Shown: piece after piece, positions 1 through 64,000 of the stretch | Numbering within the stretch: the first letter of the stretch is position 1 | Layout of the letters: each line of letters begins with the position of its first letter | Origin: an archaeon | GTDB taxonomy: Archaea > Nanobdellota > Nanobdellia > Woesearchaeales > UBA9642 | Direction of reading: 5' to 3' | NCBI GenBank assembly: GCA_020057295.1 | Contig: JAGVGF010000002.1 | Location: 24,776 to 88,775, forward strand | DNA: 64,000 bases | Made by a program: the position numbers and the translations under genes | Notes under the pieces: model-generated | The model's input: the letters and a program-made list of their open reading frames with translations, nothing else | Database searches by the model: none | What the model was told of the DNA's origin: nothing

Positions 1-373
1 CAGTCTTTAATCCCTCCCAACCTGTAAATACTTTTACATCATTCTTAACTGTAGATTTTCTTCTAAGCATTAGTTCTGGAAGAATTTTTTGAATTTCTAA
101 CTTTTCTTTTGCGAGTCTCGACTCTTTTTCTTTAAGATAGTCAAGAATCCTGTATGGTTCTGCTGCCTCAAAATATTTTACACCATTTTTAGTGATTACA
201 TTAGCAAAACCCTTCTCACGAAGTCTATCAAGAACTTCGTAAACTTTAGATCCTGAAACTCTAGATTTTTTAGTAATATCTCCTGTAGTTGTAGATCCTA
301 AATCTAGTAATGCAAGATACACCTTTCTTTCGCCTTGCGTAAGTCCTATATTTCTGAGCGCTTCGTCAATCAC
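1..373 (-). CDS. TrmB-family HTH transcriptional regulator, partial (3' end beyond window start)
   Basis: Minus-strand translation from GTG at 373 gives VIDEALRNIGLTQGERKVYLALLDLGSTTTGDITKKSRVSGSKVYEVLDRLREKGFANV..., a typical TrmB/winged-helix N-terminus. The ORF runs off the window edge. Confidence 0.5.
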   Translation of the reverse strand, partial: MIDEALRNIGLTQGERKVYLALLDLGSTTTGDITKKSRVSGSKVYEVLDRLREKGFANVITKNGVKYFEAAEPYRILDYLKEKESRLAKEKLEIQKILPELMLRRKSTVKNDVKVFTGWEGLKT

Positions 374-434
374 AATATGTATAGAACATAAGAATATATA
401 AATTTAATTATTATAACGTACTGAGGGGGGAATA

Positions 435-445
435 ATATTTAAATA
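435..445 (+). promoter_or_regulatory. TATA-box-like element (atatttaaata) about 30 nt upstream of ATG 477
   Basis: A/T-rich box with archaeal TATA spacing relative to the first ATG of the 465..743 ORF. Sequence pattern only. Confidence 0.25.
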
Positions 446-464
446 ATTTAACGGTATCTCCTTA

Positions 465-743
465 GTGGTGGTAATTATGACAAACATATATGAACTAAAT
501 CCGGTATACAATTCGTTATATTCGGTAATTGGAAAAAATTTGGGTAAAGACATCTGCTGGAAAATTACGCAGCTCTATCAGTCAGAACTCGAAAAGAAAG
601 TTTCTATAGATGATGAAGAATATATGCGTGCTGCACAGTTTAGAGATGAAAGTAGAGACTTAGCTAAAGTTCTTATCGGAATGTTAGAATTAAAATATGT
701 ACAAGTTCCTGTAGAATCAAATATAAGAGTAACTATTCATTAA
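465..743 (+). CDS. hypothetical protein (92 aa; real start may be ATG at 477)
   Basis: ORF in the six-frame track. No recognisable motif. Intergenic position with an upstream TATA-like box. Confidence 0.4.
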   Translation: MVVIMTNIYELNPVYNSLYSVIGKNLGKDICWKITQLYQSELEKKVSIDDEEYMRAAQFRDESRDLAKVLIGMLELKYVQVPVESNIRVTIH

Positions 744-762
744 GAAAATTATAAAAAAATGT

Positions 763-960
763 TTAGAATCTTTTGAATTTTGCTGCTGTATCGATTAAGT
801 CAACATGTCCTAAGAATAATGCTCTGCAACAGTATCTGTCAAGGCCAAGTTCATCCATTACTTTCTTTTTATCTTCGCCTTTTGCAGCTCTTTCTTTATA
901 TTCTTCCCATAAGTGTGCAACTGGTTTTCCGCATGAAAAGCATCTTATTGGAATGATCAT
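763..960 (-). CDS. rpoN: DNA-directed RNA polymerase subunit N (Rpb10 homologue)
   Basis: 65-aa protein MIIPIRCFSCGKPV...CCR with the CX2C...CC zinc motif of RpoN. Canonical position downstream of S9 in the archaeal operon. Confidence 0.85.
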   Translation of the reverse strand: MIIPIRCFSCGKPVAHLWEEYKERAAKGEDKKKVMDELGLDRYCCRALFLGHVDLIDTAAKFKRF

Positions 961-1023
961 TTTGTTCTTCTCCTATTTGGTCGGTTACGACCGTTTTTCC
1001 CAAGGCTTTTTGCCAAAAAGGCT

Positions 1024-1419
1024 TTATCTGTACGAAGTTTGAGTACTAGCTCTTGCCTGACCATGATGGTTTGGCTTTCCAGCTTCTCTAACCCTAATAT
1101 CTGCAACTAGTAAGTGTCTATCATATTCTAGGAATACTTCTTTTAATTTAGTATTGTAAGCAACTAAAGCTCTTGCAACAGCAAGTCTTGCAGCGTCAGC
1201 TTGATTAATAACTCCGCCGCCCTTAACTCTTATATCAATATCAACTTTTGATGCAACATCGCCAGCTAACATTAATGGTTCCATAATCTTTAATTTTGAT
1301 AGTTGCGGACTAAATATTTTCAAATCCATACTATTAACAGTAATCTTACCATTGCCATCAGATAATACTGCTCTAGCAATTGATTGTTTTCTTCGTCCAC
1401 TTGTGATAATATTTTTCAT
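1024..1419 (-). CDS. rps9: 30S ribosomal protein S9 (uS9)
   Basis: 131 aa with a C-terminal ...HHGQARASTQTSYR tail typical of uS9. Operon context L13-S9-RpoN. Confidence 0.9.
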   Translation of the reverse strand: MKNIITSGRRKQSIARAVLSDGNGKITVNSMDLKIFSPQLSKLKIMEPLMLAGDVASKVDIDIRVKGGGVINQADAARLAVARALVAYNTKLKEVFLEYDRHLLVADIRVREAGKPNHHGQARASTQTSYR

Positions 1420-1431
1420 TTTAAATTACTC

Positions 1432-1851
1432 CTAAAAATTTGAACCCATCATTTTACATAGTTCATTAACAGTAACATATTTTAGATTTGGAATCTTCTT
1501 AATATGAGCTCCATCAATAGATATTGCCTTATGTTGTTTTAATTCTTCTGGATGTCCAATGTAGCACATTACTCTTTTATATGCTAATGTTCCTCTTGGA
1601 GTTTTATGATTTACCATTCCTCTAACAATTCTTCGGACAAATCTGTCTGGTCTCCTGAAAAAGAAAGGTCCTTTCTCCCAAGTACCCTGCATTCTTCTAC
1701 GATGAGTATCTTCAACTAAAAATGCTCTGTCCCCGCTAACATACATTTGCTCGCAATTAACTATTTTTACAGTTTCACCTAATAATGCCTGCTTAGCCAC
1801 AAATGTAGCTACTCGTCCGACAATTAAATCTTTACCATCAACAATTATCAT
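1432..1851 (-). CDS. rpl13: 50S ribosomal protein L13 (uL13)
   Basis: 139 aa. Start MIIVDGKDLIVGRVAT... matches the uL13 N-terminal signature. Operon context. Confidence 0.9.
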   Translation of the reverse strand: MIIVDGKDLIVGRVATFVAKQALLGETVKIVNCEQMYVSGDRAFLVEDTHRRRMQGTWEKGPFFFRRPDRFVRRIVRGMVNHKTPRGTLAYKRVMCYIGHPEELKQHKAISIDGAHIKKIPNLKYVTVNELCKMMGSNF

Positions 1852-1856
1852 TTTAT

Positions 1857-2213
1857 TTACCCTATAATCTTAATATTTTTTGCATTAGGATACTTCTTTA
1901 AAGCTTCCTCAATTGAAATCACATCAGCCTTACCCTTGACTTTATCAATGGTGCCTTGTGAATAATTGTATGCTATGATTGTAACCTTTTTAGTTAATTC
2001 TCCACCAGATAATAATTTTCCAGGGATTACAACTACATCATTATCTACAGTATATTTTTCAATCTTTGACAAGTTAACAACACGATGTTGTCTTGTTGGT
2101 CTTTCGAGTTCTAAAGCTACTCGCTTCCATACTCCTGTCTTTTCAGTTAATGAATGCTTCTTCAAACTACTTATGAGTTCTTGCAATCTTTGATTTTTAT
2201 GTTCCAATGTCAT
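1857..2213 (-). CDS. rpl18e: 50S ribosomal protein L18e
   Basis: 118 aa. Archaeal/eukaryotic-only L18e family by sequence and by position between rpoD and rpl13. Confidence 0.85.
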   Translation of the reverse strand: MTLEHKNQRLQELISSLKKHSLTEKTGVWKRVALELERPTRQHRVVNLSKIEKYTVDNDVVVIPGKLLSGGELTKKVTIIAYNYSQGTIDKVKGKADVISIEEALKKYPNAKNIKIIG

Positions 2214-2233
2214 TTTATTTTTCCTACTTTATA

Positions 2234-2319
2234 TGCGAGGGACGTGATTCGAACACGCGCACCCACTAAGGGACTAGCACCTCAAGCTAGCGCATTTGAC
2301 CAGGCTCTGCCACCCTCGC
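2234..2319 (-). tRNA. tRNA-Leu (anticodon GAG), class II with long variable arm, no encoded CCA
   Basis: Hand-folded on the minus strand. 7-bp acceptor GCGAGGG/CCCUCGC, 3-bp D stem, anticodon stem CUAGC/GCUAG with loop UUGAGGU (anticodon GAG), variable arm CCC-UUAGU-GGG, T stem-loop GCGUG-UUCGAAU-CACGU, discriminator A. Confidence 0.8.
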
Positions 2320-2331
2320 GCACTCAAAACT

Positions 2332-2958
2332 TTATTCTAAGTTCTTGACGAGTTCCGCGAATTCTTCGAGCTCTTTATTGTAAATGTCAATAGCTTTGAT
2401 TACTATCTCTTTTGGAGTTAATTGTCCCCATGATTCGACTGTGAATATGTATTCGTCACCATCAACATTAGGCATCTTATAAAATACTAGGCCTGGACAA
2501 AATTTTGAATGGTCCCTGCCTTGTCCTAATATTGCTGTTGCCTCAAGTTCAACCTCTTGGCCTTCTAACAATTTTACTAACGGCATTTTACCGTGCATTG
2601 GCTTAATTTCTGGATCCTTACTTTTTATGTCTGATGCATAAACAGTTCCTGGACCTTGAGCCTTCAAAGTTAATTTAACAGTACATGATGCACATCCAGC
2701 ACCCTTACACTTACATTCACTCATCATGTTGTAAGATTTCAAGTCAGTACTTAATGGTACAAGACCTAATCTGTGTGCGAACATTTCATCGTATAATATT
2801 GAAGTATTTTTTCTGAATTCAACATCATCAATAGACATTACAGGAACTTCGAATCCCATAATTCTTCTTAACGTGTTAGCGTAAGCTGTATCGACACCCT
2901 TAACGGAAAATATTAATCGATTCTTCTTTTCCTGATATTCGACAATTTTTATTTCCAT
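2332..2958 (-). CDS. rpoD: DNA-directed RNA polymerase subunit D (Rpb3 homologue), with Cys cluster
   Basis: 208 aa MEIKIVEYQEK.... Cys-rich insert CKCKGAGCASC as seen in Fe-S-containing archaeal D subunits. Operon position between S11 and L18e. Confidence 0.88.
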   Translation of the reverse strand: MEIKIVEYQEKKNRLIFSVKGVDTAYANTLRRIMGFEVPVMSIDDVEFRKNTSILYDEMFAHRLGLVPLSTDLKSYNMMSECKCKGAGCASCTVKLTLKAQGPGTVYASDIKSKDPEIKPMHGKMPLVKLLEGQEVELEATAILGQGRDHSKFCPGLVFYKMPNVDGDEYIFTVESWGQLTPKEIVIKAIDIYNKELEEFAELVKNLE

Positions 2959-3002
2959 TTTAGTAACCTATGATTAAATTATATTAATATATTAATTGAA
3001 AT

Positions 3003-3398
3003 TTATACTCTTCGTCCACGTTTACCGCCTTTCTTTCTACAAGTGTCGTGCGGTATTGGTGTAACTTCTTCAATAGATCCAATTCTTAGACCCATTCTTG
3101 ATAGTGCTCTAACTGCTGCCTGTGCACCAGGTCCAGGATTAGTAGGACCATTATGACCACCAGGAGCTCTTATCTTAACATGAATACCACTGATACCTTT
3201 TTCCATTGCTTGTTCTGCAGCAGCTTTAGCAGCCATTATTGCAGCAGTTGGACTTGATTCAAGTCTATCAGACTTAACAACCATTCCGCCGCTTGACTTG
3301 CCTAAAGTTTCAGTACCACTAATATCGGTAATGTGAATAATAGTATTATTATAAGACGAAAATATATAACATATTCCCCATCTAGTATTATCGTTCAT
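3003..3398 (-). CDS. rps11: 30S ribosomal protein S11 (uS11)
   Basis: 131 aa with the ...[24 protein letters not shown]... uS11 core. Operon context. Confidence 0.9.
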
Positions 3399-3400
3399 CT

Positions 3401-3973
3401 TTATCCTCTCTTCCTACCAAACTTGTTTTTATCAACAGGAGGTCTTGGTTTTCTCTTAGTAGCTTCCTTAGCTCTTTCAGCATGAGTTGTATCGTAAAAT
3501 GGTGATTTAGGTGAAATCTCAATTCCGCCTTCTTCAGAAACTCTGACTAGATATGATGGACTTGTAATTGCTTTGCTTGCAACTAATATGTGTCCATGAA
3601 TAATCATTTGTCTTGATTGTTTCATACTCTTAGCAACACCCTTCTTGAAAAGTAATGTTTGTAATCTTCTGTTCAAAACATTTTTAATTGTAATTCCTAA
3701 AATTTCTTCTAATGATGCAGATTTAATTAATCCTAATGATTCTAATTTCTTAACAAGATTATGTCTTTCCTTTTCTGCCTGTTTGTCCGTTTTTGCAGAT
3801 AATGTTTTAGCTTGATTTTTGAATGATTCTAATTTAGCAATATTTTTCCATAATTCAGTTCTCTTAGGAATACCATACTCTTTACATATTGCACTTTCTT
3901 CAGTAATCCTCTCAATTCTCCATGGATGACTTGGTTTTGAATACTTTTTCCTAATCTTTTTTATTCCGCCCAT
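3401..3973 (-). CDS. rps4: 30S ribosomal protein S4 (uS4)
   Basis: 190 aa [23 protein letters not shown]... archaeal uS4 N-terminus. Operon context. Confidence 0.9.
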
Positions 3974-3980
3974 TTTTTAC

Positions 3981-4589
3981 CTACTTCTTCTTATCTCCAC
4001 CAGCTGCTGGTGCTGGAGTCTTATTTCTTACAACACCTAGTGAGACCTTACCCTTATTCTTTCTGAAATTAGATTTAGTTCTCTGACCACGTACAGGTTG
4101 TCCTAACATGTGTCTAACACCCTTGTATGATCTTATCTTTTTCATCTTCTTAATATCGTTATCAATTGTAATATCCCAGTCAGTAGTTATTAGATGCATA
4201 TCCTTTCCAGTCTCTACATCTTTTCGTCTATTCATCATCCAGTCTGGACAATTATACTTTGCAGGATTTCTAATAACATCTTCAAGCTTTTGTACTTGCT
4301 CTTCAGATAATTTACCAGTTATAGTATTAGGATCAATTTTTGCTGAGAAACATATGAAATTTGCAAACATGTAACCAATTCCCTTAATTTTCTGTATACC
4401 CATTAGAACTTTCTTCTCACCTTTCAAGTCAGTGTTAACTACTCTAACAATGTGTCTAAAGTCTGCACCATACTTTTCAGCGCCAGCATTAGATGCTTGA
4501 GGTCTACCAAATACAGGTTTTCCCATAGGTTTTTTTGCTTGTGTCTTTTCATCCATAATAATCACATTTAATTTTATGTAATAAACCAA
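3981..4589 (-). CDS. rps13: 30S ribosomal protein S13 (uS13); true start probably the internal ATG at 4556 (MDEKTQ...)
   Basis: FRHIVRVVNTDLKGEKKV...GIQKIKGIGYMFA matches the uS13/eS18 core. First gene of the S13-S4-S11-rpoD operon. Confidence 0.9.
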   Translation of the reverse strand: MVYYIKLNVIIMDEKTQAKKPMGKPVFGRPQASNAGAEKYGADFRHIVRVVNTDLKGEKKVLMGIQKIKGIGYMFANFICFSAKIDPNTITGKLSEEQVQKLEDVIRNPAKYNCPDWMMNRRKDVETGKDMHLITTDWDITIDNDIKKMKKIRSYKGVRHMLGQPVRGQRTKSNFRKNKGKVSLGVVRNKTPAPAAGGDKKK

Positions 4590-4758
4590 AATTTTAGAGA
4601 GAAGTTGTATTGAACAATATCATACAACCCTAAAATCGCTCCTCTTGAACTCGGGCTTATAGATAATGGGAATTTATATTTATTTATAAAGCATTCGGTT
4701 TCTAGTATATATTATATAATCATAAGATATTAAAACCTACTATGATTCACAAAAATTC

Positions 4759-5589
4759 ATGAAGGAGACATATCTTAAATTTAAATTCAAAGATGTAGAT
4801 ATCAAAGTGTGTGTAACTATTTATGGAGATTCTGGTAAACAGTTATTGTGTTTACATGGTTTTGGTAGTTCTGGTAAAGATTTTGAAGATTTAGAAAAAT
4901 ACATGCCAGGTTATCAGATAGTTGCTATTGACTGGATAGGATTTGGTGATAGCAGCAAACCATTAAGAGAGATTGATACTTATGACGAGAAGTATTTAAC
5001 ATCATTCCTAGAACTTTTTATTAAGAAAGCGGTTCAGAAAAATATTCTACAAAAAAAGTTTAGTATATTAGCAGTTTCAATGTCTGGATTAATGACTGGA
5101 ATGGTTTATGATAATATAAAGAAACATTTAGAAAAACTTATTTTCTTAAATCCAGCTGGATTTGATAAAGATGTTAGTATGAAATTTTCAATGGTCATGG
5201 CCAATCCCTTACTAAAGAGAGAAGCATTCATTAAATTAATTACGAAAGATGTGTTTTGGAAAGAATTCTTAGGATTACACGACAGGGATAAAGTACAATT
5301 ATGGTCTAAAGTAGGAAGTGGAGAGTTTGAAGTATATCTACGATGTATTAATACATCTATGAGTATGACTGGTTCAATAAAAGATACACATATACATCAT
5401 AATTATCATGAAATAAAAGTTCCGGTATTAATGATTGGAAGTTATAGAGATACATTAATTACAGAACAAGAATATTTGCGTAAGGCATCAAAATATGGTT
5501 GGGATGTTGTAATAATACATCATTATGATCATATGATAATTAGCGAGAAGCCAAAAGAGATTGCAAAAGCAATAACAGATTTCTTATAA
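4759..5589 (+). CDS. alpha/beta-fold hydrolase
   Basis: 276 aa. LHGFGSSGKDF oxyanion/HG motif and a nucleophile-elbow-like SMSG (consensus GxSxG). Confidence 0.55.
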   Translation: MKETYLKFKFKDVDIKVCVTIYGDSGKQLLCLHGFGSSGKDFEDLEKYMPGYQIVAIDWIGFGDSSKPLREIDTYDEKYLTSFLELFIKKAVQKNILQKKFSILAVSMSGLMTGMVYDNIKKHLEKLIFLNPAGFDKDVSMKFSMVMANPLLKREAFIKLITKDVFWKEFLGLHDRDKVQLWSKVGSGEFEVYLRCINTSMSMTGSIKDTHIHHNYHEIKVPVLMIGSYRDTLITEQEYLRKASKYGWDVVIIHHYDHMIISEKPKEIAKAITDFL

Positions 5590-5622
5590 ATTACGAATGT
5601 ACTCCGACAATTCTTAAGATAA

Positions 5623-5632
5623 CTATATAAAT
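5623..5632 (+). promoter_or_regulatory. TATA-box-like element (ctatataaat) about 30-40 nt upstream of ATG 5663
   Basis: Consensus-like archaeal TATA (TATATAAA) at an appropriate distance from the start codon. Pattern only. Confidence 0.3.
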
Positions 5633-5662
5633 CCAAATATACTCTTAATTTTAGGTGATATC

Positions 5663-6127
5663 ATGGAAGATAAAACAGCAAAATTAATTGTAAAAATTAT
5701 CGCGATATTAGGATTCATTTCCGCAGCATTACTTATTGTGATGGGTGTGTTACTATTTTTGCAACTACAAAGTCCTGGTTGTGTAACCACAGGCGGATCA
5801 ACAAAATGTATCTCGCAAGATCTTGCTTCAAAGATTAATACTGAATATATTGTTGGAGGAATATTATTTATCATAGGCGCATTATTTGTAGTATTCGTTA
5901 ATATAAAATTATGGAACTATAAGAATTGGGCTAGAATATTAACTATGGCAGGATGTTTCTTATCGGTTGTATCATCATTTGGAGAAACATGGATTTTTAT
6001 AGTACTCTCTGTCATATTTAACGGCGTAATAATATATTTCTTAGGCATAGAACCATCTATAGTTAACTTATTTCAGAAAAAGACAGAAACAAAGAAAGTA
6101 AAGCCAAAGAAGACGAAAAAGAAATAA
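5663..6127 (+). CDS. small membrane protein (4 predicted TM helices, lysine-rich C-terminus)
   Basis: 154 aa with hydrophobic segments and a KKTETKKVKPKKTKKK tail. Confidence 0.45.
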   Translation: MEDKTAKLIVKIIAILGFISAALLIVMGVLLFLQLQSPGCVTTGGSTKCISQDLASKINTEYIVGGILFIIGALFVVFVNIKLWNYKNWARILTMAGCFLSVVSSFGETWIFIVLSVIFNGVIIYFLGIEPSIVNLFQKKTETKKVKPKKTKKK

Positions 6128-6187
6128 TTTTTATTTTTTTCTCTACTTTTCAGTAATATTTTTAAATCGTTCTTTGTACCTATTATC

Positions 6188-7024
6188 ATGGGGGTAGAAC
6201 TTGTAGTTTTAGATTTCGATGGAAATTTAACCAATGTAGATATTGAAGCTATCCCATTTGTTGAAAGTTATAAAACAGATTTTTCTAACACGCTTAATAT
6301 TGAAAGGCCTAAATTAGATTTGATTTGGGCGCATAAACAATCACTCATAGAATCAAATCCTTCGGCTTATGGATGGACTGTTAATGGAATGATTGTTGCA
6401 CCAGCATATGCTGACCCATTAATAATGTCAAGAACAATTGCAGGAATTCTACTTAAAGATTCAGGAATTACAGACGAATCAATAAGATCAAAAATGTTAG
6501 ACTCATTCTTTCAAAATAGTTATGGAAAGCTAGGGATTTCATTTAAAGAAGATGCTGACAGATTCTTATCAGGATTAAAAGAGAATATCGCTTGTTGTGT
6601 AATGACTAATTCAAAAACTGATGGTGTTGTAAAGAAGATTGCAAAATTACCCACAGACCATTCTGACATAGTTGTTTATGGAGATGCAAAGAAGTATCTT
6701 GTAACACCGGAATGGGAAGGTGTTGTTCCTAATTCAATAGAAAAAGATGGTTTTGGAAGACCATTATTTGTACGTAGACAACAATATTGGAATGCACTAC
6801 ATGCACTTATGCAAAAATATCATCTTCATCCAGAAAATGTTGCAGTAGTAGGAGACATATACGAACTTGATTTATTACTTCCAGAAATGGTCGGAATGCA
6901 CACTATATTAACGCCACGTGAAAAGACACCGGCTTTTGAGATTAATGCTGTTCTACAATCTCGTAAAGGATATGTTGCACAAAGTTTAGACGATGCATTA
7001 GACTATTTATTAATAATTAAATAA
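6188..7024 (+). CDS. HAD-superfamily hydrolase
   Basis: N-terminal VLDFDGNL (HAD motif I DxDG) and late VVGDIYELD (motif IV). Confidence 0.5.
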   Translation: MGVELVVLDFDGNLTNVDIEAIPFVESYKTDFSNTLNIERPKLDLIWAHKQSLIESNPSAYGWTVNGMIVAPAYADPLIMSRTIAGILLKDSGITDESIRSKMLDSFFQNSYGKLGISFKEDADRFLSGLKENIACCVMTNSKTDGVVKKIAKLPTDHSDIVVYGDAKKYLVTPEWEGVVPNSIEKDGFGRPLFVRRQQYWNALHALMQKYHLHPENVAVVGDIYELDLLLPEMVGMHTILTPREKTPAFEINAVLQSRKGYVAQSLDDALDYLLIIK

Positions 7025-7039
7025 TTCTTGTAGAAAGAT

Positions 7040-7489
7040 TTATTTTTCTTTAATACTACTTACATCTTTGATGGTTATCCATGCACATGCATTGCCGAAC
7101 CCTTCCTTATTGATATTAAAGGGTTTAATTTTTTGAACATTCTCTAAAAATACTAATATACAATAATTTTTTCCATCATAATAATCCGTATATTCAAGTG
7201 AGTTAAATCCTATAGCTCGACCATATTTTTGTATGATTGGCATTATCTTCTCTTTATTTAAATCATCAAAGAACAACACATCTTTCACTTTTGCTTTTAC
7301 AGTAATTGGTTCACCACAATCCTTAAAATATATTATATCTTCTTTTTTTATATTATGCCAAGGAGTTCTTTTAGTCTTATACCATCGACTTTCTATAGTT
7401 TTCTGACCAGAAATAATTTTTTGCAATAATCTTCTCTTTTTATCAAGAATAGCTATGTGATCCATAAAGCTCAATGTATTAATTTTCAA
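7040..7489 (-). CDS. ASCH-domain protein
   Basis: 149 aa with an ISGQKTIESRW (GxKxxExR) ASCH signature near the N-terminus. Confidence 0.45.
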   Translation of the reverse strand: MKINTLSFMDHIAILDKKRRLLQKIISGQKTIESRWYKTKRTPWHNIKKEDIIYFKDCGEPITVKAKVKDVLFFDDLNKEKIMPIIQKYGRAIGFNSLEYTDYYDGKNYCILVFLENVQKIKPFNINKEGFGNACAWITIKDVSSIKEK

Positions 7490-7500
7490 TAATAAACAAG

Positions 7501-7574
7501 GGCGGCCCGCGGGATTTGAACCCGCCCGAGAAGATCCACAGTCTTCTATGCTGCCAGGCTACATCAGGGCCACC
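7501..7574 (-). tRNA. tRNA-His (anticodon GUG) with genomically encoded G-1
   Basis: Hand-folded on the minus strand. G-1 plus GUGGCCC acceptor pairing with GGGCCGC-C73, D stem AUGU/GCAU, anticodon stem GAAGA/UCUUC with loop CUGUGGA, T arm GCGGG-UUCAAAU-CCCGC. Confidence 0.8.
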
Positions 7575-7612
7575 ATAATAAAGAAAGAAAATAAAGTTTG
7601 TTTAAAAAGGTT

Positions 7613-7807
7613 TTACTTCTTCTGTAGTAATTTATATTGAAATGTTCCTAATACTATTCCTAAAACTACGAATGCCCATGCAATTGGAATTAGCACTTCT
7701 ACATTATCTTGTGCTGCAAGTAATACTATTACTGCAATCACCATAAACACACCGCCTATTATTCCTGCTAAATCTGTTATTGGATTCCTATTTTTTGCTT
7801 CTGCCAT
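7613..7807 (-). CDS. small membrane protein (64 aa, 2 TM)
   Basis: Hydrophobic 64-aa ORF next to tRNA-His. Confidence 0.35.
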   Translation of the reverse strand: MAEAKNRNPITDLAGIIGGVFMVIAVIVLLAAQDNVEVLIPIAWAFVVLGIVLGTFQYKLLQKK

Positions 7808-7883
7808 ACTATTACCTCCTAATTATGTTATTATGCTTATTATTAATATCAATATTTATATATTTCATCATTTCCAAAGTAAT

Positions 7884-8618
7884 ATGGATAATCTTGATCA
7901 AGTAGGACAGCATTACATGATTGATAAGAAGTTAATTGAATTTATAGTAGATTCAGCAGATTTGAAAAAGACAGACGTAGTTCTTGAAATTGGTTATGGT
8001 AAGGGCGCATTAACAAAAAGTTTAGTTAAAAAATGTAAAGTCGTAGCGGTCGATATCGAAGAGAATGATTTAGATTTTATAGATTATAAATTAACTATTG
8101 TTCACAGTAATATTCTTGATAATTTTGAAGAATTGAATAAAAAATATCACTTTAATAAAATTGTTTCAAACATTCCTTATAATATTTCAGAACCTTAGAT
8201 GAGAAAAATATTTAAGACGGAAATACAATTGATAGTAATGACTGTTGGTGAAGATTTTGCTCAAGTCTTATCTAATGATAAAAGTCGTGTAGGGATAATT
8301 GCAAATTCACTTTATAATTTTAAGATACTTAAAATTGTTCCACCAAAAGTTTTCAGACCAATGCCTAGAGTTAATTCTGCTGTTATTTCATTAGACTTAG
8401 TTAAATCTAATGCGATTTCAAAAATGTATAAACAATTACTTTCTTTAGATGATAAAAAATTAAGAAATGCATTCGAGAAGATTCTTGTTGATAGAACAAA
8501 ACGTGAAGTCAAAGAGTTAACAACAATGCCTTTATTTTTGAAAAAATTTTACGAACTTGACAATAATGAGTTTGTGTTATTAAATAAGTTCATACATCTT
8601 CTATGTATGGAAAGATAG
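7884..8618 (+). pseudogene. ksgA: 16S rRNA (adenine-N6,N6)-dimethyltransferase KsgA/Dim1, interrupted by an in-frame TAG at 8196-8198
   Basis: ORF 7833..8198 contains the KsgA motifs QHYMID, EIGYGKGALT and NIPYNISEP. It ends at TAG and continues in the same frame as ORF 8199..8618 (MRKIFK...VPPKVFRPMPRVNSAVISL), which aligns to the KsgA segment after the NLPYNIS(T/S)P motif. Both ORF starts are congruent mod 3. Confidence 0.6.
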
Positions 8619-8675
8619 TTACTATTTAGTAGTTACAATAGTAAACTTTATAAATCTGTGATTTTTTCTTAGAAT

Positions 8676-9461
8676 ATGAACTTAATAAAAGGCACTATGG
8701 AAAAATTAGAAGGAAGAGTAGCGGTTTACTCTAGGTTTATCCCTAATCCTAATGGTGATTGTAAAGATTGTAATCCTATTTTTTCCAATAGAGTTTTAGC
8801 GATGTATGGTTCAGAAAGTATTACAGAAATATCTGACATTTTAGGAACTCCTAAAGAATTTCTAAACAAGATGATGAGCGATGATGATCAATTAAAAGAT
8901 TTACTAGGCAGTTCTAAAGAAGGAAGAAACATTTATGTTTCACCAATCGTTGCAACAGTGGAAGATCATGTTAAATCATACTCTGGTGATATCATATTAT
9001 CAGGAAGTTTCAGTTGTCCAATAAAATGTATTAAAGCAAATATGATGAATATGGAATTATACGAGATGCATTATGACGAGCAAGTGAGTAGATCAACAGG
9101 AATTAATGTTCAACACGCAAAAGAGCATAAAGGTACAAGAGTTTTATACGATAGAAAAATTCCTTCTCTAGAATTAAGAAATATTTTAATGAACGAATAT
9201 ATTATACCTTTATTAGATGCTTCAACTAGTGGAGAAAAAGCGTATTTTGATGATGTTAGAAGTGGATTAATATTATTCAGTCAAGGTTCAGATTTCAAAC
9301 CAGATGTTAGAGCATTATGCGAATGGATAGAATTAGCTAAGAAAAATATGAATCCTAAAGTAGTAGAATGTTATATTGACAAAATGGTTGCAATACATAC
9401 TGAAGAATATTTAGTCGCAAAACAGAAAGATGATGCTATAAAAGCATTACTAAAAGTATAA
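8676..9461 (+). CDS. hypothetical protein with two Cys pairs (GDCKDCNP / CPIKC)
   Basis: 261-aa ORF. Possible Zn-binding Cys pairs. No confident family assignment. Confidence 0.4.
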   Translation: MNLIKGTMEKLEGRVAVYSRFIPNPNGDCKDCNPIFSNRVLAMYGSESITEISDILGTPKEFLNKMMSDDDQLKDLLGSSKEGRNIYVSPIVATVEDHVKSYSGDIILSGSFSCPIKCIKANMMNMELYEMHYDEQVSRSTGINVQHAKEHKGTRVLYDRKIPSLELRNILMNEYIIPLLDASTSGEKAYFDDVRSGLILFSQGSDFKPDVRALCEWIELAKKNMNPKVVECYIDKMVAIHTEEYLVAKQKDDAIKALLKV

Positions 9462-9462
9462 A

Positions 9463-10677
9463 TTATTTCATTTTGAGAATTTCTTTAGTCTTTTCTACGA
9501 ATATTTTAGCTTCCTCTTCTGTATTATACAAATAAAATGAAGCACGTGCACTTCCATCAATTTTATTATCATTAAACCATGAATGTACACAATGTCTTCC
9601 AGATCTAATCATTATGTTTGCATACGAGTCAAGCAACAATGCTACTTCATGATGGTCCATCTTATTTTTTGCATTAAATGAAAATATTCCTGATCTAAGT
9701 TTCGGATCTTGTGGTCCTAAAATGTTCACGTGAGTATTTAATCCTTCAGTAATTATCTTGTTAAGTTTTAATTCATGAACGTGTATATCATCAATATATT
9801 TCTTTAAATATTCTACTGCTGCTCCAAGTCCTATAAAACCTGCATAGTCTTGCAATCCTGCTTCGTAACGTTCTGGTAATTGTGTAAATGTTGCACCATC
9901 ATATGTTGTATCATCAACAGTACTTCCACCAGTAATAAATGGATCTAATCTATTCAAAAGTTCTTCTCTACCATATAATACTCCAGTACCGCTCGGACCG
10001 AGCATTTTATGACCAGAAAATGCTAAGAAGTCTACATCTAATTTTTTCACATCAACAGATTTATGCGGAACACCTTGTGCAGCATCAAGCATTACAACAG
10101 CATCATATTTACGTGCAATATTAACAATTTCTTTTAACGGAATACTTGTACCATCCATATTACTAGTTTGTACCATTGACACAAATGAACGATTACTATT
10201 AGATTTAGCATGTTTTAATACATGTTCAAAATGTTGCAAGTCAAAACCTTCTTTAGTACTGATTCTTTCTCTACGTAAACCTTGTTGTCTCGCGACTAGT
10301 TGCCACGGTATAAGATTAGAATTATGTTCCTTATCTGTAGATATTATTACATCACCTTTATGAAATTTAAAAGATTTAGCAACAAGATTAATACCCTCCG
10401 TAGTATTTTTCGTAAATATTATTTCCTTATCAGATTTTGCGTTAATAAATTTTCTAATGATAGAACGTGATTTACTAAATTCTTCAGTAGCCATTTTACT
10501 AAGTTTATGATGACTTCTTCCAGCACATGCAGGATAATTATAATAATACTCATTCATCTTTTCAATGACTTGTCTAGGTCTTAAAGTCATACAAGCATTA
10601 TCAAAATATATTATTGGCTTGCCATTTAAGCCATTCTTTAGAATCGGAAAATCTTCACGCACTTTTAAAACATTCAT
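9463..10677 (-). CDS. sufS: cysteine desulfurase (class V aminotransferase, SufS/NifS-like)
   Basis: 404 aa. PLP-lysine region FLAFSGHKMLGPSGTGVLYG and a C-terminal RSGRHCVHSW active-site Cys loop. Confidence 0.8.
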   Translation of the reverse strand: MNVLKVREDFPILKNGLNGKPIIYFDNACMTLRPRQVIEKMNEYYYNYPACAGRSHHKLSKMATEEFSKSRSIIRKFINAKSDKEIIFTKNTTEGINLVAKSFKFHKGDVIISTDKEHNSNLIPWQLVARQQGLRRERISTKEGFDLQHFEHVLKHAKSNSNRSFVSMVQTSNMDGTSIPLKEIVNIARKYDAVVMLDAAQGVPHKSVDVKKLDVDFLAFSGHKMLGPSGTGVLYGREELLNRLDPFITGGSTVDDTTYDGATFTQLPERYEAGLQDYAGFIGLGAAVEYLKKYIDDIHVHELKLNKIITEGLNTHVNILGPQDPKLRSGIFSFNAKNKMDHHEVALLLDSYANIMIRSGRHCVHSWFNDNKIDGSARASFYLYNTEEEAKIFVEKTKEILKMK

Positions 10678-10735
10678 AGAATAACATAATTATTAACGAT
10701 TTATATGTTTTATGGAATATACTGATTAGAAAAAT

Positions 10736-11116
10736 TTATTTCTTCTTTTTCTCATAATTAGTATATTTTAGCGCCTTACCCTTCGAGAGTTTTAAAGGAT
10801 ATTTCTTTTCAGATATCTTGAGCTTTTCTTCAGACGCCTTGGACAAATCTACATCCAAAACACGAGCTAGTATTAGTAGAAAATGTAATGTGTCTGCAAG
10901 TTCGTAACTTATTTCTTTTCTATTTGCCGCACTCTTAAGATATTCTTTTATTTCCTCATCAGTTTTGAATCTGAAATGTTCAAGAATCTCACCAGATTCT
11001 ATAGATAGTGCAATAGATACATCTTTTGGTGTGTGAAATTTATTCCAATCCCTAACTTTTAAGAATTTATCTAATGTGTCGCTCAATTCTGTTATAGTTG
11101 TTTTATTATCATTCAT
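10736..11116 (-). CDS. MazG-like nucleotide pyrophosphohydrolase
   Basis: 126 aa. EILEHFRF...ELADTLHFLLILA resembles the EExxE/D metal-binding helices of the MazG/dUTPase-like family. Confidence 0.5.
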   Translation of the reverse strand: MNDNKTTITELSDTLDKFLKVRDWNKFHTPKDVSIALSIESGEILEHFRFKTDEEIKEYLKSAANRKEISYELADTLHFLLILARVLDVDLSKASEEKLKISEKKYPLKLSKGKALKYTNYEKKKK

Positions 11117-11130
11117 TTTCTAGTAAATAT

Positions 11131-12099
11131 TTATTTCCAGAACTCCCACCAAGAAATTCCAAGTTCTTTGTTTATTATTTTCTTGAATTCTGAATAATCT
11201 TTAGCTCCAACTAGTGATTGATTGTTAATGAAGAATGTTGGTGTGACAGTGATTCCTAGTGCTATGCCTTCACTGTATGTCTGTTCAACTAATGATTTAT
11301 ACTTTCCGCTGTTCAAGCATTCTGAAAATTGTGTATCATTCAGTCCAAGGTCTTTAGCATATCCTTTCAGATCTTCATCGAATTGTCGTTGTTGATTTGC
11401 AAACAAATATTCTCTATACTCCCAATATCTTCCTTGATCAAGAGCGCAATGTGCAGCTTCGGTTGCTGGTTCCGCTGTCTCATGAGTTCCTCGAAGCGGA
11501 AAATCTTTGTAGATATATAAGATATTGTCACCGTATTTTTTTATTAATCTCTTTACTGTAGGTTCTGCAAGTTTTGTGTAATGACACGAGTAGCAACCGT
11601 ATTCTATAATAACTACTCCTGCCTGTGGATTACCGATATATGCGCCGTCAGTTATGGTTATGTTTTTTGGAGCAGTAAGTACAGCTCCTATGCTGTGTCC
11701 AGGAATTGCACAAATGGATCCTTCAGTTGTAGTATTTACTGGTTTAGTAGTTCCAAGTGGATCATATATGCAGAAACCACCTTGAGGACCATTACAATTA
11801 CCATAAACTGCATAATTGTATAATCCTAATCCCATAAAGTATAATGTAACTAATGTTAATATTAAAAATATCCATGAGAATACTTCAAAATATTTGTAAG
11901 CTATTCTTCCAAGCCTTGGAGAAAATTTTAGAAAACTTCCACTAATTTGACTTTTTAATCTTATATCGAGGCCAGTATCACACTTTCTTAACGTTATTTT
12001 CTTAAAAACACAATTAAATGCTTCCTTAGCAATAATTCTATATTTTACACTAAATATTCCAAGAATTCCGAATACAATTAATGCTATAATGCAAATCAT
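11131..12099 (-). CDS. membrane-anchored DsbA-like thiol:disulfide oxidoreductase (CYSC active site)
   Basis: 322 aa. N-terminal TM helices and Cys-rich loops, then a thioredoxin-fold domain with GCYSCHY (CxxC). Confidence 0.55.
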   Translation of the reverse strand: MICIIALIVFGILGIFSVKYRIIAKEAFNCVFKKITLRKCDTGLDIRLKSQISGSFLKFSPRLGRIAYKYFEVFSWIFLILTLVTLYFMGLGLYNYAVYGNCNGPQGGFCIYDPLGTTKPVNTTTEGSICAIPGHSIGAVLTAPKNITITDGAYIGNPQAGVVIIEYGCYSCHYTKLAEPTVKRLIKKYGDNILYIYKDFPLRGTHETAEPATEAAHCALDQGRYWEYREYLFANQQRQFDEDLKGYAKDLGLNDTQFSECLNSGKYKSLVEQTYSEGIALGITVTPTFFINNQSLVGAKDYSEFKKIINKELGISWWEFWK

Positions 12100-12177
12100 A
12101 ATAATTGATTACCTTTATCTATTTATTAAATTAATGAAAATATTAAAGAACTAAAATAAAAGAAAAAATAATTGCGT

Positions 12178-13281
12178 TTATACGCCGCATCCTGCCGCAT
12201 TTGCTGCACCGACACTATCATATCCAAATCCTGCTCCAGGTGGTGTTGCACTTAATTGTGTTTGACACTCTGCTGGTGCATTATTGAATGCTCCACATAT
12301 TCCTGCTAAGAAACTTGCTGAATCTCTTCCAGCATTAGATTGAACACCGTTAATTACTAGTGTTGGACTTCCGCCTACACCATATTTTGTGTTCAATGCT
12401 GCATCTGTATCGAATTTAGGGAATTGACCGCTTAGCCATGATGCCTTATCCTGGAAATTCTTTGTAATACCAAATTCTGTATCAGCTGCAACTTTACATG
12501 CATCTAATTTTGTTTTATCAACACCAGTGCTTGCAATACATGAAGTAATTGCTGAGTCGCTTCCTTGTCCAACGCTATCGTTTAAGAAACATGCTAAATA
12601 TTTTAAGTATTTATCTGGCTGTTCTTTTTGTATACAGTATTGATTTAAGTTTTCTTTAACTTCTTTTTCACCGTGCATTGCATAATATACAAATCTTATT
12701 TTAAAGTCTACTTTATCACCAAGTGTTCTTACTGCAGGCAATATTCCTTTTTCAGCTTGAGTACCGAATGGACAGTATGCCATTACAAATAATTCAACAG
12801 TTGGTTTATCTGTTTTTGGAACTACTGTTGGTTGCTGTGCCGCGGCTGCTGCTGCAGGTTGTACTGGTGCTGTCATATCAATTGCTGAAGGGAATAGTAA
12901 TGAACCATCCTTAGAAGCATATGAATTATATGGTCTACCAGCTACAGTCAAATTAATTTGGTATAATGAACCAGTATCTGTAACACTGTCAACTGTAAAA
13001 GTTTGACCTGCTACAGCATTCTTTAAATATGTTTCAGTCTTAGCTTTAACATCTGATGCACTTAAAGTTTTTCCAGTAACACTTGTACTACCGGAACTGC
13101 CGCCAAAGCCGCTAGTTGCTATAGATGCTATAAATAATACCAGCAATACTACACTTACTGCTCCTAGAATCCATGTAGCAGTCTGATAAGTCTGATGTTT
13201 CCTATGCTGTTCATGTTCAATGTATTTATGTTTATGTTCATGCTCATGTTTTGCATGTTTTTCAGAATCTTCTTCACTCAT
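12178..13281 (-). CDS. exported His-rich/thioredoxin-like protein (degenerate CPFG motif)
   Basis: 367 aa. N-terminal HEHEHKHK...HEQHRKH stretch, one TM, Ser/Thr-rich linker, AYCPFGTQ thioredoxin-like motif with a single Cys, and several C-terminal Cys pairs. Confidence 0.4.
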   Translation of the reverse strand: MSEEDSEKHAKHEHEHKHKYIEHEQHRKHQTYQTATWILGAVSVVLLVLFIASIATSGFGGSSGSTSVTGKTLSASDVKAKTETYLKNAVAGQTFTVDSVTDTGSLYQINLTVAGRPYNSYASKDGSLLFPSAIDMTAPVQPAAAAAAQQPTVVPKTDKPTVELFVMAYCPFGTQAEKGILPAVRTLGDKVDFKIRFVYYAMHGEKEVKENLNQYCIQKEQPDKYLKYLACFLNDSVGQGSDSAITSCIASTGVDKTKLDACKVAADTEFGITKNFQDKASWLSGQFPKFDTDAALNTKYGVGGSPTLVINGVQSNAGRDSASFLAGICGAFNNAPAECQTQLSATPPGAGFGYDSVGAANAAGCGV

Positions 13282-13460
13282 ATAAATTCACCCCAAACGC
13301 TTATCTCTATAAAGTCAGTATTGTAAAATAATGCCATACGACCCTTATGTACGAATATTAAAGCTTTATTTATATATTTTGTGAAAATTAGAGTATACAT
13401 GGGGAGTATCCAAAAATATACCTTGTTATAGTAAACTTTAAAATATGAATAGTATAAGAT

Positions 13461-14279
13461 GTGTATATGGTTGAAAGTTTTAAGGATTCAATGTTTATGC
13501 ATACTGTGCGTGCCATAAAATCTAATCCGTTAATCTATTCTAAAATTGTATTAGCATACCTTATACTTTTTGTATTAATATTATTTGTTAACAGATTTAC
13601 TAACTTGTTAATTCCAAATGTTACAGATTATATTTTATCTAAATTGATTACTTATAATAGTGATATTTTATTAAGAGTCTTATTATTATTACTATACATA
13701 ATATTTTTTATACTATTAATTATGGTATATTCATTGTTTACATTAACAATTCTAGGATATGTTAGATCATTAACTGCAAAATATAAGCACGATTTCAGAT
13801 TATTCAATAAGATGTTTTCATTAAATATAGTATTAACACTCTTATTCTTATTACTATTATTTTTTGTAATGCCTGGAGTATTATCTGTAATTAGTACTAA
13901 TGCATGGCTCACTGGAATAATTGTTGTAATGATTATAACAATATTTTTATTATATTATATATTCTTCAATTTTGTACAATCATTATTCATCATGGGTTTG
14001 CCTTTTAGAGATAATTTACATCATAGTTCTAGAGCATTAATTAGTAAAGCATATTATGGTGTGTTGCTAGTAACGTTCACAATACTATTAATATATGTAG
14101 CAACATATGCGCTATTAGGAGTACTATTTGAGTATTATATATCGCAACATTATAACACATTTTTAAATGTGTCAACATATTTATCACTGATATTATTGTC
14201 GTTTCTGTTAGCATTCAATAATGTGTACTTCTATTTTATTACAAAACACAGAGTTGTGAAAAAAATCAAGAAGAGATAA
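13461..14279 (+). CDS. polytopic membrane protein, unknown function
   Basis: 272 aa, strongly hydrophobic throughout. Confidence 0.4.
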   Translation: MYMVESFKDSMFMHTVRAIKSNPLIYSKIVLAYLILFVLILFVNRFTNLLIPNVTDYILSKLITYNSDILLRVLLLLLYIIFFILLIMVYSLFTLTILGYVRSLTAKYKHDFRLFNKMFSLNIVLTLLFLLLLFFVMPGVLSVISTNAWLTGIIVVMIITIFLLYYIFFNFVQSLFIMGLPFRDNLHHSSRALISKAYYGVLLVTFTILLIYVATYALLGVLFEYYISQHYNTFLNVSTYLSLILLSFLLAFNNVYFYFITKHRVVKKIKKR

Positions 14280-14307
14280 ATTCTAGAATAATATTACTAT
14301 ACAGATT

Positions 14308-14940
14308 TTATCTAAATAAATGACTTCCCATAACTACAATATCTGCTCCTGCATCTGAACATTTTTCAGCTATGATATTATCTATTCCGCCATCAACTTC
14401 TATAAGATAATGATATTTATGTTTCTCACGTAATTCATTCAGTTTTTTGATTTTGTTTATGCTATGTTCTATAAATTTTTGTCCAGGAAGACCAGGGTGT
14501 ACACTCATTACAAGCACAAGATCAATCTTATCAAGATGTTTTACATGCTCTACAGCTGTGTCCGGATTAATACTTATTCCAACAAATTTTTTGTTCTTAT
14601 GCAAAAATTCTATAGTTGTAGGGAAATCACTCTTTAAAACTTCATTATGTATTATAAACATATCAGCAAGTATAAAAAAATCTTTCAAATACTTCTTATA
14701 ATCTACAACCATTAAATGAGCTTCTTTTTTCTGTGCACATTTAATCTTGTGAACCATTTGAGGAGTAAAAGAGTTATATTTAACAAACACTCCATCCTCA
14801 ATATCTAAGTGTAGAATCTGAAATTTATCTGACTTATTTTTTAGTGCATTATTGATTTTGTCGATCATCACATTGTCTGATTCCTTAAGAGCTTTAGCCT
14901 TAAATAAGAATCCTAATATTGATGCGCTAACTCTAACCAT
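14308..14940 (-). CDS. rpe: ribulose-phosphate 3-epimerase
   Basis: 210 aa with VLVMSVHPGLPGQKFI and IEVDGGI motifs of RPE (TIM-barrel metal/substrate sites). Confidence 0.75.
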   Translation of the reverse strand: MVRVSASILGFLFKAKALKESDNVMIDKINNALKNKSDKFQILHLDIEDGVFVKYNSFTPQMVHKIKCAQKKEAHLMVVDYKKYLKDFFILADMFIIHNEVLKSDFPTTIEFLHKNKKFVGISINPDTAVEHVKHLDKIDLVLVMSVHPGLPGQKFIEHSINKIKKLNELREKHKYHYLIEVDGGIDNIIAEKCSDAGADIVVMGSHLFR

Positions 14941-15065
14941 TTCATCATTGAATAGATTTTACTTTATTAATTTTGTTAAACTGCTCATTAAACATAATAT
15001 ATAATTATATCATTATTAAACTTTATATATTACTTGTTTCATGAACTCAGTTAAGGTGATTACAG

Positions 15066-15509
15066 TTGAAAATTAACAAAAAGGTCGGTCATGTTCTAGG
15101 ATTTATAGCTGCAGACCATCGAGGATATAAGTTAAAAGAATATTTAAAAGAGAAATTTCCTCTGATTGATTTAGGGACTTTTGAGGGAGAAAAATCTGTT
15201 GATTATCCTGATTACATAAAAAAACTAACTAAGTACGTTCTGAAAGAAAAATCTCGAGGAATAGTAATCTGTGGGACAGGCATGGGTGTTAGTATGGCTG
15301 CGAATCGTGTTAAAGGAATAAGAGCAGGACTATGTAGAACAACAGATGATGCATACATGTCGCGATATCACAATAATGCAAATGTTCTAGCTTTAGGAGA
15401 AGATGTTACCACACCTAAAGATGCCGAAAGAATTGCAAAAAAATTTTTTGATACAGAATTCTCAAGCGAATTAAGACATAAACGTAGAATAAAGAAGATG
15501 GACAAATGA
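15066..15509 (+). CDS. rpiB: ribose-5-phosphate isomerase B (RpiB/LacAB family), probable TTG start
   Basis: 147 aa. GFIAADHRGYKLKEYL near the N-terminus and a GICGTGMG active-site region. Stop overlaps the next ORF (ATGA). Confidence 0.7.
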   Translation: MKINKKVGHVLGFIAADHRGYKLKEYLKEKFPLIDLGTFEGEKSVDYPDYIKKLTKYVLKEKSRGIVICGTGMGVSMAANRVKGIRAGLCRTTDDAYMSRYHNNANVLALGEDVTTPKDAERIAKKFFDTEFSSELRHKRRIKKMDK

Positions 15510-15970
15510 AAGAATCATTGAATACTGATATTAAACCAAAAAATAAATATATTCATTATTTAGGATATTCATTCCTAATTGCATTCCTTTGGCAGATCGT
15601 CGGCCATGAAAATTATAGTTATAGTGTAGCATTTCCAGTAATATTTGGAATAAACACATATCCTTTACTTGTCTGGACACTAGGATTATGGATATTCGCA
15701 ATATTCTTTACGTTCTTGTCCGCAAAATTTTCAAAATGGAAATTAGTAATATTTTCTATAGTACTTTACTGGATAGTGTTAATATCTTCAGAAACAATTG
15801 CTTATCACTATTTTGGATTTAGAGATACTGCAGTAGCATCTTATCCTGGACTTCCATTATGTGATTGTATACACGGACCATTATGGATGCAAATAGTATA
15901 TTTATTGATGGGTCCTATATTGATTGGAGTGTTATTATTTGTTGATAAATCTATTAAATTTAAAGAATAA
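15506..15970 (+). CDS. membrane protein, unknown function
   Basis: 154 aa, 4-5 hydrophobic helices. Translationally coupled to rpiB. Confidence 0.4.
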   Translation: MKESLNTDIKPKNKYIHYLGYSFLIAFLWQIVGHENYSYSVAFPVIFGINTYPLLVWTLGLWIFAIFFTFLSAKFSKWKLVIFSIVLYWIVLISSETIAYHYFGFRDTAVASYPGLPLCDCIHGPLWMQIVYLLMGPILIGVLLFVDKSIKFKE

Positions 15971-15980
15971 TTTTTAATAA

Positions 15981-17126
15981 TTATTTTCTTTTTCCACCAA
16001 ACATTTTATTTAATACATCATCCATTTGTGCTTTTTGTTGTGGAGTCATTTTAGTAATTCTGTTTCTTGGATCTTTATCATTTGATACTCTAGTTTCTGC
16101 TACGCGTATTTTGTCTGCTTCTGGACTTTCCTTCTTTAAACTCTTGTCAATGCCGTTAATGTCTTTCATTATATCATCTACTTCTCGAAGGCCAGAGCTT
16201 CTATCCTTGAACTTTATTACATCATAACAATATTCTGTAATATTTTCAGCAGTAAGTCCAAATTTTTCGAAAAGTTCAGCTGATTTTCCTGATTCTCCAA
16301 ATTCATCTCTTATTCCTAAGATTTTTATTGGAACCTTTGATAATGATAACGCTTCAACAACTGCACTTCCTAATCCACCATATATTGAATGTTCTTCAAC
16401 TGTAACAACAGCCTTACATTTTTGCGCCTGTTTTAATAATGCTTCTTTATCTAAAGGTTTTATTGTATGCATATTCATTACTGTCGCGCTTACTCCTTGA
16501 TCTTCTAGCATTTTTGCTGCACGTAATGCTTCATTAACCATTAATCCACATGCAACAATAAGTACATCATGTCCATCTTTCAAAATGTTTGCCTTACCAA
16601 TTTTAAAATCAGAATACTCGTGAGTTATTACAGCACCAGGTTCTCTAGATAATCTTAAATAACATGGTCCATTAATCTTAACAATTCCATCTAAAGCCTT
16701 CTGAGCTTCTAGAGCATCACATGGAACAACAACAGTAAAGTTTGGCATAGTTCTAAATAATGAAATATCTTCTTCACACATTTGACTAACGCCATCCATT
16801 CCAAGATTTATGCCAGCATAATGTCCCACAATCTTAACGTTAGATTTATTTATTGCAATAAGTCTTATTTGTTCATGTCCCCTTAAACAGAATGCAGCAA
16901 AAGTATTTGTAATAGGAATTTTATCTTCCAAACCTAATCCGTTAGCAATTCCAAACATATCCTGCTCAGAAATTCCTACTTGAATAAAACGTTCAGGATA
17001 TTTATCAACAAACTCCTTAACACCAGAAGATTTAGCCAAATCCGCAGTAAGTACAACAATGTTAGGATTATCTAACTCTGCAAGTTTCTTTCCATATCCA
17101 TCACGTGTTGAGATTTTAGCTAACAT
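15981..17126 (-). CDS. tktC: transketolase, C-terminal section (with about 70-aa charged C-terminal extension)
   Basis: 381 aa matching the pyrimidine-binding/C-terminal transketolase domains (GISEQDMFGIANGL...), followed by a Lys/Asp/Glu-rich tail. Confidence 0.8.
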   Translation of the reverse strand: MLAKISTRDGYGKKLAELDNPNIVVLTADLAKSSGVKEFVDKYPERFIQVGISEQDMFGIANGLGLEDKIPITNTFAAFCLRGHEQIRLIAINKSNVKIVGHYAGINLGMDGVSQMCEEDISLFRTMPNFTVVVPCDALEAQKALDGIVKINGPCYLRLSREPGAVITHEYSDFKIGKANILKDGHDVLIVACGLMVNEALRAAKMLEDQGVSATVMNMHTIKPLDKEALLKQAQKCKAVVTVEEHSIYGGLGSAVVEALSLSKVPIKILGIRDEFGESGKSAELFEKFGLTAENITEYCYDVIKFKDRSSGLREVDDIMKDINGIDKSLKKESPEADKIRVAETRVSNDKDPRNRITKMTPQQKAQMDDVLNKMFGGKRK

Positions 17127-17155
17127 TTTAATCTTATTTTTTTATTTCTATCTCA

Positions 17156-17770
17156 TCATTTTTTCCCATTAGTTTTTGTTGCATAGTTTGTTATTGCAAT
17201 TGCGAGTATTAGTACGTTGAATGCACTTCCTATTAATGCGTTTAGGACCGCTACGGTTTTATTTAATCCCATAGGGCATATGTCTCCATACCCTACTGTG
17301 AAAAATGTTATTGCACTAAAATATGGGTAATGGAATGTTTTAATTACTAGATTAGGATCATTTAACATTGTGTCTTTTGTAATTGATGTATTATCTATGC
17401 ATTCTCCGTATCTTAGATATCCTGTTCCTGTAAGTGCGATTCCCCAGTATGCTATTGCAAATAATACTATAATAAACAGTACTGATGTTACATATCCGAT
17501 AAGTATTTCTCTTATTGTTAATTCATGATGTAGTAGCTTTGCGATGTTCATCTGCACTCTACTCACTAGAAAAGATATGAAATATGCTAATAATACAAAA
17601 CCTATTATTACCGAAACTGTTCCCTGATTTATTACAAGAAATATTATGCTAAGAATATATAATGTAATGAATGTTATGAAAAAATGATTTAACGATAAAT
17701 TCCATATTCTTCTAAATAGTCCTATATTTTCTTTTATTTTTCTATTTGCTTCATTTATTTTCTTTATCAT
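17156..17770 (-). CDS. potassium channel (2TM/P-loop type, TVGYGD selectivity filter)
   Basis: 204 aa. FTVGYGD pore signature between hydrophobic helices. Start overlaps the tktN stop by 4 nt. Confidence 0.65.
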   Translation of the reverse strand: MIKKINEANRKIKENIGLFRRIWNLSLNHFFITFITLYILSIIFLVINQGTVSVIIGFVLLAYFISFLVSRVQMNIAKLLHHELTIREILIGYVTSVLFIIVLFAIAYWGIALTGTGYLRYGECIDNTSITKDTMLNDPNLVIKTFHYPYFSAITFFTVGYGDICPMGLNKTVAVLNALIGSAFNVLILAIAITNYATKTNGKK

Positions 17771-18600
17771 TCTGATTCTAACTCCTTTAACGCTTTCTGA
17801 TATTCTTCATCATTAGGAGCTTTACCGTGCCATTCAGCAGTGTTCTCCATAAATGAGACTCCTTTACCTTTGATTGTATTAGCTAGTATTATTACGTTCT
17901 TTCCTTTATCACTTAATGTTTTTGCAAAATTATATGTATTAATTAATTCATTAATATCATGTCCATCAACTTCTAACACTTCATAATTGAATGCCTTAAA
18001 TTTAGCATTCAGTGGTTCAAGATTCTTTACATCAATGTTTGAGCCATCTAATTGCACTTTATTATTATCGACAATTATTATAAGATTACTTAAATTATAT
18101 TTTTGTATTGTTGCAAGAGATTCCCATATTTGACCCTCGTTTAATTCTCCGTCACCAAGCATACAATATATTTTAGCTGAATTATTATCTAATCGTAACG
18201 CAAATGCTTTACCAGCAGCAATAGATAATCCTTGACCTAAGCTTCCACTGGTTGTTTCCATTAATGGAAATTTACTCTTATCAGGATGCCCTTGTAGTCT
18301 TGAATTAATCTTTCTAAAATTTAATAATTCGTCAGGATCAAAATATCCTGCATGCGCAAGTACAGCGTAATATGCTGGAGTACAATGTCCCTTACTTAAT
18401 ATGAATCTATCTCTTGTTTTATCTGCTAAATGTTCAGGATCATGATTCATAGCATTAAAGAATAATGTGACAAGCAATTCCGTTGCCGAAAAAGAACCAC
18501 CAATATGTCCAGAACCAGCATTATATACCATTAACAGTATATCTCTACGAACTTCTCTACAAACAGAAGCTAACTCACCCACATCATCAATTCTATGCAT
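17767..18600 (-). CDS. tktN: transketolase, N-terminal section
   Basis: 277 aa. SGHIGGSFS TPP-binding motif and GDGELNEGQ(IW)E region. Confidence 0.8.
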   Translation of the reverse strand: MHRIDDVGELASVCREVRRDILLMVYNAGSGHIGGSFSATELLVTLFFNAMNHDPEHLADKTRDRFILSKGHCTPAYYAVLAHAGYFDPDELLNFRKINSRLQGHPDKSKFPLMETTSGSLGQGLSIAAGKAFALRLDNNSAKIYCMLGDGELNEGQIWESLATIQKYNLSNLIIIVDNNKVQLDGSNIDVKNLEPLNAKFKAFNYEVLEVDGHDINELINTYNFAKTLSDKGKNVIILANTIKGKGVSFMENTAEWHGKAPNDEEYQKALKELESE

Positions 18601-18715
18601 ATACCATTATGTAAAAAAGATTATTTATATAGTTAGCGTTTTAATATGATTTATCCTTAATTATTAAATAGAAAAATAAAATAATAATACACAAAAACTA
18701 GAGAATTTTTCGTGT

Positions 18716-18868
18716 TTACTCTTCGTCAGCAAATTTCTTTATCAAATCAAAGTGTTCTACTATTAATTTTGCTTTTGCCTTTCCAAACTGGAATGGATAT
18801 TGATCATTATCATCTTTCTTTAATATAATCATCTTATGCCCTTTAAACTCGCCATAATCTACTCCCAT
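18716..18868 (-). CDS. small ORF (50 aa), hypothetical
   Basis: Hand translation MGVDYGEFKGHKMIILKKDDNDQYPFQFGKAKAKLIVEHFDLIKKFADEE. Below the ORF-track cutoff. Sits in a 440-bp divergent intergenic region. Confidence 0.25.
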   Translation of the reverse strand: MGVDYGEFKGHKMIILKKDDNDQYPFQFGKAKAKLIVEHFDLIKKFADEE

Positions 18869-19039
18869 GATATCACCCTAAATAGTTTTTAGTTAAGAAT
18901 TAGTCATGGACTTTTAAATTTAATGATTGAAAAATAATAAAAGATATATTAAGTATACTTACTATATAATTTCATAAAATTTAAATATACCTAAAAAGTC
19001 CATATTTCAAGGTGAATACGTATAAATCACACTTTTGAC

Positions 19040-19438
19040 ATGGCTAATACAAAGGATAATTTTAAAAAATTTGCACCTATAATACTAAGATACGGGATAG
19101 GATTAGTATACTTATGGTTTGGTATAAGTCAGTTATTAAGTCCTGAAAATTTTGTCGGATATCTACCGGATTTTATCTTTAATTCAAGTTATGCTACTAC
19201 TTTCGTCATTATTAATGGGATATTTGAGATAATTGCTTCAATACTATTACTATCAGGTATTTTTACAAGGATAGTTGCAATACTTTTAGCTTTACATTTA
19301 CTTGCAATAACAATTGATGTGGGCTATGGTGAAATCGGTGTAAGAGATTTCGGTTTAACAATAGCTACTATAACGATATTTTTATGGGGTGAAGATGAAT
19401 GGTGTATGGAGAAAAAATGGAAAAAGACAAACAATTAA
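19040..19438 (+). CDS. DoxX-family membrane protein
   Basis: 132 aa, 4 TM, typical DoxX size and topology. Confidence 0.5.
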   Translation: MANTKDNFKKFAPIILRYGIGLVYLWFGISQLLSPENFVGYLPDFIFNSSYATTFVIINGIFEIIASILLLSGIFTRIVAILLALHLLAITIDVGYGEIGVRDFGLTIATITIFLWGEDEWCMEKKWKKTNN

Positions 19439-19491
19439 TTTCGGTTCCGATATTTTCGGAAAAACCTGTTAATGAAAAAAATGAAAATTTT

Positions 19492-20016
19492 ATGAGATTT
19501 GCATTAATGATATTCGCATTATTTGCAACAGCATCTTTGTTAATTACAGGATGTTCAGCAAGTACTCCTGTTACACAACCAAATCCTTCAGATTTAAGCA
19601 ATCCTAATGCTGCAAATGCTGGAGGGGTAACTCCATTAAATGAATCTAAAAATGTTAGTATAGATGCAACTAATAAGTCTGAAATTCAAAAAACTCAGGA
19701 TACTATCACAAATTTTGTTATTGCTGACGGAACGTATGCTGATCCAGTAACATATATGTCTCCAGGCGGTCAAAATAGTATTAAAATAAGTGTTACTACA
19801 AAAGGCGATGTTGTAACTGATGCATCTGTCACAGTAATAAATTGTGATATGACATCACAACGTTATGTAGGACAGTTTAACACAGCGCTTCCAAGCTTAG
19901 TTGTTGGAAAGAAGATAAGCGATATTACTATTCCGCATACAGTAAGCGGAAGTTCGTTAACATCTGCCGCGTTCGCAAAACATTTGAAAGACTTGGTTGT
20001 ACAACATCCAGGATAA
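19492..20016 (+). CDS. secreted lipoprotein-like protein (signal peptide with LITGC lipobox-like motif)
   Basis: ORF 19399..20016. The internal Met at 19492 begins MRFALMIFALFATASLLITGCSAS, followed by a Thr/Ser/Asn-rich mature region. Confidence 0.45.
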   Translation: MRFALMIFALFATASLLITGCSASTPVTQPNPSDLSNPNAANAGGVTPLNESKNVSIDATNKSEIQKTQDTITNFVIADGTYADPVTYMSPGGQNSIKISVTTKGDVVTDASVTVINCDMTSQRYVGQFNTALPSLVVGKKISDITIPHTVSGSSLTSAAFAKHLKDLVVQHPG

Positions 20017-20095
20017 ATTCATCCAGAATATTTTTTATTATTATTTTTATTATTTTTTACTATTATTTTATATGTTTTCGTAAAACATTAACGAT

Positions 20096-21010
20096 GTGAT
20101 TTTAATGAATTTCTTATCAAGGGAAGGAGAGTATTTAGGGAGTCATTTTGAGATTAAACTTCCAGAAGAAAACATTTCTTTATGTGATGAATGTTTTGCT
20201 GAATTAAAGCGTATAGAACAGGAATATTCAAGATTCTTAGATACTTCGGAACTTTCTAAAATAAATTCTAAATTAGGAATATGGCATGATATTAGTCCAG
20301 AATTTGTTTCTTTAGTAAAAAAAGCTTTAGAATTCAATAAATTAACAAATGGAAATTTTGATATAACACTAAAATCATCATTAGATTCATTAGGGTACGA
20401 TAAGAATTATTCATTCTCAAAAAAATCTGAAATCAGAGAGCATCTTATTTCTCGCATAAAAAATAAAATCCAAAACAAGTTAAATCCTGTTGTTTTAGAT
20501 GAAAAACATAACAAAATCTTATTGCGTAAAGAGATTGAATTAGGAGGATTCGGCAAAGGATATTGTCTGGATAGGTTATCAAAAATATTAGAATCTAAAA
20601 GCGTTACAAATTATTATATTAATGGTGGCGGAGACATATACGCTAAAAAAGAAGATGAGAATGATTCATGGACTGTGTTATTAGAACATCCAGATGATTC
20701 TGAACGTGCGATAGGTCAAATAAATTTAAATGGGATGGCAATAGCCGGTTCAGCTCCCAACAGAAGAAAATGGGGCAAATATCATCATTTACTTAATTCG
20801 AAAACTAAACTTCCACAAGATTCAGTAAAATGTATCTTTGTGCTAGCAAAAACCGGCATTGAGGCAGACGCACATGCCACAAGTTTATTCACAGCAGGAT
20901 TTGACGAGGGAATTAAACTCGCAAACAAGTTATCTATAGATATATTGATTGTCTCAAAAGAAGACAAAATGTATATTAGTCCAGGATTTAAAGTAGAATT
21001 ATTCTCCTAA
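20096..21010 (+). CDS. apbE: ApbE-family FAD:protein FMN transferase
   Basis: 304 aa. GGFGKGYCLDRL and INGGGDIY motifs typical of ApbE. Confidence 0.6.
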   Translation: MILMNFLSREGEYLGSHFEIKLPEENISLCDECFAELKRIEQEYSRFLDTSELSKINSKLGIWHDISPEFVSLVKKALEFNKLTNGNFDITLKSSLDSLGYDKNYSFSKKSEIREHLISRIKNKIQNKLNPVVLDEKHNKILLRKEIELGGFGKGYCLDRLSKILESKSVTNYYINGGGDIYAKKEDENDSWTVLLEHPDDSERAIGQINLNGMAIAGSAPNRRKWGKYHHLLNSKTKLPQDSVKCIFVLAKTGIEADAHATSLFTAGFDEGIKLANKLSIDILIVSKEDKMYISPGFKVELFS

Positions 21011-21062
21011 GAATTGTTTAATTAATAGAATAATTAATAAAAAATAAAAATAAGTATATGAT

Positions 21063-21497
21063 TTATGGTCCTAATCTTCTTTCTAAATCTGCTTTTGTTT
21101 TACGTGCTGCAATAATTGTTTCTTGATTAATCATATTCTGATATTTTGGTTGTGCACTTCTTTCTATTACAACATTACAGATATGTACTCCTAACCTTTG
21201 TACTGTTGTACTTCTAAAATAATCTTCTAATGCTAGTACTCCTGTAAAACTTGTACCGTTAATTCCATTTGTTCCGTTTCCATGCACTCCTAATCGTAAT
21301 TCTCTGTGATTTGTATTAATGCTTGTTATCCTAACACCGTACATTTCTTCAAATCTTCTTACTGCCTCACAATTTGGATTCGCGCCTTCTTTTGGAGGGG
21401 TTTCTTGATAGAATCCTAGCTCTATCTTTATACCGTGAACAAATTGTTTTAATTTTTCTGCGCTATATCTTGGCGGCATTTCTAGTTGTTTACTCAT
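21063..21497 (-). CDS. hypothetical protein (144 aa)
   Basis: ORF only. Gly/Asn-rich central region. No family recognised. Confidence 0.35.
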   Translation of the reverse strand: MSKQLEMPPRYSAEKLKQFVHGIKIELGFYQETPPKEGANPNCEAVRRFEEMYGVRITSINTNHRELRLGVHGNGTNGINGTSFTGVLALEDYFRSTTVQRLGVHICNVVIERSAQPKYQNMINQETIIAARKTKADLERRLGP

Positions 21498-21638
21498 ATA
21501 AAATCAATCCTCGCTTAACTACTTAAGAATAACAAACTTTTGAGCTATTTATAAATTTTACTCTAAGAATGATGCTCTTCTTTTTATCTCTTTTTTCAAG
21601 TAACAACTTTTTTAAAGGAATTATCACTCCCAAATGTC

Positions 21639-22226
21639 ATGACAAAAAAACACGAAACCAAAAAAGATTATGTATTTCATGCATCTCCGGTGCAGAATCT
21701 TCATGAGATAAGTCCTCATGAATCCGAAGCGTATATAAGATTGCATATGCAGTTTCCTGCAGTATTTGCATGTAAAACAAGTGATATTGCAGCAGTATTT
21801 CTAGGACACCTAGGTGGAGATAGCACTTGCGAAATAAGATTAGAACATTCCATACCAGTACTTTACGAAAAATTTGCTGGAGCATTCCATTTAAGATATG
21901 GTGCTGATAATGGTATTAAAAGACAAGGATCAATATATGTTCTCCCAAGAGAAACTTTTGTTAAGAGAGCAGTATGGGTTGGAGGATTAGCTTCCGAACA
22001 ACCAGTAGTTCCATTATTTGAGATGAAGATACCGGATGTAGAATCATATTTAAGAATGTTAAATGCAGATAATAGGATATCGATTAAATTGCATGATGGT
22101 TCTAATGCTGCTAGTAGGCATTATGCTGAAGAACAACTAAGAAGCGATAGTCCAGGTGCTACAGAACTAAGAAAGTATCATCCAAGTATAATTGAGTTCT
22201 TAGAAAAAAAGAAAAAACATCATTAG
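21639..22226 (+). CDS. hypothetical protein (195 aa)
   Basis: ORF only. Ends with TAG followed by further stops. Confidence 0.35.
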   Translation: MTKKHETKKDYVFHASPVQNLHEISPHESEAYIRLHMQFPAVFACKTSDIAAVFLGHLGGDSTCEIRLEHSIPVLYEKFAGAFHLRYGADNGIKRQGSIYVLPRETFVKRAVWVGGLASEQPVVPLFEMKIPDVESYLRMLNADNRISIKLHDGSNAASRHYAEEQLRSDSPGATELRKYHPSIIEFLEKKKKHH

Positions 22227-24655
22227 TTATGTAATCCTAATTTTTTTTCAGTCTCGTACACCATCATTGTTGTTTTAATTACTGTGTCTGATGTTAGACT
22301 GATGCTTTGAATTCCTGATTCTACAACGAATTTTGCAAATTCTGGATACGTACTTGGAGCATCTCCGCAAATTCCTATATATTTTTCTCTTCTATTACAA
22401 ACTTCAATTACGGATTTTACTAATGTTTTTATTGCATCATTTCTTTCATCAAATACATGGCTTACAACTTCTGAATCCCTATCAACTGCAAGTGTCATTT
22501 GTGTTAAATCGTTTGATCCAATTGAAAATCCGTCAAAGATATCCATAAATTGATCTGCAAGAATTACGTTGCTTGGAACTTCGCACATTGCATAAACTTT
22601 AAGTCCATCTTGTCCTCGGACTAATCCGTTGTCTGCCATAACTTTTAAGACTTTATTTCCTTCAGTTATAGTTCTACACATTGGAATCATTATAATAATA
22701 TTTTTTAGTCCGTATTCATTTCTAACTTTTAGTAATGCTTCACATTCCATTTCGAATCCTTTAATATATTTTGGATCGTAATATCTTGCTGCGCCTCTCC
22801 AGCCTATCATCGGATTATCTTCTTTTGGTTCAAATTCTTTTCCGCCGATTAAATTTGCGTATTCATTCGATTTAAAATCAGAGAGTCTTACAATAACTGG
22901 TTTCGGATAGAATCCTGCTGCGATCATTCCTACGCCTTGAGCAAGCTTTTCCACATAGAATCCTCTTTTTGTTGGATATGCTGCTGTCATTTTTGCAATT
23001 TTTTGTTTTGCTTCTTGATCTTTTAAATTATCAAATCCTAAAAGTGCGAGAGGATGCGCTCCAATTGCATTGTTAAGAACGAATTCTTCTCTTGCTAAAC
23101 CTACTCCATCATTTGGAAGGAAACTTAATTCGAATGCTTGACTTGGATCTCCGACATTCATCATTATGTGCGTCTTTGGCCTTTTTAATGTTCCAAGATC
23201 TAATTCATTAACATCAAATATTAATTGTCCATCATATACAAATCCTTCATCTCCTTGTGAGCAATCAACTGTGACATTTTGTCCTTGTTTTATTTTATCT
23301 GTTCCTTCAGTTGTTCCTACGACACACGGAATTCCAAGTTCTCTTGAAATAATTGCTGCATGGCAAGTTCTTCCTCCACGATTTGTTACAATTGCTGAAG
23401 CGATTTTCATTATTGGTTCCCAATCAGGATCAGTCATTTCAGTTACTAATACTTCTCCTTTTTTGAAAAGTCCAATATCTTTTACGCTTTTAATTACATT
23501 TGCAGTTCCTTTTCCGATTCTTGAACCAACACTTTTTCCTTTTACAACAACTGGTCCTTTTTCTTTTAAGGCGTATGTTATCATTTTTGTAATGTCTTTT
23601 TTACTTTGAACTGTTTCTGGTCTTGCTTGTACAATAAATAATTGTCCTGTTATTCCATCTTTTGCCCATTCCATATCCATAGGTTTTAAGTGTCCTGCTT
23701 TTGTTGAATAATGATCTTCGATTGTGCAAGCCCATCTTGCAAGTGTTAAAACTTCTTCATCAGTCATGCAGAATTTTGCTCTTTCTTCATCAGGAACTGA
23801 AATGTTCTTTGTAGGTTTGGTTCCTTGTAAATCATAGACTAATCTTTGTTGTTTTGAACCAACGTTTTTTGAAATTATTGGTTTAAATCCGTTTTTTAAT
23901 GTTGGTTTAAAAACATAGAACTCGTCAGGATTAACTGCTCCTAAAACAATGTTTTCTCCAAGACCATATGATCCAGTCACTAAAACTGCATCTTTAAATC
24001 CTGATTCGGTATCGATAGAAAACATAACTCCTGAACATGCTAAGTCAGAACGAACCATCTTTTGAACACCAACACTTAATGCAATTGAAAAATGATCAAA
24101 ATTCTTGTCTACTCTGTATGAAATTGCACGATTTGTAAATAATGATGCAATACATTTTTTTACAGCTTCTAAAATTTGATAATCTCCGCGAATGTTTAAA
24201 TAAGATTCTTGTTGTCCTGCGAATGATGCATCTGGTAAATCTTCAGCTGTTGCTGAACTTCTTACTGCAACATCAGTATCTGATCGATCTTTATTGTATG
24301 CGCCACATAAATCTCTATACGCGCTTAGAACTGCAACTTTTAATTCGTTAGGAAATTCCGCTTTTAGAATTGTTTCTCTAACTTTATGTCCTCTTTCTTG
24401 AAGATTTTGCATATCTCCTGTGTTTAAGTCTGATAAAATTTCTTTAATCCTATTTTTTATTCCTGCTTTTTCAAGGAAATATCTGTAAGCATATGCAGTT
24501 AGTGCAAATCCGTTTGGGATTCTAACTCCTTTAGGAGTAAGGTTTACATACATTTCACCAAGTGAAGCATTTTTTCCGCCGACATACTGAACATCGTCAT
24601 TGCTTAATTGATCAAACCAAAGAATAAACATGCTACTTTTATCCACACAAACCAC
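22223..24655 (-). CDS. ppsA: phosphoenolpyruvate synthase (pyruvate, water dikinase)
   Basis: 810 aa. N-terminal ...VGGKNASLGEM ATP-grasp region, central phosphohistidine domain (GGRTCHAAIISRELGIPCVVG) and a C-terminal PEP-utilising domain. Confidence 0.88.
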   Translation of the reverse strand: MVCVDKSSMFILWFDQLSNDDVQYVGGKNASLGEMYVNLTPKGVRIPNGFALTAYAYRYFLEKAGIKNRIKEILSDLNTGDMQNLQERGHKVRETILKAEFPNELKVAVLSAYRDLCGAYNKDRSDTDVAVRSSATAEDLPDASFAGQQESYLNIRGDYQILEAVKKCIASLFTNRAISYRVDKNFDHFSIALSVGVQKMVRSDLACSGVMFSIDTESGFKDAVLVTGSYGLGENIVLGAVNPDEFYVFKPTLKNGFKPIISKNVGSKQQRLVYDLQGTKPTKNISVPDEERAKFCMTDEEVLTLARWACTIEDHYSTKAGHLKPMDMEWAKDGITGQLFIVQARPETVQSKKDITKMITYALKEKGPVVVKGKSVGSRIGKGTANVIKSVKDIGLFKKGEVLVTEMTDPDWEPIMKIASAIVTNRGGRTCHAAIISRELGIPCVVGTTEGTDKIKQGQNVTVDCSQGDEGFVYDGQLIFDVNELDLGTLKRPKTHIMMNVGDPSQAFELSFLPNDGVGLAREEFVLNNAIGAHPLALLGFDNLKDQEAKQKIAKMTAAYPTKRGFYVEKLAQGVGMIAAGFYPKPVIVRLSDFKSNEYANLIGGKEFEPKEDNPMIGWRGAARYYDPKYIKGFEMECEALLKVRNEYGLKNIIIMIPMCRTITEGNKVLKVMADNGLVRGQDGLKVYAMCEVPSNVILADQFMDIFDGFSIGSNDLTQMTLAVDRDSEVVSHVFDERNDAIKTLVKSVIEVCNRREKYIGICGDAPSTYPEFAKFVVESGIQSISLTSDTVIKTTMMVYETEKKLGLHN

Positions 24656-24815
24656 CCTCTTTTATTAAATAATTATGATAGGACTCTAAAGAAGAGTATC
24701 TCACCCCTTTTCCCCGAGTCCTTAATCTTGATAATAGTTAAAAATCTGCCGCATGAGTATATAAAGTTTTGTTATTATTATATAGTAGAATTATCTTATT
24801 TATTGTCTATTTATC

Positions 24816-25295
24816 TTAAGAATCTTCTTCATCATCTTTACTTGTTTCTTCAAGTAATTCCACATTTTTACTTTTCAAGTATTCTTTAAGCTCTTTTCTC
24901 GTCACAAATGATGTAGGATTCCACATTGCTAAATATTTTTCTATAACTTTAACGTCGCTCTTCATTGCAACATTATCCATTTCAGATCCGAATACTAATA
25001 CTTTTTCAGAAAAATCATTTGTATTACGTTTTAGTTCTAGTAATTCATCATTAAAACTTCTTAACTCTTTAGCATATCCTCTTTCTGATTCTATCATATT
25101 CTGGTCTGTCAATTGAAGTTTTTTTCTAAGATTTCCATATCTTTCTTCTAGAACTCTTAATCTTCTATCAAGATCAGAAATAATGCTCGCTATTTGCGCA
25201 TATTCGTTAGTTCCCTTACCATCATCTTTAGGTTGACCTTCTTGAGCATTAGCTAATTCACGTTCAATATGATTCATTGATTGTTCATCAGCCAT
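24816..25295 (-). CDS. coiled-coil protein, acidic C-terminus
   Basis: 159 aa, heptad-rich. Divergent from the secretion ATPase gene. Confidence 0.35.
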   Translation of the reverse strand: MADEQSMNHIERELANAQEGQPKDDGKGTNEYAQIASIISDLDRRLRVLEERYGNLRKKLQLTDQNMIESERGYAKELRSFNDELLELKRNTNDFSEKVLVFGSEMDNVAMKSDVKVIEKYLAMWNPTSFVTRKELKEYLKSKNVELLEETSKDDEEDS

Positions 25296-25355
25296 GAAAT
25301 TAATTTAGTACAACAGATATATAAATCTTTTTAGAACTCTTCTTTATAGCAACAT

Positions 25356-25368
25356 TTATATATAAAAA
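25356..25368 (+). promoter_or_regulatory. TATA-box-like element (tttatatataaaa) upstream of the secretion ATPase gene
   Basis: Strong TATA-like box about 80 nt before ATG 25450. A GAGGTG Shine-Dalgarno-like sequence lies 7 nt before the ATG. Confidence 0.3.
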
Positions 25369-25449
25369 ACTTCAATGAATTCATTAACGGGTTTAGTGGA
25401 GGGTGTTAGTACAACTTATTACTAAAATAAGCTATTACTGACATAAGAG

Positions 25450-27762
25450 GTGTGTATGCTTTTTGGCAATCCAAATAGTTCTTATGATGTAGTTAAGGAA
25501 GGCGAAGAGACAGTCCTTAGAATGGATTATGAGAATTCTTTAGAAGTACCTTCACTTGAAGATTCTGAAAAATGTATGGCTGATACTATTGAAAAGTTGA
25601 TGGCCAATAGAAATATTACTAAAATAGTCTTCAGCCAGAAACGTGATTACGAGTACGATTTTCCTCAAACGCGTGTGCTTGTAGAATTTTCTAAAGTATT
25701 TTCTAACATTATCAAACATAAAGCTGTATTCAATTATCGTGCGATGACATTGAATGAACCTTCACCAATAATTCTTAATGCCGCTACACAAAAATATTCC
25801 GAGTTGCAAAACATTTTATTTAATTTGATGAAGAAAGATCCTGTTGGTGCATATGTTGAATTAAAACGTTTAGTTAGAAAAGAGAAAATTGAGTTAGATA
25901 AGAGTGTTGATGATGTATATACTGCAATGCTTGAACGTTACATTCAAGTACTAAATTATGTTATTAAAGTTTTAGAAACAACAAAATTAATCGAGATTGC
26001 CACACCACATCTTAGTGGAATGCAGCTTGGTGATAGAAGTATCTATAGAAGAATATTCACTCCAAATATTAAGCCGGATTTCATGTTTACAAAAATTATG
26101 TCTTCATATCCTAAGAATGGTATTGAAGTTGACAGTTATAGTGTAAAAAATTCTGATGTAATAATTTTCAAGCTACAACATAATGTACAAAATTTATATC
26201 ACATCACTCCTCCAGAATTTAAGTTGCCAGAAGAAAAATATGAAATTCTAGATTTAGCAAGAAAGATTATGGCAGAACATCAGCCAGAACGTCAAGAATT
26301 CGTTGACCCTGCAAGAATGAGAGAAGTATTCACAAATATTGGTCGTGACTTAATTGAAGAACTTGCAGAGTATAAGAATGTTAAATTAAAACATGCTGAA
26401 GTTGAAGAGCTTGCAAAAATTTTAGTAAGATATACTGTAGGATTCGGAATTATTGAAGCATTACTTGAAGATGATAAGATTCAAGATATTACAATCAATA
26501 GTCCTATGGGTCAAGTTCCAATATTTTTAGTCCATCAAGATTATGATTATTGTAGAACAAATTTAGTACCAACGATCAGAGATGCTGAAAGTTGGGCTTC
26601 AAAACTTAGAATGATTTCCGGAAGACCACTCGATGAAGCAAACCCTATTCTTGACACTGAAATATTAATTCCTGGTACAGCAAATGCGAGAGTCGGGGTT
26701 ATATCTCCTCCATTAAACCCGACTGGATTGGCCTACGCGTTCCGTAGACATAGAGATAAACCTTGGACTTTCGCATTATTTATAAAAAATGGGATGATGA
26801 ATGCACAAGGAGCAGGATTAATGTCTTTCTTAATTGATGGTTCAAGAACTATGTTAATTGCAGGAACTAGGAGTTCAGGTAAATCATCATTATTAGGTGC
26901 ATTAATGGTTGAGATAATGCGTAAGTATAGAATGATAACAATAGAAGATACATTAGAATTACCAGCAGAGTCATTAAGAAAATTAGGATATAATATTCAA
27001 CAGATGAAAGTAGGAAGTGCACTATCTAAAGGATCAAGCGAAGTATCTGCTGAGGAAGGGATTAGAACAACATTAAGACTTGGAGACTCGTGTCTATTTG
27101 TAGGAGAGGTTAGAAGCACAGAAGCTAAATCATTGTATGAAGCAATGCGCGTAGGAGCACTTGCAAATGTTGTTGCAGGTACAATTCATGGAGATAGTCC
27201 ATACGGTGTATATGATAGGGTTGTTAACGATTTAGGAGTTCCAAAAACATCATTCAAAGCAACAGATATTATCGTTGTAGCAAATCCTATAAAGTCTGCC
27301 GACGGATTACATAGATGGCGTAGAGTTACTCAAATTACAGAAGTTAGAAAACATTGGACCAATGATCCTGTTGAAGAGAAAGGATTTGTAGATTTGATGA
27401 AGTATGATTCTAAAAAAGATGCTCTTGTTGTATCTGATGATTTACAAAATCAAGATAGTGATATCATAAAAGCTATTGCTGAAAATGTTAAGGAATGGAG
27501 CGGAAACTGGGATGCTGTATGGGATAATATTATGTTACGTACAAAAAATTATCAGACAATGGTAGATTATGCTACACAATTAAATAATTATGATATCTTA
27601 GAAGCAAGATTTGCAATAGAAGCAAACGATCAATTCCATAAGATTACAGATAAAGTCAAAGAAGAAGTTGGAGTTATGGATAGTAAAAGAATATTTTTTG
27701 AATGGAATGAATGGTTAAAAAGATCTGTAAAAGAGTATGATGCAAGACATCACAAGAAATAG
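25450..27762 (+). CDS. type II/IV secretion-system ATPase (FlaI/GspE/VirB11 family), N-terminally extended
   Basis: 770 aa. Walker A AGTRSSGKSSLLGAL and Walker B/Asp-box region SCLFVGEVRSTEA. Confidence 0.7.
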   Translation: MCMLFGNPNSSYDVVKEGEETVLRMDYENSLEVPSLEDSEKCMADTIEKLMANRNITKIVFSQKRDYEYDFPQTRVLVEFSKVFSNIIKHKAVFNYRAMTLNEPSPIILNAATQKYSELQNILFNLMKKDPVGAYVELKRLVRKEKIELDKSVDDVYTAMLERYIQVLNYVIKVLETTKLIEIATPHLSGMQLGDRSIYRRIFTPNIKPDFMFTKIMSSYPKNGIEVDSYSVKNSDVIIFKLQHNVQNLYHITPPEFKLPEEKYEILDLARKIMAEHQPERQEFVDPARMREVFTNIGRDLIEELAEYKNVKLKHAEVEELAKILVRYTVGFGIIEALLEDDKIQDITINSPMGQVPIFLVHQDYDYCRTNLVPTIRDAESWASKLRMISGRPLDEANPILDTEILIPGTANARVGVISPPLNPTGLAYAFRRHRDKPWTFALFIKNGMMNAQGAGLMSFLIDGSRTMLIAGTRSSGKSSLLGALMVEIMRKYRMITIEDTLELPAESLRKLGYNIQQMKVGSALSKGSSEVSAEEGIRTTLRLGDSCLFVGEVRSTEAKSLYEAMRVGALANVVAGTIHGDSPYGVYDRVVNDLGVPKTSFKATDIIVVANPIKSADGLHRWRRVTQITEVRKHWTNDPVEEKGFVDLMKYDSKKDALVVSDDLQNQDSDIIKAIAENVKEWSGNWDAVWDNIMLRTKNYQTMVDYATQLNNYDILEARFAIEANDQFHKITDKVKEEVGVMDSKRIFFEWNEWLKRSVKEYDARHHKK

Positions 27763-27800
27763 ATTTAGAAAAATAGTTTATAAAAAATAATTATCATAGA

Positions 27801-30095
27801 ATGTTTTTAAAAAAGAGGTTGAGTGTGGAAAAGACAGATTCCAAAAATCTAAAAAGTTTCGAATCCAAATATCGTGAAAAGATTAAGGAAGAATTTGATA
27901 ATTATAAAGGTAAGGAGAGTCCAGAATCCAGTATTCAATCTAGACAGTATCAAGAATTTAAGAAGCAGTGGATGCCAAAAAATTTTACACTTTACGAGAA
28001 AGCATGTTCGTTTTCTGAAAATCTTCTAAAGATTGAACCAGACCCAAGAGAGGCTGCAAAGATTAAGGAAGCGATAGAAACATGTCATATGAATGCTACT
28101 CCTGCAGGTGTTAAAAGTTTCTCGTTTGTTGGACCTTTAATGTTAATAATAGCAGTAACTGTTCTAAGTTTTATACCTATGCTTTTAGATCCTCTTGCCG
28201 ATCCTGCATCTGCAATGTTCTTCGTAATATTTGCCGTAGTATTAGGATTAATATTAGTTGTTCCATTAAGTAAACTTCCAGAATTTTTAGCGGCTAGTTG
28301 GCGTATGAAAGCAAGCAATCAAATGGTTCTTGCAGTATTCTACATTGTAACATATATGCGTCACACAAGCAATCTTGAAAATGCTATCGACTTCGCTGCA
28401 GAACATTTACCTCCACCATTATCATTGGATTTGAAAAAGATTATGTGGGATGTTGAGACACAAAAATATTCTGGTGTTAAAGAAAGTTTAGATGCATACC
28501 TTGAAGGTTGGAAGAAAGATAATATGGAATTTGTAGAGGCTGTGCATTTAATAGAATCTTCATTATATGAAAATTCTGAATCTAGAAGATTAAATTCATT
28601 AGAGAAATCTTTAACGTTAATACTTGATGAAACTTATGAGAAAATGTTGCATTATGCACATAATCTTCAAGGTCCTCTAACAATGTTGAATATGCTCGGC
28701 ATTGTTTTACCCATTCTTGGTCTAGTAATCTTGCCTTTAGTTGTTAGTTTTATGGAGCAGGTTAAATGGTATCATTTAATGGTTATGTATAATGTTGCTT
28801 TGCCTGTCGGTGTGTATTATCTTAGTCGTATGGTTTTAAGCACTCGACCAACTGGTTATGGTGATACTGACATTTCTGAAAATAATCCTGAATTAAAGAA
28901 ACATAAGAATATTTTATTAAATTTTGGTGGTAAAGAATTTCAGTTACATCCAATATTTATTGCAAGTTTTTTGTTTGGAATGTTATTCTTTATAGGTATT
29001 AGCCCACTCATAATGCATCTTGTAGTTCCAGAATTTGATATGGCCGTTGATCAGGAATATAATGTACGTGTATTAGCTAGTCCTACTAAATGTGATAATG
29101 CTGTACCGCCCGCACCGATGAAATTTTATCTGCTCGGTTATAAATGTGATAAGAATGGAGATCTGCTTGGACCGTTTGGAGTTGGAGCGGCTATACTTAG
29201 TTTATTTATACCATTAAGTTTTGGTATTGGTTTAGGAATATATTACAAACTACGTTCAGAAAATGTTATGAAAATTAGAGATGAGTCTAAAAAGTTAGAG
29301 AATGAATTTGCTGGAGCATTATTTCAGTTAGGAAATAGGATTGGTGATGGCTTGCCTGTAGAAATTGCATTTTCTAAAGTTGCTGATGTAATGAGTGGGA
29401 CAGTTAGTGGAAAATTCTTCGAGTTAGTAAGCGTAAATATTACTAAATTAGGAATGAATGTTGAGGAAGCAATATTTGATCCTAAACGTGGTGCAATAGT
29501 ATATTACCCTAGCAGTTTAATTGAGAGTTCAATGAAAGTACTTGTTGAATCTAGTAAGAAAGGTCCTCTCGTCGCGTCTCAAGCATTAATTAATGTTTCC
29601 GAATATATTAAGCAGATACATCGTGTTGATGAAAGATTAAAAGATTTAATGGCCGATACAATAAGTAGTTTACAATCACAAATTAGTTTCTTAACGCCTG
29701 CAATTTCTGGAATAGTAATTGGTATAACATCAATGATTACTGGAATAATTGGTAATTTATCTGATAATATGAAGCGTTTAAGTCAAGGAATTGGTGGAGA
29801 AGCAGGTAGTAGTGCAGGACTGGGTTTTAGCCCAGATTTTTTTGGAATAGGTATACCAACATTTTATTTCCAATTTATTGTAGGAGTTTATGTTGTACAA
29901 ATAATCTATATAATGACCGTACTTGTTAATGGAATAAGAAATGGTTCTGATAGCTTAGCAGAAAGATATATGTTAGGAAAGAATTTAATGAACAGTACGA
30001 TAATGTACTTCTTCATAGCTTTAGTTGTAATGTTAATATTCAACATGGTAGCAGGACTAGTAATGGGTAATGTGGGAGTTACAGCAGGAACATAA
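27801..30095 (+). CDS. polytopic membrane protein, probable FlaJ/TadC-like platform partner of the ATPase
   Basis: 764 aa, many TM helices, immediately downstream of and co-oriented with the ATPase. Assignment is by context and topology. Confidence 0.45.
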   Translation: MFLKKRLSVEKTDSKNLKSFESKYREKIKEEFDNYKGKESPESSIQSRQYQEFKKQWMPKNFTLYEKACSFSENLLKIEPDPREAAKIKEAIETCHMNATPAGVKSFSFVGPLMLIIAVTVLSFIPMLLDPLADPASAMFFVIFAVVLGLILVVPLSKLPEFLAASWRMKASNQMVLAVFYIVTYMRHTSNLENAIDFAAEHLPPPLSLDLKKIMWDVETQKYSGVKESLDAYLEGWKKDNMEFVEAVHLIESSLYENSESRRLNSLEKSLTLILDETYEKMLHYAHNLQGPLTMLNMLGIVLPILGLVILPLVVSFMEQVKWYHLMVMYNVALPVGVYYLSRMVLSTRPTGYGDTDISENNPELKKHKNILLNFGGKEFQLHPIFIASFLFGMLFFIGISPLIMHLVVPEFDMAVDQEYNVRVLASPTKCDNAVPPAPMKFYLLGYKCDKNGDLLGPFGVGAAILSLFIPLSFGIGLGIYYKLRSENVMKIRDESKKLENEFAGALFQLGNRIGDGLPVEIAFSKVADVMSGTVSGKFFELVSVNITKLGMNVEEAIFDPKRGAIVYYPSSLIESSMKVLVESSKKGPLVASQALINVSEYIKQIHRVDERLKDLMADTISSLQSQISFLTPAISGIVIGITSMITGIIGNLSDNMKRLSQGIGGEAGSSAGLGFSPDFFGIGIPTFYFQFIVGVYVVQIIYIMTVLVNGIRNGSDSLAERYMLGKNLMNSTIMYFFIALVVMLIFNMVAGLVMGNVGVTAGT

Positions 30096-30145
30096 AAATA
30101 ATATACATACACAAAAAATATAAACCCTTACTATAACTTACTATT

Positions 30146-30793
30146 ATGATTGTTAAACAAATTTCTAAAAACATTTACTTAATTAAATTCAAGACGAGAA
30201 ATGATTTGACATCAACGTTATTAAGATTTCAAGAACATTATGAATCACCAAAATTTAAAGGCAAAATATTCACGCTTGAAGAATATAAGAAATGGTATAT
30301 TAAAAACTCTCCTAAAGGCATAAAGACTGGAAAATTTACGTACTATAAGGATTGGAGCGGATTTAACATTCCATCACACATATTACAACCATTTTATAGA
30401 GGATTATTTAATCCATTAACAGAAGCGGAAAAATCTATATTACACGTTTTTAATAAAATAAGAAATAAAAAATTCTATATAATCGGAGTATATGGTGATG
30501 TCGATAAAAGTATACTGAAACATGAGATAGCTCATGGAATGTATTATTCAAATAATAATTATCATAAGGAAGTAAATGCTGTTCTTAAAAAGATGGATTC
30601 AATTGCAGTCAAACAAATTATTAAGTATTTCAAGAAAAATGCAGGATATCATAAAGATGTATATTTAGATGAAATTCATGCATATACACTTACAGAAAAA
30701 GGTTTATTAAAGAAGCGTGGTGTAGATGTTCATAGAATTCTTAATACACGTAAAGAATTACTACAATTATTTAAGAAATATTCTTCTAGATAA
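30146..30793 (+). CDS. hypothetical protein with HEIAH (HExxH) metallopeptidase-like motif
   Basis: 215 aa. Single ILKHEIAHGMYY motif, otherwise unassigned. Confidence 0.35.
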   Translation: MIVKQISKNIYLIKFKTRNDLTSTLLRFQEHYESPKFKGKIFTLEEYKKWYIKNSPKGIKTGKFTYYKDWSGFNIPSHILQPFYRGLFNPLTEAEKSILHVFNKIRNKKFYIIGVYGDVDKSILKHEIAHGMYYSNNNYHKEVNAVLKKMDSIAVKQIIKYFKKNAGYHKDVYLDEIHAYTLTEKGLLKKRGVDVHRILNTRKELLQLFKKYSSR

Positions 30794-30835
30794 TACTAAA
30801 AATTTATAAATAGTTCATATCATTAAGTTTATCTG

Positions 30836-31372
30836 ATGTCAATACTTTACCACGGTACGAATATTAGAAATGGTATAATCTATTCTTCACATAATGCATT
30901 ATTGTCTTCTTTTGATATTCAACTTGAACAATTAAGAGCTGCAGGCGGTACTACTAATCCTATGGATAATAAATCTTTAGAGAAATTAGCCAGTGATTTA
31001 AGAGCTTTAGAAATACGGAGGTATGAACATAAACATGATCGTGCAGTTATTGTTACTGAAGATTTTGATACTGCTCTAACTCAATCAAAACTTTCTATTA
31101 CAGAAAATTTTGTTGGAAAACATCTAATCTTGGGTTTAAATCTTGATAACTCTATAGTTAACAGATTATCGCCTGATGGTGACGTTTATAGTTTAATGAT
31201 TCCTAGAAGATTACCATTAACTGGACTTGTAGAATTATATTTTGAACATACTCCAACAAATTTACGTGCTATGAAACTGGCTTTTGGAAGATTTAACCCT
31301 ACATATCTACAATTATCAGATTATCACGAAGAAACAGATCCTGTCGTAATTTCTCAAAGCGTTACACTTTAA
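30836..31372 (+). CDS. ADP-ribosyltransferase-fold-like protein (N-terminal LYHGT motif as in Tpt1/KptA/PARP H-G-S/T)
   Basis: 178 aa beginning MSILYHGTNIRNGIIYSS.... The H-G-T plus downstream Tyr pattern recalls the NAD-binding motif of the H-Y-E clade (E. coli KptA has FLYHGT). Confidence 0.35.
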   Translation: MSILYHGTNIRNGIIYSSHNALLSSFDIQLEQLRAAGGTTNPMDNKSLEKLASDLRALEIRRYEHKHDRAVIVTEDFDTALTQSKLSITENFVGKHLILGLNLDNSIVNRLSPDGDVYSLMIPRRLPLTGLVELYFEHTPTNLRAMKLAFGRFNPTYLQLSDYHEETDPVVISQSVTL

Positions 31373-31532
31373 CTTTAGTGTATTGTCCAATGCAATGTTT
31401 ACATGGCTTATCATCATGTGAACATCTATGCGTGCAACATCCAAAGTGTACAAACCCTTTATGATTATCACATAGAACTAAGCTATCTGGACTCTTCTCA
31501 AAATCTCCTGTACAGATTTTACAATTATCCAT
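31362..31532 (-). CDS. small Cys-rich zinc-ribbon protein (56 aa)
   Basis: Hand translation MDNCKICTGDFEKSPDSLVLCDNHKGFVHFGCCTHRCSHDDKPCKHCIGQYTKVKV with CxxC...C...CC..C...CxxC. Overlaps the 3' end of the 30836..31372 ORF by 11 nt, convergently. Confidence 0.3.
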   Translation of the reverse strand: MDNCKICTGDFEKSPDSLVLCDNHKGFVHFGCCTHRCSHDDKPCKHCIGQYTKVKV

Positions 31533-31597
31533 ATATTCACCCCTTACAATAATATACGGTAAAAACAGTATTTAAAGTTTATTGAAAAATAAGAAAA

Positions 31598-31671
31598 TGG
31601 GACGACTGAGATTTGAACTCAGGACATCTACGGCTTCAGCGTAGCGCTCTCCCAGGCTGAGCTATCGTCCC
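31598..31671 (-). tRNA. tRNA-Phe (anticodon GAA), no encoded CCA
   Basis: Hand-folded. Acceptor GGGACGA/UCGUCCC, D stem GCUC/GAGC, anticodon stem CUACG/CGUAG with loop CUGAAGC, T arm CUGAG-UUCAAAU-CUCAG, discriminator A. Confidence 0.85.
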
Positions 31672-31701
31672 ATTAATGCCTGTAGTAAAAAGATTAATTG
31701 T

Positions 31702-32289
31702 TCATTTAAATAGGTTATGTTTTTTAGTCTTCAAATCATATAATTTGCCAACTTGTATTTTCTTGTGATAAAAGAATAATGTTCTTTCAATGTCTCTTAC
31801 ATTGACATTAAATTGAACAGAATATTTTCTAAGTATTGTGAGATATGTTAGCCAGTCTTTTAGATTAAATCCTTGGCCGCCAGGTTTAGTTTTTACCTCG
31901 CCGTACTTATACAGCAATTGCCATACGCGTATATCTATTATTCCATAATTTTTTGGATCTGTAATTGTCAAGAGTGAGGATGCTACTGCAACAGATACAC
32001 CTTTTAGAGATGTTAAATATTGCATCTTTTCTTCTTCAGATTTCGTCGTAATTACTTTCTGTGATACTTTCTTGATTACTTCTTCAGAATTGTTTAGATA
32101 ATGATTTTTTGGCCTTGGAGTCTTCCACATCGCTACAGTATAGAATTGATCTTTTGTTAAGAGTTTCTTTCTTTTTACATCACTTAAATCTTTTATTAGT
32201 TGAATTGCTTCCTCAGTCTCTGATGCAGATAAATTATTTTTAATTAGTTCGTTGAGATTTTTATATTCTTTACTCATTTCACTAACCAA
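31702..32289 (-). CDS. helix-hairpin-helix DNA glycosylase-like protein (possibly 8-oxoG glycosylase type)
   Basis: 195 aa. LKGVSVAVASSLLTI resembles an HhH element. Weak assignment. Confidence 0.3.
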   Translation of the reverse strand: MVSEMSKEYKNLNELIKNNLSASETEEAIQLIKDLSDVKRKKLLTKDQFYTVAMWKTPRPKNHYLNNSEEVIKKVSQKVITTKSEEEKMQYLTSLKGVSVAVASSLLTITDPKNYGIIDIRVWQLLYKYGEVKTKPGGQGFNLKDWLTYLTILRKYSVQFNVNVRDIERTLFFYHKKIQVGKLYDLKTKKHNLFK

Positions 32290-33482
32290 TCTAATTCTTC
32301 TTTTTCTAGCTTGAAGTGTTCCATATTTTTTTCTACAAATTTCTTATCAGAATTCTTGAATATTATCCTGAGATATGGCATATTTTTTATTGCTTCTTTT
32401 CTTGATGTGTGTGTTTTTCCAGAAATTTTTTCTGCAATTGCTTTTCTTTTAGCATTTTTCTGGTTAGCCATCCATATCCTTAATATTCTATCGGTTGGTT
32501 TATATGATATAAAGTTCGGATTCTTTTCCGTCTTTGATATTGCAACTCCCACACTTAATAAGTTATATATGTATACATAAAATCTGTAATATTGCCATCT
32601 TCTTATTCTTCCAAAATACACGTCTGCTAATGATAGATTTTCGTATGCCTTAGCTAAATCTTCAGCTTTAGTATATTCTTTTGGCAGATTTTCATCTAAC
32701 CATAAAAATATTTTATCAATATCTTCTTCAACTTTATCATATGCGTTTATTGCTATTTCTGGACTTGTCGTCTTGAAAACTTTTAATAATGCATTTATTA
32801 TGGTTTCTTCACGTTCTCTGTCTGATGTTTCTTCAACATCCTTACGAGTAATTTTTCTGTTATTTCCACTAATATTTTCTAAATCATTTATTGCTGCTCT
32901 TAAATCTCCTTGCGATACTCGTGCCAAATGACTTATTGCATCTTCATCAAATTCTATTCCTTCTTTTTCACAGATACTTTTCAAGCGTACTGCTTGTTCT
33001 AATGCAGTTATTGCTTTATATTCTATCATTATAGAATTTTTTCTTATATCATTAAACTTTTGTTCCCATGGATCATTTGCTGTAAGAATTATTGGAAATG
33101 GTGATATATCGATAAATTTCACAATAGTTGAAACTCCACCACGATCTTCAGTTCCAGAAAGTCCATCAATTTCATCAATAAGAATTAATTTTCCTTTGCC
33201 AAATAATGACATCTGTTGAATTGCTGGTAGAACCTTGCTTTCTAAACCTTCAGTATTTCTAACATCTGAAGCATTTACTTCTATTATTTCTAAATCTAAC
33301 TCATTAGCTAATGCATGTATTGTGCTAGTTTTTCCAGTTCCAGAAGGACCATATATTAGTAATGCTTTACGAACTTTTCTAGAACTATACTCAGAAATCT
33401 TTTCTTTCAATTCCTTTAACGCCTTATCCTGACCAACTATTTCTTTAGTGGTTTTAGGCTTATATTTATAATTGAACGTCAT
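32274..33482 (-). CDS. rfcL: replication factor C large subunit
   Basis: 402 aa. Walker A GPSGTGKTS, EVNASD and LIDEIDGL...GG motifs characteristic of archaeal RfcL. Confidence 0.65.
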   Translation of the reverse strand: MTFNYKYKPKTTKEIVGQDKALKELKEKISEYSSRKVRKALLIYGPSGTGKTSTIHALANELDLEIIEVNASDVRNTEGLESKVLPAIQQMSLFGKGKLILIDEIDGLSGTEDRGGVSTIVKFIDISPFPIILTANDPWEQKFNDIRKNSIMIEYKAITALEQAVRLKSICEKEGIEFDEDAISHLARVSQGDLRAAINDLENISGNNRKITRKDVEETSDREREETIINALLKVFKTTSPEIAINAYDKVEEDIDKIFLWLDENLPKEYTKAEDLAKAYENLSLADVYFGRIRRWQYYRFYVYIYNLLSVGVAISKTEKNPNFISYKPTDRILRIWMANQKNAKRKAIAEKISGKTHTSRKEAIKNMPYLRIIFKNSDKKFVEKNMEHFKLEKEELDWLVK

Positions 33483-33530
33483 GATTGTAGGAGGGCGAAA
33501 GACTTTAAAAAGATGATTATGTTATGCCTT

Positions 33531-33992
33531 TTATTTTTTTAATATTTCTAGTATCTTATTAGCCTTATCTATTCTTCCAAGTTTTTTGTAAGCTTCATAT
33601 TCCTCGTGTAAGTCTATTAAGGGAATATTCATCTCTTCACATTTTTTTATTACTACTTTGTCGAAATTAGGAATTTTTTCCCATTCTCCATCCGTTTTAC
33701 ATTCTAAATCCGTAAATATTTCAACTTGCACTCCTGAAATATTAAATAATCCATATATTGATTTAAATTTTTCAGATTCTTTGTAATGTACTGTTTCGAT
33801 TGCGTATTCGTTCAATAGCTCGCCAATTTTGTTGATGCTTTCTTGATCTGTTTTTATATCAATATCTCTAACATCAACATCTACTCCGTGTATTGCTAGA
33901 GCAGTACTTCCTATTAGAACCCAGTTCAAATTATGCTCTGAAAATTTCTTAGTTATTATCCTTAACGCATCAATGTTTTTTTGTGGTATCAT
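33531..33992 (-). CDS. minimal nucleotidyltransferase (Pol-beta superfamily) domain protein
   Basis: 153 aa. IGSTALAIHGVDVDVRDIDI matches the hG[GS]-x9-13-DxD nucleotidyltransferase motif. Start overlaps the upstream gene's stop by 4 nt. Confidence 0.4.
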   Translation of the reverse strand: MIPQKNIDALRIITKKFSEHNLNWVLIGSTALAIHGVDVDVRDIDIKTDQESINKIGELLNEYAIETVHYKESEKFKSIYGLFNISGVQVEIFTDLECKTDGEWEKIPNFDKVVIKKCEEMNIPLIDLHEEYEAYKKLGRIDKANKILEILKK

Positions 33993-34900
33993 TTCAAACT
34001 TTCCAGATATTCGTCTTTTCTTGCGAACTTATGAACTCGTGCGAGTTTCTCGATTGCTCTGTCTGTACTTGATCCGTACTGTGCTGCTTTTTTTGGTCTT
34101 TCGGAATATTTTTCTAAATATGGTTCAGCAGCTTTACGTAAAATCATTTTCGAACCTTGAGAATTTATTTTAAATTGGATGGGAATCTTCATAGAATACT
34201 TGATTAATTCATCGTCTAGAAATGGCGTTGTAAATGAAAACTTTAATGCTTTTGGAATTGCCGAATCACGTATCAAATCTCTTTGATACATTTTTAATAA
34301 TCCCTCATAACATTCTTCATTTGTTGGATTATTTTTATGTCTATCATATCCTGCAAATATTTCTTCAGAACCAAGGCCAGAGAAAAATACTTGTTCATGT
34401 TTTGATATTGAGTGTGCGGCAACTTCAACTGAACCAACACCTACAGTAACAACATTGCACGCATTAGCAGATTTTAATATTTTTGTAGTTTTATGTATTA
34501 TTTGTTCTATTTCTTTTAGATTAAATATTTTAAATTTGAATTCATCATCGCTTAATTTAAGATGTTTTGCAACAAGCTGCGCTTGAACTATATCTTCAGG
34601 AACTTTAAACTGTCCGTCTTGAAAACCAACAGTATAACATGTGAAATTTGCCTTTAATTTTTTACAAATTGAAGCAATATAGCTCGAGTCAAGACCGCCA
34701 GAAAAACATATACCAACAGAATCTAGCCCTTCAATCCTTTCCTTTATAGCTTCATCCGTTAATTTTCTAACTTCTAAAGCAATTTTTGATTCAGAATCTA
34801 CTAATTCATTATCGATATTGGGTTTGAATCTTTCAATTATCTCAATCCATTCCTTTTCCGATATTAATTCTCCATTCTTAACAAAGAATTCCTGCTTCAT
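33989..34900 (-). CDS. PP-loop ATP pyrophosphatase, asparagine-synthetase C-terminal-domain-like (no glutaminase domain)
   Basis: 303 aa with the exact SGGLDSS PP-loop of the AsnB family. Lacks the N-terminal Cys-nucleophile domain. Confidence 0.55.
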   Translation of the reverse strand: MKQEFFVKNGELISEKEWIEIIERFKPNIDNELVDSESKIALEVRKLTDEAIKERIEGLDSVGICFSGGLDSSYIASICKKLKANFTCYTVGFQDGQFKVPEDIVQAQLVAKHLKLSDDEFKFKIFNLKEIEQIIHKTTKILKSANACNVVTVGVGSVEVAAHSISKHEQVFFSGLGSEEIFAGYDRHKNNPTNEECYEGLLKMYQRDLIRDSAIPKALKFSFTTPFLDDELIKYSMKIPIQFKINSQGSKMILRKAAEPYLEKYSERPKKAAQYGSSTDRAIEKLARVHKFARKDEYLESLK

Positions 34901-34969
34901 AATTATGTGAATGATTGACGTTTTTTAAATTTAATCAAACTTTATAAACTTCTAATCTCACATTTTGTT

Positions 34970-35557
34970 ATGGAGAATAAATTTCTTCCCCTTTTGGAAC
35001 TTGCATTGCCTTACTATGAGAAAGGCAGATCTATGGATGTTGAACACATAAAATGGTTGTGTGAAACAGTTCCAAAATACATTTCTGATAGTGAAGTAAA
35101 TCACGATATATTAATGCCTGTAGCAATACTTCATGATACAGGTTATTCAAAGATACCTAAAGGTTCTGATTCCTATAACTTAAATGTACGAAAAGCACAT
35201 TCAGAATTTGGAGCACAGATAGCTGAAGAAATAATGACTAAACTAGACTATCCGAGAGATACAATTGAAGAAGTAAAACGATTAATTCTCAAACACGATG
35301 ATTGGGCTTTTGGAGATTCATTTATTACTGAACCAGTTTTGCTTGCATTTAACAATTTTGATTTTATGTGGATGGCATCAGAAAAAGGATTTGAGTTATG
35401 TCGCTCTAATATGAATATAGAACCAGTTAAATATTATCATCTGGTTGAAAAGTTCAATAAAGATAATCTTGATCGTGGAAGTAGATGGTTTAATTCTAGA
35501 ACAGAAGAGTTATACTATAAATTGATGGCAGATCGAAGAAAAGAACTAGGAATATAG
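34970..35557 (+). CDS. HD-domain phosphohydrolase
   Basis: 195 aa. ...AILHDTGY and LKHDDWAF His/Asp motifs. Confidence 0.5.
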   Translation: MENKFLPLLELALPYYEKGRSMDVEHIKWLCETVPKYISDSEVNHDILMPVAILHDTGYSKIPKGSDSYNLNVRKAHSEFGAQIAEEIMTKLDYPRDTIEEVKRLILKHDDWAFGDSFITEPVLLAFNNFDFMWMASEKGFELCRSNMNIEPVKYYHLVEKFNKDNLDRGSRWFNSRTEELYYKLMADRRKELGI

Positions 35558-35620
35558 TTAAACTATACTGCTTTAATTATTCATATTAAACTTTATAAAC
35601 ACATATTTATTCTCGATATT

Positions 35621-36820
35621 ATGCAAATAGGTGTTGTGGGGAAAGCAAATGTTGGAAAGAGCACGTTCTTTAAGGCAGCTACATTAATGGATGTTCTAAT
35701 AGCTAATTATCCTTTTGCAACAATCAAGCCAAATCATGGCGTAGGTTTTGTGAAGATTGATTGTACTGACACATTCTTTAATACACAATGTAATCCTAGA
35801 GAAGGATTCTGTATTGATCATAAAAGATTTGTTCCTGTTGATGTTATTGATGTTGCAGGATTAGTTCCTGGAGCACATGAAGGTAAAGGTTTAGGAAACC
35901 AACTTTTAGATGATTTAAGACAAGCTCATGCACTCGTGCATGTTGTAGATTTTGCTGGTGCAACAAATGAGAGAGGAGAACCATCAGATCCAGGTTCAAG
36001 AGATCCTTATGATGATATTACATTTTTAGAGGAAGAAATAGATTTCTGGTATTTAGGAATTATAAATAAGGGATGGGAAAAGTTTGCACGACAAATTCAG
36101 CAAGAACATGGTGACCCATGTAAAGCTTTAGGTAAACAATTATCAGGATTAATGGTTACTGAAGAAATGGTTGATGATGTCATAAAAAAATTAAATCTGC
36201 CAAAAGACAAAGTTGTTGCATGGACTGAAAGAGATTTGATGGATGTAGCTAGATCATTAAGAAAATTAACTAAACCAATGATAATTGTAGCTAATAAGAT
36301 GGATATTCCAATAGCGCAAGAAAATTATCATAGAATAAAGAAAGAGCATCCAGAATTAACAATAATTCCTTGTTCAGCAGAATCTGAACTTGCATTGAAA
36401 GAGGCAGCAAAACATCAATTAATAAAATATCTTCCAGGAAACGATGATTTCGAATTTACAGATGATGGAAAACTTAATGATAAACAAAAATTTGCATTAA
36501 ATTTTATTAAAGAAAATGTTTTGAAAAAGATGGGTTCAACAGGCGTTCAAACGGCAATAAATGCAGCAGTGTTAGATGTCCTAAAATATATTGCAATATT
36601 TCCAGGTGGAGTAAACAAATTAACAGATCAATACGGAAGAACTTTACCAGATTGTTTCTTAATGCCTCCAGGAACGACAGCATTAGATTTCGCATTCAAA
36701 TTACATACAGATTTTGGTAAGAATTTCATTAAAGCAATCGACGTCAAAAGAAAGATGCCAGTCGGAAAAGACTTCCCGCTAAAACATTTAGACGTTGTAG
36801 AGATACATAGCGGGAAATGA
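35621..36820 (+). CDS. Obg-superfamily GTPase (Drg/YchF-like, probable C-terminal TGS domain)
   Basis: 399 aa. G1 GKANVGKST, G4 VANKMD, Gly-rich C-terminal domain. Confidence 0.55.
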   Translation: MQIGVVGKANVGKSTFFKAATLMDVLIANYPFATIKPNHGVGFVKIDCTDTFFNTQCNPREGFCIDHKRFVPVDVIDVAGLVPGAHEGKGLGNQLLDDLRQAHALVHVVDFAGATNERGEPSDPGSRDPYDDITFLEEEIDFWYLGIINKGWEKFARQIQQEHGDPCKALGKQLSGLMVTEEMVDDVIKKLNLPKDKVVAWTERDLMDVARSLRKLTKPMIIVANKMDIPIAQENYHRIKKEHPELTIIPCSAESELALKEAAKHQLIKYLPGNDDFEFTDDGKLNDKQKFALNFIKENVLKKMGSTGVQTAINAAVLDVLKYIAIFPGGVNKLTDQYGRTLPDCFLMPPGTTALDFAFKLHTDFGKNFIKAIDVKRKMPVGKDFPLKHLDVVEIHSGK

Positions 36821-36837
36821 TAAATTTTTTCTAGACA

Positions 36838-37530
36838 TTATTTTACAATATTTAATATCTCTTCAGGCTTCTTGATTGTGTAATCAGAGAATTTCTCTTC
36901 TCCGCCTGATGCATGACCCCATGTTACAAATATTGATTTCGCTTTCAATTTTTTTGCAGGTTCAAGATCTGATAATTTATCTCCGATGACATAAAGTATC
37001 TTACCTTGTTTTTTTAATAATTTTAAATTATCTTCATTCCCTATACCTAGTATTGGTGGTTGGCCATATATATAATCGAATTGTATATCTGATTTAGATA
37101 TTGCAATCATTCCAGATATTATGTCTGTTCTGACTCCTGAAACAATCGCTAATTTATATCCTTTGGACTGTAGTCTTTTTAATGATTCTATAAACCCTTT
37201 CGGAAATATATTTTTTCCATATTCTTTGGCAACCATAAACATTCCAATTTGAAACAAGTTTGTAGAAATTTGATTAAGATATTTATCTCCTGTGATATTC
37301 ATAAAATCCAAATCATTTTCTCTATATCTTATAGTCATTTCAGGTTCTAAACCTGTAAGTGTAGTGACAAATTCTCTATTTGCCTTGTATAATTCTTTAG
37401 GATTTGCATGTTCATATTTCGTTGGCAAACCTCTCTTTAGAATGCTTGATCTGAACTCATTAGCTTTTTCAATCATTTCTGCTTTCACTAATGTTCCAGC
37501 GAAATCTACAATTATTATCTTATTGACCAT
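36838..37530 (-). CDS. HAD-superfamily hydrolase
   Basis: 230 aa. N-terminal IIIVDFAGTL (DxxGT motif I) and YVIGDKLSDL (motif IV). Confidence 0.5.
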   Translation of the reverse strand: MVNKIIIVDFAGTLVKAEMIEKANEFRSSILKRGLPTKYEHANPKELYKANREFVTTLTGLEPEMTIRYRENDLDFMNITGDKYLNQISTNLFQIGMFMVAKEYGKNIFPKGFIESLKRLQSKGYKLAIVSGVRTDIISGMIAISKSDIQFDYIYGQPPILGIGNEDNLKLLKKQGKILYVIGDKLSDLEPAKKLKAKSIFVTWGHASGGEEKFSDYTIKKPEEILNIVK

Positions 37531-37561
37531 ACTTATAAAATAGAAATCATGTTAATAAATT

Positions 37562-38599
37562 TTACTCAATAACAATCTTGTCGCCGTATGCTTCCTCAAT
37601 TATTTGTTCTTTGCCTTTGAACTTTTGTCTGATTGGCGCAAGTAATTTATTGATTTCAACACCAACACCTGATTTTAAGTCCATTGGATGTAATTTTTTC
37701 GTAATAAATGCTTCATGTAATTCTTCTCGTGTCTTAAAATGTAATGGTCCGCCCCATTTTTCAGGTCTGTCAATAACAAATTCTTCATTCTTATCCATTT
37801 TCTGAGTCATTATAACTGTCTCTGCAAATTCTAGTACACCATTTTCTGGATCTCCTTCAAGACAGTATGCATTCTTTAATTTGTCTTTGATCGTTTTTTC
37901 ATCATCAATCAAGTCAATCTTAGAATTTTTAATACTACTAGACATTTTACCTTCTTGAGTTAATCCTCTTATAAATGGAATCATCAATTCAACTCTTGAC
38001 TTATATCCTACTTGTGGCAAGAATTCACGTGCAAAGACAAGAATCTTTCTCTGATCTAGTGCACCCATCTGAATATCTACGCCAAGATATTCTTCATCTA
38101 AAGCCTGCATTATCGGATAAATAAGTCCGGAAAGTTTAGGATTATCGCCCATTTTAACAACATCTGAGGCCGCCTTTGTACAATCTCTAATAGATGTTAG
38201 TGTAGACATCTTCAAAACATCAAGGATATAATCCTTATTAACCTGAAAATCTGATCCTTTAACAAGTTCAAAATTCTTCAAATCTCCACCCATAGCTTCA
38301 ATCATTGCTGGAATAACAATTTCATAATACTTATATCTCTTCTCAAGCAATTCCCACGGAGTATTATCTAATGCACCATGAATATCTGCTAATAATACTT
38401 TAACTTTAAATCCTGCTTTTAAGAAATCAGCTAGTTTCTGTACCCACGCAAAATATCCAATATGTGGTCTTCCAGTCACGGAAGTTCCAAGATATACGCT
38501 AGGATGCTTCTTTTCTTCTAATAATTTAATTAATTCCTCTTCTGTAATAATCTCTTGAGTATTACGCTTAATTAGCTGAAATCTCTCGTTAGTATCCAT
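37562..38599 (-). CDS. tyrS: tyrosine--tRNA ligase (archaeal type)
   Basis: 345 aa. The N-terminus ...IKRNTQEIITEEEL..., the HIGY class-I motif, GKMSSS (KMSKS), and C-terminal KLHPMDLK parallel Methanocaldococcus TyrRS. Confidence 0.8.
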   Translation of the reverse strand: MDTNERFQLIKRNTQEIITEEELIKLLEEKKHPSVYLGTSVTGRPHIGYFAWVQKLADFLKAGFKVKVLLADIHGALDNTPWELLEKRYKYYEIVIPAMIEAMGGDLKNFELVKGSDFQVNKDYILDVLKMSTLTSIRDCTKAASDVVKMGDNPKLSGLIYPIMQALDEEYLGVDIQMGALDQRKILVFAREFLPQVGYKSRVELMIPFIRGLTQEGKMSSSIKNSKIDLIDDEKTIKDKLKNAYCLEGDPENGVLEFAETVIMTQKMDKNEEFVIDRPEKWGGPLHFKTREELHEAFITKKLHPMDLKSGVGVEINKLLAPIRQKFKGKEQIIEEAYGDKIVIE

Positions 38600-38679
38600 A
38601 ATAATCAGAACCTCTGTTAATTTTAATAGTTTATTGTTTTAAAGAAAATATTATAAAAATTTGTTAAAAAATAAAAAGT

Positions 38680-38928
38680 TTATACCTTACGATAGATATA
38701 TACACAAATTCCTACAAGTATTACACCCATCAAAGTCCTACTAATTGCGCCAAGATCTACAGGAGCAGATTCTTCTGCAACAACATTAGCAGTTATACCA
38801 TTAGCGCCACTTGTAGTTGGTACGCCTGTATTAGCAGAATTTGTTAACATAAATACTACTCCTACCACAGCTACTATGCCTACAATCATCATAATATATA
38901 TTGGTGTCTTATCTTCCATTGGTTTCAC
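38680..38928 (-). CDS. small membrane protein (82 aa, N- and C-terminal TM helices)
   Basis: Hydrophobic ORF with a Thr/Ser/Gly-rich exposed middle segment. Confidence 0.35.
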   Translation of the reverse strand: MKPMEDKTPIYIMMIVGIVAVVGVVFMLTNSANTGVPTTSGANGITANVVAEESAPVDLGAISRTLMGVILVGICVYIYRKV

Positions 38929-38960
38929 CTTTTAACTTGATATATCTTCATCCATAATTT

Positions 38961-39524
38961 TTACCTTATTAGGTTGTGCTTCCTTAAATATTTTGTGTAT
39001 AATTCGAAATCTTTAGACTGTTTAAACTCCTCAAGCTTATCAGGAGGTAATTGAGCAATCCAATCATGTAACCCGTGTAACATTTCACGCAGTTCAGCAT
39101 CACTCATAACAACTTCATCATGCTCTTCAGATATAATATCTATATTTTTCACAGGAGTTATATCTTCTAAATCCACATCTTCATCCTTTGAGGGAGAGTT
39201 TTTTCTAGAAAAATTCAACTTCTTAAAAAATTTTCTTAATAATGACTCGTGTTCTTCTTCAATATCATGTTCTACTTGAATTTCGACTTTGTTAACTTCA
39301 TCAATTTTCTGCTCCATAGATTCTAATTCATGTTTATCTTCAGGAGTAATATTTTCACTAGTAGCAATTTTTTCGATATCTTTACGTAATTCTGCATCCA
39401 CATCAATATCCTTGCGTGGCTTTATCTTAGGCTTAAATTTTTGCCAGAAAGGCTTGTTCTTACGCTCATGCAAGTAAGAGTTTAAATCAGTATTAATATC
39501 AGTTTGTCGCATATACCTCACCAT
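38961..39524 (-). CDS. highly charged hypothetical protein (187 aa)
   Basis: Lys/Glu/Asp-rich, predicted helical. No motif. Confidence 0.35.
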   Translation of the reverse strand: MVRYMRQTDINTDLNSYLHERKNKPFWQKFKPKIKPRKDIDVDAELRKDIEKIATSENITPEDKHELESMEQKIDEVNKVEIQVEHDIEEEHESLLRKFFKKLNFSRKNSPSKDEDVDLEDITPVKNIDIISEEHDEVVMSDAELREMLHGLHDWIAQLPPDKLEEFKQSKDFELYTKYLRKHNLIR

Positions 39525-39573
39525 AATTACTTATTATTACTGTTTATAGTCAATCATATTTAAATTTATTGTT

Positions 39574-40251
39574 TTATATCACATTCAATAAATATTCCAT
39601 CATACTCCTAATAACGTCAAAGAAGTTAAATGTTAACAATACTTGTTGATCTACAAAAAACTTCACAAACAATATTATTAGCGCCAATTTTAAGAATTTT
39701 CCTAAACCTTGATATATCAAATATTTTGAAAATTTATATTTAGTAGTTCCGATAAATACTACAAAAGTTTCCATCGGGAAAAACGGTATAAAATTTCCGA
39801 AAAATAGTATAGAACTACCCCATTTAGATAATTTCTTACCAAACTGTTGAGAATGTTCCTTAATTACGTGCTTGTACGTATAGTCTCTAAATAAGTGTCC
39901 GAACCAGAAATCTAAAGTGTGACTAATTATTATACCGCTCCATACTGCAATAAAACTTAGCAAAGGATCCCCGCCGCTGATTATATAATACAGGAATAGA
40001 ATATCTATGGGTAGAGATATAAAGAATAATCCGCTAATGAACGCTACAATAAATAACCAAAATATAGACGTTTTATCTAACTCTCCCTTAATAAAATCAT
40101 ATGTGCTTTTAAGATCAGGACTATTTATAATAACTTTTAATATTATTGGTTGCATTAAAGCAGCAATCACTCCAATAAGTAGAAATACTCCTAAATACCT
40201 TAATAATTTACCGTAACGCTTCAAATAATTTTCACGTTTAGTTTTAGCCAT
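39574..40251 (-). CDS. DedA/VTT-like membrane protein (tentative)
   Basis: 225 aa, multiple TM helices and Gly/Pro-containing re-entrant-like segments (FFGNFIPFFP). Tentative. Confidence 0.3.
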   Translation of the reverse strand: MAKTKRENYLKRYGKLLRYLGVFLLIGVIAALMQPIILKVIINSPDLKSTYDFIKGELDKTSIFWLFIVAFISGLFFISLPIDILFLYYIISGGDPLLSFIAVWSGIIISHTLDFWFGHLFRDYTYKHVIKEHSQQFGKKLSKWGSSILFFGNFIPFFPMETFVVFIGTTKYKFSKYLIYQGLGKFLKLALIILFVKFFVDQQVLLTFNFFDVIRSMMEYLLNVI

Positions 40252-40312
40252 TTTTATCGAATACTCTTATGTATTTTAATCTTAAATCACCTTAAAAATG
40301 TTTCGACTATAG

Positions 40313-40332
40313 ATTATTATTATTATTATTAT
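40313..40332. repeat. (ATT)n microsatellite, about 6.5 units
   Basis: attattattattattattat in the intergenic region upstream of the LAGLIDADG gene. Confidence 0.6.
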
Positions 40333-40399
40333 CTCACTGGACAATAAGCCGTCACACATAAATATATTGATTGATTTCATTCAATTAGGATGAGTTGAA

Positions 40400-41041
40400 A
40401 TGAAACCGAATCAATATATTATTACTCCTGAACTTGCACGTATAGTGGCTCACATTTGTGGAGATGGATATGTATATATTAGCAGGCAGAGAAGAACTCC
40501 AAAAGAACTAATATCTCATCCAAGAAAGAATCTCGTTAGGATAAAATATGGTGTTAGATATGTGAATACTGAGCCTATATTAATAAAACAATTCACTTCA
40601 GATGTTAAGATTCAATTTGGAAGAAAAGTTGTTCCTGTAAGAAAACATGAATATGATTTGTCTGCAAAATGGATAAGAGATATTATTATAAAATTAGGCG
40701 CCGGAAAATCACATGAATGGTGTATAGTAAAAGAAATTCTTCTATCTAAAAAGGCTATTAAAGTAGAATGGTTAAAATCTTTTTTTGATGATGAGGCGCA
40801 TGTGTCTATTCCTGACAAAAGAATAGTTCTAAATGTGGTAAATAAAAATGGTTTGTTGCAGATACAAAAATTATTACTAGAATTGGGAATAAAATCAACT
40901 GTCAATGGACCTTATGCGTGTAGAAAATATTATTCTTACAATCTTAAAATATATCGTCCTTATTTAAGAGCGTACTATGAACAAATAGGTTTCTATCATC
41001 CTAAGAAAGTTAGAGATTTATTGGCATTAATAAATAATTAA
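40400..41041 (+). CDS. free-standing double-motif LAGLIDADG homing endonuclease
   Basis: 213 aa. Motif 1 LARIVAHICGDGYV (LAGLIDADG-like) and motif 2 EWLKSFFDDEAHVS (LRGFFDADG-like) spaced about 100 aa apart, as in I-DmoI-type enzymes. Confidence 0.55.
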   Translation: MKPNQYIITPELARIVAHICGDGYVYISRQRRTPKELISHPRKNLVRIKYGVRYVNTEPILIKQFTSDVKIQFGRKVVPVRKHEYDLSAKWIRDIIIKLGAGKSHEWCIVKEILLSKKAIKVEWLKSFFDDEAHVSIPDKRIVLNVVNKNGLLQIQKLLLELGIKSTVNGPYACRKYYSYNLKIYRPYLRAYYEQIGFYHPKKVRDLLALINN

Positions 41042-41044
41042 ATA

Positions 41045-41118
41045 TGGGGACGCTGAGATTCGAACTCAGATTAACCGCTCTGGAGGCGGTTGTTCTAGCC
41101 AGGTTATACTACGTCCCC
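41045..41118 (-). tRNA. tRNA-Trp (anticodon CCA), no encoded CCA, apparently intron-less
   Basis: Hand-folded. Acceptor GGGGACG/CGUCCCC, anticodon stem ACCGC/GCGGU with loop CUCCAGA, T arm CUGAG-UUCGAAU-CUCAG, discriminator A. D stem has one A-A mismatch. Confidence 0.8.
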
Positions 41119-41267
41119 TTATAATTGAAATTATAGAATAAGTTGTGTTTTATAAAAGTTATGGTCAACACGTCTTTGATTTACGTATTTATATCTTCCT
41201 CATCTTTGAGGTATTGTATGATTGTTAACGGATTCTCGTAATGTTCACGCATTTTTTATTCAGAAGT

Positions 41268-43628
41268 TTACTTTCTGCCTCTACGTTTCTGTTTAATAAA
41301 TGCTGCAATGTATATTAGTACTAATATTATTAAGAATATCGCTAAATTAACGTACCAGCAGTATACATTGTATAATTGTGTGAATGATTTTCTTGGAATA
41401 TTCTTTACGACTAATGTAAATTCTGGTGATGAAGTTTTGCCGCCTTGAGGATCATATGCTGTTATCTTAGCATATTCTACACCACTCCAACCACTATTTG
41501 GATAGAATGTTACTTGTTTACCTTCGATTATGGCCTTGATATTTTTTATACCGCTAACATTATACTTTAATGTAGCATTATCGGGATCATAAAAGAATTT
41601 AGAAATGTCTAATACATACTTGCTATCTTGTAGCCATTCATAACGTAATTCTGAAGCGTCATTAGTCAAATTATATACTTGTGATTCGGTTTTAGGCAAT
41701 CCGCTAAATGTTAATACGAATACTAAACCCATTAAAAATACTACTACTAAAAGTATTAATATAGGTATTTTTGCTTTGAATCTGTTGCTGAATTTGTAAG
41801 GATAGTGTGGACCGACAATTAAGAATATTACAATCAATAGAATTACTAATAATATCGCTAATAGTTCGTATAGGCTGAATTGTCTGCATACTGTGCCATA
41901 AGCTAAGTATTCGAATGTTTTAGTAATTATATTCTTATCTTTTAATTTTACAATAGTTTCTTGTGTGTATGTCACGCCGCTTGAATCTTCAATTATTAAT
42001 TGTCCGCCATAATAACTATCATTCTTATTTGCAGCATTAACTTTTAATGTAACATACTTGGTTTCTGACTTGTTAATATTTACTAATGTGTCATCTAATG
42101 CTAAAATATTAGAACCATTCCATGATACTATATATTTTCCATTAACTAAACCTTTGTTAGTTATAGGCATATTTACTTGTGTAGTTTGATAATTAATTTG
42201 ATAATTTGTCTTATCAACATTTACGACATGACATGTTGGTAAGTCATAGCTTTTAATCCAGAATTCATTATATTCATTAATTCCGTTCTTTATTGTTGCT
42301 TTAACTTTGATATCGTAATCTTTATTCTCTTCAGGTCCTGTTATTAATACTTTGAAAAATCCTTTCTTACCAGATTCTACAGTAACACTATTTTTAGATA
42401 ATTTTACTGATGATGGAGCATTTTCTAAACTCAATGCATATGTTTCAGTATATTTTCCATTATTTAATATTTCACCATCATAACTATACGTGTATGATTC
42501 ACAAGTTCTTAATGGAGCATTTTTATTATTATCATAATCATATAATATCACTTCGTGTTCATAACATGGAAGGAAATTTATTAATAATTTAGAATTCTTA
42601 ACTATATCGCCAAGTTCTGGTGTAACTTCAATCTTTACTTCTGCTGTCTTATATTCTGTTCGATATATTGTTGAATCCACAACTACATAAAATTTCTTGG
42701 ACTCTCCAGGTTTTAATGTGAAAGCGTTATTATCTAATTTGCTTAATCTTGCATATTTTGGCAATCCTTTAACTTCTGCTGTATAATTATTAGTTATACT
42801 TCCCTTGTTAGTTATTGTTACAGGAATCTCATTATACTGTATTCTATTACATACATCAACATTTACTGTGTTGTTAGAATCGCTTCCTATAGTTACATCA
42901 TAATCATAATTTCTTAAAATATTTAATGGTGCATTAACGCTTGCTGATAATTCATTCTTCAAGGAATGTGCGGTGAATATTATATCTTTTGAACCATATA
43001 CGTTACAATCAAATTTTGCTGTTGCACTAATCTTTCCAATCTGATTAGGCTCTAATGTAAAACTTTTAGCGTTATAGACTATATTATTATCATAATTACT
43101 CTCTAAATTGTACTCTTCAGAAAATGAGCCTGTGTTCTTTACTGATAGCTCAAAATTTTTTGATTGACAAGGATTAATATCAGTACTATAATTTCCTATA
43201 GCTAACTCAATATTTTGACATCTATCTCTTTGTAATTCCTTTACAATTGTCTTCTGCATGCCAAGATTTGATGTGACTGTAATTTTAAATTCATCAGATC
43301 CTGTGCTACAGTCAGAAGTTATGTATAAGTAAACATTTCTTGATTGTCCAGGTGCTAACTCGAAATTATTTTCAGAAGTCATAACTTGTGCATGAATTTT
43401 ATTGGTTGATATGGCAAATACTGCTGGCCATGTTCCAGTATTAGTTAGGCTGATAGTATCATATTTTGTAGAACAACTACATATACTAACTTTATCATAA
43501 GAACTAGTTAATGTGAAGTCTTTACTAGGAGTGTACGTATTGACATCAATCACACCAAATACGCTATTTGATAGCATTAAGAATGCCAGTAATATAATAA
43601 ATATTGAGGATAACTTCATAGTAACCAT
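41268..43628 (-). CDS. large exported cell-surface protein with C-terminal membrane anchor
   Basis: 786 aa. N-terminal signal-like MVTMKLSSIFIILLAFLMLSNSVFG, Asn/Thr/Ser-rich beta-type sequence, hydrophobic segments near residues 570-640 and at the extreme C-terminus followed by KQKRRGRK. Confidence 0.5.
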   Translation of the reverse strand: MVTMKLSSIFIILLAFLMLSNSVFGVIDVNTYTPSKDFTLTSSYDKVSICSCSTKYDTISLTNTGTWPAVFAISTNKIHAQVMTSENNFELAPGQSRNVYLYITSDCSTGSDEFKITVTSNLGMQKTIVKELQRDRCQNIELAIGNYSTDINPCQSKNFELSVKNTGSFSEEYNLESNYDNNIVYNAKSFTLEPNQIGKISATAKFDCNVYGSKDIIFTAHSLKNELSASVNAPLNILRNYDYDVTIGSDSNNTVNVDVCNRIQYNEIPVTITNKGSITNNYTAEVKGLPKYARLSKLDNNAFTLKPGESKKFYVVVDSTIYRTEYKTAEVKIEVTPELGDIVKNSKLLINFLPCYEHEVILYDYDNNKNAPLRTCESYTYSYDGEILNNGKYTETYALSLENAPSSVKLSKNSVTVESGKKGFFKVLITGPEENKDYDIKVKATIKNGINEYNEFWIKSYDLPTCHVVNVDKTNYQINYQTTQVNMPITNKGLVNGKYIVSWNGSNILALDDTLVNINKSETKYVTLKVNAANKNDSYYGGQLIIEDSSGVTYTQETIVKLKDKNIITKTFEYLAYGTVCRQFSLYELLAILLVILLIVIFLIVGPHYPYKFSNRFKAKIPILILLVVVFLMGLVFVLTFSGLPKTESQVYNLTNDASELRYEWLQDSKYVLDISKFFYDPDNATLKYNVSGIKNIKAIIEGKQVTFYPNSGWSGVEYAKITAYDPQGGKTSSPEFTLVVKNIPRKSFTQLYNVYCWYVNLAIFLIILVLIYIAAFIKQKRRGRK

Positions 43629-43673
43629 CTCGATAATATTGTTGATATATTAAAAAATAATAAATAAAAATTT

Positions 43674-44930
43674 TTAGTAGTATGGTTCTGAATCGTTTTT
43701 ATTATCTCTCATCTTATTGAATCCAATTACTAATCCAACGATTATTAAGATAACAACTAATACAACTAAACCTACTTCTAATGCTTGCTTGAATAATGAC
43801 CAGTCGCTAGAGCCACTCTTAGTTATTTTAGCAACTAATGGTATGCTCTTAGTGTCTCCGTCTGCATCGATGTTTAATGTGAATGCCTTATCACCAAGTT
43901 CTGCATTTGAATTACTACTAACGTATAAGTATGCTGTCTTTGATTGACCTGCTGGTATTACAACAACAGATGATGGATCTATTCTAGTAGTTGCCCAAGT
44001 TGATGCTCCTGTAACACTTAAAGTGTAAGTCTTACTATTTGCTCCAACATTGTTTATCACGATAGGATATACAACACTAGTTCCTTGAGCTACTTCCTGC
44101 ATATTTGGTACATTAACAATTGTATTACCTTGACCTGTTGTAGTGCTTGCGCCACAAGTGTCTCCTTTACTTACTTTTATACTGCCAGTAGTATCGGTCT
44201 CACTATACTCATCAAACTCTACTAAGATATTTACATCATATGTTCCTGCTTTTGTACACTCAGGAATTCTTAATAATAATTCTTCAAAAGTTCTAGATTG
44301 ATCAGGATCTATCTCGTCCATGTATTCAGAAACTTTAATGTTTAAATCTGGAACGCTCATAGTTACTTTTAAGTCCTTTATTTTGCTGTCCCAAAGATTA
44401 TGTACTTTTACTTTTCCTGTAAATGCTCTTCCAGCAACAACTTCTTGAGGGTCTAAACTGAAATCTTTAACTTCAACAGCCATACTTCTTTTTATTCCTT
44501 TTAGATATAATTGGTATGTCTTGTCAACTGATGTTCCATTTCTGTCATCTGCTCTTATTCTTAATTTGAAATAATCTTTATCTATTTTTGTTGGAACTTC
44601 TAAGTCCAAGTCAAAGCAATCGCTGTGTCCGTTTAATAAATCGAATGAATCAGTCATGTCGGTAATTTTTGCACTTTCTTGATTTGCATATGCATAACCT
44701 GAAATGTCAGCGTATATTTGTGCGTTAGTTACATCAGCTAATGCTTGTACACATACGTATATGTTTAATTTATCTCCTCTCTTATAGTCTTGGCTAACGC
44801 TTGATGTGCCGCTGTCTAATAGTGAGTGACTATTTACTTCAAGACTTGTAACCTGAAGATTAACTGCACTTACTAATCCAGTGCCTACAATAACGAATGC
44901 TAGAAACAATACGAACAATTTTGCTCTCAT
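43674..44930 (-). CDS. exported surface protein with C-terminal TM anchor
   Basis: 418 aa. Signal peptide MRAKLFVLFLAFVIVGTGLVSA, C-terminal LVVLVVILIIVGLVIGF then a charged tail. Confidence 0.5.
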   Translation of the reverse strand: MRAKLFVLFLAFVIVGTGLVSAVNLQVTSLEVNSHSLLDSGTSSVSQDYKRGDKLNIYVCVQALADVTNAQIYADISGYAYANQESAKITDMTDSFDLLNGHSDCFDLDLEVPTKIDKDYFKLRIRADDRNGTSVDKTYQLYLKGIKRSMAVEVKDFSLDPQEVVAGRAFTGKVKVHNLWDSKIKDLKVTMSVPDLNIKVSEYMDEIDPDQSRTFEELLLRIPECTKAGTYDVNILVEFDEYSETDTTGSIKVSKGDTCGASTTTGQGNTIVNVPNMQEVAQGTSVVYPIVINNVGANSKTYTLSVTGASTWATTRIDPSSVVVIPAGQSKTAYLYVSSNSNAELGDKAFTLNIDADGDTKSIPLVAKITKSGSSDWSLFKQALEVGLVVLVVILIIVGLVIGFNKMRDNKNDSEPYY

Positions 44931-45045
44931 TTTATTACCCCCAAACTGATTTCTGAATATGACTGTTATCGAATAGATAAACGTTATTATTTATAAATGT
45001 TTCGTTTCTTTTACTACTCGATAGTAAAACATTTTTCATGTTTTT

Positions 45046-47568
45046 TTACTTTTTTATGACTAGTTCCCTATATTTTATTCTTCGAACTTCGTCATTACCA
45101 ACACTGATTTTAACATAATAGGTTCCAGGTGTTATACTATACAATGGTATTGTAACAGTTTCTGCCTGTGTTCCACCACGATTCAAATCGAATGATGTTG
45201 ATCTTCCTTCAATTCCTAATTCCGGAATACTCACTACAACTCTGGAATTTTTCAACTTTGAACCATACTCATTCTTAACTTCAACATTTACTGTTAAATC
45301 ATCATTAGGCTTCAAAATATCATAACCATCCATGCCATAAATTAATAAGTGTGTTATCAATAATCCGCCTTTAGACTTATCAATTATTACTACTGGTTTT
45401 GGCATACTAGAACCATCTAATATTGTTGCTGTAGTTCTTCCAGAATTAATAGAACCATTAGCGTAGTAAATTGTTAATGTTACTGTATAAACATTTATTG
45501 CTGTATATGTGTGTTGAATTGTTGGTGTTGTTGTATCTGCGGTTTTACCGTCTCCAAAATTCCATAAGTATCGAACTATTTGTCCAGTACTTTTTGAAGC
45601 ATCAAATGTTACTGGCTGATTAACATATCCGTTGTATGGTCCACCCATATCAAATATTAATGTTTGATTAGTAGTTCCATTACTTGTTGTTCTAACTATT
45701 CCGCAATTTGCTAATACTACATTATTATTTGCATCAGTTACTGTTACACTTGAACTAAATGTTCCAACATTATTATATATGTGTGTAACGCTATTTAATG
45801 TATTACTACTTACGCCACCGTCACCAAATGACCATATGTAATTATATGGTGCTGTTCCGCCGTTAACAAGTGCGTTCATACTAACGCTTAATGGAATATT
45901 ACCGTTTGTTGGTGATGCAGTACATGCAACAGTAAACGTTGCGTTTGTATTATTTACAATTCCAGTAATTACGTGAACATTAATTCTTGTAGTACTATAA
46001 TCATTGTCTAAATCACTGGCTCTTAAATCAATTATATCATCACCTAAATTATTTCCGGTAATTGCTAGAACGTTTCCTGAATTTATTACTGTTGTAATTC
46101 TAAACGGATTATTAGTTATACTCCATCTTAATGTATTATCTTCTAAATCATGACCATAACTGTTTAATCCTATATATGATGTTTGTCCAACATTAATATA
46201 CACATCAGGTATGTTGCTTATTGTTGGCTTATTATTTAATATGATTAAATTAACTTGTGCTTGTCCGCCTGTTAATCCTGTAAAGTTAAATGCGAATGCA
46301 AAAACATTACTATCTCCTAAAAACTCATGTCTTAATGGTATCATATCTAATTTATAATAATACCAGTTACCATTATAGCTTAACCTGCTCAAATCAACTC
46401 TACCGCCTGGTAGACTGACTAGTGCTGCTGCTGTAACAATATCGCTTGTAACAAATGTGTTACTTATAGGATCGTAAACTTGAAATTTTGCATATAATGA
46501 TTCTCCTCTATAGAATGTGTTATCTGGATAGAAAAAATTACTATCATTATATGTTGCTAAATTAATAACATTATATCTTTGAGCGTATACATCAAATGTG
46601 TATGATGCACCATTGCCTGTATAATTAATATATCCTGGTGCACTTGCTGTAGCATAAACTGTGTATGTTCCAACACCACTTACAGGACTAGTTACTGTAC
46701 ATCCGCCACTAAGCGTATTTGTTTTACATGTTCCGAATAATCTTCCGTCGCTGTATGCAATTTTTACATCAACATTTCCTGGAACTAATCCGTTACTTGA
46801 TGTAACCATTACACTGCATGATTGATTGTTATTGTTTACAACTCTTGGAAAACAATTTATTGATTGTATACTTAATGTTGGTGGAACAACTGTAATTGCT
46901 CCAACTCCACAATTAGCTGTTACACTTACACTATTACTGTCTACAACTCTTAATGTAGGATTAAATGTTCCTATATTATATGTGTGTGTTTGAGTATTTG
47001 TTAAAGAATTTGTTGATACACTAAATATACTTGAACCATCATTATAATTCCAATTATATGTATATGGCGCATTTCCTCCGGTTACTGTTCCAGTAAAATC
47101 TACATTTAATGGAGCATATCCGTTAGTTGGCACTGCATTACATGAAACTGCAAATGTTGAAACTGCTGTAGGTAAAACATTTAATATTAATCTAAAACTA
47201 TCAGAACTAAATCCGTCAACAGATTTTATGTAAACATAATATGTTCCATTTGTATTTCCATATTGTGTTGGTGTAACATTTATGTAGCCATTAGCGCCAT
47301 TGCCTACTGTTGCTGTTGTTGGAATATAAGTAAATATAGGGTTTGTTAATCCTTGCTTGTATAATGTAATATTGTATTGTCCGCCTCTTGTACTAATTGC
47401 ATGAACTCTATATTCAAATTCTGCAGTTTGACCATTATTAATATTTAACACTACATCATTATTACTAGTCCATGTAGCTTGATTGATTGATGCCATTACT
47501 GGACTAACACATACAATGCTTAAAATGAACAATAATACAATTATCCAACTTTTCATTTTATCCCTCAT
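45046..47568 (-). CDS. large secreted protein with multiple PKD-like repeats
   Basis: 840 aa. Signal peptide. At least three repeats with the PKD hallmark (NVDFTGTVTGGNAPYTYNWNYNDGS; SVSMNALVNGGTAPYNYIWSFGDGG; VTFDASKSTGQIVRYLWNFGDGK). Confidence 0.55.
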   Translation of the reverse strand: MRDKMKSWIIVLLFILSIVCVSPVMASINQATWTSNNDVVLNINNGQTAEFEYRVHAISTRGGQYNITLYKQGLTNPIFTYIPTTATVGNGANGYINVTPTQYGNTNGTYYVYIKSVDGFSSDSFRLILNVLPTAVSTFAVSCNAVPTNGYAPLNVDFTGTVTGGNAPYTYNWNYNDGSSIFSVSTNSLTNTQTHTYNIGTFNPTLRVVDSNSVSVTANCGVGAITVVPPTLSIQSINCFPRVVNNNNQSCSVMVTSSNGLVPGNVDVKIAYSDGRLFGTCKTNTLSGGCTVTSPVSGVGTYTVYATASAPGYINYTGNGASYTFDVYAQRYNVINLATYNDSNFFYPDNTFYRGESLYAKFQVYDPISNTFVTSDIVTAAALVSLPGGRVDLSRLSYNGNWYYYKLDMIPLRHEFLGDSNVFAFAFNFTGLTGGQAQVNLIILNNKPTISNIPDVYINVGQTSYIGLNSYGHDLEDNTLRWSITNNPFRITTVINSGNVLAITGNNLGDDIIDLRASDLDNDYSTTRINVHVITGIVNNTNATFTVACTASPTNGNIPLSVSMNALVNGGTAPYNYIWSFGDGGVSSNTLNSVTHIYNNVGTFSSSVTVTDANNNVVLANCGIVRTTSNGTTNQTLIFDMGGPYNGYVNQPVTFDASKSTGQIVRYLWNFGDGKTADTTTPTIQHTYTAINVYTVTLTIYYANGSINSGRTTATILDGSSMPKPVVIIDKSKGGLLITHLLIYGMDGYDILKPNDDLTVNVEVKNEYGSKLKNSRVVVSIPELGIEGRSTSFDLNRGGTQAETVTIPLYSITPGTYYVKISVGNDEVRRIKYRELVIKK

Positions 47569-47588
47569 CTAAAGTATATCTTAATAAT

Positions 47589-48932
47589 CTAAAATTTGTA
47601 TATTAATGATGCATTAACGCCGTTTTTTGTTCCGTCATTTGGATTAATATCTCCTGTTACATCAAGATATAATCCATCAATTCCTTTAATTCCGCCTAAT
47701 CTTAAACCTACAGGTATACTGAAATATGAATTACTTCCTTCTGTAGTTGGTTGTGTTACTGGTGGTTTTGAAAGAGGATTATTTTGTGCTCTATCTCTTA
47801 TAGTTTCTGTAACTGTACTTTCTAATGTTGAGTTACTACTATTATATTGAGCGCCAACTCCTACTTTTAAGTTGTTTCCTCCTAGCCAAGCCATTACTCT
47901 TGTTTTCCATCCAGTATATTTCTCTGTGAATTTTTGTACAGTAGATCCAAATGTTGAATTCCATGTACTATCATAATCTTTATTTGAATTACCTATCAAA
48001 TTAGTTTTAGCAACTGTTCCTTCTAAATCCCAATGTGAATCAGGGCTATATCCTAATGTTAATCCTGTAACATTTCCTTTATTTGTTGAACTTCCATCTT
48101 TTCCAAATAATAATCCTGCATACCATTTTGATTTTGTTGTGTCAGGAACATCTGTTGTATCAGTTCTAGCTGTACTATTTCCTGATGTTCTATTACTTAC
48201 TGCAGAACTATCTGTTAATCCTGAAGCAATTAATGCTGTACTGTCAGTAACTCCTGGAATGTACAACATGAATTTTACTTCCTCGCCATCATATCTTTTT
48301 ATTACTGTTCTACCATTCTGTACTATAGTATCAGTATATGCTGGAGTTCTACGTATTGCTCCAAATTGTAATCCGCGATGTCCTGCTCTTCCAACGGTTA
48401 ATGCATCTGCAGCTGTTTCTCTACCATCATAATTATTGTTGCCTAAATGTGTTGAAATATCTTTTAGCAATGTTGTATCTCTTGGCATTCTTCCCATTTG
48501 TGTACTATCCGCAAGATCTTTACGCCATTGCGCTAATGCTCTTTCATCAGCTATGATTACTTTATCGTTAGGATTTTTCTTTTTTAATGCAGCAATATTT
48601 CTCTTTTCATAATTTATTAATCCTTCAGGAGTCATTAACACCCATTGTCCATGAGGTGCGTTAGGATATGTACTTCCATAATTTAATTCTTTAGCTTCTC
48701 TGCCCGGAATTACAGTAACTCTGTCCGGTACTGCAATACTTCGACCAGGAATGAATGCTGTACTAGTATCTTTGGTAATCCTGTTGTGTTGTAATGGTGT
48801 TCTTGATTGTGCATCTAATTCGGTGCTTAACATGTAACTTCCAATTAGAAATATTCCTGCTGCTTTAAGTGCATCAATTAAATCTGTTTTAAGACTAGAA
48901 TAATTATAGTTATTTATATTTGTAAAGTTCAT
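47589..48932 (-). CDS. secreted beta-rich protein with OMP-like C-terminal signature (ends ...ASLIYKF)
   Basis: 447 aa. Internal hydrophobic signal-like segment near residue 20-35. C-terminal third alternates polar and hydrophobic residues and ends in Phe. Confidence 0.4.
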   Translation of the reverse strand: MNFTNINNYNYSSLKTDLIDALKAAGIFLIGSYMLSTELDAQSRTPLQHNRITKDTSTAFIPGRSIAVPDRVTVIPGREAKELNYGSTYPNAPHGQWVLMTPEGLINYEKRNIAALKKKNPNDKVIIADERALAQWRKDLADSTQMGRMPRDTTLLKDISTHLGNNNYDGRETAADALTVGRAGHRGLQFGAIRRTPAYTDTIVQNGRTVIKRYDGEEVKFMLYIPGVTDSTALIASGLTDSSAVSNRTSGNSTARTDTTDVPDTTKSKWYAGLLFGKDGSSTNKGNVTGLTLGYSPDSHWDLEGTVAKTNLIGNSNKDYDSTWNSTFGSTVQKFTEKYTGWKTRVMAWLGGNNLKVGVGAQYNSSNSTLESTVTETIRDRAQNNPLSKPPVTQPTTEGSNSYFSIPVGLRLGGIKGIDGLYLDVTGDINPNDGTKNGVNASLIYKF

Positions 48933-49042
48933 TTTAATCCCCCAAAAATATGTACTTATGAAGGTAAAATCAGAATAATATATAAATGTTTCGGTAATTT
49001 GTTATTACGCAGTGAATACAAAATATTTTGTTTTTTTAACTT

Positions 49043-49402
49043 TTATATATTTATCAATACTATTCCTAATATTATAAAACATATCCCTATCCATTTATAA
49101 TTATTCATACGCTCTTTCAAATAATATATTGATAAGATTGTAACAAAAATGTATGACATAGAACTTAAAGGATATACTACTGATAAATTTCCAAGTTTTA
49201 ATGCTAACACGAAAAATATTCCAGATATTCCATATAATGCTATTCCACAGATTATATAATAATTTTTTATGATTTTAATTATTCCGTTAATTGTTATTTC
49301 TAATGTAAATTTTTTTGATCCTTTTTTTAGTAATGTTGTTCCTATAGCATTACCTATTGTTGCTATTAATACAAATAATATTATAACTACTGAATTATTC
49401 AT
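49043..49402 (-). CDS. EamA/SMR-like 4-TM small membrane protein (ArnE/ArnF-like), partner B
   Basis: 119 aa, four TM helices, ALKLGNLSVVYP motif. Overlaps partner A by 4 nt. Confidence 0.5.
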   Translation of the reverse strand: MNNSVVIILFVLIATIGNAIGTTLLKKGSKKFTLEITINGIIKIIKNYYIICGIALYGISGIFFVLALKLGNLSVVYPLSSMSYIFVTILSIYYLKERMNNYKWIGICFIILGIVLINI

Positions 49403-49758
49403 TTTTTAATACCTGCACCAATAAACGATACTCCTACTATTATGAGTAAAATTCCAGTCATATTAATATATGATACAGTCTCATTAAATATTATCATCGC
49501 AAGAACTGTCGTCCATATAAAACTTAATGCAACAAACGGATATAAAAGCGATACATCTCCATGTTTAAGTGCTAATATTAATAGCATAGATGCTGTAAAA
49601 TACAAAATCAATCCTAAAATTAATGGAATGTTAGTTATAATTTGATAAAAACTATCAATATTCTTTGTAGAAAGCTTTAATAATATTTGCGCAGCGGCGG
49701 TAATAAAACTACACAATATAACTAATCCAACAGCCAAAAATTTATTGCTATAATTCAT
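49399..49758 (-). CDS. EamA/SMR-like 4-TM small membrane protein (ArnE/ArnF-like), partner A
   Basis: 119 aa, four TM helices, ALKHGDVSLLYP motif. Immediately downstream of aglB on the same strand. Confidence 0.5.
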   Translation of the reverse strand: MNYSNKFLAVGLVILCSFITAAAQILLKLSTKNIDSFYQIITNIPLILGLILYFTASMLLILALKHGDVSLLYPFVALSFIWTTVLAMIIFNETVSYINMTGILLIIVGVSFIGAGIKK

Positions 49759-49762
49759 TTTA

Positions 49763-52681
49763 TTAAGAATTTACAGGCCACTTTACTTTCCAAATTATTA
49801 TTCTAGTGCCAGTAATATCTGTAACATCAGAGAATTTCTCAAAATTATTCATATACTTACCATCTAAGTAAAATAATTTTGTGAATGTAGATTCTAACAA
49901 TATTGGATCCGAGATTAATGCTGAATATCTAGTCTGATTATTTGATCTATCTATATTTAATAATAATCCAAGATTCATTGTAGTATTATCTACATCGTAT
50001 CTTTTCATCTCTTCATCTGCTATTACTAAACTCTTCCAGAATGCTACGTTTTCTCCAACTTTGGAATTAGTTGCTTTATCGTATATTCCTATTAATACTT
50101 GTGAACTTTCTGGATTAGTTAAATTTATTGCAGCACGCTGTAATACTATATTTTGTTGTCCGTTACTTCCAATGCCTAGATTTAGATCACATAATACTAA
50201 GTCTTTAGTATAATTTACACAACCAATTAAACTACCTGTTGCATAACTAGGCCATGTTGATATCCAATCATTCATCTCTCTATCTGTTTGTAATGCTTGA
50301 ACTTCATAATATATTCTTGAAGCTTCATCCGCGCTATACTGGAAGAAACTACTTCTTTCTTTGAATCGTTCTTCCATTATTTTCATTGCTTCATCATAAG
50401 GTTTTGTTCTTACATTATTTATTATGAATGCTTTATCAAAGTCCCATGTTCCAAAGTGTGCCCATACACCGGCTTTTCCTACCATATCTTCTGACGTTAT
50501 GAAATAGTTCTCTGGAGGATTACAATGTGTTAATAATAATATTTTATCTATCTCACTTGAAGTGTAACCATAAATTTCAAGAGTTTTTCTAGCTTGAGTT
50601 TTATCTTGTATTACTATTTCATCAACTATATTTTGAGTTCTTTCTGTATCATTATACTTTTTATTCATCTCGTCAAATCCTGTTGTACTACCACAATCTA
50701 ATATTCTTAATAATCCTGTTGCTCTCTTCTCATCGCTAGTTGTTAATGTTTGTGCAAGGTATTGTACGAATGGTCCACTCTGTGCAGAGCCATCTGCTGT
50801 TACTTTACGTTCAGCAACATATTTGAACCAGTGTCCGAAATCCCACCAAGAGTTTATTATTGCATCAGGTTTTGATTCTTCTCTTATTTTTGTTAATGAA
50901 TCCCACCATCCAATAGTCATTGATGGCATATAACTTTTACCTGTAGCAATTCCTGCTTGTATGGGAATTATCAATATTAAACACAATAGTGCAAATACTA
51001 TTAGTTTTGAAATGTTTTCCTTAACATTTAATCCTTCATGGAATAATCTAGAAATATATTCGTAAATATATCCTATAGCAACTCCTAATGCTACAGAGAA
51101 TGCGGGTATAAGCAATAGATTAAATCTTATGCCCTTGATACTAGCATATATCATAAACACGTACCATATTCCAAGTATTAATGGAATCTTAATATCGTGT
51201 TTAGAATCTTTATCTAGTAATATGTTTAGTATGCCTAGTGCTATTGGTATAAGTAGAACTATAGTATATACTGTTGGATTCATACCATATCCTATGGAAG
51301 ATGTAAGTATAGCATATACTATTATTGCAATTATTAATAATATATATTCCTTAGTTGTTGGTTTCTTTCCTACTAGCAAGAATATTATTCCAAGTAATGA
51401 TATCGCAAAGAGTATTGGTATCCCAAATCCTATCTGCCCAACTGTTGTCGCAACATTACCCTCATTTAATTCTGCGACTGTAGTCATAATATTAGGCCAT
51501 AATTCTGCTTGAGCAGCAACTTTAAGGTTTGCATTAACAGTAAACGGCGTCATGAACACTCCGAAAAATGCTCCTATACTTCCAGCAAATAAACTTACAA
51601 ATATTGCCGAAAAAACGAATATGCTAGCAAATAATATTAATTCTTGTTGAATATGTTTTTCTTTCCAGAAGTGTATGCGTTTATGATGCATGTAGTCTTT
51701 AACGATTATAAATCCTATGTGTCCTATTATAGCTAATAACATAAATAAGAATATATACCAGTAGCCACCCCATGCAAAACTAAATAATCCCATCAATAGA
51801 CCCGTAAGACCACCGAGTAAAATTTTATTTAAAGTGTTTCTAGCATCATATGCTTCTAAAAATATCCAGATTATTACAAGTGGGAAAACTACATTCCATA
51901 TATCAGTATCGGATCCTAGACTTCTAGAAATTAATAATGGACTTAATGCAAATAGCATTGCAGCGAAAAATCCTCCGACTTCATTCATTAATTTTCTACC
52001 AATAAAGAATGCTGCTATAGCTCCAATGACTGCCAATAATGTTGGTAGATAGAATTGTGCCTGCATTAAATTAATTTTAGAATCGAAGAAATGTAAAAAT
52101 TTGTATAACACAAATATTCCGTAAGGATGCATTGTTGCACCAACCGGTGTACCTATAGGCGCAATCATTTTTGTATCTATACAGATATTGTTTTCTATCT
52201 TATCACATACTACCCCGTTTCTTTCAATATTTCTAGCTTGATTCAAATAGTAGTATGAGTCTAAATCTCCTAAGAACGTGTATGTGTTATTATTTTCTTG
52301 ATATTGAAATCCTGTTTTAAAATAATTTGATGTTTGCATTACTTGTTGTTCAACATATGCTTCGTTAGTTTTTAAAAAACCAGCAAATTGTTCGTCAACA
52401 AGTTTTTGACGCTGTACTACTGGTAGATTTGGATATTGTGCATTAATGTTTTGTGCAATACCGTTTTTATAATAATTATATACTGCATTACGTGACATGT
52501 CATCTGTTGCAGGCAAATATTGTGGTAGAACTCTAATATACACTGTTAAAGCCACAGGTATAAGAATAAGTAATAATAGTATTAATATGTTTAAATTTTT
52601 TGGTGTAAAGAAATTCCTAATTTTTGTAAAATCGATTTTTACATCATCTTTTTTATCATGTTCATCAGTCAATTTGTACAC
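49763..52681 (-). CDS. aglB: archaeal oligosaccharyltransferase AglB (STT3 family)
   Basis: 972 aa. Polytopic N-terminal domain plus a soluble C-terminal domain carrying SWWDFGHW (WWDYG catalytic motif variant). Confidence 0.8.
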   Translation of the reverse strand: MYKLTDEHDKKDDVKIDFTKIRNFFTPKNLNILILLLLILIPVALTVYIRVLPQYLPATDDMSRNAVYNYYKNGIAQNINAQYPNLPVVQRQKLVDEQFAGFLKTNEAYVEQQVMQTSNYFKTGFQYQENNNTYTFLGDLDSYYYLNQARNIERNGVVCDKIENNICIDTKMIAPIGTPVGATMHPYGIFVLYKFLHFFDSKINLMQAQFYLPTLLAVIGAIAAFFIGRKLMNEVGGFFAAMLFALSPLLISRSLGSDTDIWNVVFPLVIIWIFLEAYDARNTLNKILLGGLTGLLMGLFSFAWGGYWYIFLFMLLAIIGHIGFIIVKDYMHHKRIHFWKEKHIQQELILFASIFVFSAIFVSLFAGSIGAFFGVFMTPFTVNANLKVAAQAELWPNIMTTVAELNEGNVATTVGQIGFGIPILFAISLLGIIFLLVGKKPTTKEYILLIIAIIVYAILTSSIGYGMNPTVYTIVLLIPIALGILNILLDKDSKHDIKIPLILGIWYVFMIYASIKGIRFNLLLIPAFSVALGVAIGYIYEYISRLFHEGLNVKENISKLIVFALLCLILIIPIQAGIATGKSYMPSMTIGWWDSLTKIREESKPDAIINSWWDFGHWFKYVAERKVTADGSAQSGPFVQYLAQTLTTSDEKRATGLLRILDCGSTTGFDEMNKKYNDTERTQNIVDEIVIQDKTQARKTLEIYGYTSSEIDKILLLTHCNPPENYFITSEDMVGKAGVWAHFGTWDFDKAFIINNVRTKPYDEAMKIMEERFKERSSFFQYSADEASRIYYEVQALQTDREMNDWISTWPSYATGSLIGCVNYTKDLVLCDLNLGIGSNGQQNIVLQRAAINLTNPESSQVLIGIYDKATNSKVGENVAFWKSLVIADEEMKRYDVDNTTMNLGLLLNIDRSNNQTRYSALISDPILLESTFTKLFYLDGKYMNNFEKFSDVTDITGTRIIIWKVKWPVNS

Positions 52682-52729
52682 CCCATAAAAGTTTTATAAT
52701 TTGGTTTATAAATTTGATTAAACTATGTT

Positions 52730-54094
52730 CTATTTTTTTATATTATCTTCCACTATTGTCCATATTATCGCAAGCCCTCCAGCGGCAAAAATTATATCTA
52801 AAGGAGTAGTTGGCGCCTTATATCTTGCTAGATATACTGTTATCCCAAAAAAGAACCAAGCGATAAGATAAATTAGATAGAATGGTATAAAATTTTTCCA
52901 TTTTTGTATTGATACTATTACTCCTATAAGTGTAAATATCCAAAAGAACCATAATTGAGCAAGTAATGACTTAGGATTTTTAATTAATCTTTGGAATGCT
53001 TCTAGATTAGGAAATAACCAGTATTGCATAGAAAATTGATACATTTTATTAATAGTTTTATCCGGATTGTTTAGAATGTAGTTAATAGCATATTTTGTTG
53101 TACACTTATTTTGCTTATACACAAAATCATTTAATTCTTTCTTCGTTAAATTAGCGGCCGTACCCTTTCTATATATTTCTCCGCAATTACCATCAGATGT
53201 GTTTGTATCATATACATAATCCCATTTATAAACGCTAGTCATCCATAATGTTCCTTCAGGGTTGTTGCCTAGATAGAGATTCAATCCAGAATTAGAATTA
53301 ATAAATATTGGATGTCCATAATCTAAAGAAGTGTATATACACCAAGGTATAAGTATTATTGAAGCTCCAACAATAAATAATCCTAAAGGCATTATACCTC
53401 TCTTAAATATTTTTATATCTATTTTTTTATTGTTATGATAGAATATTAAGAATAATACAAGTACAAATCCAAACATTAATCCAGGAATTTTACTTAATGC
53501 CGCTATCCCAGACAAAATACCTATATATATGTATTTACTTTTTGTTTCGTTATCTATTGATTTTGCTGTTAAGTATATTGCCCAGCTGAAAGCAAAAATC
53601 ATCCAAAATTCCGTCCATAAATGTGCACTATAATAAACAATGTATGGATGAACTAGTGCGAGCAAACATGCAATGAATGCTGCTGTTTCACCAAAGAATT
53701 TCTTTGTTGGATAGAATAAAAAGTACGCTATGAGTAAAGACGCTATTATTTGAATTATTCTTCCAATATAATGATCAGGTCCAAAAATCGCATAGACCCC
53801 TACAAGGTATATTGTTTCTAGAGGATTAAAATATGAGCTAATGGTTGCTTTTCCGTTCAAGAAATCTATTGCATTGAGGTTATATCCCCATGCATCACTA
53901 CCAACAAATTCGTCGTTTAATCCTATGTTAGCTTCAGATATTTTTAAGTATAATGATAATATTATGAATAGAATTAATATTGCTGTTTTTATGGGATGTT
54001 TTTTTATTATATTAATAAAAGATTTCATTCTTTCAGTTATTTTTTCTTCTATTTTCTCTTTTGATTTGCCTGAATCAATCATAATAACCCCCAT
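52730..54094 (-). CDS. GT-C fold membrane glycosyltransferase (ArnT/PMT, GT39/GT83-like)
   Basis: 454 aa, about 11 TM helices. First periplasmic/external loop and helix pattern (…AYFLFYPTKKFFGETAAFIACLLALVHPYIVYYSAHLWTEFW…) typical of ArnT/PMT-type enzymes. Confidence 0.5.
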   Translation of the reverse strand: MGVIMIDSGKSKEKIEEKITERMKSFINIIKKHPIKTAILILFIILSLYLKISEANIGLNDEFVGSDAWGYNLNAIDFLNGKATISSYFNPLETIYLVGVYAIFGPDHYIGRIIQIIASLLIAYFLFYPTKKFFGETAAFIACLLALVHPYIVYYSAHLWTEFWMIFAFSWAIYLTAKSIDNETKSKYIYIGILSGIAALSKIPGLMFGFVLVLFLIFYHNNKKIDIKIFKRGIMPLGLFIVGASIILIPWCIYTSLDYGHPIFINSNSGLNLYLGNNPEGTLWMTSVYKWDYVYDTNTSDGNCGEIYRKGTAANLTKKELNDFVYKQNKCTTKYAINYILNNPDKTINKMYQFSMQYWLFPNLEAFQRLIKNPKSLLAQLWFFWIFTLIGVIVSIQKWKNFIPFYLIYLIAWFFFGITVYLARYKAPTTPLDIIFAAGGLAIIWTIVEDNIKK

Positions 54095-54245
54095 CCTTAT
54101 TGTTAGAGTAAATTGTATTCATAATTATAAATATTTCGAAAAACCCTTGAATTTTAGATTTTAATAATTTAAATTGAAAATATTTATTAATTACTCCACT
54201 ATTCTGTTCTTTATAGTAATTAGTGATATAATATGGTGATATGTT

Positions 54246-54965
54246 ATGTATAAAAATCAGAAAGTATCTGTCGTTTTTTCAACATATAACGAGAAACAAA
54301 CTATTAGGCAACAGATTAATGATTGTTTTGCTATACCTTATGTTGATGAAGTTGTTGTAGTTAATAATAATGCAGCAAAAGGTACTACAGAGGAAGTTCG
54401 TAAAACTAAAGCTAAATTATTCTTTGAAACTAAACAAGGTTACGGTCACGGTTATCAGAGAGGATTAAAAGAAGCTACGGGAAATATTATAATTATGTCT
54501 GAACCTGATGGAACATTTCATCACAAAGATATTATTAAACTTTTAGATTATTCTGACGAATTCGATGTGGTTTTTGGAACAAGAACTACTCAAGCTACTA
54601 TAATGAAAAATGCTAATATGGGTTTTTTTCTAAAATGGGGTAACTGGTTTATAGCTAAATTAATAGAAGTAGGATATAATACTACACATTTAAGCGATGT
54701 CGGTTGTACAATGAGATTAATAAAAAAATCTGCATTAAGGAAGATACAACCCCATTTTACCATTGGTGGTTCAACATTCGGTCCACAATTCATGGTCCTA
54801 GTAGTATTGAAAAAAATTCCTCACGTAGAAATACCAGTACATTATGGTACTAGGGTAGGTAAATCTATGGGTACAAAAAATAAATTCAACGCATTTATAA
54901 TGGGATTAAAAATGATTTGGATTGTATTCAGTTACAGAATCAAGGGTTGGTTTAAGAAATATTGA
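54246..54965 (+). CDS. family 2 glycosyltransferase (dolichyl/polyprenyl-phosphate sugar synthase, Dpm1/ArnC-like)
   Basis: 239 aa. VFSTYNEKQTI..., DEVVVVNNNAAKGT, and a DxD-like region EPDGT. GT-A fold, short soluble form. Confidence 0.65.
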   Translation: MYKNQKVSVVFSTYNEKQTIRQQINDCFAIPYVDEVVVVNNNAAKGTTEEVRKTKAKLFFETKQGYGHGYQRGLKEATGNIIIMSEPDGTFHHKDIIKLLDYSDEFDVVFGTRTTQATIMKNANMGFFLKWGNWFIAKLIEVGYNTTHLSDVGCTMRLIKKSALRKIQPHFTIGGSTFGPQFMVLVVLKKIPHVEIPVHYGTRVGKSMGTKNKFNAFIMGLKMIWIVFSYRIKGWFKKY

Positions 54966-54992
54966 TTGATAGTTTATTATTCGAGGTGTCAC

Positions 54993-55640
54993 ATGATTAA
55001 TGTCAACAAAATTTATGAGAGACGATTTGGTAAAGATGCTGTTTTTAGACAGAAAATGTATTCTGTGTTATGTTCAAAATTTTTCCAAAAATATATTTCT
55101 AAAAATGCTACGGTTTTAGATGTGGCTGCAGGATATTGCGAATTCATTAATAACATTCAAGCAAAGCATAAAATTGCTTTAGATATTAATCCTGATATAA
55201 GAAAATTTGCAGATAAATCGGTAAAGATTATACTAGCACCATCTACGGATATGAGCAAAATTTATTCTAACACTATAGATAATGTTTTCATAAGTAACTT
55301 TTTTGAACATATAACAAAAGAGGATATAATTAAGACACTTAATGAAATTCATCGTGTATTAAAAAAAGGCGGAAAATTAATGATATTACAACCTAATATT
55401 CGTTATAGTTATAATGATTATTGGATGTTTTTTGATCACATAACGCCTTTAGATGATAGAAGTTTATGTGAAGTCCTAGAATTGACGAATTTTAAAATCG
55501 TTGAGTCTAGGCCAAAATTCTTGCCTTATTCCACAAAAAGTAAGCTACCAAAATCTATAATATTATTGAGAATATATCTTAAGTTGCCAATACTACAAAG
55601 AATTATGGGTAAGCAAGCATTTGTTGTTGCACAAAAATAA
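54993..55640 (+). CDS. class I SAM-dependent methyltransferase
   Basis: Motif I VLDVAAGYCEF and LKKGGKLMI. The ORF-track TTG start at 54966 directly abuts the upstream stop; ATG 54993 is preferred. Confidence 0.55.
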   Translation: MINVNKIYERRFGKDAVFRQKMYSVLCSKFFQKYISKNATVLDVAAGYCEFINNIQAKHKIALDINPDIRKFADKSVKIILAPSTDMSKIYSNTIDNVFISNFFEHITKEDIIKTLNEIHRVLKKGGKLMILQPNIRYSYNDYWMFFDHITPLDDRSLCEVLELTNFKIVESRPKFLPYSTKSKLPKSIILLRIYLKLPILQRIMGKQAFVVAQK

Positions 55641-55734
55641 TTAAGATTATGTTCCGCGTATGTGTTGACTTAAGTGTGTACTTTCAGATTTGAAATTAAT
55701 AAACTTAATAAAACATTTGTCCTTCTAGTGTTTT

Positions 55735-56406
55735 ATGAAGATTTTTGTAGTACTGCCCGCGTATAATGAAGAGAAACAGATTGGTAATGTTATTCGTTCT
55801 CTTAAAAAGAATGGTTATAAGAATATTGTTGTTGTAGATGATGGTAGTTCCGATAAGACTTCGAGTATTTCTAGAAAAGAAGGTGCTATTGTTGTACGTA
55901 ATATTATGAATATGGGTGTTGGCGGAGCCAGTGTTGCTGGTATTGAATATTCGTTTAGGATTGGAGCAGATATTGTTGTCACAATAGATTCTGATGGTCA
56001 GCATGATGTGAAGGACATAAAAAAAGTTATTACACCATTGTTAAATAATAGTGCAGATGTTGTTAGTGGATCCAGAATGTTCAATCCAAAGGGCATGCCT
56101 TTAATAAGAAGAATTGGTAATTTCGGTCTAAGTTTTATAACATTTATTTTATTTGGTATATGGTCTACAGATTCACAAAGTGGTTTCAGGGCAGTCACAA
56201 AACATGCCTGGAAAAAGATGCATATAAAAGCTACAGGTTATGAATATAATTCTGACATGTTACGAGAGGTAAGATACCAAAATTTAAGGTTTAAAGAAGT
56301 TCCTATACGTGTAATATATACAGAATATTCGTTATCTAAAGGTCAAAGTGTTATGGGAGGAGTTAGGACATTTATTAGTATACTAAAAAGAAGATTTTTA
56401 GGTTAG
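55735..56406 (+). CDS. family 2 glycosyltransferase (Dpm1-like polyprenyl-phosphate glycosyltransferase)
   Basis: 223 aa. IFVVLPAYNEEKQI, VVVDDGSSDKT, and IDSDGQHD (DxD). Confidence 0.7.
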   Translation: MKIFVVLPAYNEEKQIGNVIRSLKKNGYKNIVVVDDGSSDKTSSISRKEGAIVVRNIMNMGVGGASVAGIEYSFRIGADIVVTIDSDGQHDVKDIKKVITPLLNNSADVVSGSRMFNPKGMPLIRRIGNFGLSFITFILFGIWSTDSQSGFRAVTKHAWKKMHIKATGYEYNSDMLREVRYQNLRFKEVPIRVIYTEYSLSKGQSVMGGVRTFISILKRRFLG

Positions 56407-56471
56407 TTTTTCTTGAGTTAAAATTAGCAAATTATATAAATGCACATTCTTTCTCGTAGAGTGGTGGTATA

Positions 56472-56816
56472 ATGAATATAGTTCAAATGCTAATTATAAT
56501 TTTTGCTGTATATGCTATAGTTAAAGTAGTTCTTAGACTGAGAGATAAATCATTAAGTCCTGTAGAATCTTTTTTATGGGCTATACTTTGGGTTGGAGTG
56601 ATATTCGCTGCCATATTCCCTAACACACTCATAGAACTTTCTAATGATTTAGGTTTGGGAAAAACATTGAATATGTTAGTATATCTTAGCATATTATTAT
56701 TGTTCTATTTAGTGTTTAGATTGTATAGTGCGCTTGACAAGTTAGATCATAGATTCAACACGCTTGTCAAAGAATTAAGTATTGAACGTACGATTAAACG
56801 TAAAAAAAGTAAGTGA
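56472..56816 (+). CDS. small GT2-associated membrane protein (DUF2304-like)
   Basis: 114 aa, 3 TM helices then a basic C-terminus. Genes of this size and topology commonly follow Dpm1-like GT2 genes. Confidence 0.4.
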   Translation: MNIVQMLIIIFAVYAIVKVVLRLRDKSLSPVESFLWAILWVGVIFAAIFPNTLIELSNDLGLGKTLNMLVYLSILLLFYLVFRLYSALDKLDHRFNTLVKELSIERTIKRKKSK

Positions 56817-56838
56817 AAAATAGGTTTGAAGAAATAAA

Positions 56839-57933
56839 ATGAAAATTTTAATTATATGTCCTGATTGGTTTCCGAATATTTCAGGTTTTGGAATATCTGC
56901 ATATGAGTTCTCTCAAGAATTACTTAAAGATAAGCATGAAGTAACAATAATAACATCTTCTCAGAAAAATCTTGATAAAAAAGGATTAAACGTTGTGAGT
57001 GTTAAAATGTTGTTTAACCCGTTAGGCAGAAATCCTATAGTTTTCGGATTGTACAATAAAATTAAGAATGTCGATTATGATGTAATATTGTTGTATAGTT
57101 ATATGTATGAAATGAATGTGCGTGTGGCATTATACAGAAAATTAGGTTTAATAAAAAAACCTGTTATTTTAATGTACAGAGGCAGTTTAGAAAATGATGT
57201 ACTGCCCTTCTTGAAAACATCGACAAAGATAGCGAAAAAAACATATGATGCAACACTTGCTAGAATGTTATTCAAAAATGTTGATTATACTATTTCTAAT
57301 TCTAAACCAACATTAAAGCTAATTAACGAAAAATATCTTGTCTCACATAAAAAAATGTCTTATATTTCTAGCGGCATACCTGTTATGGATTTTAAGAGAA
57401 GTAAGCTAAGTAATAAACGTGTATTATTTAATGGAAGGTTAATAGAAAATAAGGGTATAAACTTTTTTGGAAAAATATTAGAAACTATTCCAAAAGATTG
57501 GAAGTTTACAATTATTGGAGATGGTCCATTAGAGAAAGAAATTTTGAGATTAAAAAAGAAATATAAAAATATTGAATATTTAGGCAAGGTTTCACACGCT
57601 GTTGCTAAAGAAATGTACTCAAAGGCAGACATACTAATATTACCAACATTTGCTGAAGGATCGCCGCGTGTAGTTCTAGAAGCATGTGCATCGGGAGTTC
57701 CATCGATAGCATTTAACGTCGGGGATGTTCCAACAATACTTGATAACAATAAGAATGGTTATTGTATAGAAAGATATAACATAGAAAAATTTACAGAAAA
57801 ATTAGAATTATTGATAAAAAATAGGGAATTAAGAAAAAAATTAGGCGATAATGCCTATACTTTTGCAAGAAAAAATTTAGACTGGAAAATTGTTTATAAA
57901 AAAATGCTTAAAGAAATTAGAGGTTTGTTATGA
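56839..57933 (+). CDS. family 4 (GT-B) glycosyltransferase
   Basis: 364 aa. C-terminal EGSPRVVLEACASGVPSIA (E-x7-E-type GT4 motif). Confidence 0.7.
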   Translation: MKILIICPDWFPNISGFGISAYEFSQELLKDKHEVTIITSSQKNLDKKGLNVVSVKMLFNPLGRNPIVFGLYNKIKNVDYDVILLYSYMYEMNVRVALYRKLGLIKKPVILMYRGSLENDVLPFLKTSTKIAKKTYDATLARMLFKNVDYTISNSKPTLKLINEKYLVSHKKMSYISSGIPVMDFKRSKLSNKRVLFNGRLIENKGINFFGKILETIPKDWKFTIIGDGPLEKEILRLKKKYKNIEYLGKVSHAVAKEMYSKADILILPTFAEGSPRVVLEACASGVPSIAFNVGDVPTILDNNKNGYCIERYNIEKFTEKLELLIKNRELRKKLGDNAYTFARKNLDWKIVYKKMLKEIRGLL

Positions 57934-59129
57934 AGAAAAAAATATTCTTCCTAATAAATTCTCTTGAGATAGGAGGATCTGAAAGAGTAATATTAGAATT
58001 ATACAATCGTTTATCGAACAAATATGATGTAAAATTGATAACACTAAAAAATGTTACAAATTATGATTCTAAAATCAAAACAATTTCTTTAAGTAAAGTT
58101 ACAAAAACATCTAGAATGCTGGTTCATATTTCTTCTTATGTAAAAAAATTAAAAAAAATTATTACAGAAGAAAAACCTGATGTTTTAGTAAGTTTTTTGG
58201 AACTGAGTAACTTAGTCAATATATTTGCATGTAAAAATACAAAAACTAAATGTGTTATATCTGTGAGATCTACTCTCTCTGAAGTTTATGATAGAGGAAT
58301 ATATGGTAAAACATTTACTTATTTGATAAAAAAATTTTATCCGAAAGCCGACATAATCATAACTAATTCTAAATACTCAAAAATTGATTTAGTAAAAAGT
58401 TTTAACATTCCAGAAAAAAAAATATCGACGGTTTACAATCCATTAAACATAGAAAATGTTCAAAAATCTTCAATCGAAAAAATAGAGCGGAAATATGCTT
58501 CAATATTCGATGGCAAATCTAAGATATTGATTACCGTCGGTAGATTAATTGATGCGAAAGCACATCCAAATTTATTGCGTGTATTCTATAATTTAAAAAA
58601 AGAAGTAAAAAATGTGAAACTAGTAATCGTTGGAGATGGTCCATGGATGCAGAAACTCAAAGACATTATTAAAGAATTAGAATTAGAATCAGATGTATTC
58701 TTACTTGGCAGCCAGAAAAACCCTTACAAATATGTGAAAAAATCAGATATTTTCGTATATTCTTCAGTATATGAAGGTTTTCCTAATGCATTAATCGAAG
58801 GAATGGCTTGTGGAGTTCCTGTGATTTCTACCGATTGTAGATCTGGACCAAGAGAAATATTAGCTCCAGAAACCAATGTTCTAACGCAGGCCAAAAAATT
58901 AGAATTTGTCAAATATGGTTTATTATCTCCTGTTTTCAAGAAAGAACTAAACACAGACATTCACGCTTCCCTAAGCAAAGAGGAAGAGATATTTATGAGT
59001 GGCATAAAAACTCTTTTAAATAGTAAGAAATTATCAAAATCGTACGCTATTAAGGGTGAACTTAGGATTAAAGATTTTAATAGCGAAAATATGGCTAAAA
59101 ATTTTTTAAAAACGATTAAGGTGAATTGA
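57930..59129 (+). CDS. family 4 (GT-B) glycosyltransferase
   Basis: 399 aa. YEGFPNALIEGMACGVPVISTD GT4 motif. Start overlaps the upstream stop (ATGA). Confidence 0.7.
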   Translation: MKKKIFFLINSLEIGGSERVILELYNRLSNKYDVKLITLKNVTNYDSKIKTISLSKVTKTSRMLVHISSYVKKLKKIITEEKPDVLVSFLELSNLVNIFACKNTKTKCVISVRSTLSEVYDRGIYGKTFTYLIKKFYPKADIIITNSKYSKIDLVKSFNIPEKKISTVYNPLNIENVQKSSIEKIERKYASIFDGKSKILITVGRLIDAKAHPNLLRVFYNLKKEVKNVKLVIVGDGPWMQKLKDIIKELELESDVFLLGSQKNPYKYVKKSDIFVYSSVYEGFPNALIEGMACGVPVISTDCRSGPREILAPETNVLTQAKKLEFVKYGLLSPVFKKELNTDIHASLSKEEEIFMSGIKTLLNSKKLSKSYAIKGELRIKDFNSENMAKNFLKTIKVN

Positions 59130-60200
59130 GTGATTCCAAAAGATGTTGAATATTTAAAATGTATAAATTGTGGGCACGATTTGCTATTAAAAGTCTTCGA
59201 AACAGAAAAAGATGAATGTGTAGAAGGAAAATTATCCTGCAAACATTGTAACGAAGAGTGGCCCGTAATCAATGCAATACCGCGTTTGTTGCCTAAAAAC
59301 TTACTTAAAAATTTAGTTTTGCCTTATCATAAAGATTTCTTTGATAAATATCATTTTGATGTATCAGAAAAGAACAGATCCGATAAGTCCAGTAATGATG
59401 ATAAGTTAAAAAGTAAGACTGCTCAAAGTTTTGGTTTCGAGTGGTTAAAATATCCTAAAATATTAAACCAATTTGAGAAAGATTGGGAGAGATACTTTCA
59501 TCCGTTCATAACAAGAAAAGATATTAAAGGAAGTGTTGTAGCAGATTTTGGATGTGGGATGGCTAAACATGGATATTTTATTGGAAAATATGCTTCCAAA
59601 AAATATATTGGATTAGATTTAAGTGAGGCTACTGAGGCAGCATATAGAAATACTAAAAAATTCAAACCATTAATAGTACAGGCAGACATTTATCATATTC
59701 CGTTAAAAGGTGAAAAGATTGATATTTGTTATTCTATTGGTGTATTACATCATCTTCCAAATCCTGAAAATGGCTTCATAAGTATTATAAAGAATATGCG
59801 CAAAGGTTCTAAAATATTTATGTGGGTATACGGGCAAAGAGGAAATTCTCGTGCTCTATATTTATACAATCCAATACGTTTTGTGACAACTAGAATGAAT
59901 AGAAAATTTTTATATAATTTGTGTCACATTCCAGCTATTGCAGTACATTCATTAAACAGTGTATCTAAAGGATTATCAAAGATAGGATTAAAAAAATCTG
60001 CTAGATTAATTCCATTCAGTTATTATACAGATTTCCCGTACACTTTCAAGGTAAGCGACACTTTTGATACATTAGGAACACCAACTCAAATATACTATAA
60101 AATGAGTGAGATTGATAGTTGGTTCAAACATTCAAAATTAAAAAAATATCAATTAGAATATGATGTTGTACAAGGAATAAAAGGATATGGTGTAAAATAA
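59130..60200 (+). CDS. SAM-dependent methyltransferase with N-terminal Trm112-like zinc ribbon (GTG start)
   Basis: 356 aa. CINCGHDL...CKHCNEEWPVINAIPRLLP zinc ribbon followed by DFGCGMAKHGYF (motif I) and later motifs. Confidence 0.55.
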   Translation: MIPKDVEYLKCINCGHDLLLKVFETEKDECVEGKLSCKHCNEEWPVINAIPRLLPKNLLKNLVLPYHKDFFDKYHFDVSEKNRSDKSSNDDKLKSKTAQSFGFEWLKYPKILNQFEKDWERYFHPFITRKDIKGSVVADFGCGMAKHGYFIGKYASKKYIGLDLSEATEAAYRNTKKFKPLIVQADIYHIPLKGEKIDICYSIGVLHHLPNPENGFISIIKNMRKGSKIFMWVYGQRGNSRALYLYNPIRFVTTRMNRKFLYNLCHIPAIAVHSLNSVSKGLSKIGLKKSARLIPFSYYTDFPYTFKVSDTFDTLGTPTQIYYKMSEIDSWFKHSKLKKYQLEYDVVQGIKGYGVK

Positions 60201-60201
60201 T

Positions 60202-62088
60202 ATGTGCGGAATAAACGGATTTAATTGGGAAGATAAGAATTTAATTAGTTCTATGAATAAAAACATTAAACATAGAGGTCCAGACGATCAAGGAACATTT
60301 GTGAGTAATAGATTAAGTCTAGCTCAAGTAAGATTATCGATTATAGATTTGACGCCAGCAGGTCATAATCCTATGTTTTATGATAAAAAAACAGGTGCAT
60401 TTTCAGAAAGACATCAAAAACATTTAATGAATGATGCTAAATTAGGAATAGTTTTTAATGGAGAAATATACAATTATCAAGATATTAAATCTGAACTAGA
60501 ATTAAAAGGATACGCTTTTTCAACAAAATGTGACACCGAAGTCATACTAGCAAGTTATCTCGAGTGGGGATATGATTGTGTTAAGCATTTTAATGGAATG
60601 TGGGCATTCTGTATATATGATTCTAAGAAGAAAATCTTATTTTGTTCAAGAGATAGACTTGGAGTAAAACCATTCTATTACTATTATAAGAACGGAAAAT
60701 TCATATTCAGTTCAGAACTCAAGGGAATATTAGCACACAAGAATTTAAAGATTAACACTAAAGAAAATATTAACAAAGATGCAGTACAATTATACTTCTC
60801 ATTAGGATTTGTACCATCACCATATTCCATATATCATGACGTATTTAAACTTGAAGCTAGACAGAATTTGATATTTGATCTTTCATCTAAAAAAATTAAG
60901 AGACAATGGTATTATTATGAGATTCCAAAACTAAATCCTGTTCATGATAAGAAGAAATTGATAGAAGAAGGTCGAGAAATATTAAGAGATGCTGTCAGAA
61001 TAAGAATTATTGCAGATGTTCCTGTAGGAGCATTCTTATCAGGAGGATTGGATAGTTCAACCGTAGTTGGTGTGATGAAAGATTTTACTGAATTAAAAAA
61101 ATTACACACATTTTCCATAGGTTTTGAAGGAAAATACGATGAAACAAAATATATTAATATAGTAAAAAACTATTTTGGAACAAAACACCATCATTATTAT
61201 TTCAAAGAGAAAGATTTTGAAAATTTGATAGATACATACTCGTTTATGTATGATGAACCATTTTGGGATTATTCAGGATTTCCAACATACAAAGTTTCAG
61301 AATTAGCAAAAAAGCATGTAACAGTGTGTTTAAGCGGTGATGGTGGGGATGAAATATTTGGAGGATATAATACTCATGTTGCAGGATATCGTATGGATTT
61401 AATATATAAATTACCAAGATTTTTACGTTTTATTGGTTCTAAAATACCTGCAAGGAAGAATTTAAACGGCTTTGCTTCAGCGTATTTATTAAAAGAAGCA
61501 TTTAAAGCATCCCTTAAAGATAAAAAATATTTTTATGCTACAGCAATATCAGAAGACAGTATACGACCAGAAGTATATAAAAAAATAACAATTCAAAAAT
61601 TAGACTATGCATTAAAAAAAGGAAACAATAAACTTTCAGAAGCTTTACGAATTTATGATCTAATGTCCAATTCTTTACAGGATAATTTTTTGGTTAAGGT
61701 AGATCGCGCATCGATGATGCACGCACTTGAAGTAAGGAGTCCTTTTTTAGATTATAGATTTGTAGAATTTGCTCAAAAAATACCTTCAGAATGGAAACAA
61801 AATTCTATTAAAACAAAGATTCTCATGAGAGAAATAATTAAAGATATTGTTCCAAAAGAAATAGTAAATCGTGGAAAACAAGGTTTTAGCCCGCCAATCG
61901 ATAAATGGATACTACAAAAGAAATATTCTAAAGATTTTAAAAAATATATCGAGCAAATAAAATCTATTGACAGCGATATTTATTTATTCTATAAGAATAA
62001 AGTTTTTAAAAATGATAATGTATTATACACTAACTACAGAATAAGATTATATCTATTCGGCTTATGGAGTAAAAAATGGTTAAAGTAG
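60202..62088 (+). CDS. asnB: asparagine synthetase-type glutamine amidotransferase (AsnB/WbpS-like)
   Basis: 628 aa. N-terminal MCGI nucleophile, FNGEIYNY, and the PP-loop FLSGGLDSS. Confidence 0.8.
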   Translation: MCGINGFNWEDKNLISSMNKNIKHRGPDDQGTFVSNRLSLAQVRLSIIDLTPAGHNPMFYDKKTGAFSERHQKHLMNDAKLGIVFNGEIYNYQDIKSELELKGYAFSTKCDTEVILASYLEWGYDCVKHFNGMWAFCIYDSKKKILFCSRDRLGVKPFYYYYKNGKFIFSSELKGILAHKNLKINTKENINKDAVQLYFSLGFVPSPYSIYHDVFKLEARQNLIFDLSSKKIKRQWYYYEIPKLNPVHDKKKLIEEGREILRDAVRIRIIADVPVGAFLSGGLDSSTVVGVMKDFTELKKLHTFSIGFEGKYDETKYINIVKNYFGTKHHHYYFKEKDFENLIDTYSFMYDEPFWDYSGFPTYKVSELAKKHVTVCLSGDGGDEIFGGYNTHVAGYRMDLIYKLPRFLRFIGSKIPARKNLNGFASAYLLKEAFKASLKDKKYFYATAISEDSIRPEVYKKITIQKLDYALKKGNNKLSEALRIYDLMSNSLQDNFLVKVDRASMMHALEVRSPFLDYRFVEFAQKIPSEWKQNSIKTKILMREIIKDIVPKEIVNRGKQGFSPPIDKWILQKKYSKDFKKYIEQIKSIDSDIYLFYKNKVFKNDNVLYTNYRIRLYLFGLWSKKWLK

Positions 62089-62915
62089 AATTGTATGAAC
62101 ATACCTATAAGCGAAAGAAACACTTTAGTTTTGGACAAAATTGGAAAGAGTATTTGAATTCTCTAAATGAAGATAAAATTAACGAAGCAAAGAAATCTCT
62201 TACCAGATTTTTGGGCGGAAAAGATAAAATACGAAATAAAACTTTTGTAGATATAGGTTGTGGCAGCGGATTATTCTCTCTTGCAGCGTTTCTACTGGGT
62301 GCAAAAAAAGTAGTAAGTGTAGATATAGATGATGCTTCTTTATACTGTGTAAACACACTTAGAAAAAAATATTCGTCTAATCCGGATAAATGGGTTGTAA
62401 AAAAGGGTTCTGCATTAGATAAATCATTTATGAAAAGACTAGGAAAATTTGACATAGTGTATAGTTGGGGAGTGCTTCATCATACAGGAAATATGTATCA
62501 GGCATTCGATAATCTAACAATGCTTTCTCATGAAAAAAGTATAATCTATTTGGCAATATATAATAATAATAGAATATTTTTTGAAGGAACATCCCCTTTC
62601 TGGCTTAAAATCAAAAAGATTTATAATTCCTCAAATAAAATTATTAAAAAATGTATTTATTATATATATACATTATATCTCATATTTGGAATAACTGTAT
62701 CAGGAAAAAATACTATAAAATATATTAAGGATTATCATACATTACGTGGAATGAACTTTTTTACTGATATAAAAGACTGGCTTGGCGGATATCCTTACGA
62801 ATATGCGTCAACGCAAGAAATTACTGATTATTTCAAAAATCTAGGTTATATTGCTAAAAAAATCAGCAAAGCAAGATCATTAGGATGCAATGAATATTTG
62901 ATTGGTCGTCTTTAA
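62076..62915 (+). CDS. class I SAM-dependent methyltransferase
   Basis: 279 aa. FVDIGCGSGLFSL (motif I), VYSWGVLHH. Confidence 0.55.
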   Translation: MVKVELYEHTYKRKKHFSFGQNWKEYLNSLNEDKINEAKKSLTRFLGGKDKIRNKTFVDIGCGSGLFSLAAFLLGAKKVVSVDIDDASLYCVNTLRKKYSSNPDKWVVKKGSALDKSFMKRLGKFDIVYSWGVLHHTGNMYQAFDNLTMLSHEKSIIYLAIYNNNRIFFEGTSPFWLKIKKIYNSSNKIIKKCIYYIYTLYLIFGITVSGKNTIKYIKDYHTLRGMNFFTDIKDWLGGYPYEYASTQEITDYFKNLGYIAKKISKARSLGCNEYLIGRL

Positions 62916-62932
62916 GTACGAATTGTATAATC

Positions 62933-63994
62933 TTATTCTTGATTATAATTATCTGGAGAAGTTACTGAACGTATACTCTTAGAATTTATGTACGTTTGCA
63001 TAGATTCTTTTTTATTATCATACAATGATTTATTTCTTGTTATTACACACGTGATAAAGAATAGAAACTTTCTAATAAATCTAGGTATAATAAAAGGTAT
63101 GGATAAAAATAATATTTTTATAGAATGTACTTTTTTATTTAATTTGAATACATAAAGCATGTTTTCCCTATAATTACCAGAAAAAGTCGTAGCGATATAA
63201 GATTCGCCAAACACTTCAATCGATACTCCGCTATATTTGAGTTTTGATAAGTTTTTTCCCGTTTGTTTTTCTATCGTGTCAATTAGATCGTAGTATCCCT
63301 CTACAAATATTTTAAGATGATCTATGTTAGTATAAACTAGATTATTATTTTTTGTATTATCTGTAATAGCGTGATTAAATAGATAAAAATTTATATTATT
63401 TTCAATTGATGCTAATATAGCAATATGCAGATGTGGCCAAATATCGCTAAATTTAGGATATTTTTTAATTATTTTCTTAGAATATGTAGCTGGTATAATT
63501 ATATTACTTAATAATCCCATGCTTGTCAGATATCTTTTGAACATAGAATCATTAATACTAATATTATAAGAGCCTTCTTTTAATCCTTTATAAAAAGAGA
63601 AAGATTTACCATCTTTTGATATCGAGTTAAGCAGGAATATTTTTTTTCTTTCGGAAATTAGATTCATTATTTGCGGAAGCTTGTCTTTTATTATTAAATC
63701 GTCATCACCCAAAAACCATATAAATTCTCCTCGAGCTTTCTCTATTATCTTTAAAATATTTCCCTTACATTTAAGGTTGATCTTGTTTCTATGATATCTT
63801 ATCTTTTTTTCTTTTGCATATTTTTTTTTATATAATTCAAAAGTTCCGTCATCAGAAGCATTATCTGAAATCAGAATTTCGATATCATTAAAATTAAATT
63901 TTTTAATTTGATTTAATGTATTATCTACCAACCTTTCTAAATATTTTCTCCTATTCCATGTCGGAATTCCTATCGTTAATTTAATATTTTTCAT
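62933..63994 (-). CDS. family 2 glycosyltransferase
   Basis: 353 aa. IGIPTWNRRKYL..., ISDNASDDGT, and a DDD acidic motif. Confidence 0.65.
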   Translation of the reverse strand: MKNIKLTIGIPTWNRRKYLERLVDNTLNQIKKFNFNDIEILISDNASDDGTFELYKKKYAKEKKIRYHRNKINLKCKGNILKIIEKARGEFIWFLGDDDLIIKDKLPQIMNLISERKKIFLLNSISKDGKSFSFYKGLKEGSYNISINDSMFKRYLTSMGLLSNIIIPATYSKKIIKKYPKFSDIWPHLHIAILASIENNINFYLFNHAITDNTKNNNLVYTNIDHLKIFVEGYYDLIDTIEKQTGKNLSKLKYSGVSIEVFGESYIATTFSGNYRENMLYVFKLNKKVHSIKILFLSIPFIIPRFIRKFLFFITCVITRNKSLYDNKKESMQTYINSKSIRSVTSPDNYNQE

Positions 63995-64000
63995 TTCAGA

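Follow-up and report, generated by a model that had tools for sequence, protein, structure and literature searches.

A TAG codon at a conserved leucine position interrupts an otherwise intact ksgA gene in a Woesearchaeota-like archaeon

KsgA/RsmA/Dim1 enzymes (PF00398; TIGR00755) are 16S/18S rRNA adenine-N6,N6-dimethyltransferases. In the archaeal type, represented by M. jannaschii Dim1 (3grr) and P. horikoshii KsgA (8x4g), the sequence motifs of the enzyme and a C-terminal helical domain lie on one uninterrupted chain. The C-terminal helical domain of KsgA contributes to rRNA binding. KsgA/Dim1 has been deleted without a laboratory growth defect in Haloferax volcanii, Sulfolobus acidocaldarius, and Pyrococcus furiosus (PMC7897474). 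Nanoarchaeum equitans, a host-dependent DPANN archaeon with a reduced genome, has no RsmA/Dim1 homologue; its helix-45 adenosines are unmethylated, and there is evidence of compensating sRNA-guided 2'-O-methylation (Seistrup et al. 2016/17, PMC5389701). A different kind of precedent comes from the split genes of DPANN/Nanoarchaeota and from translationally coupled gene pairs (Huber et al. 2019, 2023; PMC6728339, PMC10666635). Termination-reinitiation in archaea is found only at overlaps or at near-zero distances between genes (PMC10666635; PMC6728339).

The ksgA gene described here resembles each of these systems in part. With archaeal KsgA/Dim1 it shares colinear full-length homology, the motifs, and the C-terminal helical domain; unlike those uninterrupted genes, it carries a TAG codon at a conserved leucine position. 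Like N. equitans, the archaeon that carries it is of the host-dependent, reduced-genome DPANN kind and may do without the near-universal helix-45 dimethyltransferase. However, whereas N. equitans has no gene at all, this gene is complete apart from one base, and its relatives keep theirs intact. With the split genes and coupled pairs it has in common two adjacent same-strand ORFs of one family that meet at a 0-nt junction, a geometry that would permit reinitiation. It differs from them in that the split is not shared by relatives, falls in the middle of a helix rather than at a domain boundary, and costs a conserved residue, and in that the second ORF opens with the codon that came next in the ancestral gene.

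The window analyzed covers 64 kb of a single metagenome contig (268 kb) that belongs to a Woesearchaeota-like (DPANN) archaeon, with a G+C content of ∼31% and a coding density of 92%. A single record carries the C-terminal ORF: contig Ga0394675_008066 (267,877 bp) of JGI metagenome 3300038439, in which the two KsgA halves are called as separate genes of 104 and 139 aa. The other database members of both half-protein clusters are NCBI gene calls only, on a contig of equal length, and come from the same assembly deposited twice. Named KsgA homologues are annotated nearly throughout as Candidatus Woesearchaeota (DPANN). Two GTDB records (CAZJFT010000018.1 and CAZQDS010000010.1) titled "uncultured Methanosarcinales archaeon" encode a KsgA that is 53% identical and carries the motif NIPYNISEPLM; these titles are probably taxonomic mislabels.

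The first-pass annotation of this DNA had reported two ORFs in the same frame parted only by a TAG codon, and both the ORF list and the sequence bear this out (Table 1). Around the stop, the sequence reads AAC ATT CCT TAT AAT ATT TCA GAA CCT TAG ATG AGA AAA. The upstream ORF had been given a start at 7833 (7833..8198, with 8199..8618 downstream). This start does not hold: the gene almost certainly begins at the ATG at 7884, judging from the homologues, which begin there (P0006: MDNLDQ), and from the 104-aa JGI call. The TATA-box-like TTTATATA at 7855-7862 may be an archaeal promoter from which a leaderless ksgA mRNA is transcribed, although chance motifs of this kind occur in an AT-rich genome. 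No SD-like motif was found upstream of the ATG at 7884.

Table 1. Features of the interrupted ksgA gene and of the genes inserted upstream of it (positions in the window)
Feature	Position	Strand	Evidence or context
Inserted genes: alpha/beta hydrolase; 154-aa ORF without Pfam match; HAD-like hydrolase	4759-7807		Extra genes relative to the intact relative GCA_053576835.1; the range also spans the ASCH-domain gene, tRNA-His, and the 64-aa ORF
ASCH-domain protein	7040-7489	-	Among the inserts upstream of ksgA
tRNA-His	7500-7573	-	Among the inserts upstream of ksgA
TATA-box-like TTTATATA	7855..7862	+	∼25 nt 5' of ATG 7884; read from sequence
KsgA/Dim1, N-terminal 104 codons	7884..8195	+	Pfam RrnaAD 65.5 bits, profile 7-114; JGI call; alignment A1
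In-frame TAG replacing conserved Leu codon	8196..8198	+	Leu in 31/31 relatives; relatives' codons
KsgA/Dim1, C-terminal 139 codons	8199..8615	+	Pfam RrnaAD 36.2 bits, profile 128-235; alignment A1
Natural terminator of ksgA, also TAG	8616..8618	+	Closest homologues end at same position

Homology to KsgA runs through the stop without a frameshift, as had been proposed. The joined sequence gave a single match to Pfam RrnaAD (PF00398; profile positions 7-233 of 263, 111.1 bits), and each half also passed the cut-off of 24 bits alone. In tblastn, the repaired protein aligned over 7884-8615 without a gap (244/244 residues), and alignments to archaeal Dim1/KsgA structures in the PDB crossed the stop uninterrupted, with Ile or Phe opposite it. 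The best solved relatives were M. jannaschii Dim1 (3grr, E 1.7e-22) and P. horikoshii KsgA (8x4g). The SAM motif I (E-x-G-x-G-x-G, here LEIGYGKGALT) and the catalytic motif IV (N-(L/I)-P-Y, here NIPY) are both present, in invariant columns of an alignment of the window protein with 31 relatives of 41-68% identity (alignment A1). The relatives encode KsgA/Dim1 in a single ORF, which the in-frame TAG divides here. With TIGR00755, the protein scored 127.3 bits, below the equivalog cut-off of 171 bits; since five intact relatives from the clade also fall short of it (113.8-131.6 bits), the shortfall is a trait of the clade and not a sign of decay. The Erm profile gave 102.9 bits against a cut-off of 212, and KsgA ranks above Erm. 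No second KsgA/Erm-like copy was found by tblastn within the 64-kb window.

A protein search returned 279 KsgA homologues. Among the best 120 of these, the good matches were single proteins of about 240-270 aa, and the closest was 65% identical by BLASTP (68% in alignment A1). The comparison with orthologues, set beforehand as a check on the interruption, found all relatives intact at this point (31 aligned; best 120 of 279 homologues), which makes the break lineage-specific. At the column of the TAG, all 31 aligned relatives have leucine, within the motif N-I-P-Y-N-I-S-E-P-L-M. The earlier proposal that a single sense codon was replaced therefore stands, but the residue, described there as usually Phe or Leu, is Leu in this clade. 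For the nine relatives with DNA, the leucine codon is TTG in seven cases; one of the other two uses TTA and the other CTC. In the window as a whole, by contrast, TTA outnumbers TTG five to one (1027 versus 210). Given TTG in seven of these nine, the ancestral codon was most likely TTG, and the stop would then have arisen by one T>A transversion at 8197, which is about position 32,972 of the contig. The Met that follows is conserved in most relatives (6/9 of those with DNA). On the alignment, the ATG that opens the second ORF is the inherited Met of a conserved Leu-Met pair and not a new start.

The position of the break in the fold was read from an AF2 model of P0001, the closest intact homologue, with 42 relatives (mean pLDDT 90.9, pTM 0.86), used as a proxy. 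In this model, residues 106-110 (KIVSN) form beta4, 113-124 (YNLSEPLMRLIF) a helix, and 131-137 beta5. The TAG corresponds to L119, halfway along the helix that lies between beta4 and beta5. As modeled, the break is at neither a loop nor a domain border, and the conserved Leu is missing from both pieces. The N-terminal part, which carries motifs I and IV, corresponds to the SAM-binding half of the Rossmann fold, so the 104-aa product would hold beta1-beta4 and the first half of helix alphaD. The 139-aa remainder, whose first residue is the ancestral Met, would hold the second half of that helix, beta5-beta7, and the C-terminal helical domain.

Constraint on the two halves was assessed by a leave-one-out count over the 82 alignment columns that are at least 90% conserved. 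Besides the stop, the window KsgA departs at 4/82 of these columns (T>V, I>V, L>M, and K>R), and all four changes are conservative. Two departures fall in each half, the C-terminal half departing at 2 of its 32 conserved columns. For intact relatives, the median over the same 82 columns was 2 departures, with values from 0 to 25. By this count, relaxed selection has left no sign on either side of the stop. Because both halves are conserved like those of intact relatives, the lesion is very young, not real, or harmless. An error, or an arrangement that still functions, would explain the lack of secondary damage no less well than a very recent mutation.

Gene order places the locus in an orthologous setting. 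In the intact relative GCA_053576835.1, an S13-S4-S11-RpoD cluster is followed by ksgA and a convergent class-V aminotransferase, and the order in the window matches. The neighborhood is conserved in outline only, since the window has extra genes at 4759-7807, between the S13 ribosomal cluster and ksgA. Just 5' of ksgA lies a 64-aa hydrophobic ORF (7613-7807, minus strand), where the relative has a 134-aa ORF without Pfam match. On the other side, ksgA and the convergent class-V aminotransferase are separated by a 261-aa ORF without Pfam match (8676-9461, plus strand). In the relative, ksgA (5001-5729) directly abuts the aminotransferase (5716-6924), which marks this ORF as a lineage-specific insertion. 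Within the ribosomal protein cluster, ARAGORN called an 86-nt tRNA-Leu(GAG) (2234-2319, minus strand); the Rfam tRNA model at its gathering threshold reports the other three tRNAs and not this one, which may be an unusual tRNA, one with a long variable arm, or a filter miss. No rRNA genes were found in the 64-kb window.

The use of TAG and the integrity of the remaining genes were examined across the whole window. The 66 ORFs end in TAA (43), TGA (12), or TAG (11, including the internal ksgA stop). Apart from that internal stop, TAG ends ten genes, among them L13, S13, and ksgA itself, and L13 is 139 aa long both here and in GCA_053576835.1. Genome-wide reassignment of TAG was rejected on these grounds, as TAG ends ten other genes including those for ribosomal proteins; moreover, when TAG is read as sense, no other homologous pair of ORFs in the window merges. 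Four other pairs of neighboring ORFs share a frame and are parted by one stop (TAG 35555, TGA 54963, TGA 59127, and TAA 6125). Three of these consist of complete, unrelated Pfam domains (HD/YchF-type GTPase, GT2/methyltransferase, and GT1/methyltransferase), and the fourth is an ORF without Pfam match followed by a HAD hydrolase. A further three pairs that overlap in different frames are unrelated genes and not frameshifts. General sloppiness of the assembly, or gene decay, was likewise rejected for the window, because the neighboring and overlapping pairs are all unrelated complete genes. No other interrupted or frameshifted gene was found among the ∼66 in the 64-kb window, and the standing of ksgA as the sole interrupted gene in 64 kb argues against both a code change and a generally poor consensus.

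Several features of the window came to light in this survey. From 54246 to 62915 (plus strand) runs a series of glycosyltransferase, class-I methyltransferase, and asparagine-synthase genes, with a G+C content of 0.27-0.29 and a positive GC skew; the lowest G+C bins of the window are at this end. The region is probably a surface-glycan biosynthesis island. Within it, two glycosyltransferase-to-methyltransferase pairs abut in frame with a 0-nt gap (TGA-TTG at 54963-54968 and TGA-GTG at 59127-59132). With complete Pfam domains on either side, both look like tightly coupled genes and not interrupted fusions. Elsewhere on the plus strand (19040-20016), the last 40 nt of a DoxX-family ORF (19040-19438) are shared, in a different frame, with a 205-aa ORF without Pfam match (19399-20016); the latter probably starts further downstream than it was mechanically called.

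The first-pass annotation had set four readings side by side without choosing among them: a very recent nonsense mutation, a sequencing or assembly error, programmed readthrough, and a split gene expressed as two parts. The evidence favors the former two over the latter two. We give a probability of about 0.6 to a single recent T>A change at 8197 that turned the conserved Leu codon TTG into TAG, is private to the lineage or population, and leaves KsgA inactivated or crippled. This would be an event of an ordinary kind, a one-base nonsense change being the commonest way in which a gene is broken. Distinctly less probable, but to be taken seriously, is an artefact of the assembly or consensus, or a minority strain variant, behind which the true gene has TTG (Leu) and encodes an intact KsgA of 244 residues. 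The TAG allele is known from one assembly only, one base separates the gene from its inferred ancestor, and the rest of ksgA is conserved as in intact relatives. Nor was any independent contig of the same species found in JGI metagenome contigs or GTDB representatives: a search for same-species or same-strain sequence elsewhere gave best matches of 50-54% in the former and 53% in the latter, and the protein database came no closer than 65% by BLASTP. Against an error, the consensus looks clean, with the other ∼65 genes unbroken and coding sequence dense throughout. A wrong base rarely persists into the consensus of a 268 kb contig.

The readings in which the gene still works, whether as two pieces or through the stop, are improbable even when taken together. 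In the two-piece arrangement, ribosomes would stop at the TAG and reinitiate at the abutting ATG, and the fragments of 104 and 139 aa would associate non-covalently into an active enzyme. A stop-to-start distance of 0 nt is compatible with termination-reinitiation, and zero spacing recurs at two other junctions of this genome and 4-nt overlaps at five, so that TAG-ATG resembles its junctions between coupled genes; both halves are fully conserved, and the cut parts the sheet into beta3-2-1-4 and beta5-7-6. The ATG directly after the stop had been offered as a hint of a split gene. However, it is an inherited Met and not an acquired start, no SD-like motif was found before it, and the break falls within helix 113-124 (P0001 numbering), deleting a Leu present in 31/31 relatives. 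None of the best 120 of 279 homologues is split at the TAG site; four short homologues among these 120 read through SEPLM and are cut elsewhere. A split made in a single step by a nonsense mutation would also have had no time for optimization. We regard a two-piece KsgA as unlikely on this evidence. Still less credible is programmed decoding of the TAG, by pyrrolysine, a suppressor tRNA, stimulated readthrough, or a code change, to give the full-length protein. Its sole support is that frame and conservation are kept 3' of the TAG. The codon is a normal terminator that closes ten other window genes where their ends are expected, no other window gene shows homology that continues past an internal TAG, and none of the four window tRNAs has a CUA anticodon. 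RNA folding gave no support for a stimulatory structure, as the stretch of 125 nt that begins at the TAG is no more stable than shuffled sequences (z = -0.58), and the site is occupied in relatives by an ordinary conserved Leu and by no special residue.

Under the recent nonsense mutation, translation from the ATG at 7884 would stop after 104 residues. The predicted product would keep the SAM-binding half of the enzyme, and because it would lack beta5-beta7 and the C-terminal domain, we infer that dimethyltransferase activity is abolished or badly impaired. Reinitiation at the abutting ATG may yield some C-terminal fragment, but the enzyme would still be cut in mid-helix and would lack the conserved Leu. 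Such an allele could be tolerated, KsgA/Dim1 not being essential in archaea. With no further damage in the gene, the event would be very young, and the position may still be polymorphic in the sampled population. Loss or splitting of ksgA had been called notable for a reduced genome; it is less so, given that the gene can be deleted in three archaea (PMC7897474) and is absent from N. equitans (PMC5389701). A ksgA nonsense allele in a DPANN population is unsurprising for the same reasons.

For annotation, the two ORFs should be merged in the JGI and NCBI records as one ksgA pseudogene or disrupted gene and not kept as two methyltransferases. As it stands, the finding carries little weight: the gene is non-essential, the allele comes from a single metagenome assembly, and it may not be real. 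We think it improbable that this lineage is a second DPANN group, after N. equitans, at the start of KsgA/Dim1 loss, or that it has a working two-piece KsgA made by reinitiation at TAG-ATG. A true two-piece KsgA would show that a class-I methyltransferase can, in nature, withstand being cut between beta4 and beta5. If the TAG allele is true and at high frequency, it would be of modest importance: a near-universal factor of ribosome biogenesis would then be in the course of being lost from a free-sampled DPANN population, adding to the single precedent of N. equitans.

Follow-up and report, generated by a model that had tools for sequence, protein, structure and literature searches.

Two small genes with suggestive motifs lie next to a tRNA gene in the chromosome of a Woesearchaeota (DPANN) archaeon, raising the question of whether they act together or are neighbors by chance. 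The first-pass annotation of this DNA proposed a two-gene toxin/immunity or nucleic-acid-modifying module, in which a minimal ADP-ribosyltransferase (ART) toxin and an ImmA/IrrE-type partner were integrated at tRNA-Phe. The features that it described are all present in the window, by which we mean the whole 64,000-nucleotide stretch analyzed here. ORF A (positions 30146-30793, plus strand) encodes a 215-aa protein with the motif HEIAH at residues 126-130. It is followed after 42 nt by ORF B (30836-31372, also plus strand), which encodes a 178-aa protein that begins MSILYHGT (MSILYHGTNIRNGIIYSS). The Zn mini-gene (31362-31532, minus strand) encodes a Cys/His-rich protein of 56 aa with CxxC pairs, is convergent with ORF B and overlaps its 3′ end by 11 nt. 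The distance from its start codon to tRNA-Phe (GAA; 31597-31672, minus strand, identified with ARAGORN) is 64 nt, close to the earlier estimate of about 65 nt, and the 3′ end of the tRNA gene points toward the three small genes. ORF A, ORF B and the Zn mini-gene are real genes and not chance ORFs, because ORF A has many clusters of homologs, ORF B has relatives that share YHGT, and the Zn mini-gene has orthologs. A promoter and terminator scan returned fewer sites than expected by chance; its models are bacterial and are not applicable to an archaeon.

On the side away from the tRNA gene, the locus is bordered by an operon (25450..30095, plus strand) composed of a T2SSE-type ATPase of 770 aa (Pfam T2SSE match, E=6e-15) and a 764-aa protein that has no family match and reads as a polytopic membrane protein. 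More than 20 loci retain this operon at 55-86% identity, many Woesearchaeota keep it in synteny with RFC, and in four of the loci compared (L014, L052, L020 and L021) tRNA-Phe is found next to it. The operon is the stable border of a variable slot. The closest relative, L014 (RFC 85% identical), retains the membrane gene with its operon, the Zn gene and tRNA-Phe and lacks both ORF A and ORF B; the first-pass annotation had proposed checking related genomes for such an absence. The segment of the window without a DNA counterpart in L014, delimited by blastn against L014 and L052 and by a synteny map, spans 30045..31390; it contains ORF A and ORF B and is bounded on one side by the 3′ end of the gene for the pilus-like membrane protein and on the other by that of the Zn gene. 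L052 (RFC 79% identical), whose tRNA-Phe neighborhood includes a 5.3-kb insert, has an ORF B homolog at 36% identity next to a DUF3850/ASCH gene in place of ORF A; at the DNA level, the first 29 nt of ORF B, which encode the motif, are all that still aligns. In L021 the slot is empty, with the membrane gene directly adjoining tRNA-Phe. The whole neighborhood thus varies among close relatives, and the slot between tRNA-Phe and the pilus-like ATPase/membrane operon would be a site of gene turnover.

Presence/absence polymorphism at the same tRNA-Phe is what an integration site would display, and this part of the earlier proposal is borne out. The machinery and scars of integration did not accompany it. 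A scan of ORFs within ~10 kb, several of them without any family match, recognized no integrase; a second copy of the tRNA-Phe 3′ end was not found in the window with up to 3 mismatches allowed; no meaningful repeats flank the segment; and no compositional (GC) break was found at the locus. One interpretation of the polymorphism is that ORF A and ORF B are the remnant of a virus or mobile element that once integrated next to tRNA-Phe and whose integration machinery is now gone. The abundance of the ORF A family in viral contigs and jumbo phages, the differences in the tRNA-Phe neighborhood between close relatives, including the insert in L052, and the GC content of ORF A (0.26-0.28, slightly lower than the ~0.31 of its surroundings) are consistent with such an origin. 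Against it, the segment is just ~1.3 kb long, the locus has no capsid or terminase gene in addition to having no integrase or att sequence, and ORF B is missing from viral collections, while its relatives have chromosomal surroundings in which PPDK is often only a few kb away. We regard a mobile remnant as improbable.

The proposed module can be judged more directly, from whether the relatives of ORF A and ORF B occur together. Several properties of the locus would suit a module: the two genes are closely spaced on one strand, the segment that holds them is absent from the closest relative, and ORF B diverges far faster than its flanks (36% versus ~80% identity), as conflict genes do. In addition, ORF B homologs elsewhere adjoin a PIN-domain gene (in locus L010) or, in L052, the ASCH/DUF3850 gene. 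Conserved co-occurrence across genomes, as in type II toxin-antitoxin systems, was nevertheless observed zero times outside the window: tblastn and blastp searches covering the loci of both families recovered the pairing in no other locus with DNA. Outside the loci with DNA, one contig (P0004; ENA ERZ27297709, 2,442 bp) carries an ORF A 72% identical to that of the window in a layout that fits ORF A followed by another gene on the same strand, so one further close relative may have the pairing; an 80-aa gene lies downstream of P0004. Relatives of ORF A lie among ribosomal protein genes, RuvA/RuvX, G6PD, Nop10/PAC2 and in phage genomes, with no recurring partner gene in the contexts examined. 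Among 80 viral ORF A loci, the sole recurrence was a gene order shared within one phage group (IscA/IscU/SpeD-like genes), which is uninformative on function. ORF B, for its part, has no relatives in viral contigs (profile scan) and no match in GenBank phages, and ORF A gives no ImmA/IrrE signal. These comparisons establish the family distributions, the missing linkage and the variability of the locus, and they largely refute the module, which we now consider very improbable. Adjacency to a tRNA gene and two suggestive motifs did not make a toxin/immunity island. Instead, we lean slightly toward reading the apparent cassette as the chance adjacency of three separately inherited genes, namely a zincin (ORF A), an ART-like protein (ORF B) and a PHD/RING-like finger.

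If the genes are independent, each has to be understood on its own. The family of ORF A is the larger of the two, with more than 580 homologous clusters in DPANN archaea and CPR bacteria, 160 viral contigs, and members in marine and jumbo phages and giant viruses. No model for it exists in Pfam, NCBIfam or PHROGs, and literature searches found neither this family nor that of ORF B described. The AlphaFold2 (AF2) model of ORF A is confident (pLDDT 95) and weakly zincin-like, with HExxH on a helix at residues 121-135 and a D175-E176 tandem on a helix at 170-183. Across 106 sequences, down to ~31% identity, H126, E127, H130, Y168, D175 and E176 are invariant. A second invariant cluster (R27, Q29, E30, E33, Y51, Y66 and N74) lies in the N-terminal alpha/beta subdomain. 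ORF A thus has the HExxH helix, the downstream Glu and the candidate oxyanion Tyr expected of zincins (gluzincins, ATLF/M34-like). The likeness is to the ATLF-like/M34-type group, which includes the Pro-Pro endopeptidases PPEP-1/2/3 and anthrax lethal factor. For example, the site of PPEP-3 consists of His153/Glu154/His157, Tyr190 and Glu197, and the HExxH...Y...DE set of ORF A is similar in order and spacing. If PPEP-3 is taken as the guide, zinc would be bound by H126 and H130, both on the active-site helix, and by E176 of the tandem, E127 would serve as the general base and Y168 would stabilize the oxyanion; the N-terminal cluster probably shapes the substrate site.

The first-pass annotation had suggested that ORF A might be an ImmA/IrrE-type metallopeptidase. 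With that group it shares small size, a cytoplasmic location, an HExxH zinc-peptidase motif and members in phages, but searches for Peptidase_M78/DUF955 gave no signal, and the arrangement of conserved residues is PPEP-like instead. ORF A is not ImmA/IrrE. No match to a peptidase Pfam model was above threshold. Most likely, ORF A is a cytoplasmic zincin-type metallohydrolase, with peptidase chemistry predicted by analogy. Horizontal spread appears to link the members in DPANN archaea and CPR bacteria with those in marine and jumbo phages and in giant viruses. The family is well conserved, with several hundred known members across ultra-small archaea and bacteria, phages and giant viruses, and has yet to be curated. 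Its relatives carry the unsupported database name “ABC transporter ATP-binding protein”, which is spreading and which the assignment as a probable zinc hydrolase corrects. The confident model and clear catalytic-type residues make ORF A a tractable target.

ORF B poses a different problem. It appears as an orphan in a word-index search; exhaustive phmmer and profile searches recovered ~20 full-length relatives at 22-37% identity, and metagenomes contributed 8 more loci. The family has ~30 known members, found only in DPANN. The earlier description of a protein that opens with YHGT is upheld across the family: among 21 sequences, Y5 and T8 never vary, and conservation of H6 and G7 is at least 90%, with H6 replaced by Tyr in one member. 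In overall plan, the proteins have a near-invariant N-terminal block, Y-H-G-T...I-A..G-A-I-L-S, and a conserved core, separated by a helical insert of ~40 residues (at about 27-65) that varies among members. The absence of an N-terminal winged-helix domain was likewise confirmed throughout the family. No start codon lies between the preceding in-frame stop and the one at 30836, the N-terminus is conserved, and the family proteins start 4-11 residues before HGT. The Tyr that closely follows YHGT in ORF B (Y16), previously counted with YHGT as resembling the NAD-binding motif of the H-Y-E clade, is unsupported because the family has Ile at this position, and in the family alignment a conserved Tyr could not be matched to the Tyr of H-Y-E. 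E133, the candidate for the Glu, is kept in just ~80% of the family.

Several other readings of ORF B were considered and dropped. A SUMO/ubiquitin-like domain was suggested at residues 104-156 (tandem SUMO2, E=1e-3; single SUMO chains, E~0.5-1.5), and it was rejected as chance because this single-sequence signal vanished with the family profile. A 2H phosphoesterase, based on two H-x-T/S motifs (HGT and “IHLS”), was set aside because many members have Y, F, A or I in place of the second His. The HExxH-like “HEIEH” of many ORF B relatives was dropped as a metal site because it is conserved neither in the ORF B of the window nor across the family.

The proposal that ORF B is a minimal ART-fold enzyme found partial support in a comparison with the NAD+ lobe of Tpt1/KptA. 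In Tpt1, the His and Thr of HGT bind the 2′-OH of the NAD+ ribose, and an N-terminal winged-helix lobe carries the Arg-His-Arg of an essential Arg-His-Arg-Arg tetrad (PMC6333775). Within the NAD+ lobe, Arg121 is a member of the tetrad and Arg139/Arg140 cage the NAD+ phosphates. The unedited ORF B family aligned to this lobe with an hhalign probability of 11.7%, below significance, whereas the core with the insert removed, at boundaries chosen by the analyst, reached 54.8% (P=1.2e-4), a score that 0 of 150 block shuffles attained. The match is colinear over several blocks. The H-G-T motif aligns with the YHGT of Tpt1, and both proteins proceed from (L/V)YHGT to a helix with G-(A/L)-(I/L) at its end and then, in the same order, to a basic residue, a V-x-x-S strand, a second helix with a conserved Ala and a hydrophobic strand. 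Most plausibly, the ORF B core would correspond through these elements to the ART-fold, NAD+-binding lobe of Tpt1/KptA. In the alignment, an R/K conserved in the family (consensus EHRVK) falls close to Arg121. A comparison of two true ART families, Tpt1 and DarT, under the same thin-alignment conditions gave 22.8, lower than the score of the ORF B core against Tpt1. Without any editing, family members crowd the top of a search with the Tpt1-lobe HMM, ranking 5, 8, 10, 15, 16 and 21 among ~2,450 sequences. The motif also falls at the start of a strand-helix unit predicted from the sequence, as in ARTs.

DarT, the DUF4433 toxin of DarTG that ADP-ribosylates thymidine in single-stranded DNA, shares with ORF B an N-terminal h-Y-H-x-T...I-l..G-x-L-l-s block and an insert that precedes the next core strand. 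The alignment covers the first ~29-57 columns, the number varying with the query alignment used, and 1 of 120 or 0 of 150 shuffles reached its score; nothing aligns past this block, and hhalign probabilities were ~5-7% (4.8% for the unedited family). ORF B has neither a Pfam DarT match nor the adjacent macrodomain of DarTG systems, as no macrodomain (DarG) match was present among the neighbors checked near ORF B or its homologs.

Alternatively, ORF B may be a lineage-specific DPANN protein with a non-ART fold, its YHGT having arisen by convergence or chance, for example as the site of another ligand or as a protein-protein interface. No database method gave a significant result for ORF B: Pfam, PADLOC, NCBIfam and PDB contained no relevant match even at permissive thresholds, scans of the family members against Pfam and PADLOC yielded nothing relevant, a PDB hmmsearch with the family profile did no better with the insert in or out, and there was no PTS_2-RNA Pfam match. 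When YHGT was masked on both sides, the residual similarity to the Tpt1 lobe was weak (P=0.013; 3 of 150 or 28 of 150 shuffles reached the score), so that the motif-independent signal is marginal. Neither H6 nor E133 is invariant, the columns aligned to Arg139/Arg140 are variable, leaving no conserved counterpart of the phosphate-caging arginines, and a four-residue motif picked by eye carries a large look-elsewhere effect. The AF2 model, from a single sequence, has a pLDDT of 34. ORF B further differs from Tpt1/KptA in its ~40-residue helical insert after the first helix and, like every member of its family, in having no winged-helix RNA lobe; its family is confined to DPANN and evolves fast, unlike Tpt1, a conserved enzyme with a housekeeping or repair role. 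Weighed against the colinear match that outscored all shuffles, the comparison with true ARTs and the HMM ranking, a non-ART protein remains nearly an even prospect.

We propose an ART fold with NAD+ use for ORF B tentatively, from sequence comparison, and place its probability somewhat under one half. With such a fold, ORF B would bind NAD+ and then transfer ADP-ribose to a target, or hydrolyze or sense NAD+. In the boldest form of this reading, it would serve DPANN archaea as a fast-evolving, NAD+-dependent effector at hotspots of gene turnover, which might ADP-ribosylate nucleic acid or protein, act as an NADase or serve as an NAD+ sensor. If the fold is correct, ORF B adds a minimal, DPANN-specific archaeal branch to the ADP-ribosyltransferase superfamily and bears on the origin of Tpt1, which has been proposed to be an NAD+ lobe fused to a winged helix. 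This boldest reading, in which ORF B is a hitherto unrecognized, minimal, stand-alone Tpt1-type NAD+ lobe with an internal helical hairpin in place of the RNA-binding winged helix and, separately, ORF A represents a new zincin family common to DPANN, CPR, phages and giant viruses, is one that we consider rather unlikely.

The third gene has its own history of conservation. The Zn mini-gene is among the genes of the source annotation, belongs to no Pfam family, and is unique among the 80 small ORFs of the window in having at least two CxxC pairs. Its orthologs in L014 and L052 are 78% and 82% identical, with all Cys/His ligands (C4-x2-C7-x13-C21-x2-H24-x4-H29-x2-C32-x11-C44-x2-C47) invariant. 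The sole full-length match among PDB profiles was the MTF2 PHD finger 2yt5, at E=0.23 and with the ligands in register. The order of the eight ligands, C-x2-C...C-x2-H-x4-H-x2-C...C-x2-C, resembles the cross-brace of PHD/RING domains, including prokaryotic RING-like treble-clef proteins, but the fourth ligand is His and the protein is a stand-alone archaeal one. Judged by its ligand pattern, the Zn mini-protein is likely a PHD/RING-like zinc finger that is conserved separately from its neighbors. Four additional conserved residues (C33, H35, C37 and H46) could form a different or a third site.

All the features singled out in the first-pass annotation are present in the window. ORF A (30146-30793, + strand) encodes a 215-aa protein with HEIAH at residues 126-130, and is followed by ORF B (30836-31372, +), whose 178-aa product begins MSILYHGTNIRNGIIYSS. 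A 56-aa Cys/His-rich ORF, here called the Zn gene (31362-31532, -), overlaps the 3' end of ORF B by 11 nt, and tRNA-Phe(GAA) (31597-31672, -) lies 64 nt past its start codon. Upstream of ORF A, a T2SSE-type ATPase and a 764-aa protein, which has no family match and reads as a polytopic membrane protein, occupy 25450-30095 (+). An OGG-like glycosylase and the RFC large subunit, both on the - strand, lie downstream of tRNA-Phe. The observation is correct; the toxin/immunity or nucleic-acid-modifying module proposed from it is not supported. The ORF A and ORF B families are probably new variants within known superfamilies, with the ADP-ribosyltransferase (ART) fold of ORF B a candidate only. This predicted fold would be the most interesting claim of the locus.

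Two of the flanking features deserve mention. The T2SSE-type ATPase and its ~760-aa partner are a conserved pair (55-86% identity in more than 20 loci, L014-L051), syntenic with RFC in numerous genomes of Woesearchaeota and Nanoarchaeota; the pair could form an assembly core of the pilus or archaellum-like type. The glycosylase-like gene (195 aa; 31702-32289, -) lies between tRNA-Phe and RFC, overlapping the latter by 16 nt. Its similarity to 8-oxoguanine glycosylase/HhH families is weak (E=7e-4 to Pfam Ogg-HhH and E=3e-8 to NCBIfam N-glycosylase/DNA lyase); the match to PHROG 24538 has E=3e-14. It is absent at this position in the related locus L014, where a 148-aa CxxCxxCC protein is found instead, and was not detected in a second related locus, L052.

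Linkage was assessed in 66 loci anchored on the neighboring RFC gene, onto each of which the window genes and tRNAs were mapped. These RFC-bearing relatives place the organism among the Woesearchaeota (DPANN). In the closest relative, L014 (RFC 85% identical), the order is RFC, tRNA-Phe, Zn gene (78%), membrane gene, ATPase; gene mapping found neither ORF A nor ORF B, and DNA homology to the window stops at ~30045 and restarts at ~31390. In L052 (RFC 79%), tRNA-Phe and the Zn gene (82%) are accompanied by an ORF B homolog, P0123, with only 36% identity, and a 94-aa DUF3850/ASCH gene occupies the ORF A position. Absence from the same tRNA-Phe in relatives holds for both ORFs in L014 and for ORF A in L052. 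In L021 and other more distant relatives, tRNA-Phe adjoins the membrane gene directly. The nearest ORF A homolog (L080, 74%) is in a wholly different neighborhood. The sole hint of a recurring pairing is the contig of P0004 (ORF A 72%), whose layout, known without the DNA sequence, is compatible with that of the window. The two-gene cassette is not supported, since no ORF A relative occurs at any other ORF B locus obtained and no ORF B relative at any other ORF A locus obtained.

Nothing points to integration at tRNA-Phe, which the first-pass annotation had called a classic integration site. We found no second copy of the tRNA-Phe 3' end, no meaningful flanking repeats around the segment, no integrase in a scan of ORFs out to ~10 kb, several of them lacking any family match, and only a mild dip in GC, over ORF A. 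Differing small genes lie between tRNA-Phe and the Zn gene in L014 and L052. The lack of integration marks, coupled with the differing gene content of relatives, identifies the tRNA-Phe neighborhood as a gene-turnover slot and not a recognizable integrated element; ORF A, ORF B and the Zn gene are neighbors here through such turnover. Further evidence that this region is variable in the clade is a 5.3-kb insert, relative to the window, between RFC and tRNA-Phe in L052 (5260-9887). The two large Ser/Thr/Asn-rich products of the insert, of 629 and 894 aa, resemble surface proteins; a 160-aa HTH protein is encoded just after it (9884-10366).

ORF A belongs to a new, uncurated zincin-like family with a wide, partly viral distribution, currently misannotated. 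A word-index search returned 581 homologous clusters at ~45-75% identity; their names include Woesearchaeota, Nanoarchaeota and Patescibacteria/CPR, among others, and a Pfam domain is absent from all of them. A further 160 confirmed relatives are on IMG/VR viral contigs, and the family is also found in the jumbo phages XacN1, where the homolog adjoins a MazG gene, and Xoo-sp13, as well as in a 642-kb uncultured phage. ORF A and three viral members had no meaningful match in Pfam, NCBIfam or PHROG. The AlphaFold2 model (pLDDT 95, from a 39-sequence alignment) has an N-terminal alpha/beta part, HExxH on helix 121-135 and a helical C-terminal part. Foldseek found nothing in the PDB, and a Megaviridae protein is a structural match to the model (E=2.6e-6). 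Fourteen residues are strictly invariant in a 106-sequence alignment that includes viral members: R27, Q29, E30, E33, Y51, Y66, G72, N74, H126, E127, H130, Y168, D175 and E176. In the Pro-Pro endopeptidase PPEP-3, the active-site helix carries His153, Glu154 and His157, the oxyanion Tyr190 follows 33 residues on, and the third zinc ligand, Glu197, is seven residues past Tyr190, where PPEP-1 has an acidic tandem (PMC12828418). The comparable spacing in ORF A is +38 to Y168 and then +8 to D175-E176.

In the NCBI/GenBank entries of jumbo phages, CPR bacteria and DPANN archaea, members of this family go by the name "ABC transporter ATP-binding protein" (for example, P0013, P0021, P0053, P0070, P0118, XacN1 ORF432 and Xoo-sp13). 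Neither Pfam nor NCBIfam links these proteins to an ABC-transporter family and HExxH is invariant, so the name seems to be a misannotation that has propagated. Approximately 37 loci within L081-L160 form one large viral-contig group with the ORF A homolog in a conserved neighborhood; by reading of the sequences without a family scan, its neighbors are IscA-, IscU-, SpeD-, DNA-methyltransferase- and HAD-like genes. Beside the L080 homolog, two tandem 113-aa genes (476-1180, -) resemble a small toxin-antitoxin-type pair, and a fragment resembling a HerA/FtsK-type ATPase lies nearby.

For ORF B, the word-index search returned only the protein itself. Exhaustive phmmer searching found six full-length relatives (24-37% identity), profile searching ~20 clusters (those few that carry a name are all from DPANN: Woesearchaeota, Nanoarchaeota or "archaeon"), and a metagenome scan 8 more loci; none were on the viral contigs scanned or in GenBank phages. 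In a 21-sequence alignment, Y5, T8, L23, L99 and L131 are invariant, and conservation is at least 90% at H6, G7, I16, A17, A21, I22, S24, A52, G96 and F150, giving the signature M-x-x-(V/L)-Y-H-G-T-x4-G-I-x-I-A-x2-G-A-I-L-S-P. The family has Ile in place of the "closely following Tyr" (Y16) previously read as part of an ART motif; conservation of E133 is ~80%. At the DNA level only the first, motif-coding 29 nt can be aligned with L052, where flanking proteins are ~80% identical, so divergence is rapid in this family everywhere but the N-terminus. Many relatives contain G-E-H-E-I-E-H-R-V-K (family alignments A3/A4, columns corresponding to window residues ~62-72), which includes an HExxH-like H-E-I-E-H; the window protein reads YEHKHD-R here and, like several other members, has no such motif. 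Within one subset of 11 members, the R and K do not vary. Directly upstream of ORF B homologs are the DUF3850/ASCH (PUA-like) gene of L052 (11854-12138, -; E=1.8e-12) and a PIN-domain gene in L010 (229-690, +; E=2.5e-5). Such proteins are nucleic-acid-related and often tied to conflict systems; here they are a hint and not a recurring association. A PPDK/PEP-synthase-like gene lies a few kb from ORF B relatives in three lineages (window 22223-24655, -; L003 6503-9292; L169 1-1517), a proximity suggesting that the family is chromosomal and loosely syntenic, not mobile-element cargo.

Sequence and profile scans of ORF B against Pfam, NCBIfam, PADLOC and the PDB were all negative, and its single-sequence AlphaFold2 model is uninformative (pLDDT 34). 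The single sequence repeatedly matches SUMO2/3, weakly, at residues 104-156 (E=1e-3 for tandem SUMO2, ~0.5-1.5 for single chains); this resemblance vanishes with the family profile and is probably chance. We compared the family with small reference alignments of two ART families, the NAD+ lobe of the RNA 2'-phosphotransferase Tpt1/KptA and the DNA ADP-ribosyltransferase toxin DarT, made from E. coli KptA and deposited PDB sequences. With hhalign, the unedited family matched Tpt1 at 11.7% probability (P=0.0025; score reached by 0/200 column shuffles and 23/200 block shuffles) and DarT at 4.8% (1/120 block shuffles). Tpt1 against DarT, a true ART pair, did no better (score 22.8, 8.5%), indicating that the test is under-powered. 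Once a variable helical insert of ~40 residues (27-65) was removed, the core matched Tpt1 at 54.8% (P=1.2e-4) over 52 colinear columns comprising YHGT, a helix, an R/K plus V-x-x-S strand, an Ala-containing helix and a hydrophobic strand; 0/150 block shuffles reached this score, and an unrelated profile scored 14. A Tpt1-lobe HMM ranked KptA first and unmodified ORF B family members 5, 8, 10, 15, 16 and 21 among ~2,450 sequences. Because the hypothesis arose from seeing YHGT, we masked this motif on both sides; the best match was still the same downstream segment, weakly (P=0.013; 3/150 or 28/150 shuffles).

Hallmarks of Tpt1 are a winged-helix RNA lobe with the Arg-His-Arg of an essential tetrad, an HGT motif that binds the NAD+ ribose through its His and Thr, Arg121, and an Arg139/Arg140 phosphate cage (PMC6333775). 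ORF B keeps HGT and, close to the position of Arg121, has a basic residue, whereas the RNA lobe is wholly absent, as the first-pass annotation had noted for the N-terminal winged helix, and the cage has no conserved counterpart. ORF B is therefore not a Tpt1. That it is a stand-alone NAD+ lobe-like ART domain is a serious possibility, if slightly on the improbable side; this rare, fast-evolving DPANN family may represent a minimal ART-like NAD+ domain.

The Zn gene is annotated as a gene in the source annotation. L014 and L052 both conserve it, whatever their ORF A and ORF B content, and every Cys and His is invariant. It has no Pfam match. Its spacing, C-x2-C-x13-C-x2-H-x4-H-x2-C-x11-C-x2-C, is a cross-brace finger pattern, and a PDB profile search gave a single full-length match, the MTF2 PHD finger (E=0.23), in which the ligands align in register. 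On this pattern, the product is a predicted small PHD-like zinc finger.

Follow-up and report, generated by a model that had tools for sequence, protein, structure and literature searches.

Organization of the locus

The window, that is, the whole 64 kb stretch of DNA analysed here, comes from a tiny, symbiotic-type archaeon of the Woesearchaeota (DPANN). The region listed in Table 1 is a chromosomal locus of the cell envelope and not a hypervariable island; it belongs to a known kind, in which an aglB-centred glycosylation cluster is combined with envelope proteins. All ORFs reported by the first-pass annotation, the four large minus-strand ones among them, were recovered with exactly the same coordinates and sizes, and Pfam confirmed its AglB, three GT2 and two GT4 glycosyltransferases and three SAM methyltransferases; the AsnB-type amidotransferase matched TIGR01536 at 462 bits (cut-off 267). 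The glycan cluster had been counted as 11 genes, but the non-surface part comprises 14; a PMT_2-type GT-C, two EamA half-transporters and a DUF2304 protein had been left unnamed.

Two divergent gene blocks are separated by a 151-bp region (54095-54245). The plus-strand block (54246-62915) consists of nine closely packed genes and is followed by one further GT2 gene on the opposite strand, whose start codon is 6 nt short of the end of the window; the glycosylation cluster may continue beyond it. The minus-strand genes would form three transcription units: GT-C, AglB and the ArnE/ArnF-like EamA pair; the 447-aa and 840-aa genes; and the 418-aa and 786-aa genes. The region had also been described as an island. 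Its G+C content is flat (0.27-0.33), so there is no compositional mark of an island, and it is flanked by syntenic housekeeping genes (a class I Tyr/Trp-type tRNA synthetase, a HAD hydrolase, an Obg-like GTPase and an RFC-like AAA protein), which identifies it as a chromosomal locus rather than a mobile island.

Table 1. Genes and expression signals of the envelope locus (positions in the window)
Feature	Position	Strand	Evidence
786-aa polytopic envelope protein, last cassette gene	41268-43628	-	ORF; FixG_C Ig-like E=1.4e-14
418-aa membrane-anchored surface protein, putative S-layer/stalk component	43674-44930	-	ORF; NF033506 resemblance
GGGGG Shine-Dalgarno, 418-aa gene	44938-44942	-	sequence read
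Promoter-like BRE/TATA box GAAACATTTATAAA ahead of 418-aa gene	44990-45003	-	exact motif match
840-aa secreted unanchored PKD/Ig-like protein	45046-47568	-	PKD_4 E=1.9e-26
447-aa secreted beta-rich protein (predicted), first cassette gene	47589-48932	-	ORF; family profile
GGGGG Shine-Dalgarno, 447-aa gene	48939-48943	-	sequence read
Promoter-like BRE/TATA box GAAACATTTATATA ahead of 447-aa gene	48979-48992	-	exact motif match
EamA half-transporter pair, 119 aa each, overlapping	49043-49402, 49399-49758	-	EamA E=7.6e-12, 1.8e-6
AglB, STT3-type oligosaccharyltransferase, 972 aa	49763-52681	-	PF02516 E=4.6e-30
GT-C (PMT_2/ArnT-like), 454 aa	52730-54094	-	PMT_2 E=2.2e-15
GT2, 239 aa	54246-54965	+	Glycos_transf_2 E=2.7e-16
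Class-I SAM methyltransferase, 224 aa	54966-55640	+	Methyltransf_11 E=1.6e-10
GT2_223, polyprenyl-phosphate glycosyltransferase, 223 aa	55735-56406	+	NCBIfam PpgS E=6.1e-45
DUF2304 small membrane partner, 114 aa	56472-56816	+	DUF2304 E=6.3e-23
GT4, 364 aa	56839-57933	+	Glycos_transf_1 E=5.6e-32
GT4, 399 aa	57930-59129	+	Glycos_transf_1 E=4.6e-34
SAM methyltransferase with N-terminal zinc ribbon, 356 aa	59130-60200	+	Methyltransf_11 E=2.8e-11
AsnB-type glutamine-dependent amidotransferase, 628 aa	60202-62088	+	Asn_synthase E=2.1e-83, GATase_7 E=2.9e-39
Third SAM methyltransferase, 279 aa	62076-62915	+	several Methyltransf families E~1e-9
GT2_353, 353 aa	62933-63994	-	Glycos_transf_2 E=8.9e-24

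Exact GAAACATTTATAWA boxes occur only twice in the 64 kb window, before the 447-aa and 418-aa genes, and a similar box with one mismatch (54124-54137) precedes the GT-C gene, the first of the AglB unit. The GGGGG Shine-Dalgarno sequence is rare in the window and is present at both of these surface-protein genes. It is kept before the 418-aa orthologue in about seven relatives (L001, L006, L019, L082, L084-L087) and before the positional analogue of the 447-aa gene in five (L001, L019, L084, L085, L087). These motifs fit high expression of the two genes; in Woesearchaeota MAGs, genes annotated as S-layer rank among those with the highest expression (PMC11606122).

The four surface proteins

Asn, Ser and Thr make up 22.5-31.2% of the four surface proteins versus 16.0% of 47 other ORFs in the window, which upholds the richness claimed earlier. 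The claimed C-terminal TM anchors are present in the 418-aa and 786-aa proteins, but none was found in the 840-aa and 447-aa proteins. The signal peptides are classical and hydrophobic in three of the proteins; in the 447-aa protein, a long N-region precedes a weak Ala/Gly-rich h-region ending ..LDA|Q. As counting sequons (N-x-S/T) had been proposed as a check, we compared the observed numbers with those expected from composition: 9 and 11.2 for the 786-aa, 2 and 3.7 for the 418-aa, 12 and 17.9 for the 840-aa, and 9 and 6.4 for the 447-aa protein. The numbers are about those predicted, and there is no enrichment.

The 418-aa protein consists of a signal peptide, three Ig-like beta-sandwich domains, a C-terminal TM helix and a short cytoplasmic tail ending YY, and an AF2 model (pLDDT 86.9) confidently gave the three Ig-like domains and the TM helix. 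Its 111 homologues are uniform in length (mostly 415-450 aa), and some are named putative S-layer protein by NCBI. NF033506, the 'putative S-layer protein' family (PACE-CTERM-PROT), matched at 97.4 bits (E=8.5e-28), under its 110-bit cut-off; residues 28-401 align to profile positions 223-619 including the C-terminal TM region, but the first ~220 profile positions are absent from the 418-aa protein and the function of the family is itself putative. In the 418-aa family Y417 and Y418 are invariant and the TM helix is highly conserved. The family is depleted of sequons, with a median of one sequon per protein among 63 members, and with 14 observed versus 41 expected in 17 orthologues, and one of the two sequons in the 418-aa protein itself sits in the cytoplasmic tail; it is thus not an obvious heavy N-glycoprotein. 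The protein may be a conserved, membrane-anchored, sequon-poor, stalk-like subunit.

PKD repeats, ascribed to one protein by the first-pass annotation, were found by Pfam as three PKD_4 stretches in the 840-aa protein. TM prediction gave no segment in it besides the signal peptide. By hhalign, its C-terminal domain (756-829) and the middle domain of the 418-aa family are homologous (probability 79%), and residues 267-319 of the 786-aa protein resemble the third domain of that family (probability 50%), so that shared domain types link these three proteins. Orthologues of the 840-aa protein are 840 to 1459 aa long, differ in domain content and contain 212 sequons overall versus 178 expected. With its 12 sequons, the protein is the best in-cis candidate for N-glycosylation; it would be a variable, unanchored, outward-facing subunit, probably N-glycosylated, that may dock on the 418-aa protein, with which it has a domain type in common.

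The 786-aa protein comprises, in order, a signal peptide, an Ig-like ectodomain of ~550 aa, two TM segments (579-613 and 615-647), a second ectodomain of ~100 aa, a C-terminal TM segment (752-782) and a basic tail, and could be a polytopic membrane base. Its orthologues follow the 418-aa gene in L001, L019, L058, L061, L062, L067, L069, L073 and L084-L087.

Within the cassette, the 447-aa gene comes first and evolves fast, and its family is restricted to Woesearchaeota. A search among 5.8e9 clusters returned nothing but the protein itself, and one among 1.8e9 representatives gave two distant relatives. The ORF is nevertheless a real gene, since its dN/dS against the strain contig L082 is 0.10, and the family profile recovered positional analogues in L017, L006, L001, L085 and L087. 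The C-terminal ~180-aa domain of the family weakly resembles bacterial 8-stranded outer-membrane beta-barrels (PF13505, OmpA/OmpX-like): it has eight amphipathic, strand-like segments joined by alternately long and short connections and often ends in an aromatic residue (..IYKF, ..RINF, ..GVNF), and the signal peptides end in the A-Q manner. However, three of the 15 C-terminal domains matched PF13505 (OMP_b-brl; E=1.8e-5 at best), never above the Pfam cut-off, hhalign against OmpX gave no match, and no structure model is confident (AF2 pLDDT 30 for the 447-aa protein). We know of no outer membrane or BAM machinery in such an archaeal host. The protein may be a secreted beta-rich component, probably made in large amounts.

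The glycosylation genes

AglB contains the STT3-PglB core (E=7.7e-8) and the motif WWDFGHWF. The EamA proteins are each of 4 TM segments and SMR-type; their best NCBIfam matches are ArnF and ArnE, at 40-42 bits versus equivalog cut-offs of 92-99. The GT-C, with about 8 TM segments, scored 57.7 bits for PMT_2 (cut-off 26.1), and the DUF2304 protein 81.5 bits (cut-off 25.5). GT2_223 resembles PpgS, AglJ, AglK and DPM1 (AglJ E=2.3e-35), the PpgS and AglJ scores being under their equivalog cut-offs. In a metagenome scan, the 399-aa GT4 gave full-length matches of up to ~31% identity and of 40-43% on short segments. The methyltransferase starting at 59130 had been credited with a Trm112-like zinc ribbon: the CxxC...CxxC pattern is present, but Pfam recovered only generic zinc-ribbon families (E~0.01) and not Trm112. 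AsnB starts MCG and so carries the catalytic Cys2.

AglK/AglJ-type GT2 enzymes initiate Dol-P-linked N-glycans in Euryarchaeota, PpgS has as partners the small protein Rv3632 and a GT-C, Und-P-Ara4N is flipped by ArnE/ArnF, and AsnB homologues in glycan clusters make uronamides. We infer the sugars of the glycan and the flippase role, and the flippase and GT-C assignments follow family resemblance below equivalog cut-offs. On the cytoplasmic side, the plus-strand block most likely assembles a dolichol-phosphate-bound glycan. The PpgS/AglJ/AglK-like GT2 and its DUF2304 partner would load the first sugar, one more GT2 and two GT4 enzymes would extend the glycan, the three methyltransferases would O-methylate it, and AsnB probably amidates a uronic-acid residue. 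The lipid-linked sugar or glycan would then be flipped, for which the pair of half-size EamA proteins is the best candidate, and AglB would transfer the glycan to the Asn of sequons outside the cell. The GT-C probably adds another sugar from a flipped Dol-P-monosaccharide.

Conservation and linkage in related species

We compared the AglB loci of related species, namely the best 80 of 472 AglB relatives (34-57% identity), which are labelled mostly Woesearchaeota or Nanoarchaeota, some labels being generic or evidently wrong. The order 840-418-786 is fixed among these loci. A cassette gene lies near AglB in 24 of the 80 within the available flanks and in 13 of the 31 with full ±10 kb flanks, against a chance expectation of about 2%, estimated for a span of 20 kb out of a ~1 Mb genome. 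The linkage of surface-protein and glycosylation genes claimed at first thus exceeds chance, and the cassette is either downstream and co-oriented or upstream and divergent. Such linkage is frequent but not obligatory: L084 and L085 have no AglB within 10 kb of the cassette, and in L087 the 10 kb upstream contain no AglB and the cassette adjoins the EamA pair and the DUF2304, GT2, UbiA and PAP2 genes.

GT2_223 has relatives in 53-54 of the 80 loci (adjoining AglB in 34), DUF2304 in 41 and the EamA pair in 27 (immediately after AglB in 10). The methyltransferases, AsnB, GT2_353 and the GT-C (3 loci by BLAST) are found in only 3-5; the tailoring genes vary between these species-level relatives. 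The hypervariability predicted for the surface proteins was not observed. Over window positions 43098-48847, two contigs that come from other samples are collinear at 96.2% nucleotide identity, with uniform dS (~0.13) and dN/dS of 0.06-0.12 for the cassette genes; all four surface genes are under purifying selection and are not hypervariable at that scale. The 418-aa protein is also more conserved than AglB (73% versus 56% identity in L001). Within the locus, variation lies in the tailoring genes and in the 447-aa family.

Comparison with known systems

Like the euryarchaeal agl clusters (Haloferax volcanii aglB/aglJ/aglP/aglR/aglS, Methanococcus aglK/aglB), the locus has AglB beside a Dol-P-charging GT2, soluble glycosyltransferases, methyltransferase (cf. 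AglP) and amidotransferase-type tailoring genes that differ among relatives, and a GT-C that could act on a flipped Dol-P-sugar as AglS does. It differs in its flippase candidate, which is ArnE/ArnF-like instead of AglR/Wzx-like or MprF-like, in the DUF2304 partner, and in being physically joined to a lineage-specific surface-protein cassette.

All four roles of the polyprenyl-phosphate monosaccharide systems (ArnC/ArnE/ArnF/ArnT, GtrA/B/C, mycobacterial PpgS/Rv3632/Rv3779) are represented, that is, GT2 synthase, small membrane helper (DUF2304 is the Rv3632 family), small-transporter flippase pair and GT-C transferase. In contrast to those systems, the setting is archaeal with dolichol phosphate, every NCBIfam score is under its equivalog cut-off, and most related loci lack a conserved GT-C.

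SlaA-like unanchored and SlaB-like C-terminally anchored proteins have been proposed in the DPANN archaeon Nanobdella aerobiophila (bioRxiv 10.1101/2023.10.27.564410). As with these candidates and the two-component S-layers of Sulfolobales, the gene for an unanchored and variable protein with many Ig-like domains and with sequons (840 aa) adjoins that for a smaller, more conserved one with a C-terminal TM anchor (418 aa), and both proteins have signal peptides and high-expression signals. However, no sequence or specific structural similarity to SlaA/SlaB was found in the cassette proteins, the anchored protein is sequon-poor, the two genes are in separate transcription units, and there are two extra conserved partners, the polytopic 786-aa and the beta-rich 447-aa proteins.

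Proposed function of the locus

We consider it probable that this chromosomal locus joins an N-glycosylation cluster to a four-gene cassette, conserved in order, that encodes the main envelope assembly. The genes with their domain families and order, their conservation and linkage, the purifying selection, the sequon statistics and the promoter and Shine-Dalgarno motifs are observed; we infer S-layer formation, the subunit contacts and the identity of the glycosylated proteins.

A possible but rather unlikely alternative is that the cassette encodes another conserved envelope machine, such as a scaffold embedded in the membrane or a complex for adhesion or host contact, whose partner is not AglB but a Dol-P-monosaccharide module (GT2_223, DUF2304, EamA pair and GT-C); the flipped Dol-P-sugar would then serve O-linked or lipid-linked glycosylation or another use. 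The arrangement in L087 agrees with this, as do L006 and L017, in which the GT2_223/DUF2304/EamA genes separate the cassette from AglB. For an S-layer glycoprotein, the 418-aa protein shows unusual conservation and few sequons, and its invariant cytoplasmic YY end and conserved TM helix suggest specific partners; the 786-aa protein is polytopic, and the structural matches are generic. Against it, the 418-aa protein resembles NF033506, strong promoter and Shine-Dalgarno signals like these typify proteins of very high abundance, no further S-layer candidate was noted in the window, and, the GT-C having a relative in only 3 of 80 loci by BLAST, the monosaccharide route is not demonstrably conserved.

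It is unlikely that, as first proposed, the four surface proteins co-evolve as a unit with neighbouring machinery that decorates them and that the whole region is a strain-hypervariable hot spot. The linkage to AglB far above chance, the tailoring genes seldom common to species-level relatives, the fast divergence of the 447-aa family and the 840-aa protein between species, and the strain variability of agl clusters in haloarchaea (PMC11407970) would agree with it, but the two contigs collinear with the cassette, the conservation of the 418-aa protein above AglB, the lack of sequon enrichment, and the flat G+C with syntenic flanks argue against it.

Mere neighbourhood in a conserved segment of a small, gene-dense genome is improbable. 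In its favour, 56 of the 80 AglB loci have no cassette gene within the available flank, the side and orientation of the cassette relative to AglB differ, and the housekeeping flank accompanies it in the window and, partly or fully, in L084, L085 and L086, but the proximity is ~15-20 times chance and holds from 35% to 57% AglB identity in two arrangements, and cassettes without AglB are still flanked by glycosylation genes (GT2 and methyltransferase, sugar epimerase, or EamA pair and GT2).

Gene content of the locus

All the ORFs named in the first-pass annotation, which had described an island of surface-protein and glycan-tailoring genes, are present with the positions and sizes it assigned to them, and the families of AglB, the three GT2 and two GT4 glycosyltransferases, the three methyltransferases, the AsnB-type enzyme and the PKD repeats (three, by Pfam, in the 840-aa protein) were borne out by Pfam and NCBIfam. 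The glycan cluster, counted as 11 genes, is larger than that: its non-surface part comprises 14 genes, the GT-C transferase, the EamA pair and the DUF2304 gene having been missed. Within 12 kb of AglB lie two more GT2, two GT4, three methyltransferases and AsnB, and the locus has features expected of an AglB-dependent N-glycosylation cluster, an STT3/AglB with the WWDxG motif and, clustered with it, extra glycosyltransferases and glycan-modifying enzymes.

Features of the locus and of other regions of the window
Feature	Position	Strand	Remarks
DsbA/thioredoxin-like 322-aa protein and adjoining 367-aa protein	11131-13281		weak GILT thiol-reductase match in the 367-aa protein; GGGG Shine-Dalgarno
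Transketolase split into two genes (N- and C-terminal halves); enzyme of the pyruvate phosphate dikinase/PEP synthase type	15981-18600 and 22223-24655		
T2SSE-type secretion/pilus ATPase, 770 aa	25450-27762		region 25349-30095
764-aa protein	27801-30095		no Pfam match; follows T2SSE ATPase
Second Asn_synthase-domain protein, 303 aa	33989-34900		no glutamine amidotransferase domain
LAGLIDADG-domain ORF, free-standing, 213 aa	40400-41041	+	abuts tRNA-Trp; left border of the cassette
tRNA-Trp	41045-41118	-	
418-aa protein	43674-44930	-	
447-aa protein	47589-48932	-	
EamA pair, overlapping 119-aa half-transporters	49043-49758		
AglB/STT3	49763-52681		PF02516, 105.9 bits (cut-off 24.5); STT3-PglB core, 33.4 bits; WWDFGHWF in translation
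GT-C transferase, PMT_2-type	52730-54094		
Three GT2	starts 54246, 55735, 62933		Pfam/NCBIfam
Three class-I SAM methyltransferases	starts 54966, 59130, 62076		Pfam/NCBIfam
GT2_223 (GT2 of 223 aa)	55735-56406		adjoins DUF2304 gene
DUF2304 membrane protein	56472-56816		81.5 bits (cut-off 25.5)
Two GT4	starts 56839, 57930		Pfam/NCBIfam
AsnB-type amidotransferase	60202-62088		above TIGR01536 cut-off; catalytic Cys2 present

Asn, Ser and Thr are indeed abundant in the four large proteins (22.5-31.2%, the 47 other ORFs of the window having 16.0%). C-terminal transmembrane (TM) anchors, attributed to them as a group, were found in the 418-aa and 786-aa proteins only, the 840-aa and 447-aa proteins having none; the 786-aa protein is polytopic, with a signal peptide followed by three TM segments. 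As for the signal peptides assigned to all four, the N-terminus of the 447-aa protein is signal-like yet atypical, ending in ..LDA-Q. The CxxC...CxxC zinc ribbon of the methyltransferase starting at 59130 is real, while its proposed Trm112 identity was not recovered. A second Asn_synthase-domain protein is encoded at a distance from the glycan cluster.

Linkage of the surface-protein cassette to AglB

The species-representative genome collection holds 472 AglB relatives, of which the best 80 are 34-57% identical to the window protein and are mostly labelled Woesearchaeota or Nanoarchaeota, some labels being generic or evidently wrong; this places the source organism in the Woesearchaeota, a DPANN lineage. 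Contig look-ups by the exact sequences of AglB and the 447-aa protein gave no match. Several loci (L005, L004, L012, L013 and others) with clearly Woesearchaeota-type AglB and cassette genes were deposited as 'Alphaproteobacteria bacterium' or 'uncultured Methanosarcinales archaeon', which are probably binning or labelling errors.

All ORFs encoded in the 80 AglB loci were compared with the window proteins by BLASTP and were also searched with an HMM of the 418-aa family. Wherever the cassette occurs in these loci, the order and strand of the 840-, 418- and 786-aa genes are constant. At least one cassette gene lies inside the available AglB flank in 24 of the 80 loci; where the full ±10 kb flanks are available, the count is 13 of 31. 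By our estimate, chance would give about 2% for a 20-kb stretch of a genome of roughly 1 Mb. The cassette is downstream of AglB and co-oriented with it in the window, L001, L006, L019, L030, L058 and L086, and upstream and divergent in L043, L050, L060-62, L067, L069, L071 and L073; both arrangements are still found at AglB identities as low as 35%. The first-pass annotation had held that surface genes unlinked to glycosylation genes in relatives would speak against its island; the linkage was observed in these 24 of 80 loci, yet it is not obligatory.

A PpgS/AglJ-like GT2 is encoded in 53-54 of the 80 AglB loci (beside AglB in 34), DUF2304 in 41 and the EamA pair in 27 (immediately after AglB in 10), and the adjacency of GT2 and DUF2304 recurs in many. 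The three methyltransferases, AsnB, GT2_353 (the GT2 of 353 aa) and the GT-C transferase have BLASTP relatives in only 3-5 of the 80 loci each, the tailoring genes being the variable part of the locus.

The cassette may instead be a different envelope machine, coupled to a Dol-P-monosaccharide module. In L087, where no AglB lies in the 10 kb upstream, the cassette adjoins the EamA pair, DUF2304 and GT2, plus UbiA and PAP2 genes, and no AglB was found within 10 kb of the cassette in L084 and L085. Less probably, the neighbourhood has no function, a reading against which stands the frequency of the linkage, well above the chance estimate.

The PAP2 phosphatase and UbiA prenyltransferase genes of L087 (1471-4706) stand immediately upstream of the EamA pair, DUF2304 and GT2, a hint that polyprenyl-phosphate carrier metabolism is part of the cassette neighbourhood. 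In L085, four small ORFs (88-213 aa, no Pfam match; 7837-9827) are inserted between the 840-like and 418-like genes, at the position that is occupied by a promoter region in the window.

Conservation of the cassette and its flanks

The first-pass annotation had taken the region to be probably hypervariable between strains. Two 5.7-kb contigs, L082 and L083, from other samples, JGI 3300014208 and ENA ERZ27249449, are collinear with window positions 43098-48847 at 96.2% nucleotide identity, dN/dS of the four genes is 0.06-0.12, and dS is uniform at about 0.13 over the cassette genes. The cassette is thus under ordinary purifying selection, without sign of gene swapping. The model of a hypervariable unit, held as one of the less probable readings, may still apply to the tailoring block (54246-63994), for which a metagenome scan with the 399-aa GT4 returned only distant relatives and no strain variants (about 31% identity over full length, up to 40-43% on short segments).

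Sequons of the four cassette proteins and their comparison with the strain contigs L082 and L083
Protein	Sequons observed	Sequons expected from own composition	Sequons per 1000 residues	Identity to L082/L083	dN/dS vs L082
447-aa	9	6.4	20.1	96.7-96.9%	0.10
840-aa	12	17.9	14.3	96.5%	0.12
418-aa	2	3.7	4.8	98.6%	0.06
786-aa	9	11.2	11.5	97.7% (N-terminal part)	0.08 (N-terminal part)

A mobile or horizontally acquired island was rejected, because G+C is flat throughout the region and the cassette and its flank are syntenic: the housekeeping genes left of the window cassette, encoding a class-I (Tyr/Trp-type) tRNA synthetase, a HAD hydrolase, an Obg-like GTPase and an RFC-like AAA protein, recur partly or fully in L084, L085 and L086. 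No integrase was seen at the locus, whose left border has only tRNA-Trp and the LAGLIDADG ORF. We concluded that the locus is conserved and chromosomal rather than a mobile island. In two distant relatives, L061 and L062, homologues of the LAGLIDADG ORF (49-51% identity) adjoin the homologue of the 786-aa gene, so the ORF may be a conserved resident rather than a recent invader.

The 418-aa protein and the distribution of sequons

The 111 homologues of the 418-aa protein are very uniform in length, mostly 415-450 aa, and carry names such as 'uncharacterized membrane protein' (many, JGI) and 'putative S-layer protein' (several, NCBI). The NCBIfam model of the latter name, NF033506, aligns over profile positions 223-619 of 627 with 97.4 bits, below its cut-off of 110; the NCBIfam name of this 418-aa-like family includes 'CTERM'. 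With identities to the L001 proteins of 73% for the 418-aa protein, 56% for AglB, 55% for the 786-aa and 44% for the 840-aa protein, and none detectable for the 447-aa protein, the 418-aa gene is the most conserved of the locus.

The protein has both a signal peptide and a C-terminal TM segment, and its AF2 model (63-sequence alignment, pLDDT 86.9) consists of three Ig-like beta-sandwiches followed by a long TM helix. The helix and cytoplasmic tail (residues 377-418) are unusually conserved: the helix is nearly invariant, and the final two tyrosines are the same in all 63 sequences. Such conservation points to a specific partner within the membrane or in the cytoplasm, or to a sorting signal. 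Structure searches with the model returned generic Ig-like arrays only, searching the PDB by sequence with the 418-, 447- and 786-aa proteins yielded no meaningful match, and no sequence or specific fold similarity to SlaA/SlaB was found in the cassette proteins. The middle domain of the 418-aa protein and the C-terminal domain (residues 756-829) of the 840-aa protein are homologous (hhalign 79%), and one domain of the 786-aa protein is similar to the third domain of the 418-aa protein (hhalign 50%); thus the three proteins are built of related modules. A conserved Cys motif, CSCS, lies close to the mature N-terminus of the 786-aa protein.

Sequon density in the rest of the window is 5.1 per 1000 residues. 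The members of the 418-aa family (n = 63) have a median of one sequon (range 0-5), 17 orthologues together have 14 against 41 expected, a depletion, and one of the two sequons of the window protein is in the cytoplasmic tail. The 840-aa orthologues show a slight excess, 212 against 178 expected. From these statistics the likely N-glycoproteins in cis are the 840-, 786- and 447-aa proteins and not the conserved anchored 418-aa protein. The conserved anchored protein avoids sequons and the variable outer protein has them; what is exposed and can change is therefore the glycan together with the 840-aa protein and the 447-aa family, rather than the locus in its entirety.

The 447-aa protein family

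Among 5.8 billion clusters the 447-aa protein matches only itself, and among 1.8 billion representatives it has two distant relatives. Its dN/dS of 0.10 against the strain contig shows that it is nevertheless a real gene. In most cassette loci the gene immediately upstream of the 840-aa homologue encodes a protein of 400-700 aa with a mild Ala/Gly-rich signal peptide, most often ending ..A-Q, a beta-rich C-terminal domain and frequently a terminal aromatic residue. When 8,070 ORFs were ranked with a three-member family profile, the first three places went to these positional analogues from L017, L006 and L001, and the enlarged profile matched those of L085 and L087 (E=6.5e-11 and 1.8e-7). The analogues are therefore homologous, not just alike in position, and the cassette thus consists of four genes, the first evolving very fast. 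A truncated relative, P0114, also adjoins a GT2_223 homologue.

The AF2 model of the 447-aa protein (three-sequence alignment) is unusable, with a pLDDT of 30. Read by eye, the last 185 residues contain eight strand-like segments, amphipathic and joined by alternately long and short connections, and end in ..IYKF. PF13505 is the only Pfam family that matches more than one of 15 family C-terminal domains (three of 15, the window protein, L019 and L071; best E=1.8e-5), with scores of 17.2-22.9 bits that are all below the gathering cut-off of 28.7; the other weak Pfam matches are mostly to outer-membrane families too. The C-termini, often aromatic at the end, are like the beta-signal of bacterial outer-membrane proteins. 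No match was obtained by hhalign between the family profile and E. coli OmpX, and in a simple scan for amphipathic strands the family could not be told apart from Ig-like controls. A speculative and rather improbable reading is that the family is a Woesearchaeota-specific, abundant, secreted one with a C-terminal OmpA/OmpX-like eight-stranded membrane beta-barrel. If it were, the barrel could lodge in the membrane of a host, perhaps the outer membrane of a bacterium, or in an outer layer not yet seen, and the first gene of the envelope cassette would encode a contact, pore or lipid-uptake device. To our knowledge, no outer membrane is known for this archaeal lineage.

Kinship with Bin-toxin/aerolysin proteins was rejected: a six-domain profile matched 8bad_A (Bin-toxin-A-like) with E=0.0022, and the match weakened to E=0.09 with an eight-member profile. 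The signal peptides of the six members surveyed (window 47589-48932; L001:4818-6047; L084:3716-5320; L085:2801-4408; L087:4974-6437; L081:500-2177) are unlike those of the other cassette proteins, with an Ala/Gly/Thr-rich h-region and ends such as AFAQ, YAQ, ALAQ and DAQ, and look more bacterial, even Bacteroidota-like, than archaeal.

Expression signals

The sequence GAAACATTTATAWA, which is BRE and TATA-like, has exactly two exact copies in the window, with the nearest base 46 nt upstream of the start codon of the 447-aa gene and 59 nt upstream of that of the 418-aa gene. Copies with one mismatch precede the GT-C/AglB unit and the T2SSE ATPase gene, and the motif has six matches in total against 1.6 expected. 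Both the 447-aa and 418-aa genes have TTTGGGGG 7-8 nt before the ATG, a Shine-Dalgarno sequence lacking in most window genes. GGGGG is kept before the 418-aa orthologue in L001, L006, L019, L084, L085, L086 and L087 and before the 447-like gene in L001, L019, L084, L085 and L087, and was not found before the 840- or 786-like genes checked. The BRE/TATA box and GGGGG Shine-Dalgarno of the 418-aa gene suggest high expression. We infer three minus-strand units, GT-C/AglB/EamA pair, 447 + 840 and 418 + 786, of which the last two would be highly expressed. This agrees with a study in which annotated S-layer genes ranked with the most highly expressed genes of Woesearchaeota MAGs (PMC11606122).

Proposed working scheme and relation to known systems

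In Euryarchaeota AglK and AglJ charge Dol-P with the first sugar, and the mycobacterial counterpart is PpgS/Rv3632. As in PpgS/Rv3632-type pairs, the window gene of a GT2 polyprenyl-phosphate glycosyltransferase, GT2_223, adjoins a DUF2304 gene; it scores 122 bits against AglJ (cut-off 325) and 153 against PpgS (cut-off 370), which makes the family type clear. The EamA pair has the ArnE/ArnF architecture of two adjacent genes of about 115 aa with four TM segments each, at scores short of equivalog level (ArnF 42.5 bits, cut-off 99; ArnE 40.1, cut-off 92).

Judged by the families of these genes, GT2_223 and DUF2304 would load the first sugar onto dolichol phosphate, the other GT2 and the two GT4 would extend the glycan, and the methyltransferases and AsnB-type enzyme would tailor it; the ArnE/ArnF-like pair may flip it, and AglB would transfer it to sequons of secreted proteins. 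The GT-C transferase, like AglS, may use a flipped Dol-P-monosaccharide to attach a sugar on the outside of the cell. In this scheme the cassette would be the main envelope assembly, with the 418-aa protein as a SlaB-like conserved anchor, the 840-aa protein as variable glycosylated outer subunit, the 786-aa protein as polytopic base and the 447-aa protein as an abundant beta-rich component.

The ArnE/ArnF-like pair next to AglB could supply the flippase that is missing from a minimal N-glycosylation pathway of archaea, and the conserved adjacency of AglB, Dol-P-sugar synthase/DUF2304 and this pair is a candidate for archaeal lipid-linked glycan flipping. In an earlier comparative study the genomic context of short archaeal EamA proteins was not found to be informative (PMC5898192).

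It is well known that glycosylation clusters in Archaea are centred on aglB. Their variability between strains has been documented (PMC11407970). Pairs of unanchored and C-terminally anchored Ig-rich proteins have been put forward as components of the S-layer of another DPANN archaeon, an S-layer protein having been experimentally determined for none of the DPANN archaea (bioRxiv 10.1101/2023.10.27.564410). The label 'putative S-layer protein' already exists at NCBI for the 418-aa family. In the literature searched, there appears to be no description of the four-gene cassette with its fixed order, of the way it is repeatedly linked to AglB and the GT2/DUF2304/EamA module, of the sequon avoidance of the anchored 418-aa protein or of the outer-membrane-barrel-like first gene. 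We know of no cultured representative of Woesearchaeota, and the fixed-order cassette with its strong expression signals and recurrent AglB linkage provides concrete candidates for work on DPANN envelopes.

Other features of the window

The T2SSE ATPase and the 764-aa protein may represent a second surface system, a unit for assembling a type IV pilus or an archaellum-like structure, and the DsbA-like and GILT-like proteins may carry out extracytoplasmic disulfide chemistry. The split transketolase has a counterpart in L085, where the transketolase halves lie immediately beside the cassette.

Follow-up and report, generated by a model that had tools for sequence, protein, structure and literature searches.

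An ArnE/ArnF-like membrane protein pair encoded next to aglB in Woesearchaeota, a candidate dolichyl-phosphate-monosaccharide flippase

Gene content of the aglB locus

The locus lies in a 64-kb stretch of DNA (hereafter the window) from an uncultured Woesearchaeota (DPANN) archaeon. On the minus strand, genes for a PMT_2-type GT-C glycosyltransferase, AglB and two small membrane proteins, A and B, follow each other in this coding order and form one tight operon (Table 1). A second, divergent operon carries a GT2 gene (GT2a), a methyltransferase gene, another GT2 gene (GT2b) and a DUF2304 gene, followed by more glycosylation genes, and this glycosylation island runs on to the end of the window (56839-63994 beyond the DUF2304 gene). 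The intergenic region between the two operons presumably contains shared promoters for both. In the initial annotation, an ArnT/PMT-like GT-C gene was placed after A and B and was said to be followed, divergently, by two GT2 genes and a DUF2304 gene. The family assignment of the GT-C protein holds, but its gene is upstream of aglB; the three divergent genes are all present, but the methyltransferase gene between the GT2 genes had been missed.

Table 1. Features of the aglB locus and its surroundings in the window.
Feature	Coordinates	Strand	Basis or remark
DedA/VTT-domain protein	39574-40251		Encoded separately from the A/B pair
Four large predicted surface/secreted proteins (PKD, FixG_C-like Ig folds)	41268-48932	-	Pfam
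Subunit B, ArnE/F-like four-helix pair, 119 aa	49043-49402	-	NCBIfam, hhalign, AF2 model
Subunit A, ArnE/F-like four-helix pair, 119 aa	49399-49758	-	NCBIfam, hhalign
AglB/STT3 oligosaccharyltransferase, 972 aa	49763-52681	-	Pfam STT3 and WWDFGH motif
GT-C fold glycosyltransferase, PMT_2 (ArnT/PMT-like), 454 aa	52730-54094	-	Pfam; opens minus-strand operon
Intergenic region between divergent operons, 151 bp	54095-54245	none	ORF coordinates
GT2a, GT2 glycosyltransferase, 239 aa	54246-54965	+	Pfam Glycos_transf_2
SAM-dependent methyltransferase, 215-224 aa	54966-55640	+	Pfam Methyltransf_11, _23, _25; JGI product 215 aa
GT2b, GT2 glycosyltransferase, 223 aa	55735-56406	+	NCBIfam PpgS/AglJ
DUF2304 small membrane protein (GacJ/Rv3632-like)	56472-56816	+	Pfam DUF2304
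GT4 gene, first	56839-57933	+	Pfam
GT4 gene, second	57930-59129	+	Pfam
Methyltransferase	59130-60200	+	Pfam
AsnB-like amidotransferase	60202-62088	+	Pfam
Methyltransferase	62076-62915	+	Pfam
GT2 gene at island end	62933-63994	-	Pfam

AglB, which is identical (100%) to JGI protein P0006, matched the Pfam families STT3 (105.9 bits) and STT3-PglB_core (33.4 bits), and its WWDYG-type motif, WWDFGH, is invariant among relatives. The GT-C protein matched PMT_2, a glycosyltransferase family, at 57.7 bits (cut-off 26.1) and Glyco_transf_22 at 24.2 bits, while a PDB sequence search with it returned no match. An Asp or Glu occupies the same column of its first loop in 9 of 10 relatives and is shifted by one position in the relative from locus L001 (alignment A9).

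The two GT2 proteins of the divergent operon were compared with NCBIfam models. GT2a (60.4 bits on Pfam Glycos_transf_2) reached 66.7 bits on AglJ and 50.3 bits on dolichyl-phosphate hexose transferase, both below cut-off, and appears weakly similar to these enzymes. GT2b scored 153.4 bits on PpgS (equivalog cut-off 370) and 122.4 bits on AglJ, again below the cut-offs, and its best PDB match was the Dol-P-Man synthase of P. furiosus (5mlz, E 9.6e-11), followed by ArnC; it is thus a candidate polyprenyl- or dolichyl-phosphate monosaccharide synthase of the PpgS/AglJ/DPMS-like kind. The neighboring small protein matched DUF2304 at 81.5 bits. The same two Pfam families are encoded side by side in GacI/GacJ of S. 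pyogenes and PpgS/Rv3632 of M. tuberculosis, where the GT2 is a polyprenyl-P-HexNAc synthase and GacJ and Rv3632 stimulate GacI and PpgS, respectively (bioRxiv 10.1101/180810), and the DUF2304 protein is likely an activating partner of GT2b. The correspondence has its limits, as the Gac flippase is Wzx-like (GacK) and GT2b stays well under the PpgS equivalog cut-off. A GT2 resembling polyprenyl-phosphate sugar synthases, a small putative flippase and a GT-C protein are all encoded within the window.

The genes of the four large surface or secreted proteins lie directly downstream of the minus-strand operon, and their products are possible substrates of glycosylation. They contain 2-12 N-X-S/T sequons each, not above the expectation from composition, and sequon counts were therefore dropped as support for a substrate role.

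Homology, fold and charge bias of the small pair

The start of A lies 4 nt behind the stop codon of aglB, and the A and B reading frames overlap by 4 nt (ATGA). The two proteins contain the motifs ALKHGDVSLLYP and ALKLGNLSVVYP and are 34% identical over 65 aa, which agrees with their first description as overlapping 119-aa genes whose products are similar but not identical. Both exceed the gathering cut-off of Pfam EamA (28.7 bits for A and 46.1 bits for B; cut-off 28.2) and fall just below that of Multi_Drug_Res (19.8 and 23.5 bits; cut-off 23.7), a model on which EmrE reaches 121.5 bits. The combination of EamA, Multi_Drug_Res and TMEM234 matches is common to A, B and E. coli ArnE, and neither subunit matched the GtrA-like or Polysacc_synt/MurJ/MatE domains of Pfam.

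Among NCBIfam models, the top match of A is ArnE (40.1 bits; equivalog cut-off 92), and B matched ArnF (42.5 bits; equivalog cut-off 99) and then ArnE (34.9 bits). ArnE and ArnF were also the top families for almost all relatives (21/22 A-type, 21/21 B-type, 42/43 overall), with best E-values from 1e-12 to 2e-14. Alignment of family profiles with hhalign gave the same picture: the A and B families matched ArnE of E. coli K-12 with probabilities of 98.2% (E 4e-14) and 97.6% (E 3.5e-12), ArnF with about 87%, and EmrE with 69-82% at an E-value of ~1e-5 and over TM2-4 only. By both approaches, the homology to ArnE/ArnF is stronger than that to EmrE. Judged from these profiles, A and B are distant homologues of ArnE and ArnF, and each appears closer to ArnE than to ArnF; they are therefore not one-to-one orthologues of the two bacterial subunits. 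The resemblance is not hidden, because some relatives already carry the name ‘ArnE’ in the automatic JGI annotation; the labels ‘DMT-like permease’ and ‘EmrE-like’ occur in other source annotations. An exact-sequence look-up of subunit A returned no record. Our literature search found no published description of an ArnE/F resemblance in archaea, in line with the view of the initial annotation that an SMR pair associated with AglB was uncharacterised there.

These matches bear on the possibility that A/B is an ordinary small DMT/SMR exporter or importer of soluble small molecules (drugs, cations, metabolites or glycan substituents such as choline), whose place in the island is accidental or reflects a side reaction. 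A generic EamA assignment by Pfam, weak PDB sequence matches to NIPA2, LicB and EmrE, and the permease-like source annotations are what such a transporter would be expected to show, and some pairs are encoded away from glycosylation genes. We regard this explanation as very unlikely, given that ArnE matches far better than EmrE (E 1e-12 to 1e-14 as compared to ~1e-5), that both subunits stay under the Multi_Drug_Res cut-off, and that the pair is recurrently and variously linked to GT-C genes and to two unrelated kinds of sugar-lipid synthase. The suggestion that these small proteins would score on ArnE/ArnF rather than as drug exporters is thereby borne out.

Structure prediction and key residues point the same way. 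The AF2 model of B (pLDDT 91.9) has four long helices and a short helix in loop 1, and Gdx-Clo and EmrE structures account for all of its top 11 PDB matches (TM-score 0.44-0.78), below which none passes a probability of 0.35; the model thus predicts an SMR fold for B, as had been proposed for the two four-TM proteins. TM1 of EmrE, with its central Glu, could not be aligned to A or B, and TM1 has no conserved Glu or Asp in either family (alignments A6 and A7). Gln24 and Lys28 of TM1 are invariant in the A family, as are Lys26, Tyr84 and Glu97 in the B family. The Tyr of the conserved ‘YP’ motif aligns with Tyr60 of EmrE. Of the two marks of proton-coupled SMR proteins, a Multi_Drug_Res match above the gathering score and a conserved TM1 Glu, A and B carry neither. 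In Qac, Gdx and MdtIJ this Glu is located centrally in TM1, which again speaks against a transporter of soluble molecules, while replacement of this Glu together with retention of the Tyr switch is typical of the SMR lipid-transport subtype (PMC9574504).

The two subunits have opposite Lys/Arg biases, +2 for A and -8 for B in the window. The A family averages +3.4 (25 sequences, none negative) and the B family -5.4 (23 sequences, all negative), and the bias is opposite in all 23 sampled pairs. These values match those reported for paired SMRs, roughly +4 and -4 (PMC9574504). The N- and C-termini of subunit A are predicted to be inside and B to be inserted in the opposite orientation, so that the pair would form an antiparallel heterodimer with an SMR fold. 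The gene order is A then B without exception, and the 4-nt overlap is common across loci.

Linkage of the pair across Woesearchaeota

We compared 74 aglB loci from other Woesearchaeota species (AglB 34-57% identical), which were found by scanning genome contigs with a profile of the AglB alignment, and searched their flanks with custom HMMs. Twenty loci have the pair no more than 10 kb from aglB, 10 of them directly after it, and the other 54 have none in this range; linkage to aglB is frequent, not universal. Recurrence in distantly related genomes shows that the gene arrangement is more than coincidental, and the association of the pair with aglB that the initial annotation had proposed to look for does exist, as opposed to unrelated transporters without conserved linkage. 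Half of the pair-carrying loci (10/20) have the PpgS/AglJ-like GT2b gene directly after the pair, and the order GT2b then DUF2304 recurs in many loci. Orthologues of GT2b also follow aglB directly in 27 of the 74 loci; all 27 of these AglB-GT2b(-DUF2304) loci are without a pair nearby, and the synthase is thus not strictly dependent on a linked pair.

The most complete arrangements are co-directional operons, AglB-A-B-GT2b-DUF2304-GT-C in L047 and GT-C-GT2-A-B-GT2b-DUF2304 in L070. Over all 74 loci, a PMT_2-like GT-C gene and the pair occur together in 8, the GT-C gene only in 1, the pair only in 14 and neither in 51 (Fisher p = 1.5e-4, a statistic that ignores shared ancestry). In one genome (L094), the pair follows genes for a PAP2 phosphatase and a UbiA protein similar to decaprenyl-phosphate phosphoribosyltransferase; this UbiA-type enzyme is a chemically different sugar-lipid synthase and provides an independent link between the pair and sugars. 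A further link of this kind is a DegT/ArnB-type sugar aminotransferase that is fused to the small domain in two assemblies. Three of seven pair-centred contexts are without adjoining glycosylation genes: the pair follows secDF in L091 and L092 and precedes pyrH in L093. The AA_kinase gene beside the pair in L091 and L093, considered as an isopentenyl phosphate kinase that would link the pair to the synthesis of dolichol, is the archaeal UMP kinase.

The close association with aglB also allows a reading in which A/B flips the donor of AglB itself, a short Dol-P-linked glycan, possibly of one or a few sugars in archaea with such reduced genomes, that is started by the AglJ-like GT2b and then moved to Asn by AglB. 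The pair would in that case be the missing flippase of the AglB donor in Woesearchaeota, in place of a Wzx/MOP protein, and the first identified SMR-class flippase of lipid-linked glycans in N-glycosylation in any domain of life. The start of A right behind aglB, the order AglB-A-B(-GT2b) in 10 and AglB-GT2b in 27 of the 74 loci, and the score of GT2b on the AglJ model are consistent with this role, as is the window itself, where neither an iterative Wzx HMM nor Pfam found a Wzx/MOP-type flippase. However, the window is part of a 268-kb contig and a Wzx gene may lie elsewhere; the characterised relatives of A/B carry monosaccharide head groups, while the two GT4 genes and the extra GT2 genes of the island imply a larger glycan. 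Wzx-type flippases moreover accompany the pair in 4 of the 21 loci that carry it. This suggests separate roles for the two and rules out their mutual exclusion, which we had considered because it would have favoured a donor role for the pair. Since the pair tracks PMT_2-type GT-C genes and a phosphoribosyl-lipid synthase, delivery of a side-branch donor fits better, and we consider it unlikely that A/B serves AglB directly.

Proposed function and comparison with known systems

The transmembrane passage of lipid-linked sugars is poorly understood in archaea. For Dol-P-monosaccharides, it is also unresolved in eukaryotes (PMC12992685). We propose that A and B probably form a heterodimer that flips dolichyl-phosphate-monosaccharides, as one part of a three-component glycosylation system. 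At the cytoplasmic face, GT2b with its DUF2304 partner, and possibly GT2a, would place a single sugar on dolichyl phosphate; the A/B dimer would then let its polar head group pass the membrane by facilitated diffusion, probably without proton coupling, given that the Glu-bearing TM1 of EmrE aligns to neither subunit. At the outer face, the PMT_2-like GT-C protein encoded upstream of aglB is a candidate user of the Dol-P-sugar, and it might decorate surface proteins or the N-glycans that AglB has previously transferred. The function proposed for A/B is deduced from homology and gene context, and so are the identities of lipid, sugar and acceptor, the transport direction and the association of A with B. 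The idea that the locus encodes a Dol-P-monosaccharide flippase or an ArnT-like glycosylation route is supported by homology, the SMR fold, the opposite charges and gene linkage.

The same gene context is expected if A/B moves the carrier lipid, bringing free dolichyl phosphate back to the cytoplasmic side once the sugar has been transferred, and facilitated diffusion through a dimer need not be specific for the head group. DedA and DUF368 proteins have been proposed for carrier-lipid recycling in bacteria, and the window encodes a DedA/VTT-domain protein separately from the pair. Since the nearest characterised homologue also flips the sugar-loaded lipid (PMC9574504), we consider a recycling role highly improbable and retain the Dol-P-monosaccharide flippase as the preferred function.

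Small flippases are known from bacterial three-component systems (GtrB/GtrA/Gtr* and CsbB/GtcA/YfhO), in which a synthase, a small flippase and a GT-C protein are encoded together as they are here. The pentofuranose systems of this type use an EmrE/ArnE-like four-helix flippase (PMC11127046), and the phosphoribosyltransferase and phosphatase of L094 represent their type of synthase. The bacterial systems modify O-antigen, teichoic acids or arabinan with a flippase that is GtrA or a homodimer, whereas the archaeal genes lie in an N-glycosylation island and encode a predicted heterodimer. DPANN archaea thus share the three-component logic of a GT2 synthase with DUF2304 helper, small flippase and GT-C protein, and its genes are in physical linkage with the aglB operon. 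The mechanism of the proposed flippase would not be new. This locus and about 20 related ones offer a specific, small and easily expressed flippase candidate, and its clear bacterial homologue makes complementation and scramblase assays easy to design.

Within archaea, the closest parallel is found in Haloferax volcanii, where AglD, AglR and AglS add the final mannose of an N-linked pentasaccharide (PMC5867893). In both cases the genes are located with aglB, and a GT2 protein on the inside makes a Dol-P-sugar, a membrane protein delivers it and a membrane glycosyltransferase extends an attached N-glycan, if our reading of the Woesearchaeota genes is correct. AglR is a large Wzx/MOP-type protein and not an SMR, and a gene of this type is absent from the window.

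The putative A/B dimer is, by profile-level homology and its pattern of Pfam matches, a relative of bacterial ArnE/ArnF (PmrL/PmrM), the undecaprenyl-phosphate-alpha-L-Ara4N flippase of E. coli and Salmonella, which belongs to the SMR lipid-transport subtype and whose activity is itself based on genetics, not reconstitution (PMC9574504). The proteins are of similar size (111 and 128 aa in ArnE/ArnF; 119 and 119 aa in A/B) with four helices, share the lack of alignment to EmrE TM1 and the retained Tyr that aligns with Tyr60 of EmrE, and are encoded as adjacent pairs downstream of a GT-C gene (arnT-arnE-arnF in E. coli; GT-C-aglB-A-B here). The Arn proteins also have opposite Lys/Arg biases, about -7 for E. 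coli ArnE and about +3 to +4 for ArnF in our own count from their translations. The archaeal pair differs in its scores under the NCBIfam equivalog cut-offs, in having the N-oligosaccharyltransferase AglB as operon partner, and in its host, which is why its lipid is presumably dolichyl and not undecaprenyl phosphate. Pfam detected no ArnA-, ArnB- or ArnD-type genes (formyltransferase/dehydrogenase, DegT aminotransferase and deformylase) in the cluster, and the sugar is therefore presumably not Ara4N; of the Arn-like pathway that the initial annotation had outlined, the ArnE/F-like pair, the GT2 and the GT-C remain, but not a route to Ara4N. The inside-biased subunit is encoded first in the archaeal pair and second in E. 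coli, which suggests that the two pairs arose by separate duplication.

Gene organization around aglB

The minus-strand operon is compact, with the order GT-C (a short PMT_2-type glycosyltransferase), aglB, subunit A, and subunit B, the last two being adjacent ArnE/ArnF-like four-helix proteins of 119 aa each. A 151-bp spacer separates it from a second, divergent operon, which runs GT2a (a GT2 glycosyltransferase), SAM methyltransferase, GT2b (a second GT2 enzyme), DUF2304, two GT4 genes, methyltransferase, AsnB-like amidotransferase, and methyltransferase; a convergent GT2 gene closes this glycosylation series. The genes that the initial annotation had described as an Arn-like module on the AglB side are present, while their order and content needed small corrections, the SAM methyltransferase between GT2a and GT2b having been overlooked. 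The GC content of the window is ~31%, and the closest named relatives are Candidatus Woesearchaeota and Nanoarchaeota MAGs. Among the four predicted surface proteins next to the operon, one (447 aa) has no Pfam match, and N-X-S/T sequons (counts of 2-12) are not in excess of the composition-based expectation in any of them.

Coordinates of features in the window and at loci of other genomes
Sequence	Feature	Positions	Strand	Remarks
Window	DedA/VTT-domain membrane protein	39574-40251	-	Pfam VTT_dom 47.5 bits; ~9 kb from cluster
Window	ORF with weak LAGLIDADG_3 homing-endonuclease match	40400-41041	+	Adjoins tRNA-Trp, at edge of surface-protein block
Window	tRNA-Trp	41045-41118		
Window	Four consecutive large predicted surface proteins	41268-48932	-	PKD, FixG_C-like Ig folds; directly downstream of aglB operon
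Window	Subunit B	49043-49402	-	Last of operon
Window	Subunit A	49399-49758	-	ATGA overlap of 4 nt with subunit B
Window	aglB	49763-52681	-	4-nt gap to subunit A
Window	PMT_2-type GT-C	52730-54094	-	48-nt gap to aglB
L091	secF-secD and the pair downstream	4736-8351		
L092	secF-secD and the pair downstream	4597-8351		
L095	secF-secD and the pair downstream	3792-8339		
L094	PAP2 phosphatase, UbiA-family protein, A-B	6211-8354		

Identity and pairing of subunits A and B

Both subunits exceed the Pfam EamA threshold and fall just under that of Multi_Drug_Res, and they share the Pfam triple EamA, Multi_Drug_Res, and TMEM234 with E. coli ArnE. Their top NCBIfam matches are the two Ara4N-flippase models (ArnE for A, 40.1 bits; ArnF for B, 42.5 bits), with much lower scores on the models for Qac, Ebr, and Mdt; every score is under the equivalog cut-offs. 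Among relatives gathered from other genomes (22 A-type and 21 B-type sequences), ArnE or ArnF was the commonest NCBIfam match (21/22 and 21/21, respectively). In profile comparisons with the E. coli K-12 proteins, ArnE matched the A family at a probability of 98.2% (E 4e-14) and the B family at 97.6% (E 3.5e-12), ArnF matched either at about 87% (E 4e-6), and EmrE, through TM2-4 only, at 82% and 69%. The best 11 PDB matches of an AlphaFold2 model of B (pLDDT 91.9) were Gdx-Clo and EmrE only, with TM-scores of 0.44-0.78.

The family alignments contain no conserved acidic residue in TM1 of A or B, and the Tyr of a conserved “YP” motif aligns with the Tyr switch of EmrE; the SMR review lists such TM1 and Tyr-switch features for the subtype that transports lipids (PMC9574504). 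A role as a generic DMT/SMR transporter of small molecules is highly improbable, given the specific similarity to ArnE, the failure of the Glu-bearing TM1 of EmrE to align with either subunit, and the recurrent yet varied sugar-lipid gene contexts of the pair. The family is large, with 12,407 clusters at 50% identity at E <= 1e-3 and 2,175 at E <= 1e-10. In two database proteins (P0270, 505 aa; P0398, 510 aa), each from its own assembly and one of them encoded on a contig of 485 kb, an ArnB-type DegT/DnrJ/EryC1 sugar aminotransferase has the small four-helix domain fused at its C-terminus.

A-type and B-type genes occur together in every sampled genome, the A-type gene 5' and commonly overlapping the B-type by 4 nt. 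The K/R bias, calculated as the Lys+Arg count of both termini and loop 2 minus that of loops 1 and 3, averages +3.4 for A-type (n=25, none negative) and -5.4 for B-type sequences (n=23, all negative), and many A subunits carry a Lys/Arg-rich N-terminal tail. This opposition matches that of paired SMR genes forming antiparallel heterodimers, whose biases center on about +4 and -4 (SMR review, PMC9574504), and points to a putative heterodimer. The same asymmetry is present in E. coli ArnE/ArnF, counted on the translated sequences, but the gene order differs: the outside-biased subunit leads in E. coli, the positively biased A-type in the archaeal pair. Since both archaeal subunits are nearer to ArnE than to ArnF, the pair probably arose by a separate duplication of its own.

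Gene neighborhoods in other genomes

An AglB-alignment profile search of genome contigs gave 80 loci, all of distinct species and with AglB identities of 34-57%, at which ORFs were called and searched with HMMs built in this analysis; counts refer to the 74 where an AglB ORF was called. The pair lies within 10 kb of aglB at 20 of them, directly 3' of it at 10, and a GT2b orthologue directly follows the pair at 10 of these 20. At 27 of the 74 loci, GT2b comes directly after aglB, usually with DUF2304 next (L025, L033, L043, L044, L050-L055, L060-L062, L064, L067, L069, L071, L073-L075, L077, L078, L082, L083, L085, and L086), and at none of these 27 was the pair found within 10 kb. A DUF2304 gene is present at 43 of the 74. 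The PMT_2-like GT-C is nearly confined to pair loci (both, 8; GT-C only, 1; pair only, 14; neither, 51), an association with an odds ratio of 29 (Fisher p = 1.5e-4, uncorrected for shared ancestry of the loci). Full co-directional operons occur at L047 (AglB-A-B-GT2b-DUF2304-GT-C) and L070 (GT-C-GT2-A-B-GT2b-DUF2304).

Seven pair-centered contexts were sampled. The order is SecY-AglB-A-B-epimerase at L001, with PMT_2 genes close by; AglB-A-B-GT2...DUF2304-GT2-MT...GT4-GT4-GT2 at the P0331 locus; and GT2, A-B, GT2...epimerase-Wzx...GT4 at L095. The gene order at L094 resembles the mycobacterial and Citrobacter polyprenyl-phosphoribose pathway, here adjoining the pair; against the model for decaprenyl-phosphate phosphoribosyltransferase (cut-off 234), its UbiA-family protein reaches 214.7 bits, and synthases of this type are the kind found in pentofuranose three-component systems (PMC11127046). 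No glycosylation neighbors of the pair were found at L091 and L092, where it follows secDF, or at L093, where it precedes pyrH.

Genes secF-secD lie directly or closely upstream of the pair in three genomes, and aglB follows the ribosomal-protein/secY operon at L001; these are recurrent ties of the pair or aglB to protein-export genes. A number of AglB homologues from Woesearchaeota (P0090, P0106, P0117, P0122, and P0123), reaching 1300 aa, carry fused peptidyl-prolyl isomerase domains of the parvulin/rotamase, FKBP, or cyclophilin type, and two SurA-like rotamase genes lie just upstream of aglB at the P0331 locus, which hints at a coupling of protein folding with N-glycosylation.

Partner enzymes and proposed function

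Among NCBIfam models, GT2b scores best on PpgS (153 bits), followed by AglJ (122 bits), and its nearest solved relatives are Pyrococcus Dol-P-Man synthase and then ArnC. The adjacent DUF2304 protein is of the GacJ/Rv3632 family, which includes proteins that bind and stimulate GacI and PpgS (bioRxiv 10.1101/180810). In GT-C, a first-loop column holds Asp or Glu in 9 of 10 relatives, shifted by one position in L001.

Judging from homology and gene context, A/B is rather likely to be a dolichyl-phosphate-monosaccharide flippase in a three-component glycosylation system joined to the aglB operon. GT2b with DUF2304 would make a Dol-P-sugar, A/B would flip it, probably by facilitated diffusion, and the PMT_2-like GT-C would use it outside the cell, analogous to GtrB/GtrA/Gtr*, ArnC/ArnEF/ArnT, and Haloferax AglD/AglR/AglS. 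We consider it unlikely that A/B flips the donor of AglB itself: the 64-kb window has no Wzx/MOP gene and GT2b is AglJ-like, but Wzx occurs alongside the pair at four loci, and the pair tracks the PMT_2-type GT-C. A return of free Dol-P by A/B is very improbable, as the window encodes a separate DedA/VTT-domain protein, whose family has been put forward for the recycling of bacterial polyprenyl phosphate.

In the literature searched, the ArnE/ArnF subtype is treated for bacteria only, and no paper was found that ties an SMR-type pair to aglB or DPANN glycosylation; the SMR review left archaea out of its survey (PMC9574504). The proposed A/B system is of a known kind, its archaeal representative is new, and the pair offers a testable flippase candidate. 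Some relatives already carry the automatic labels “ArnE” (JGI) or “EamA family transporter” (NCBI).
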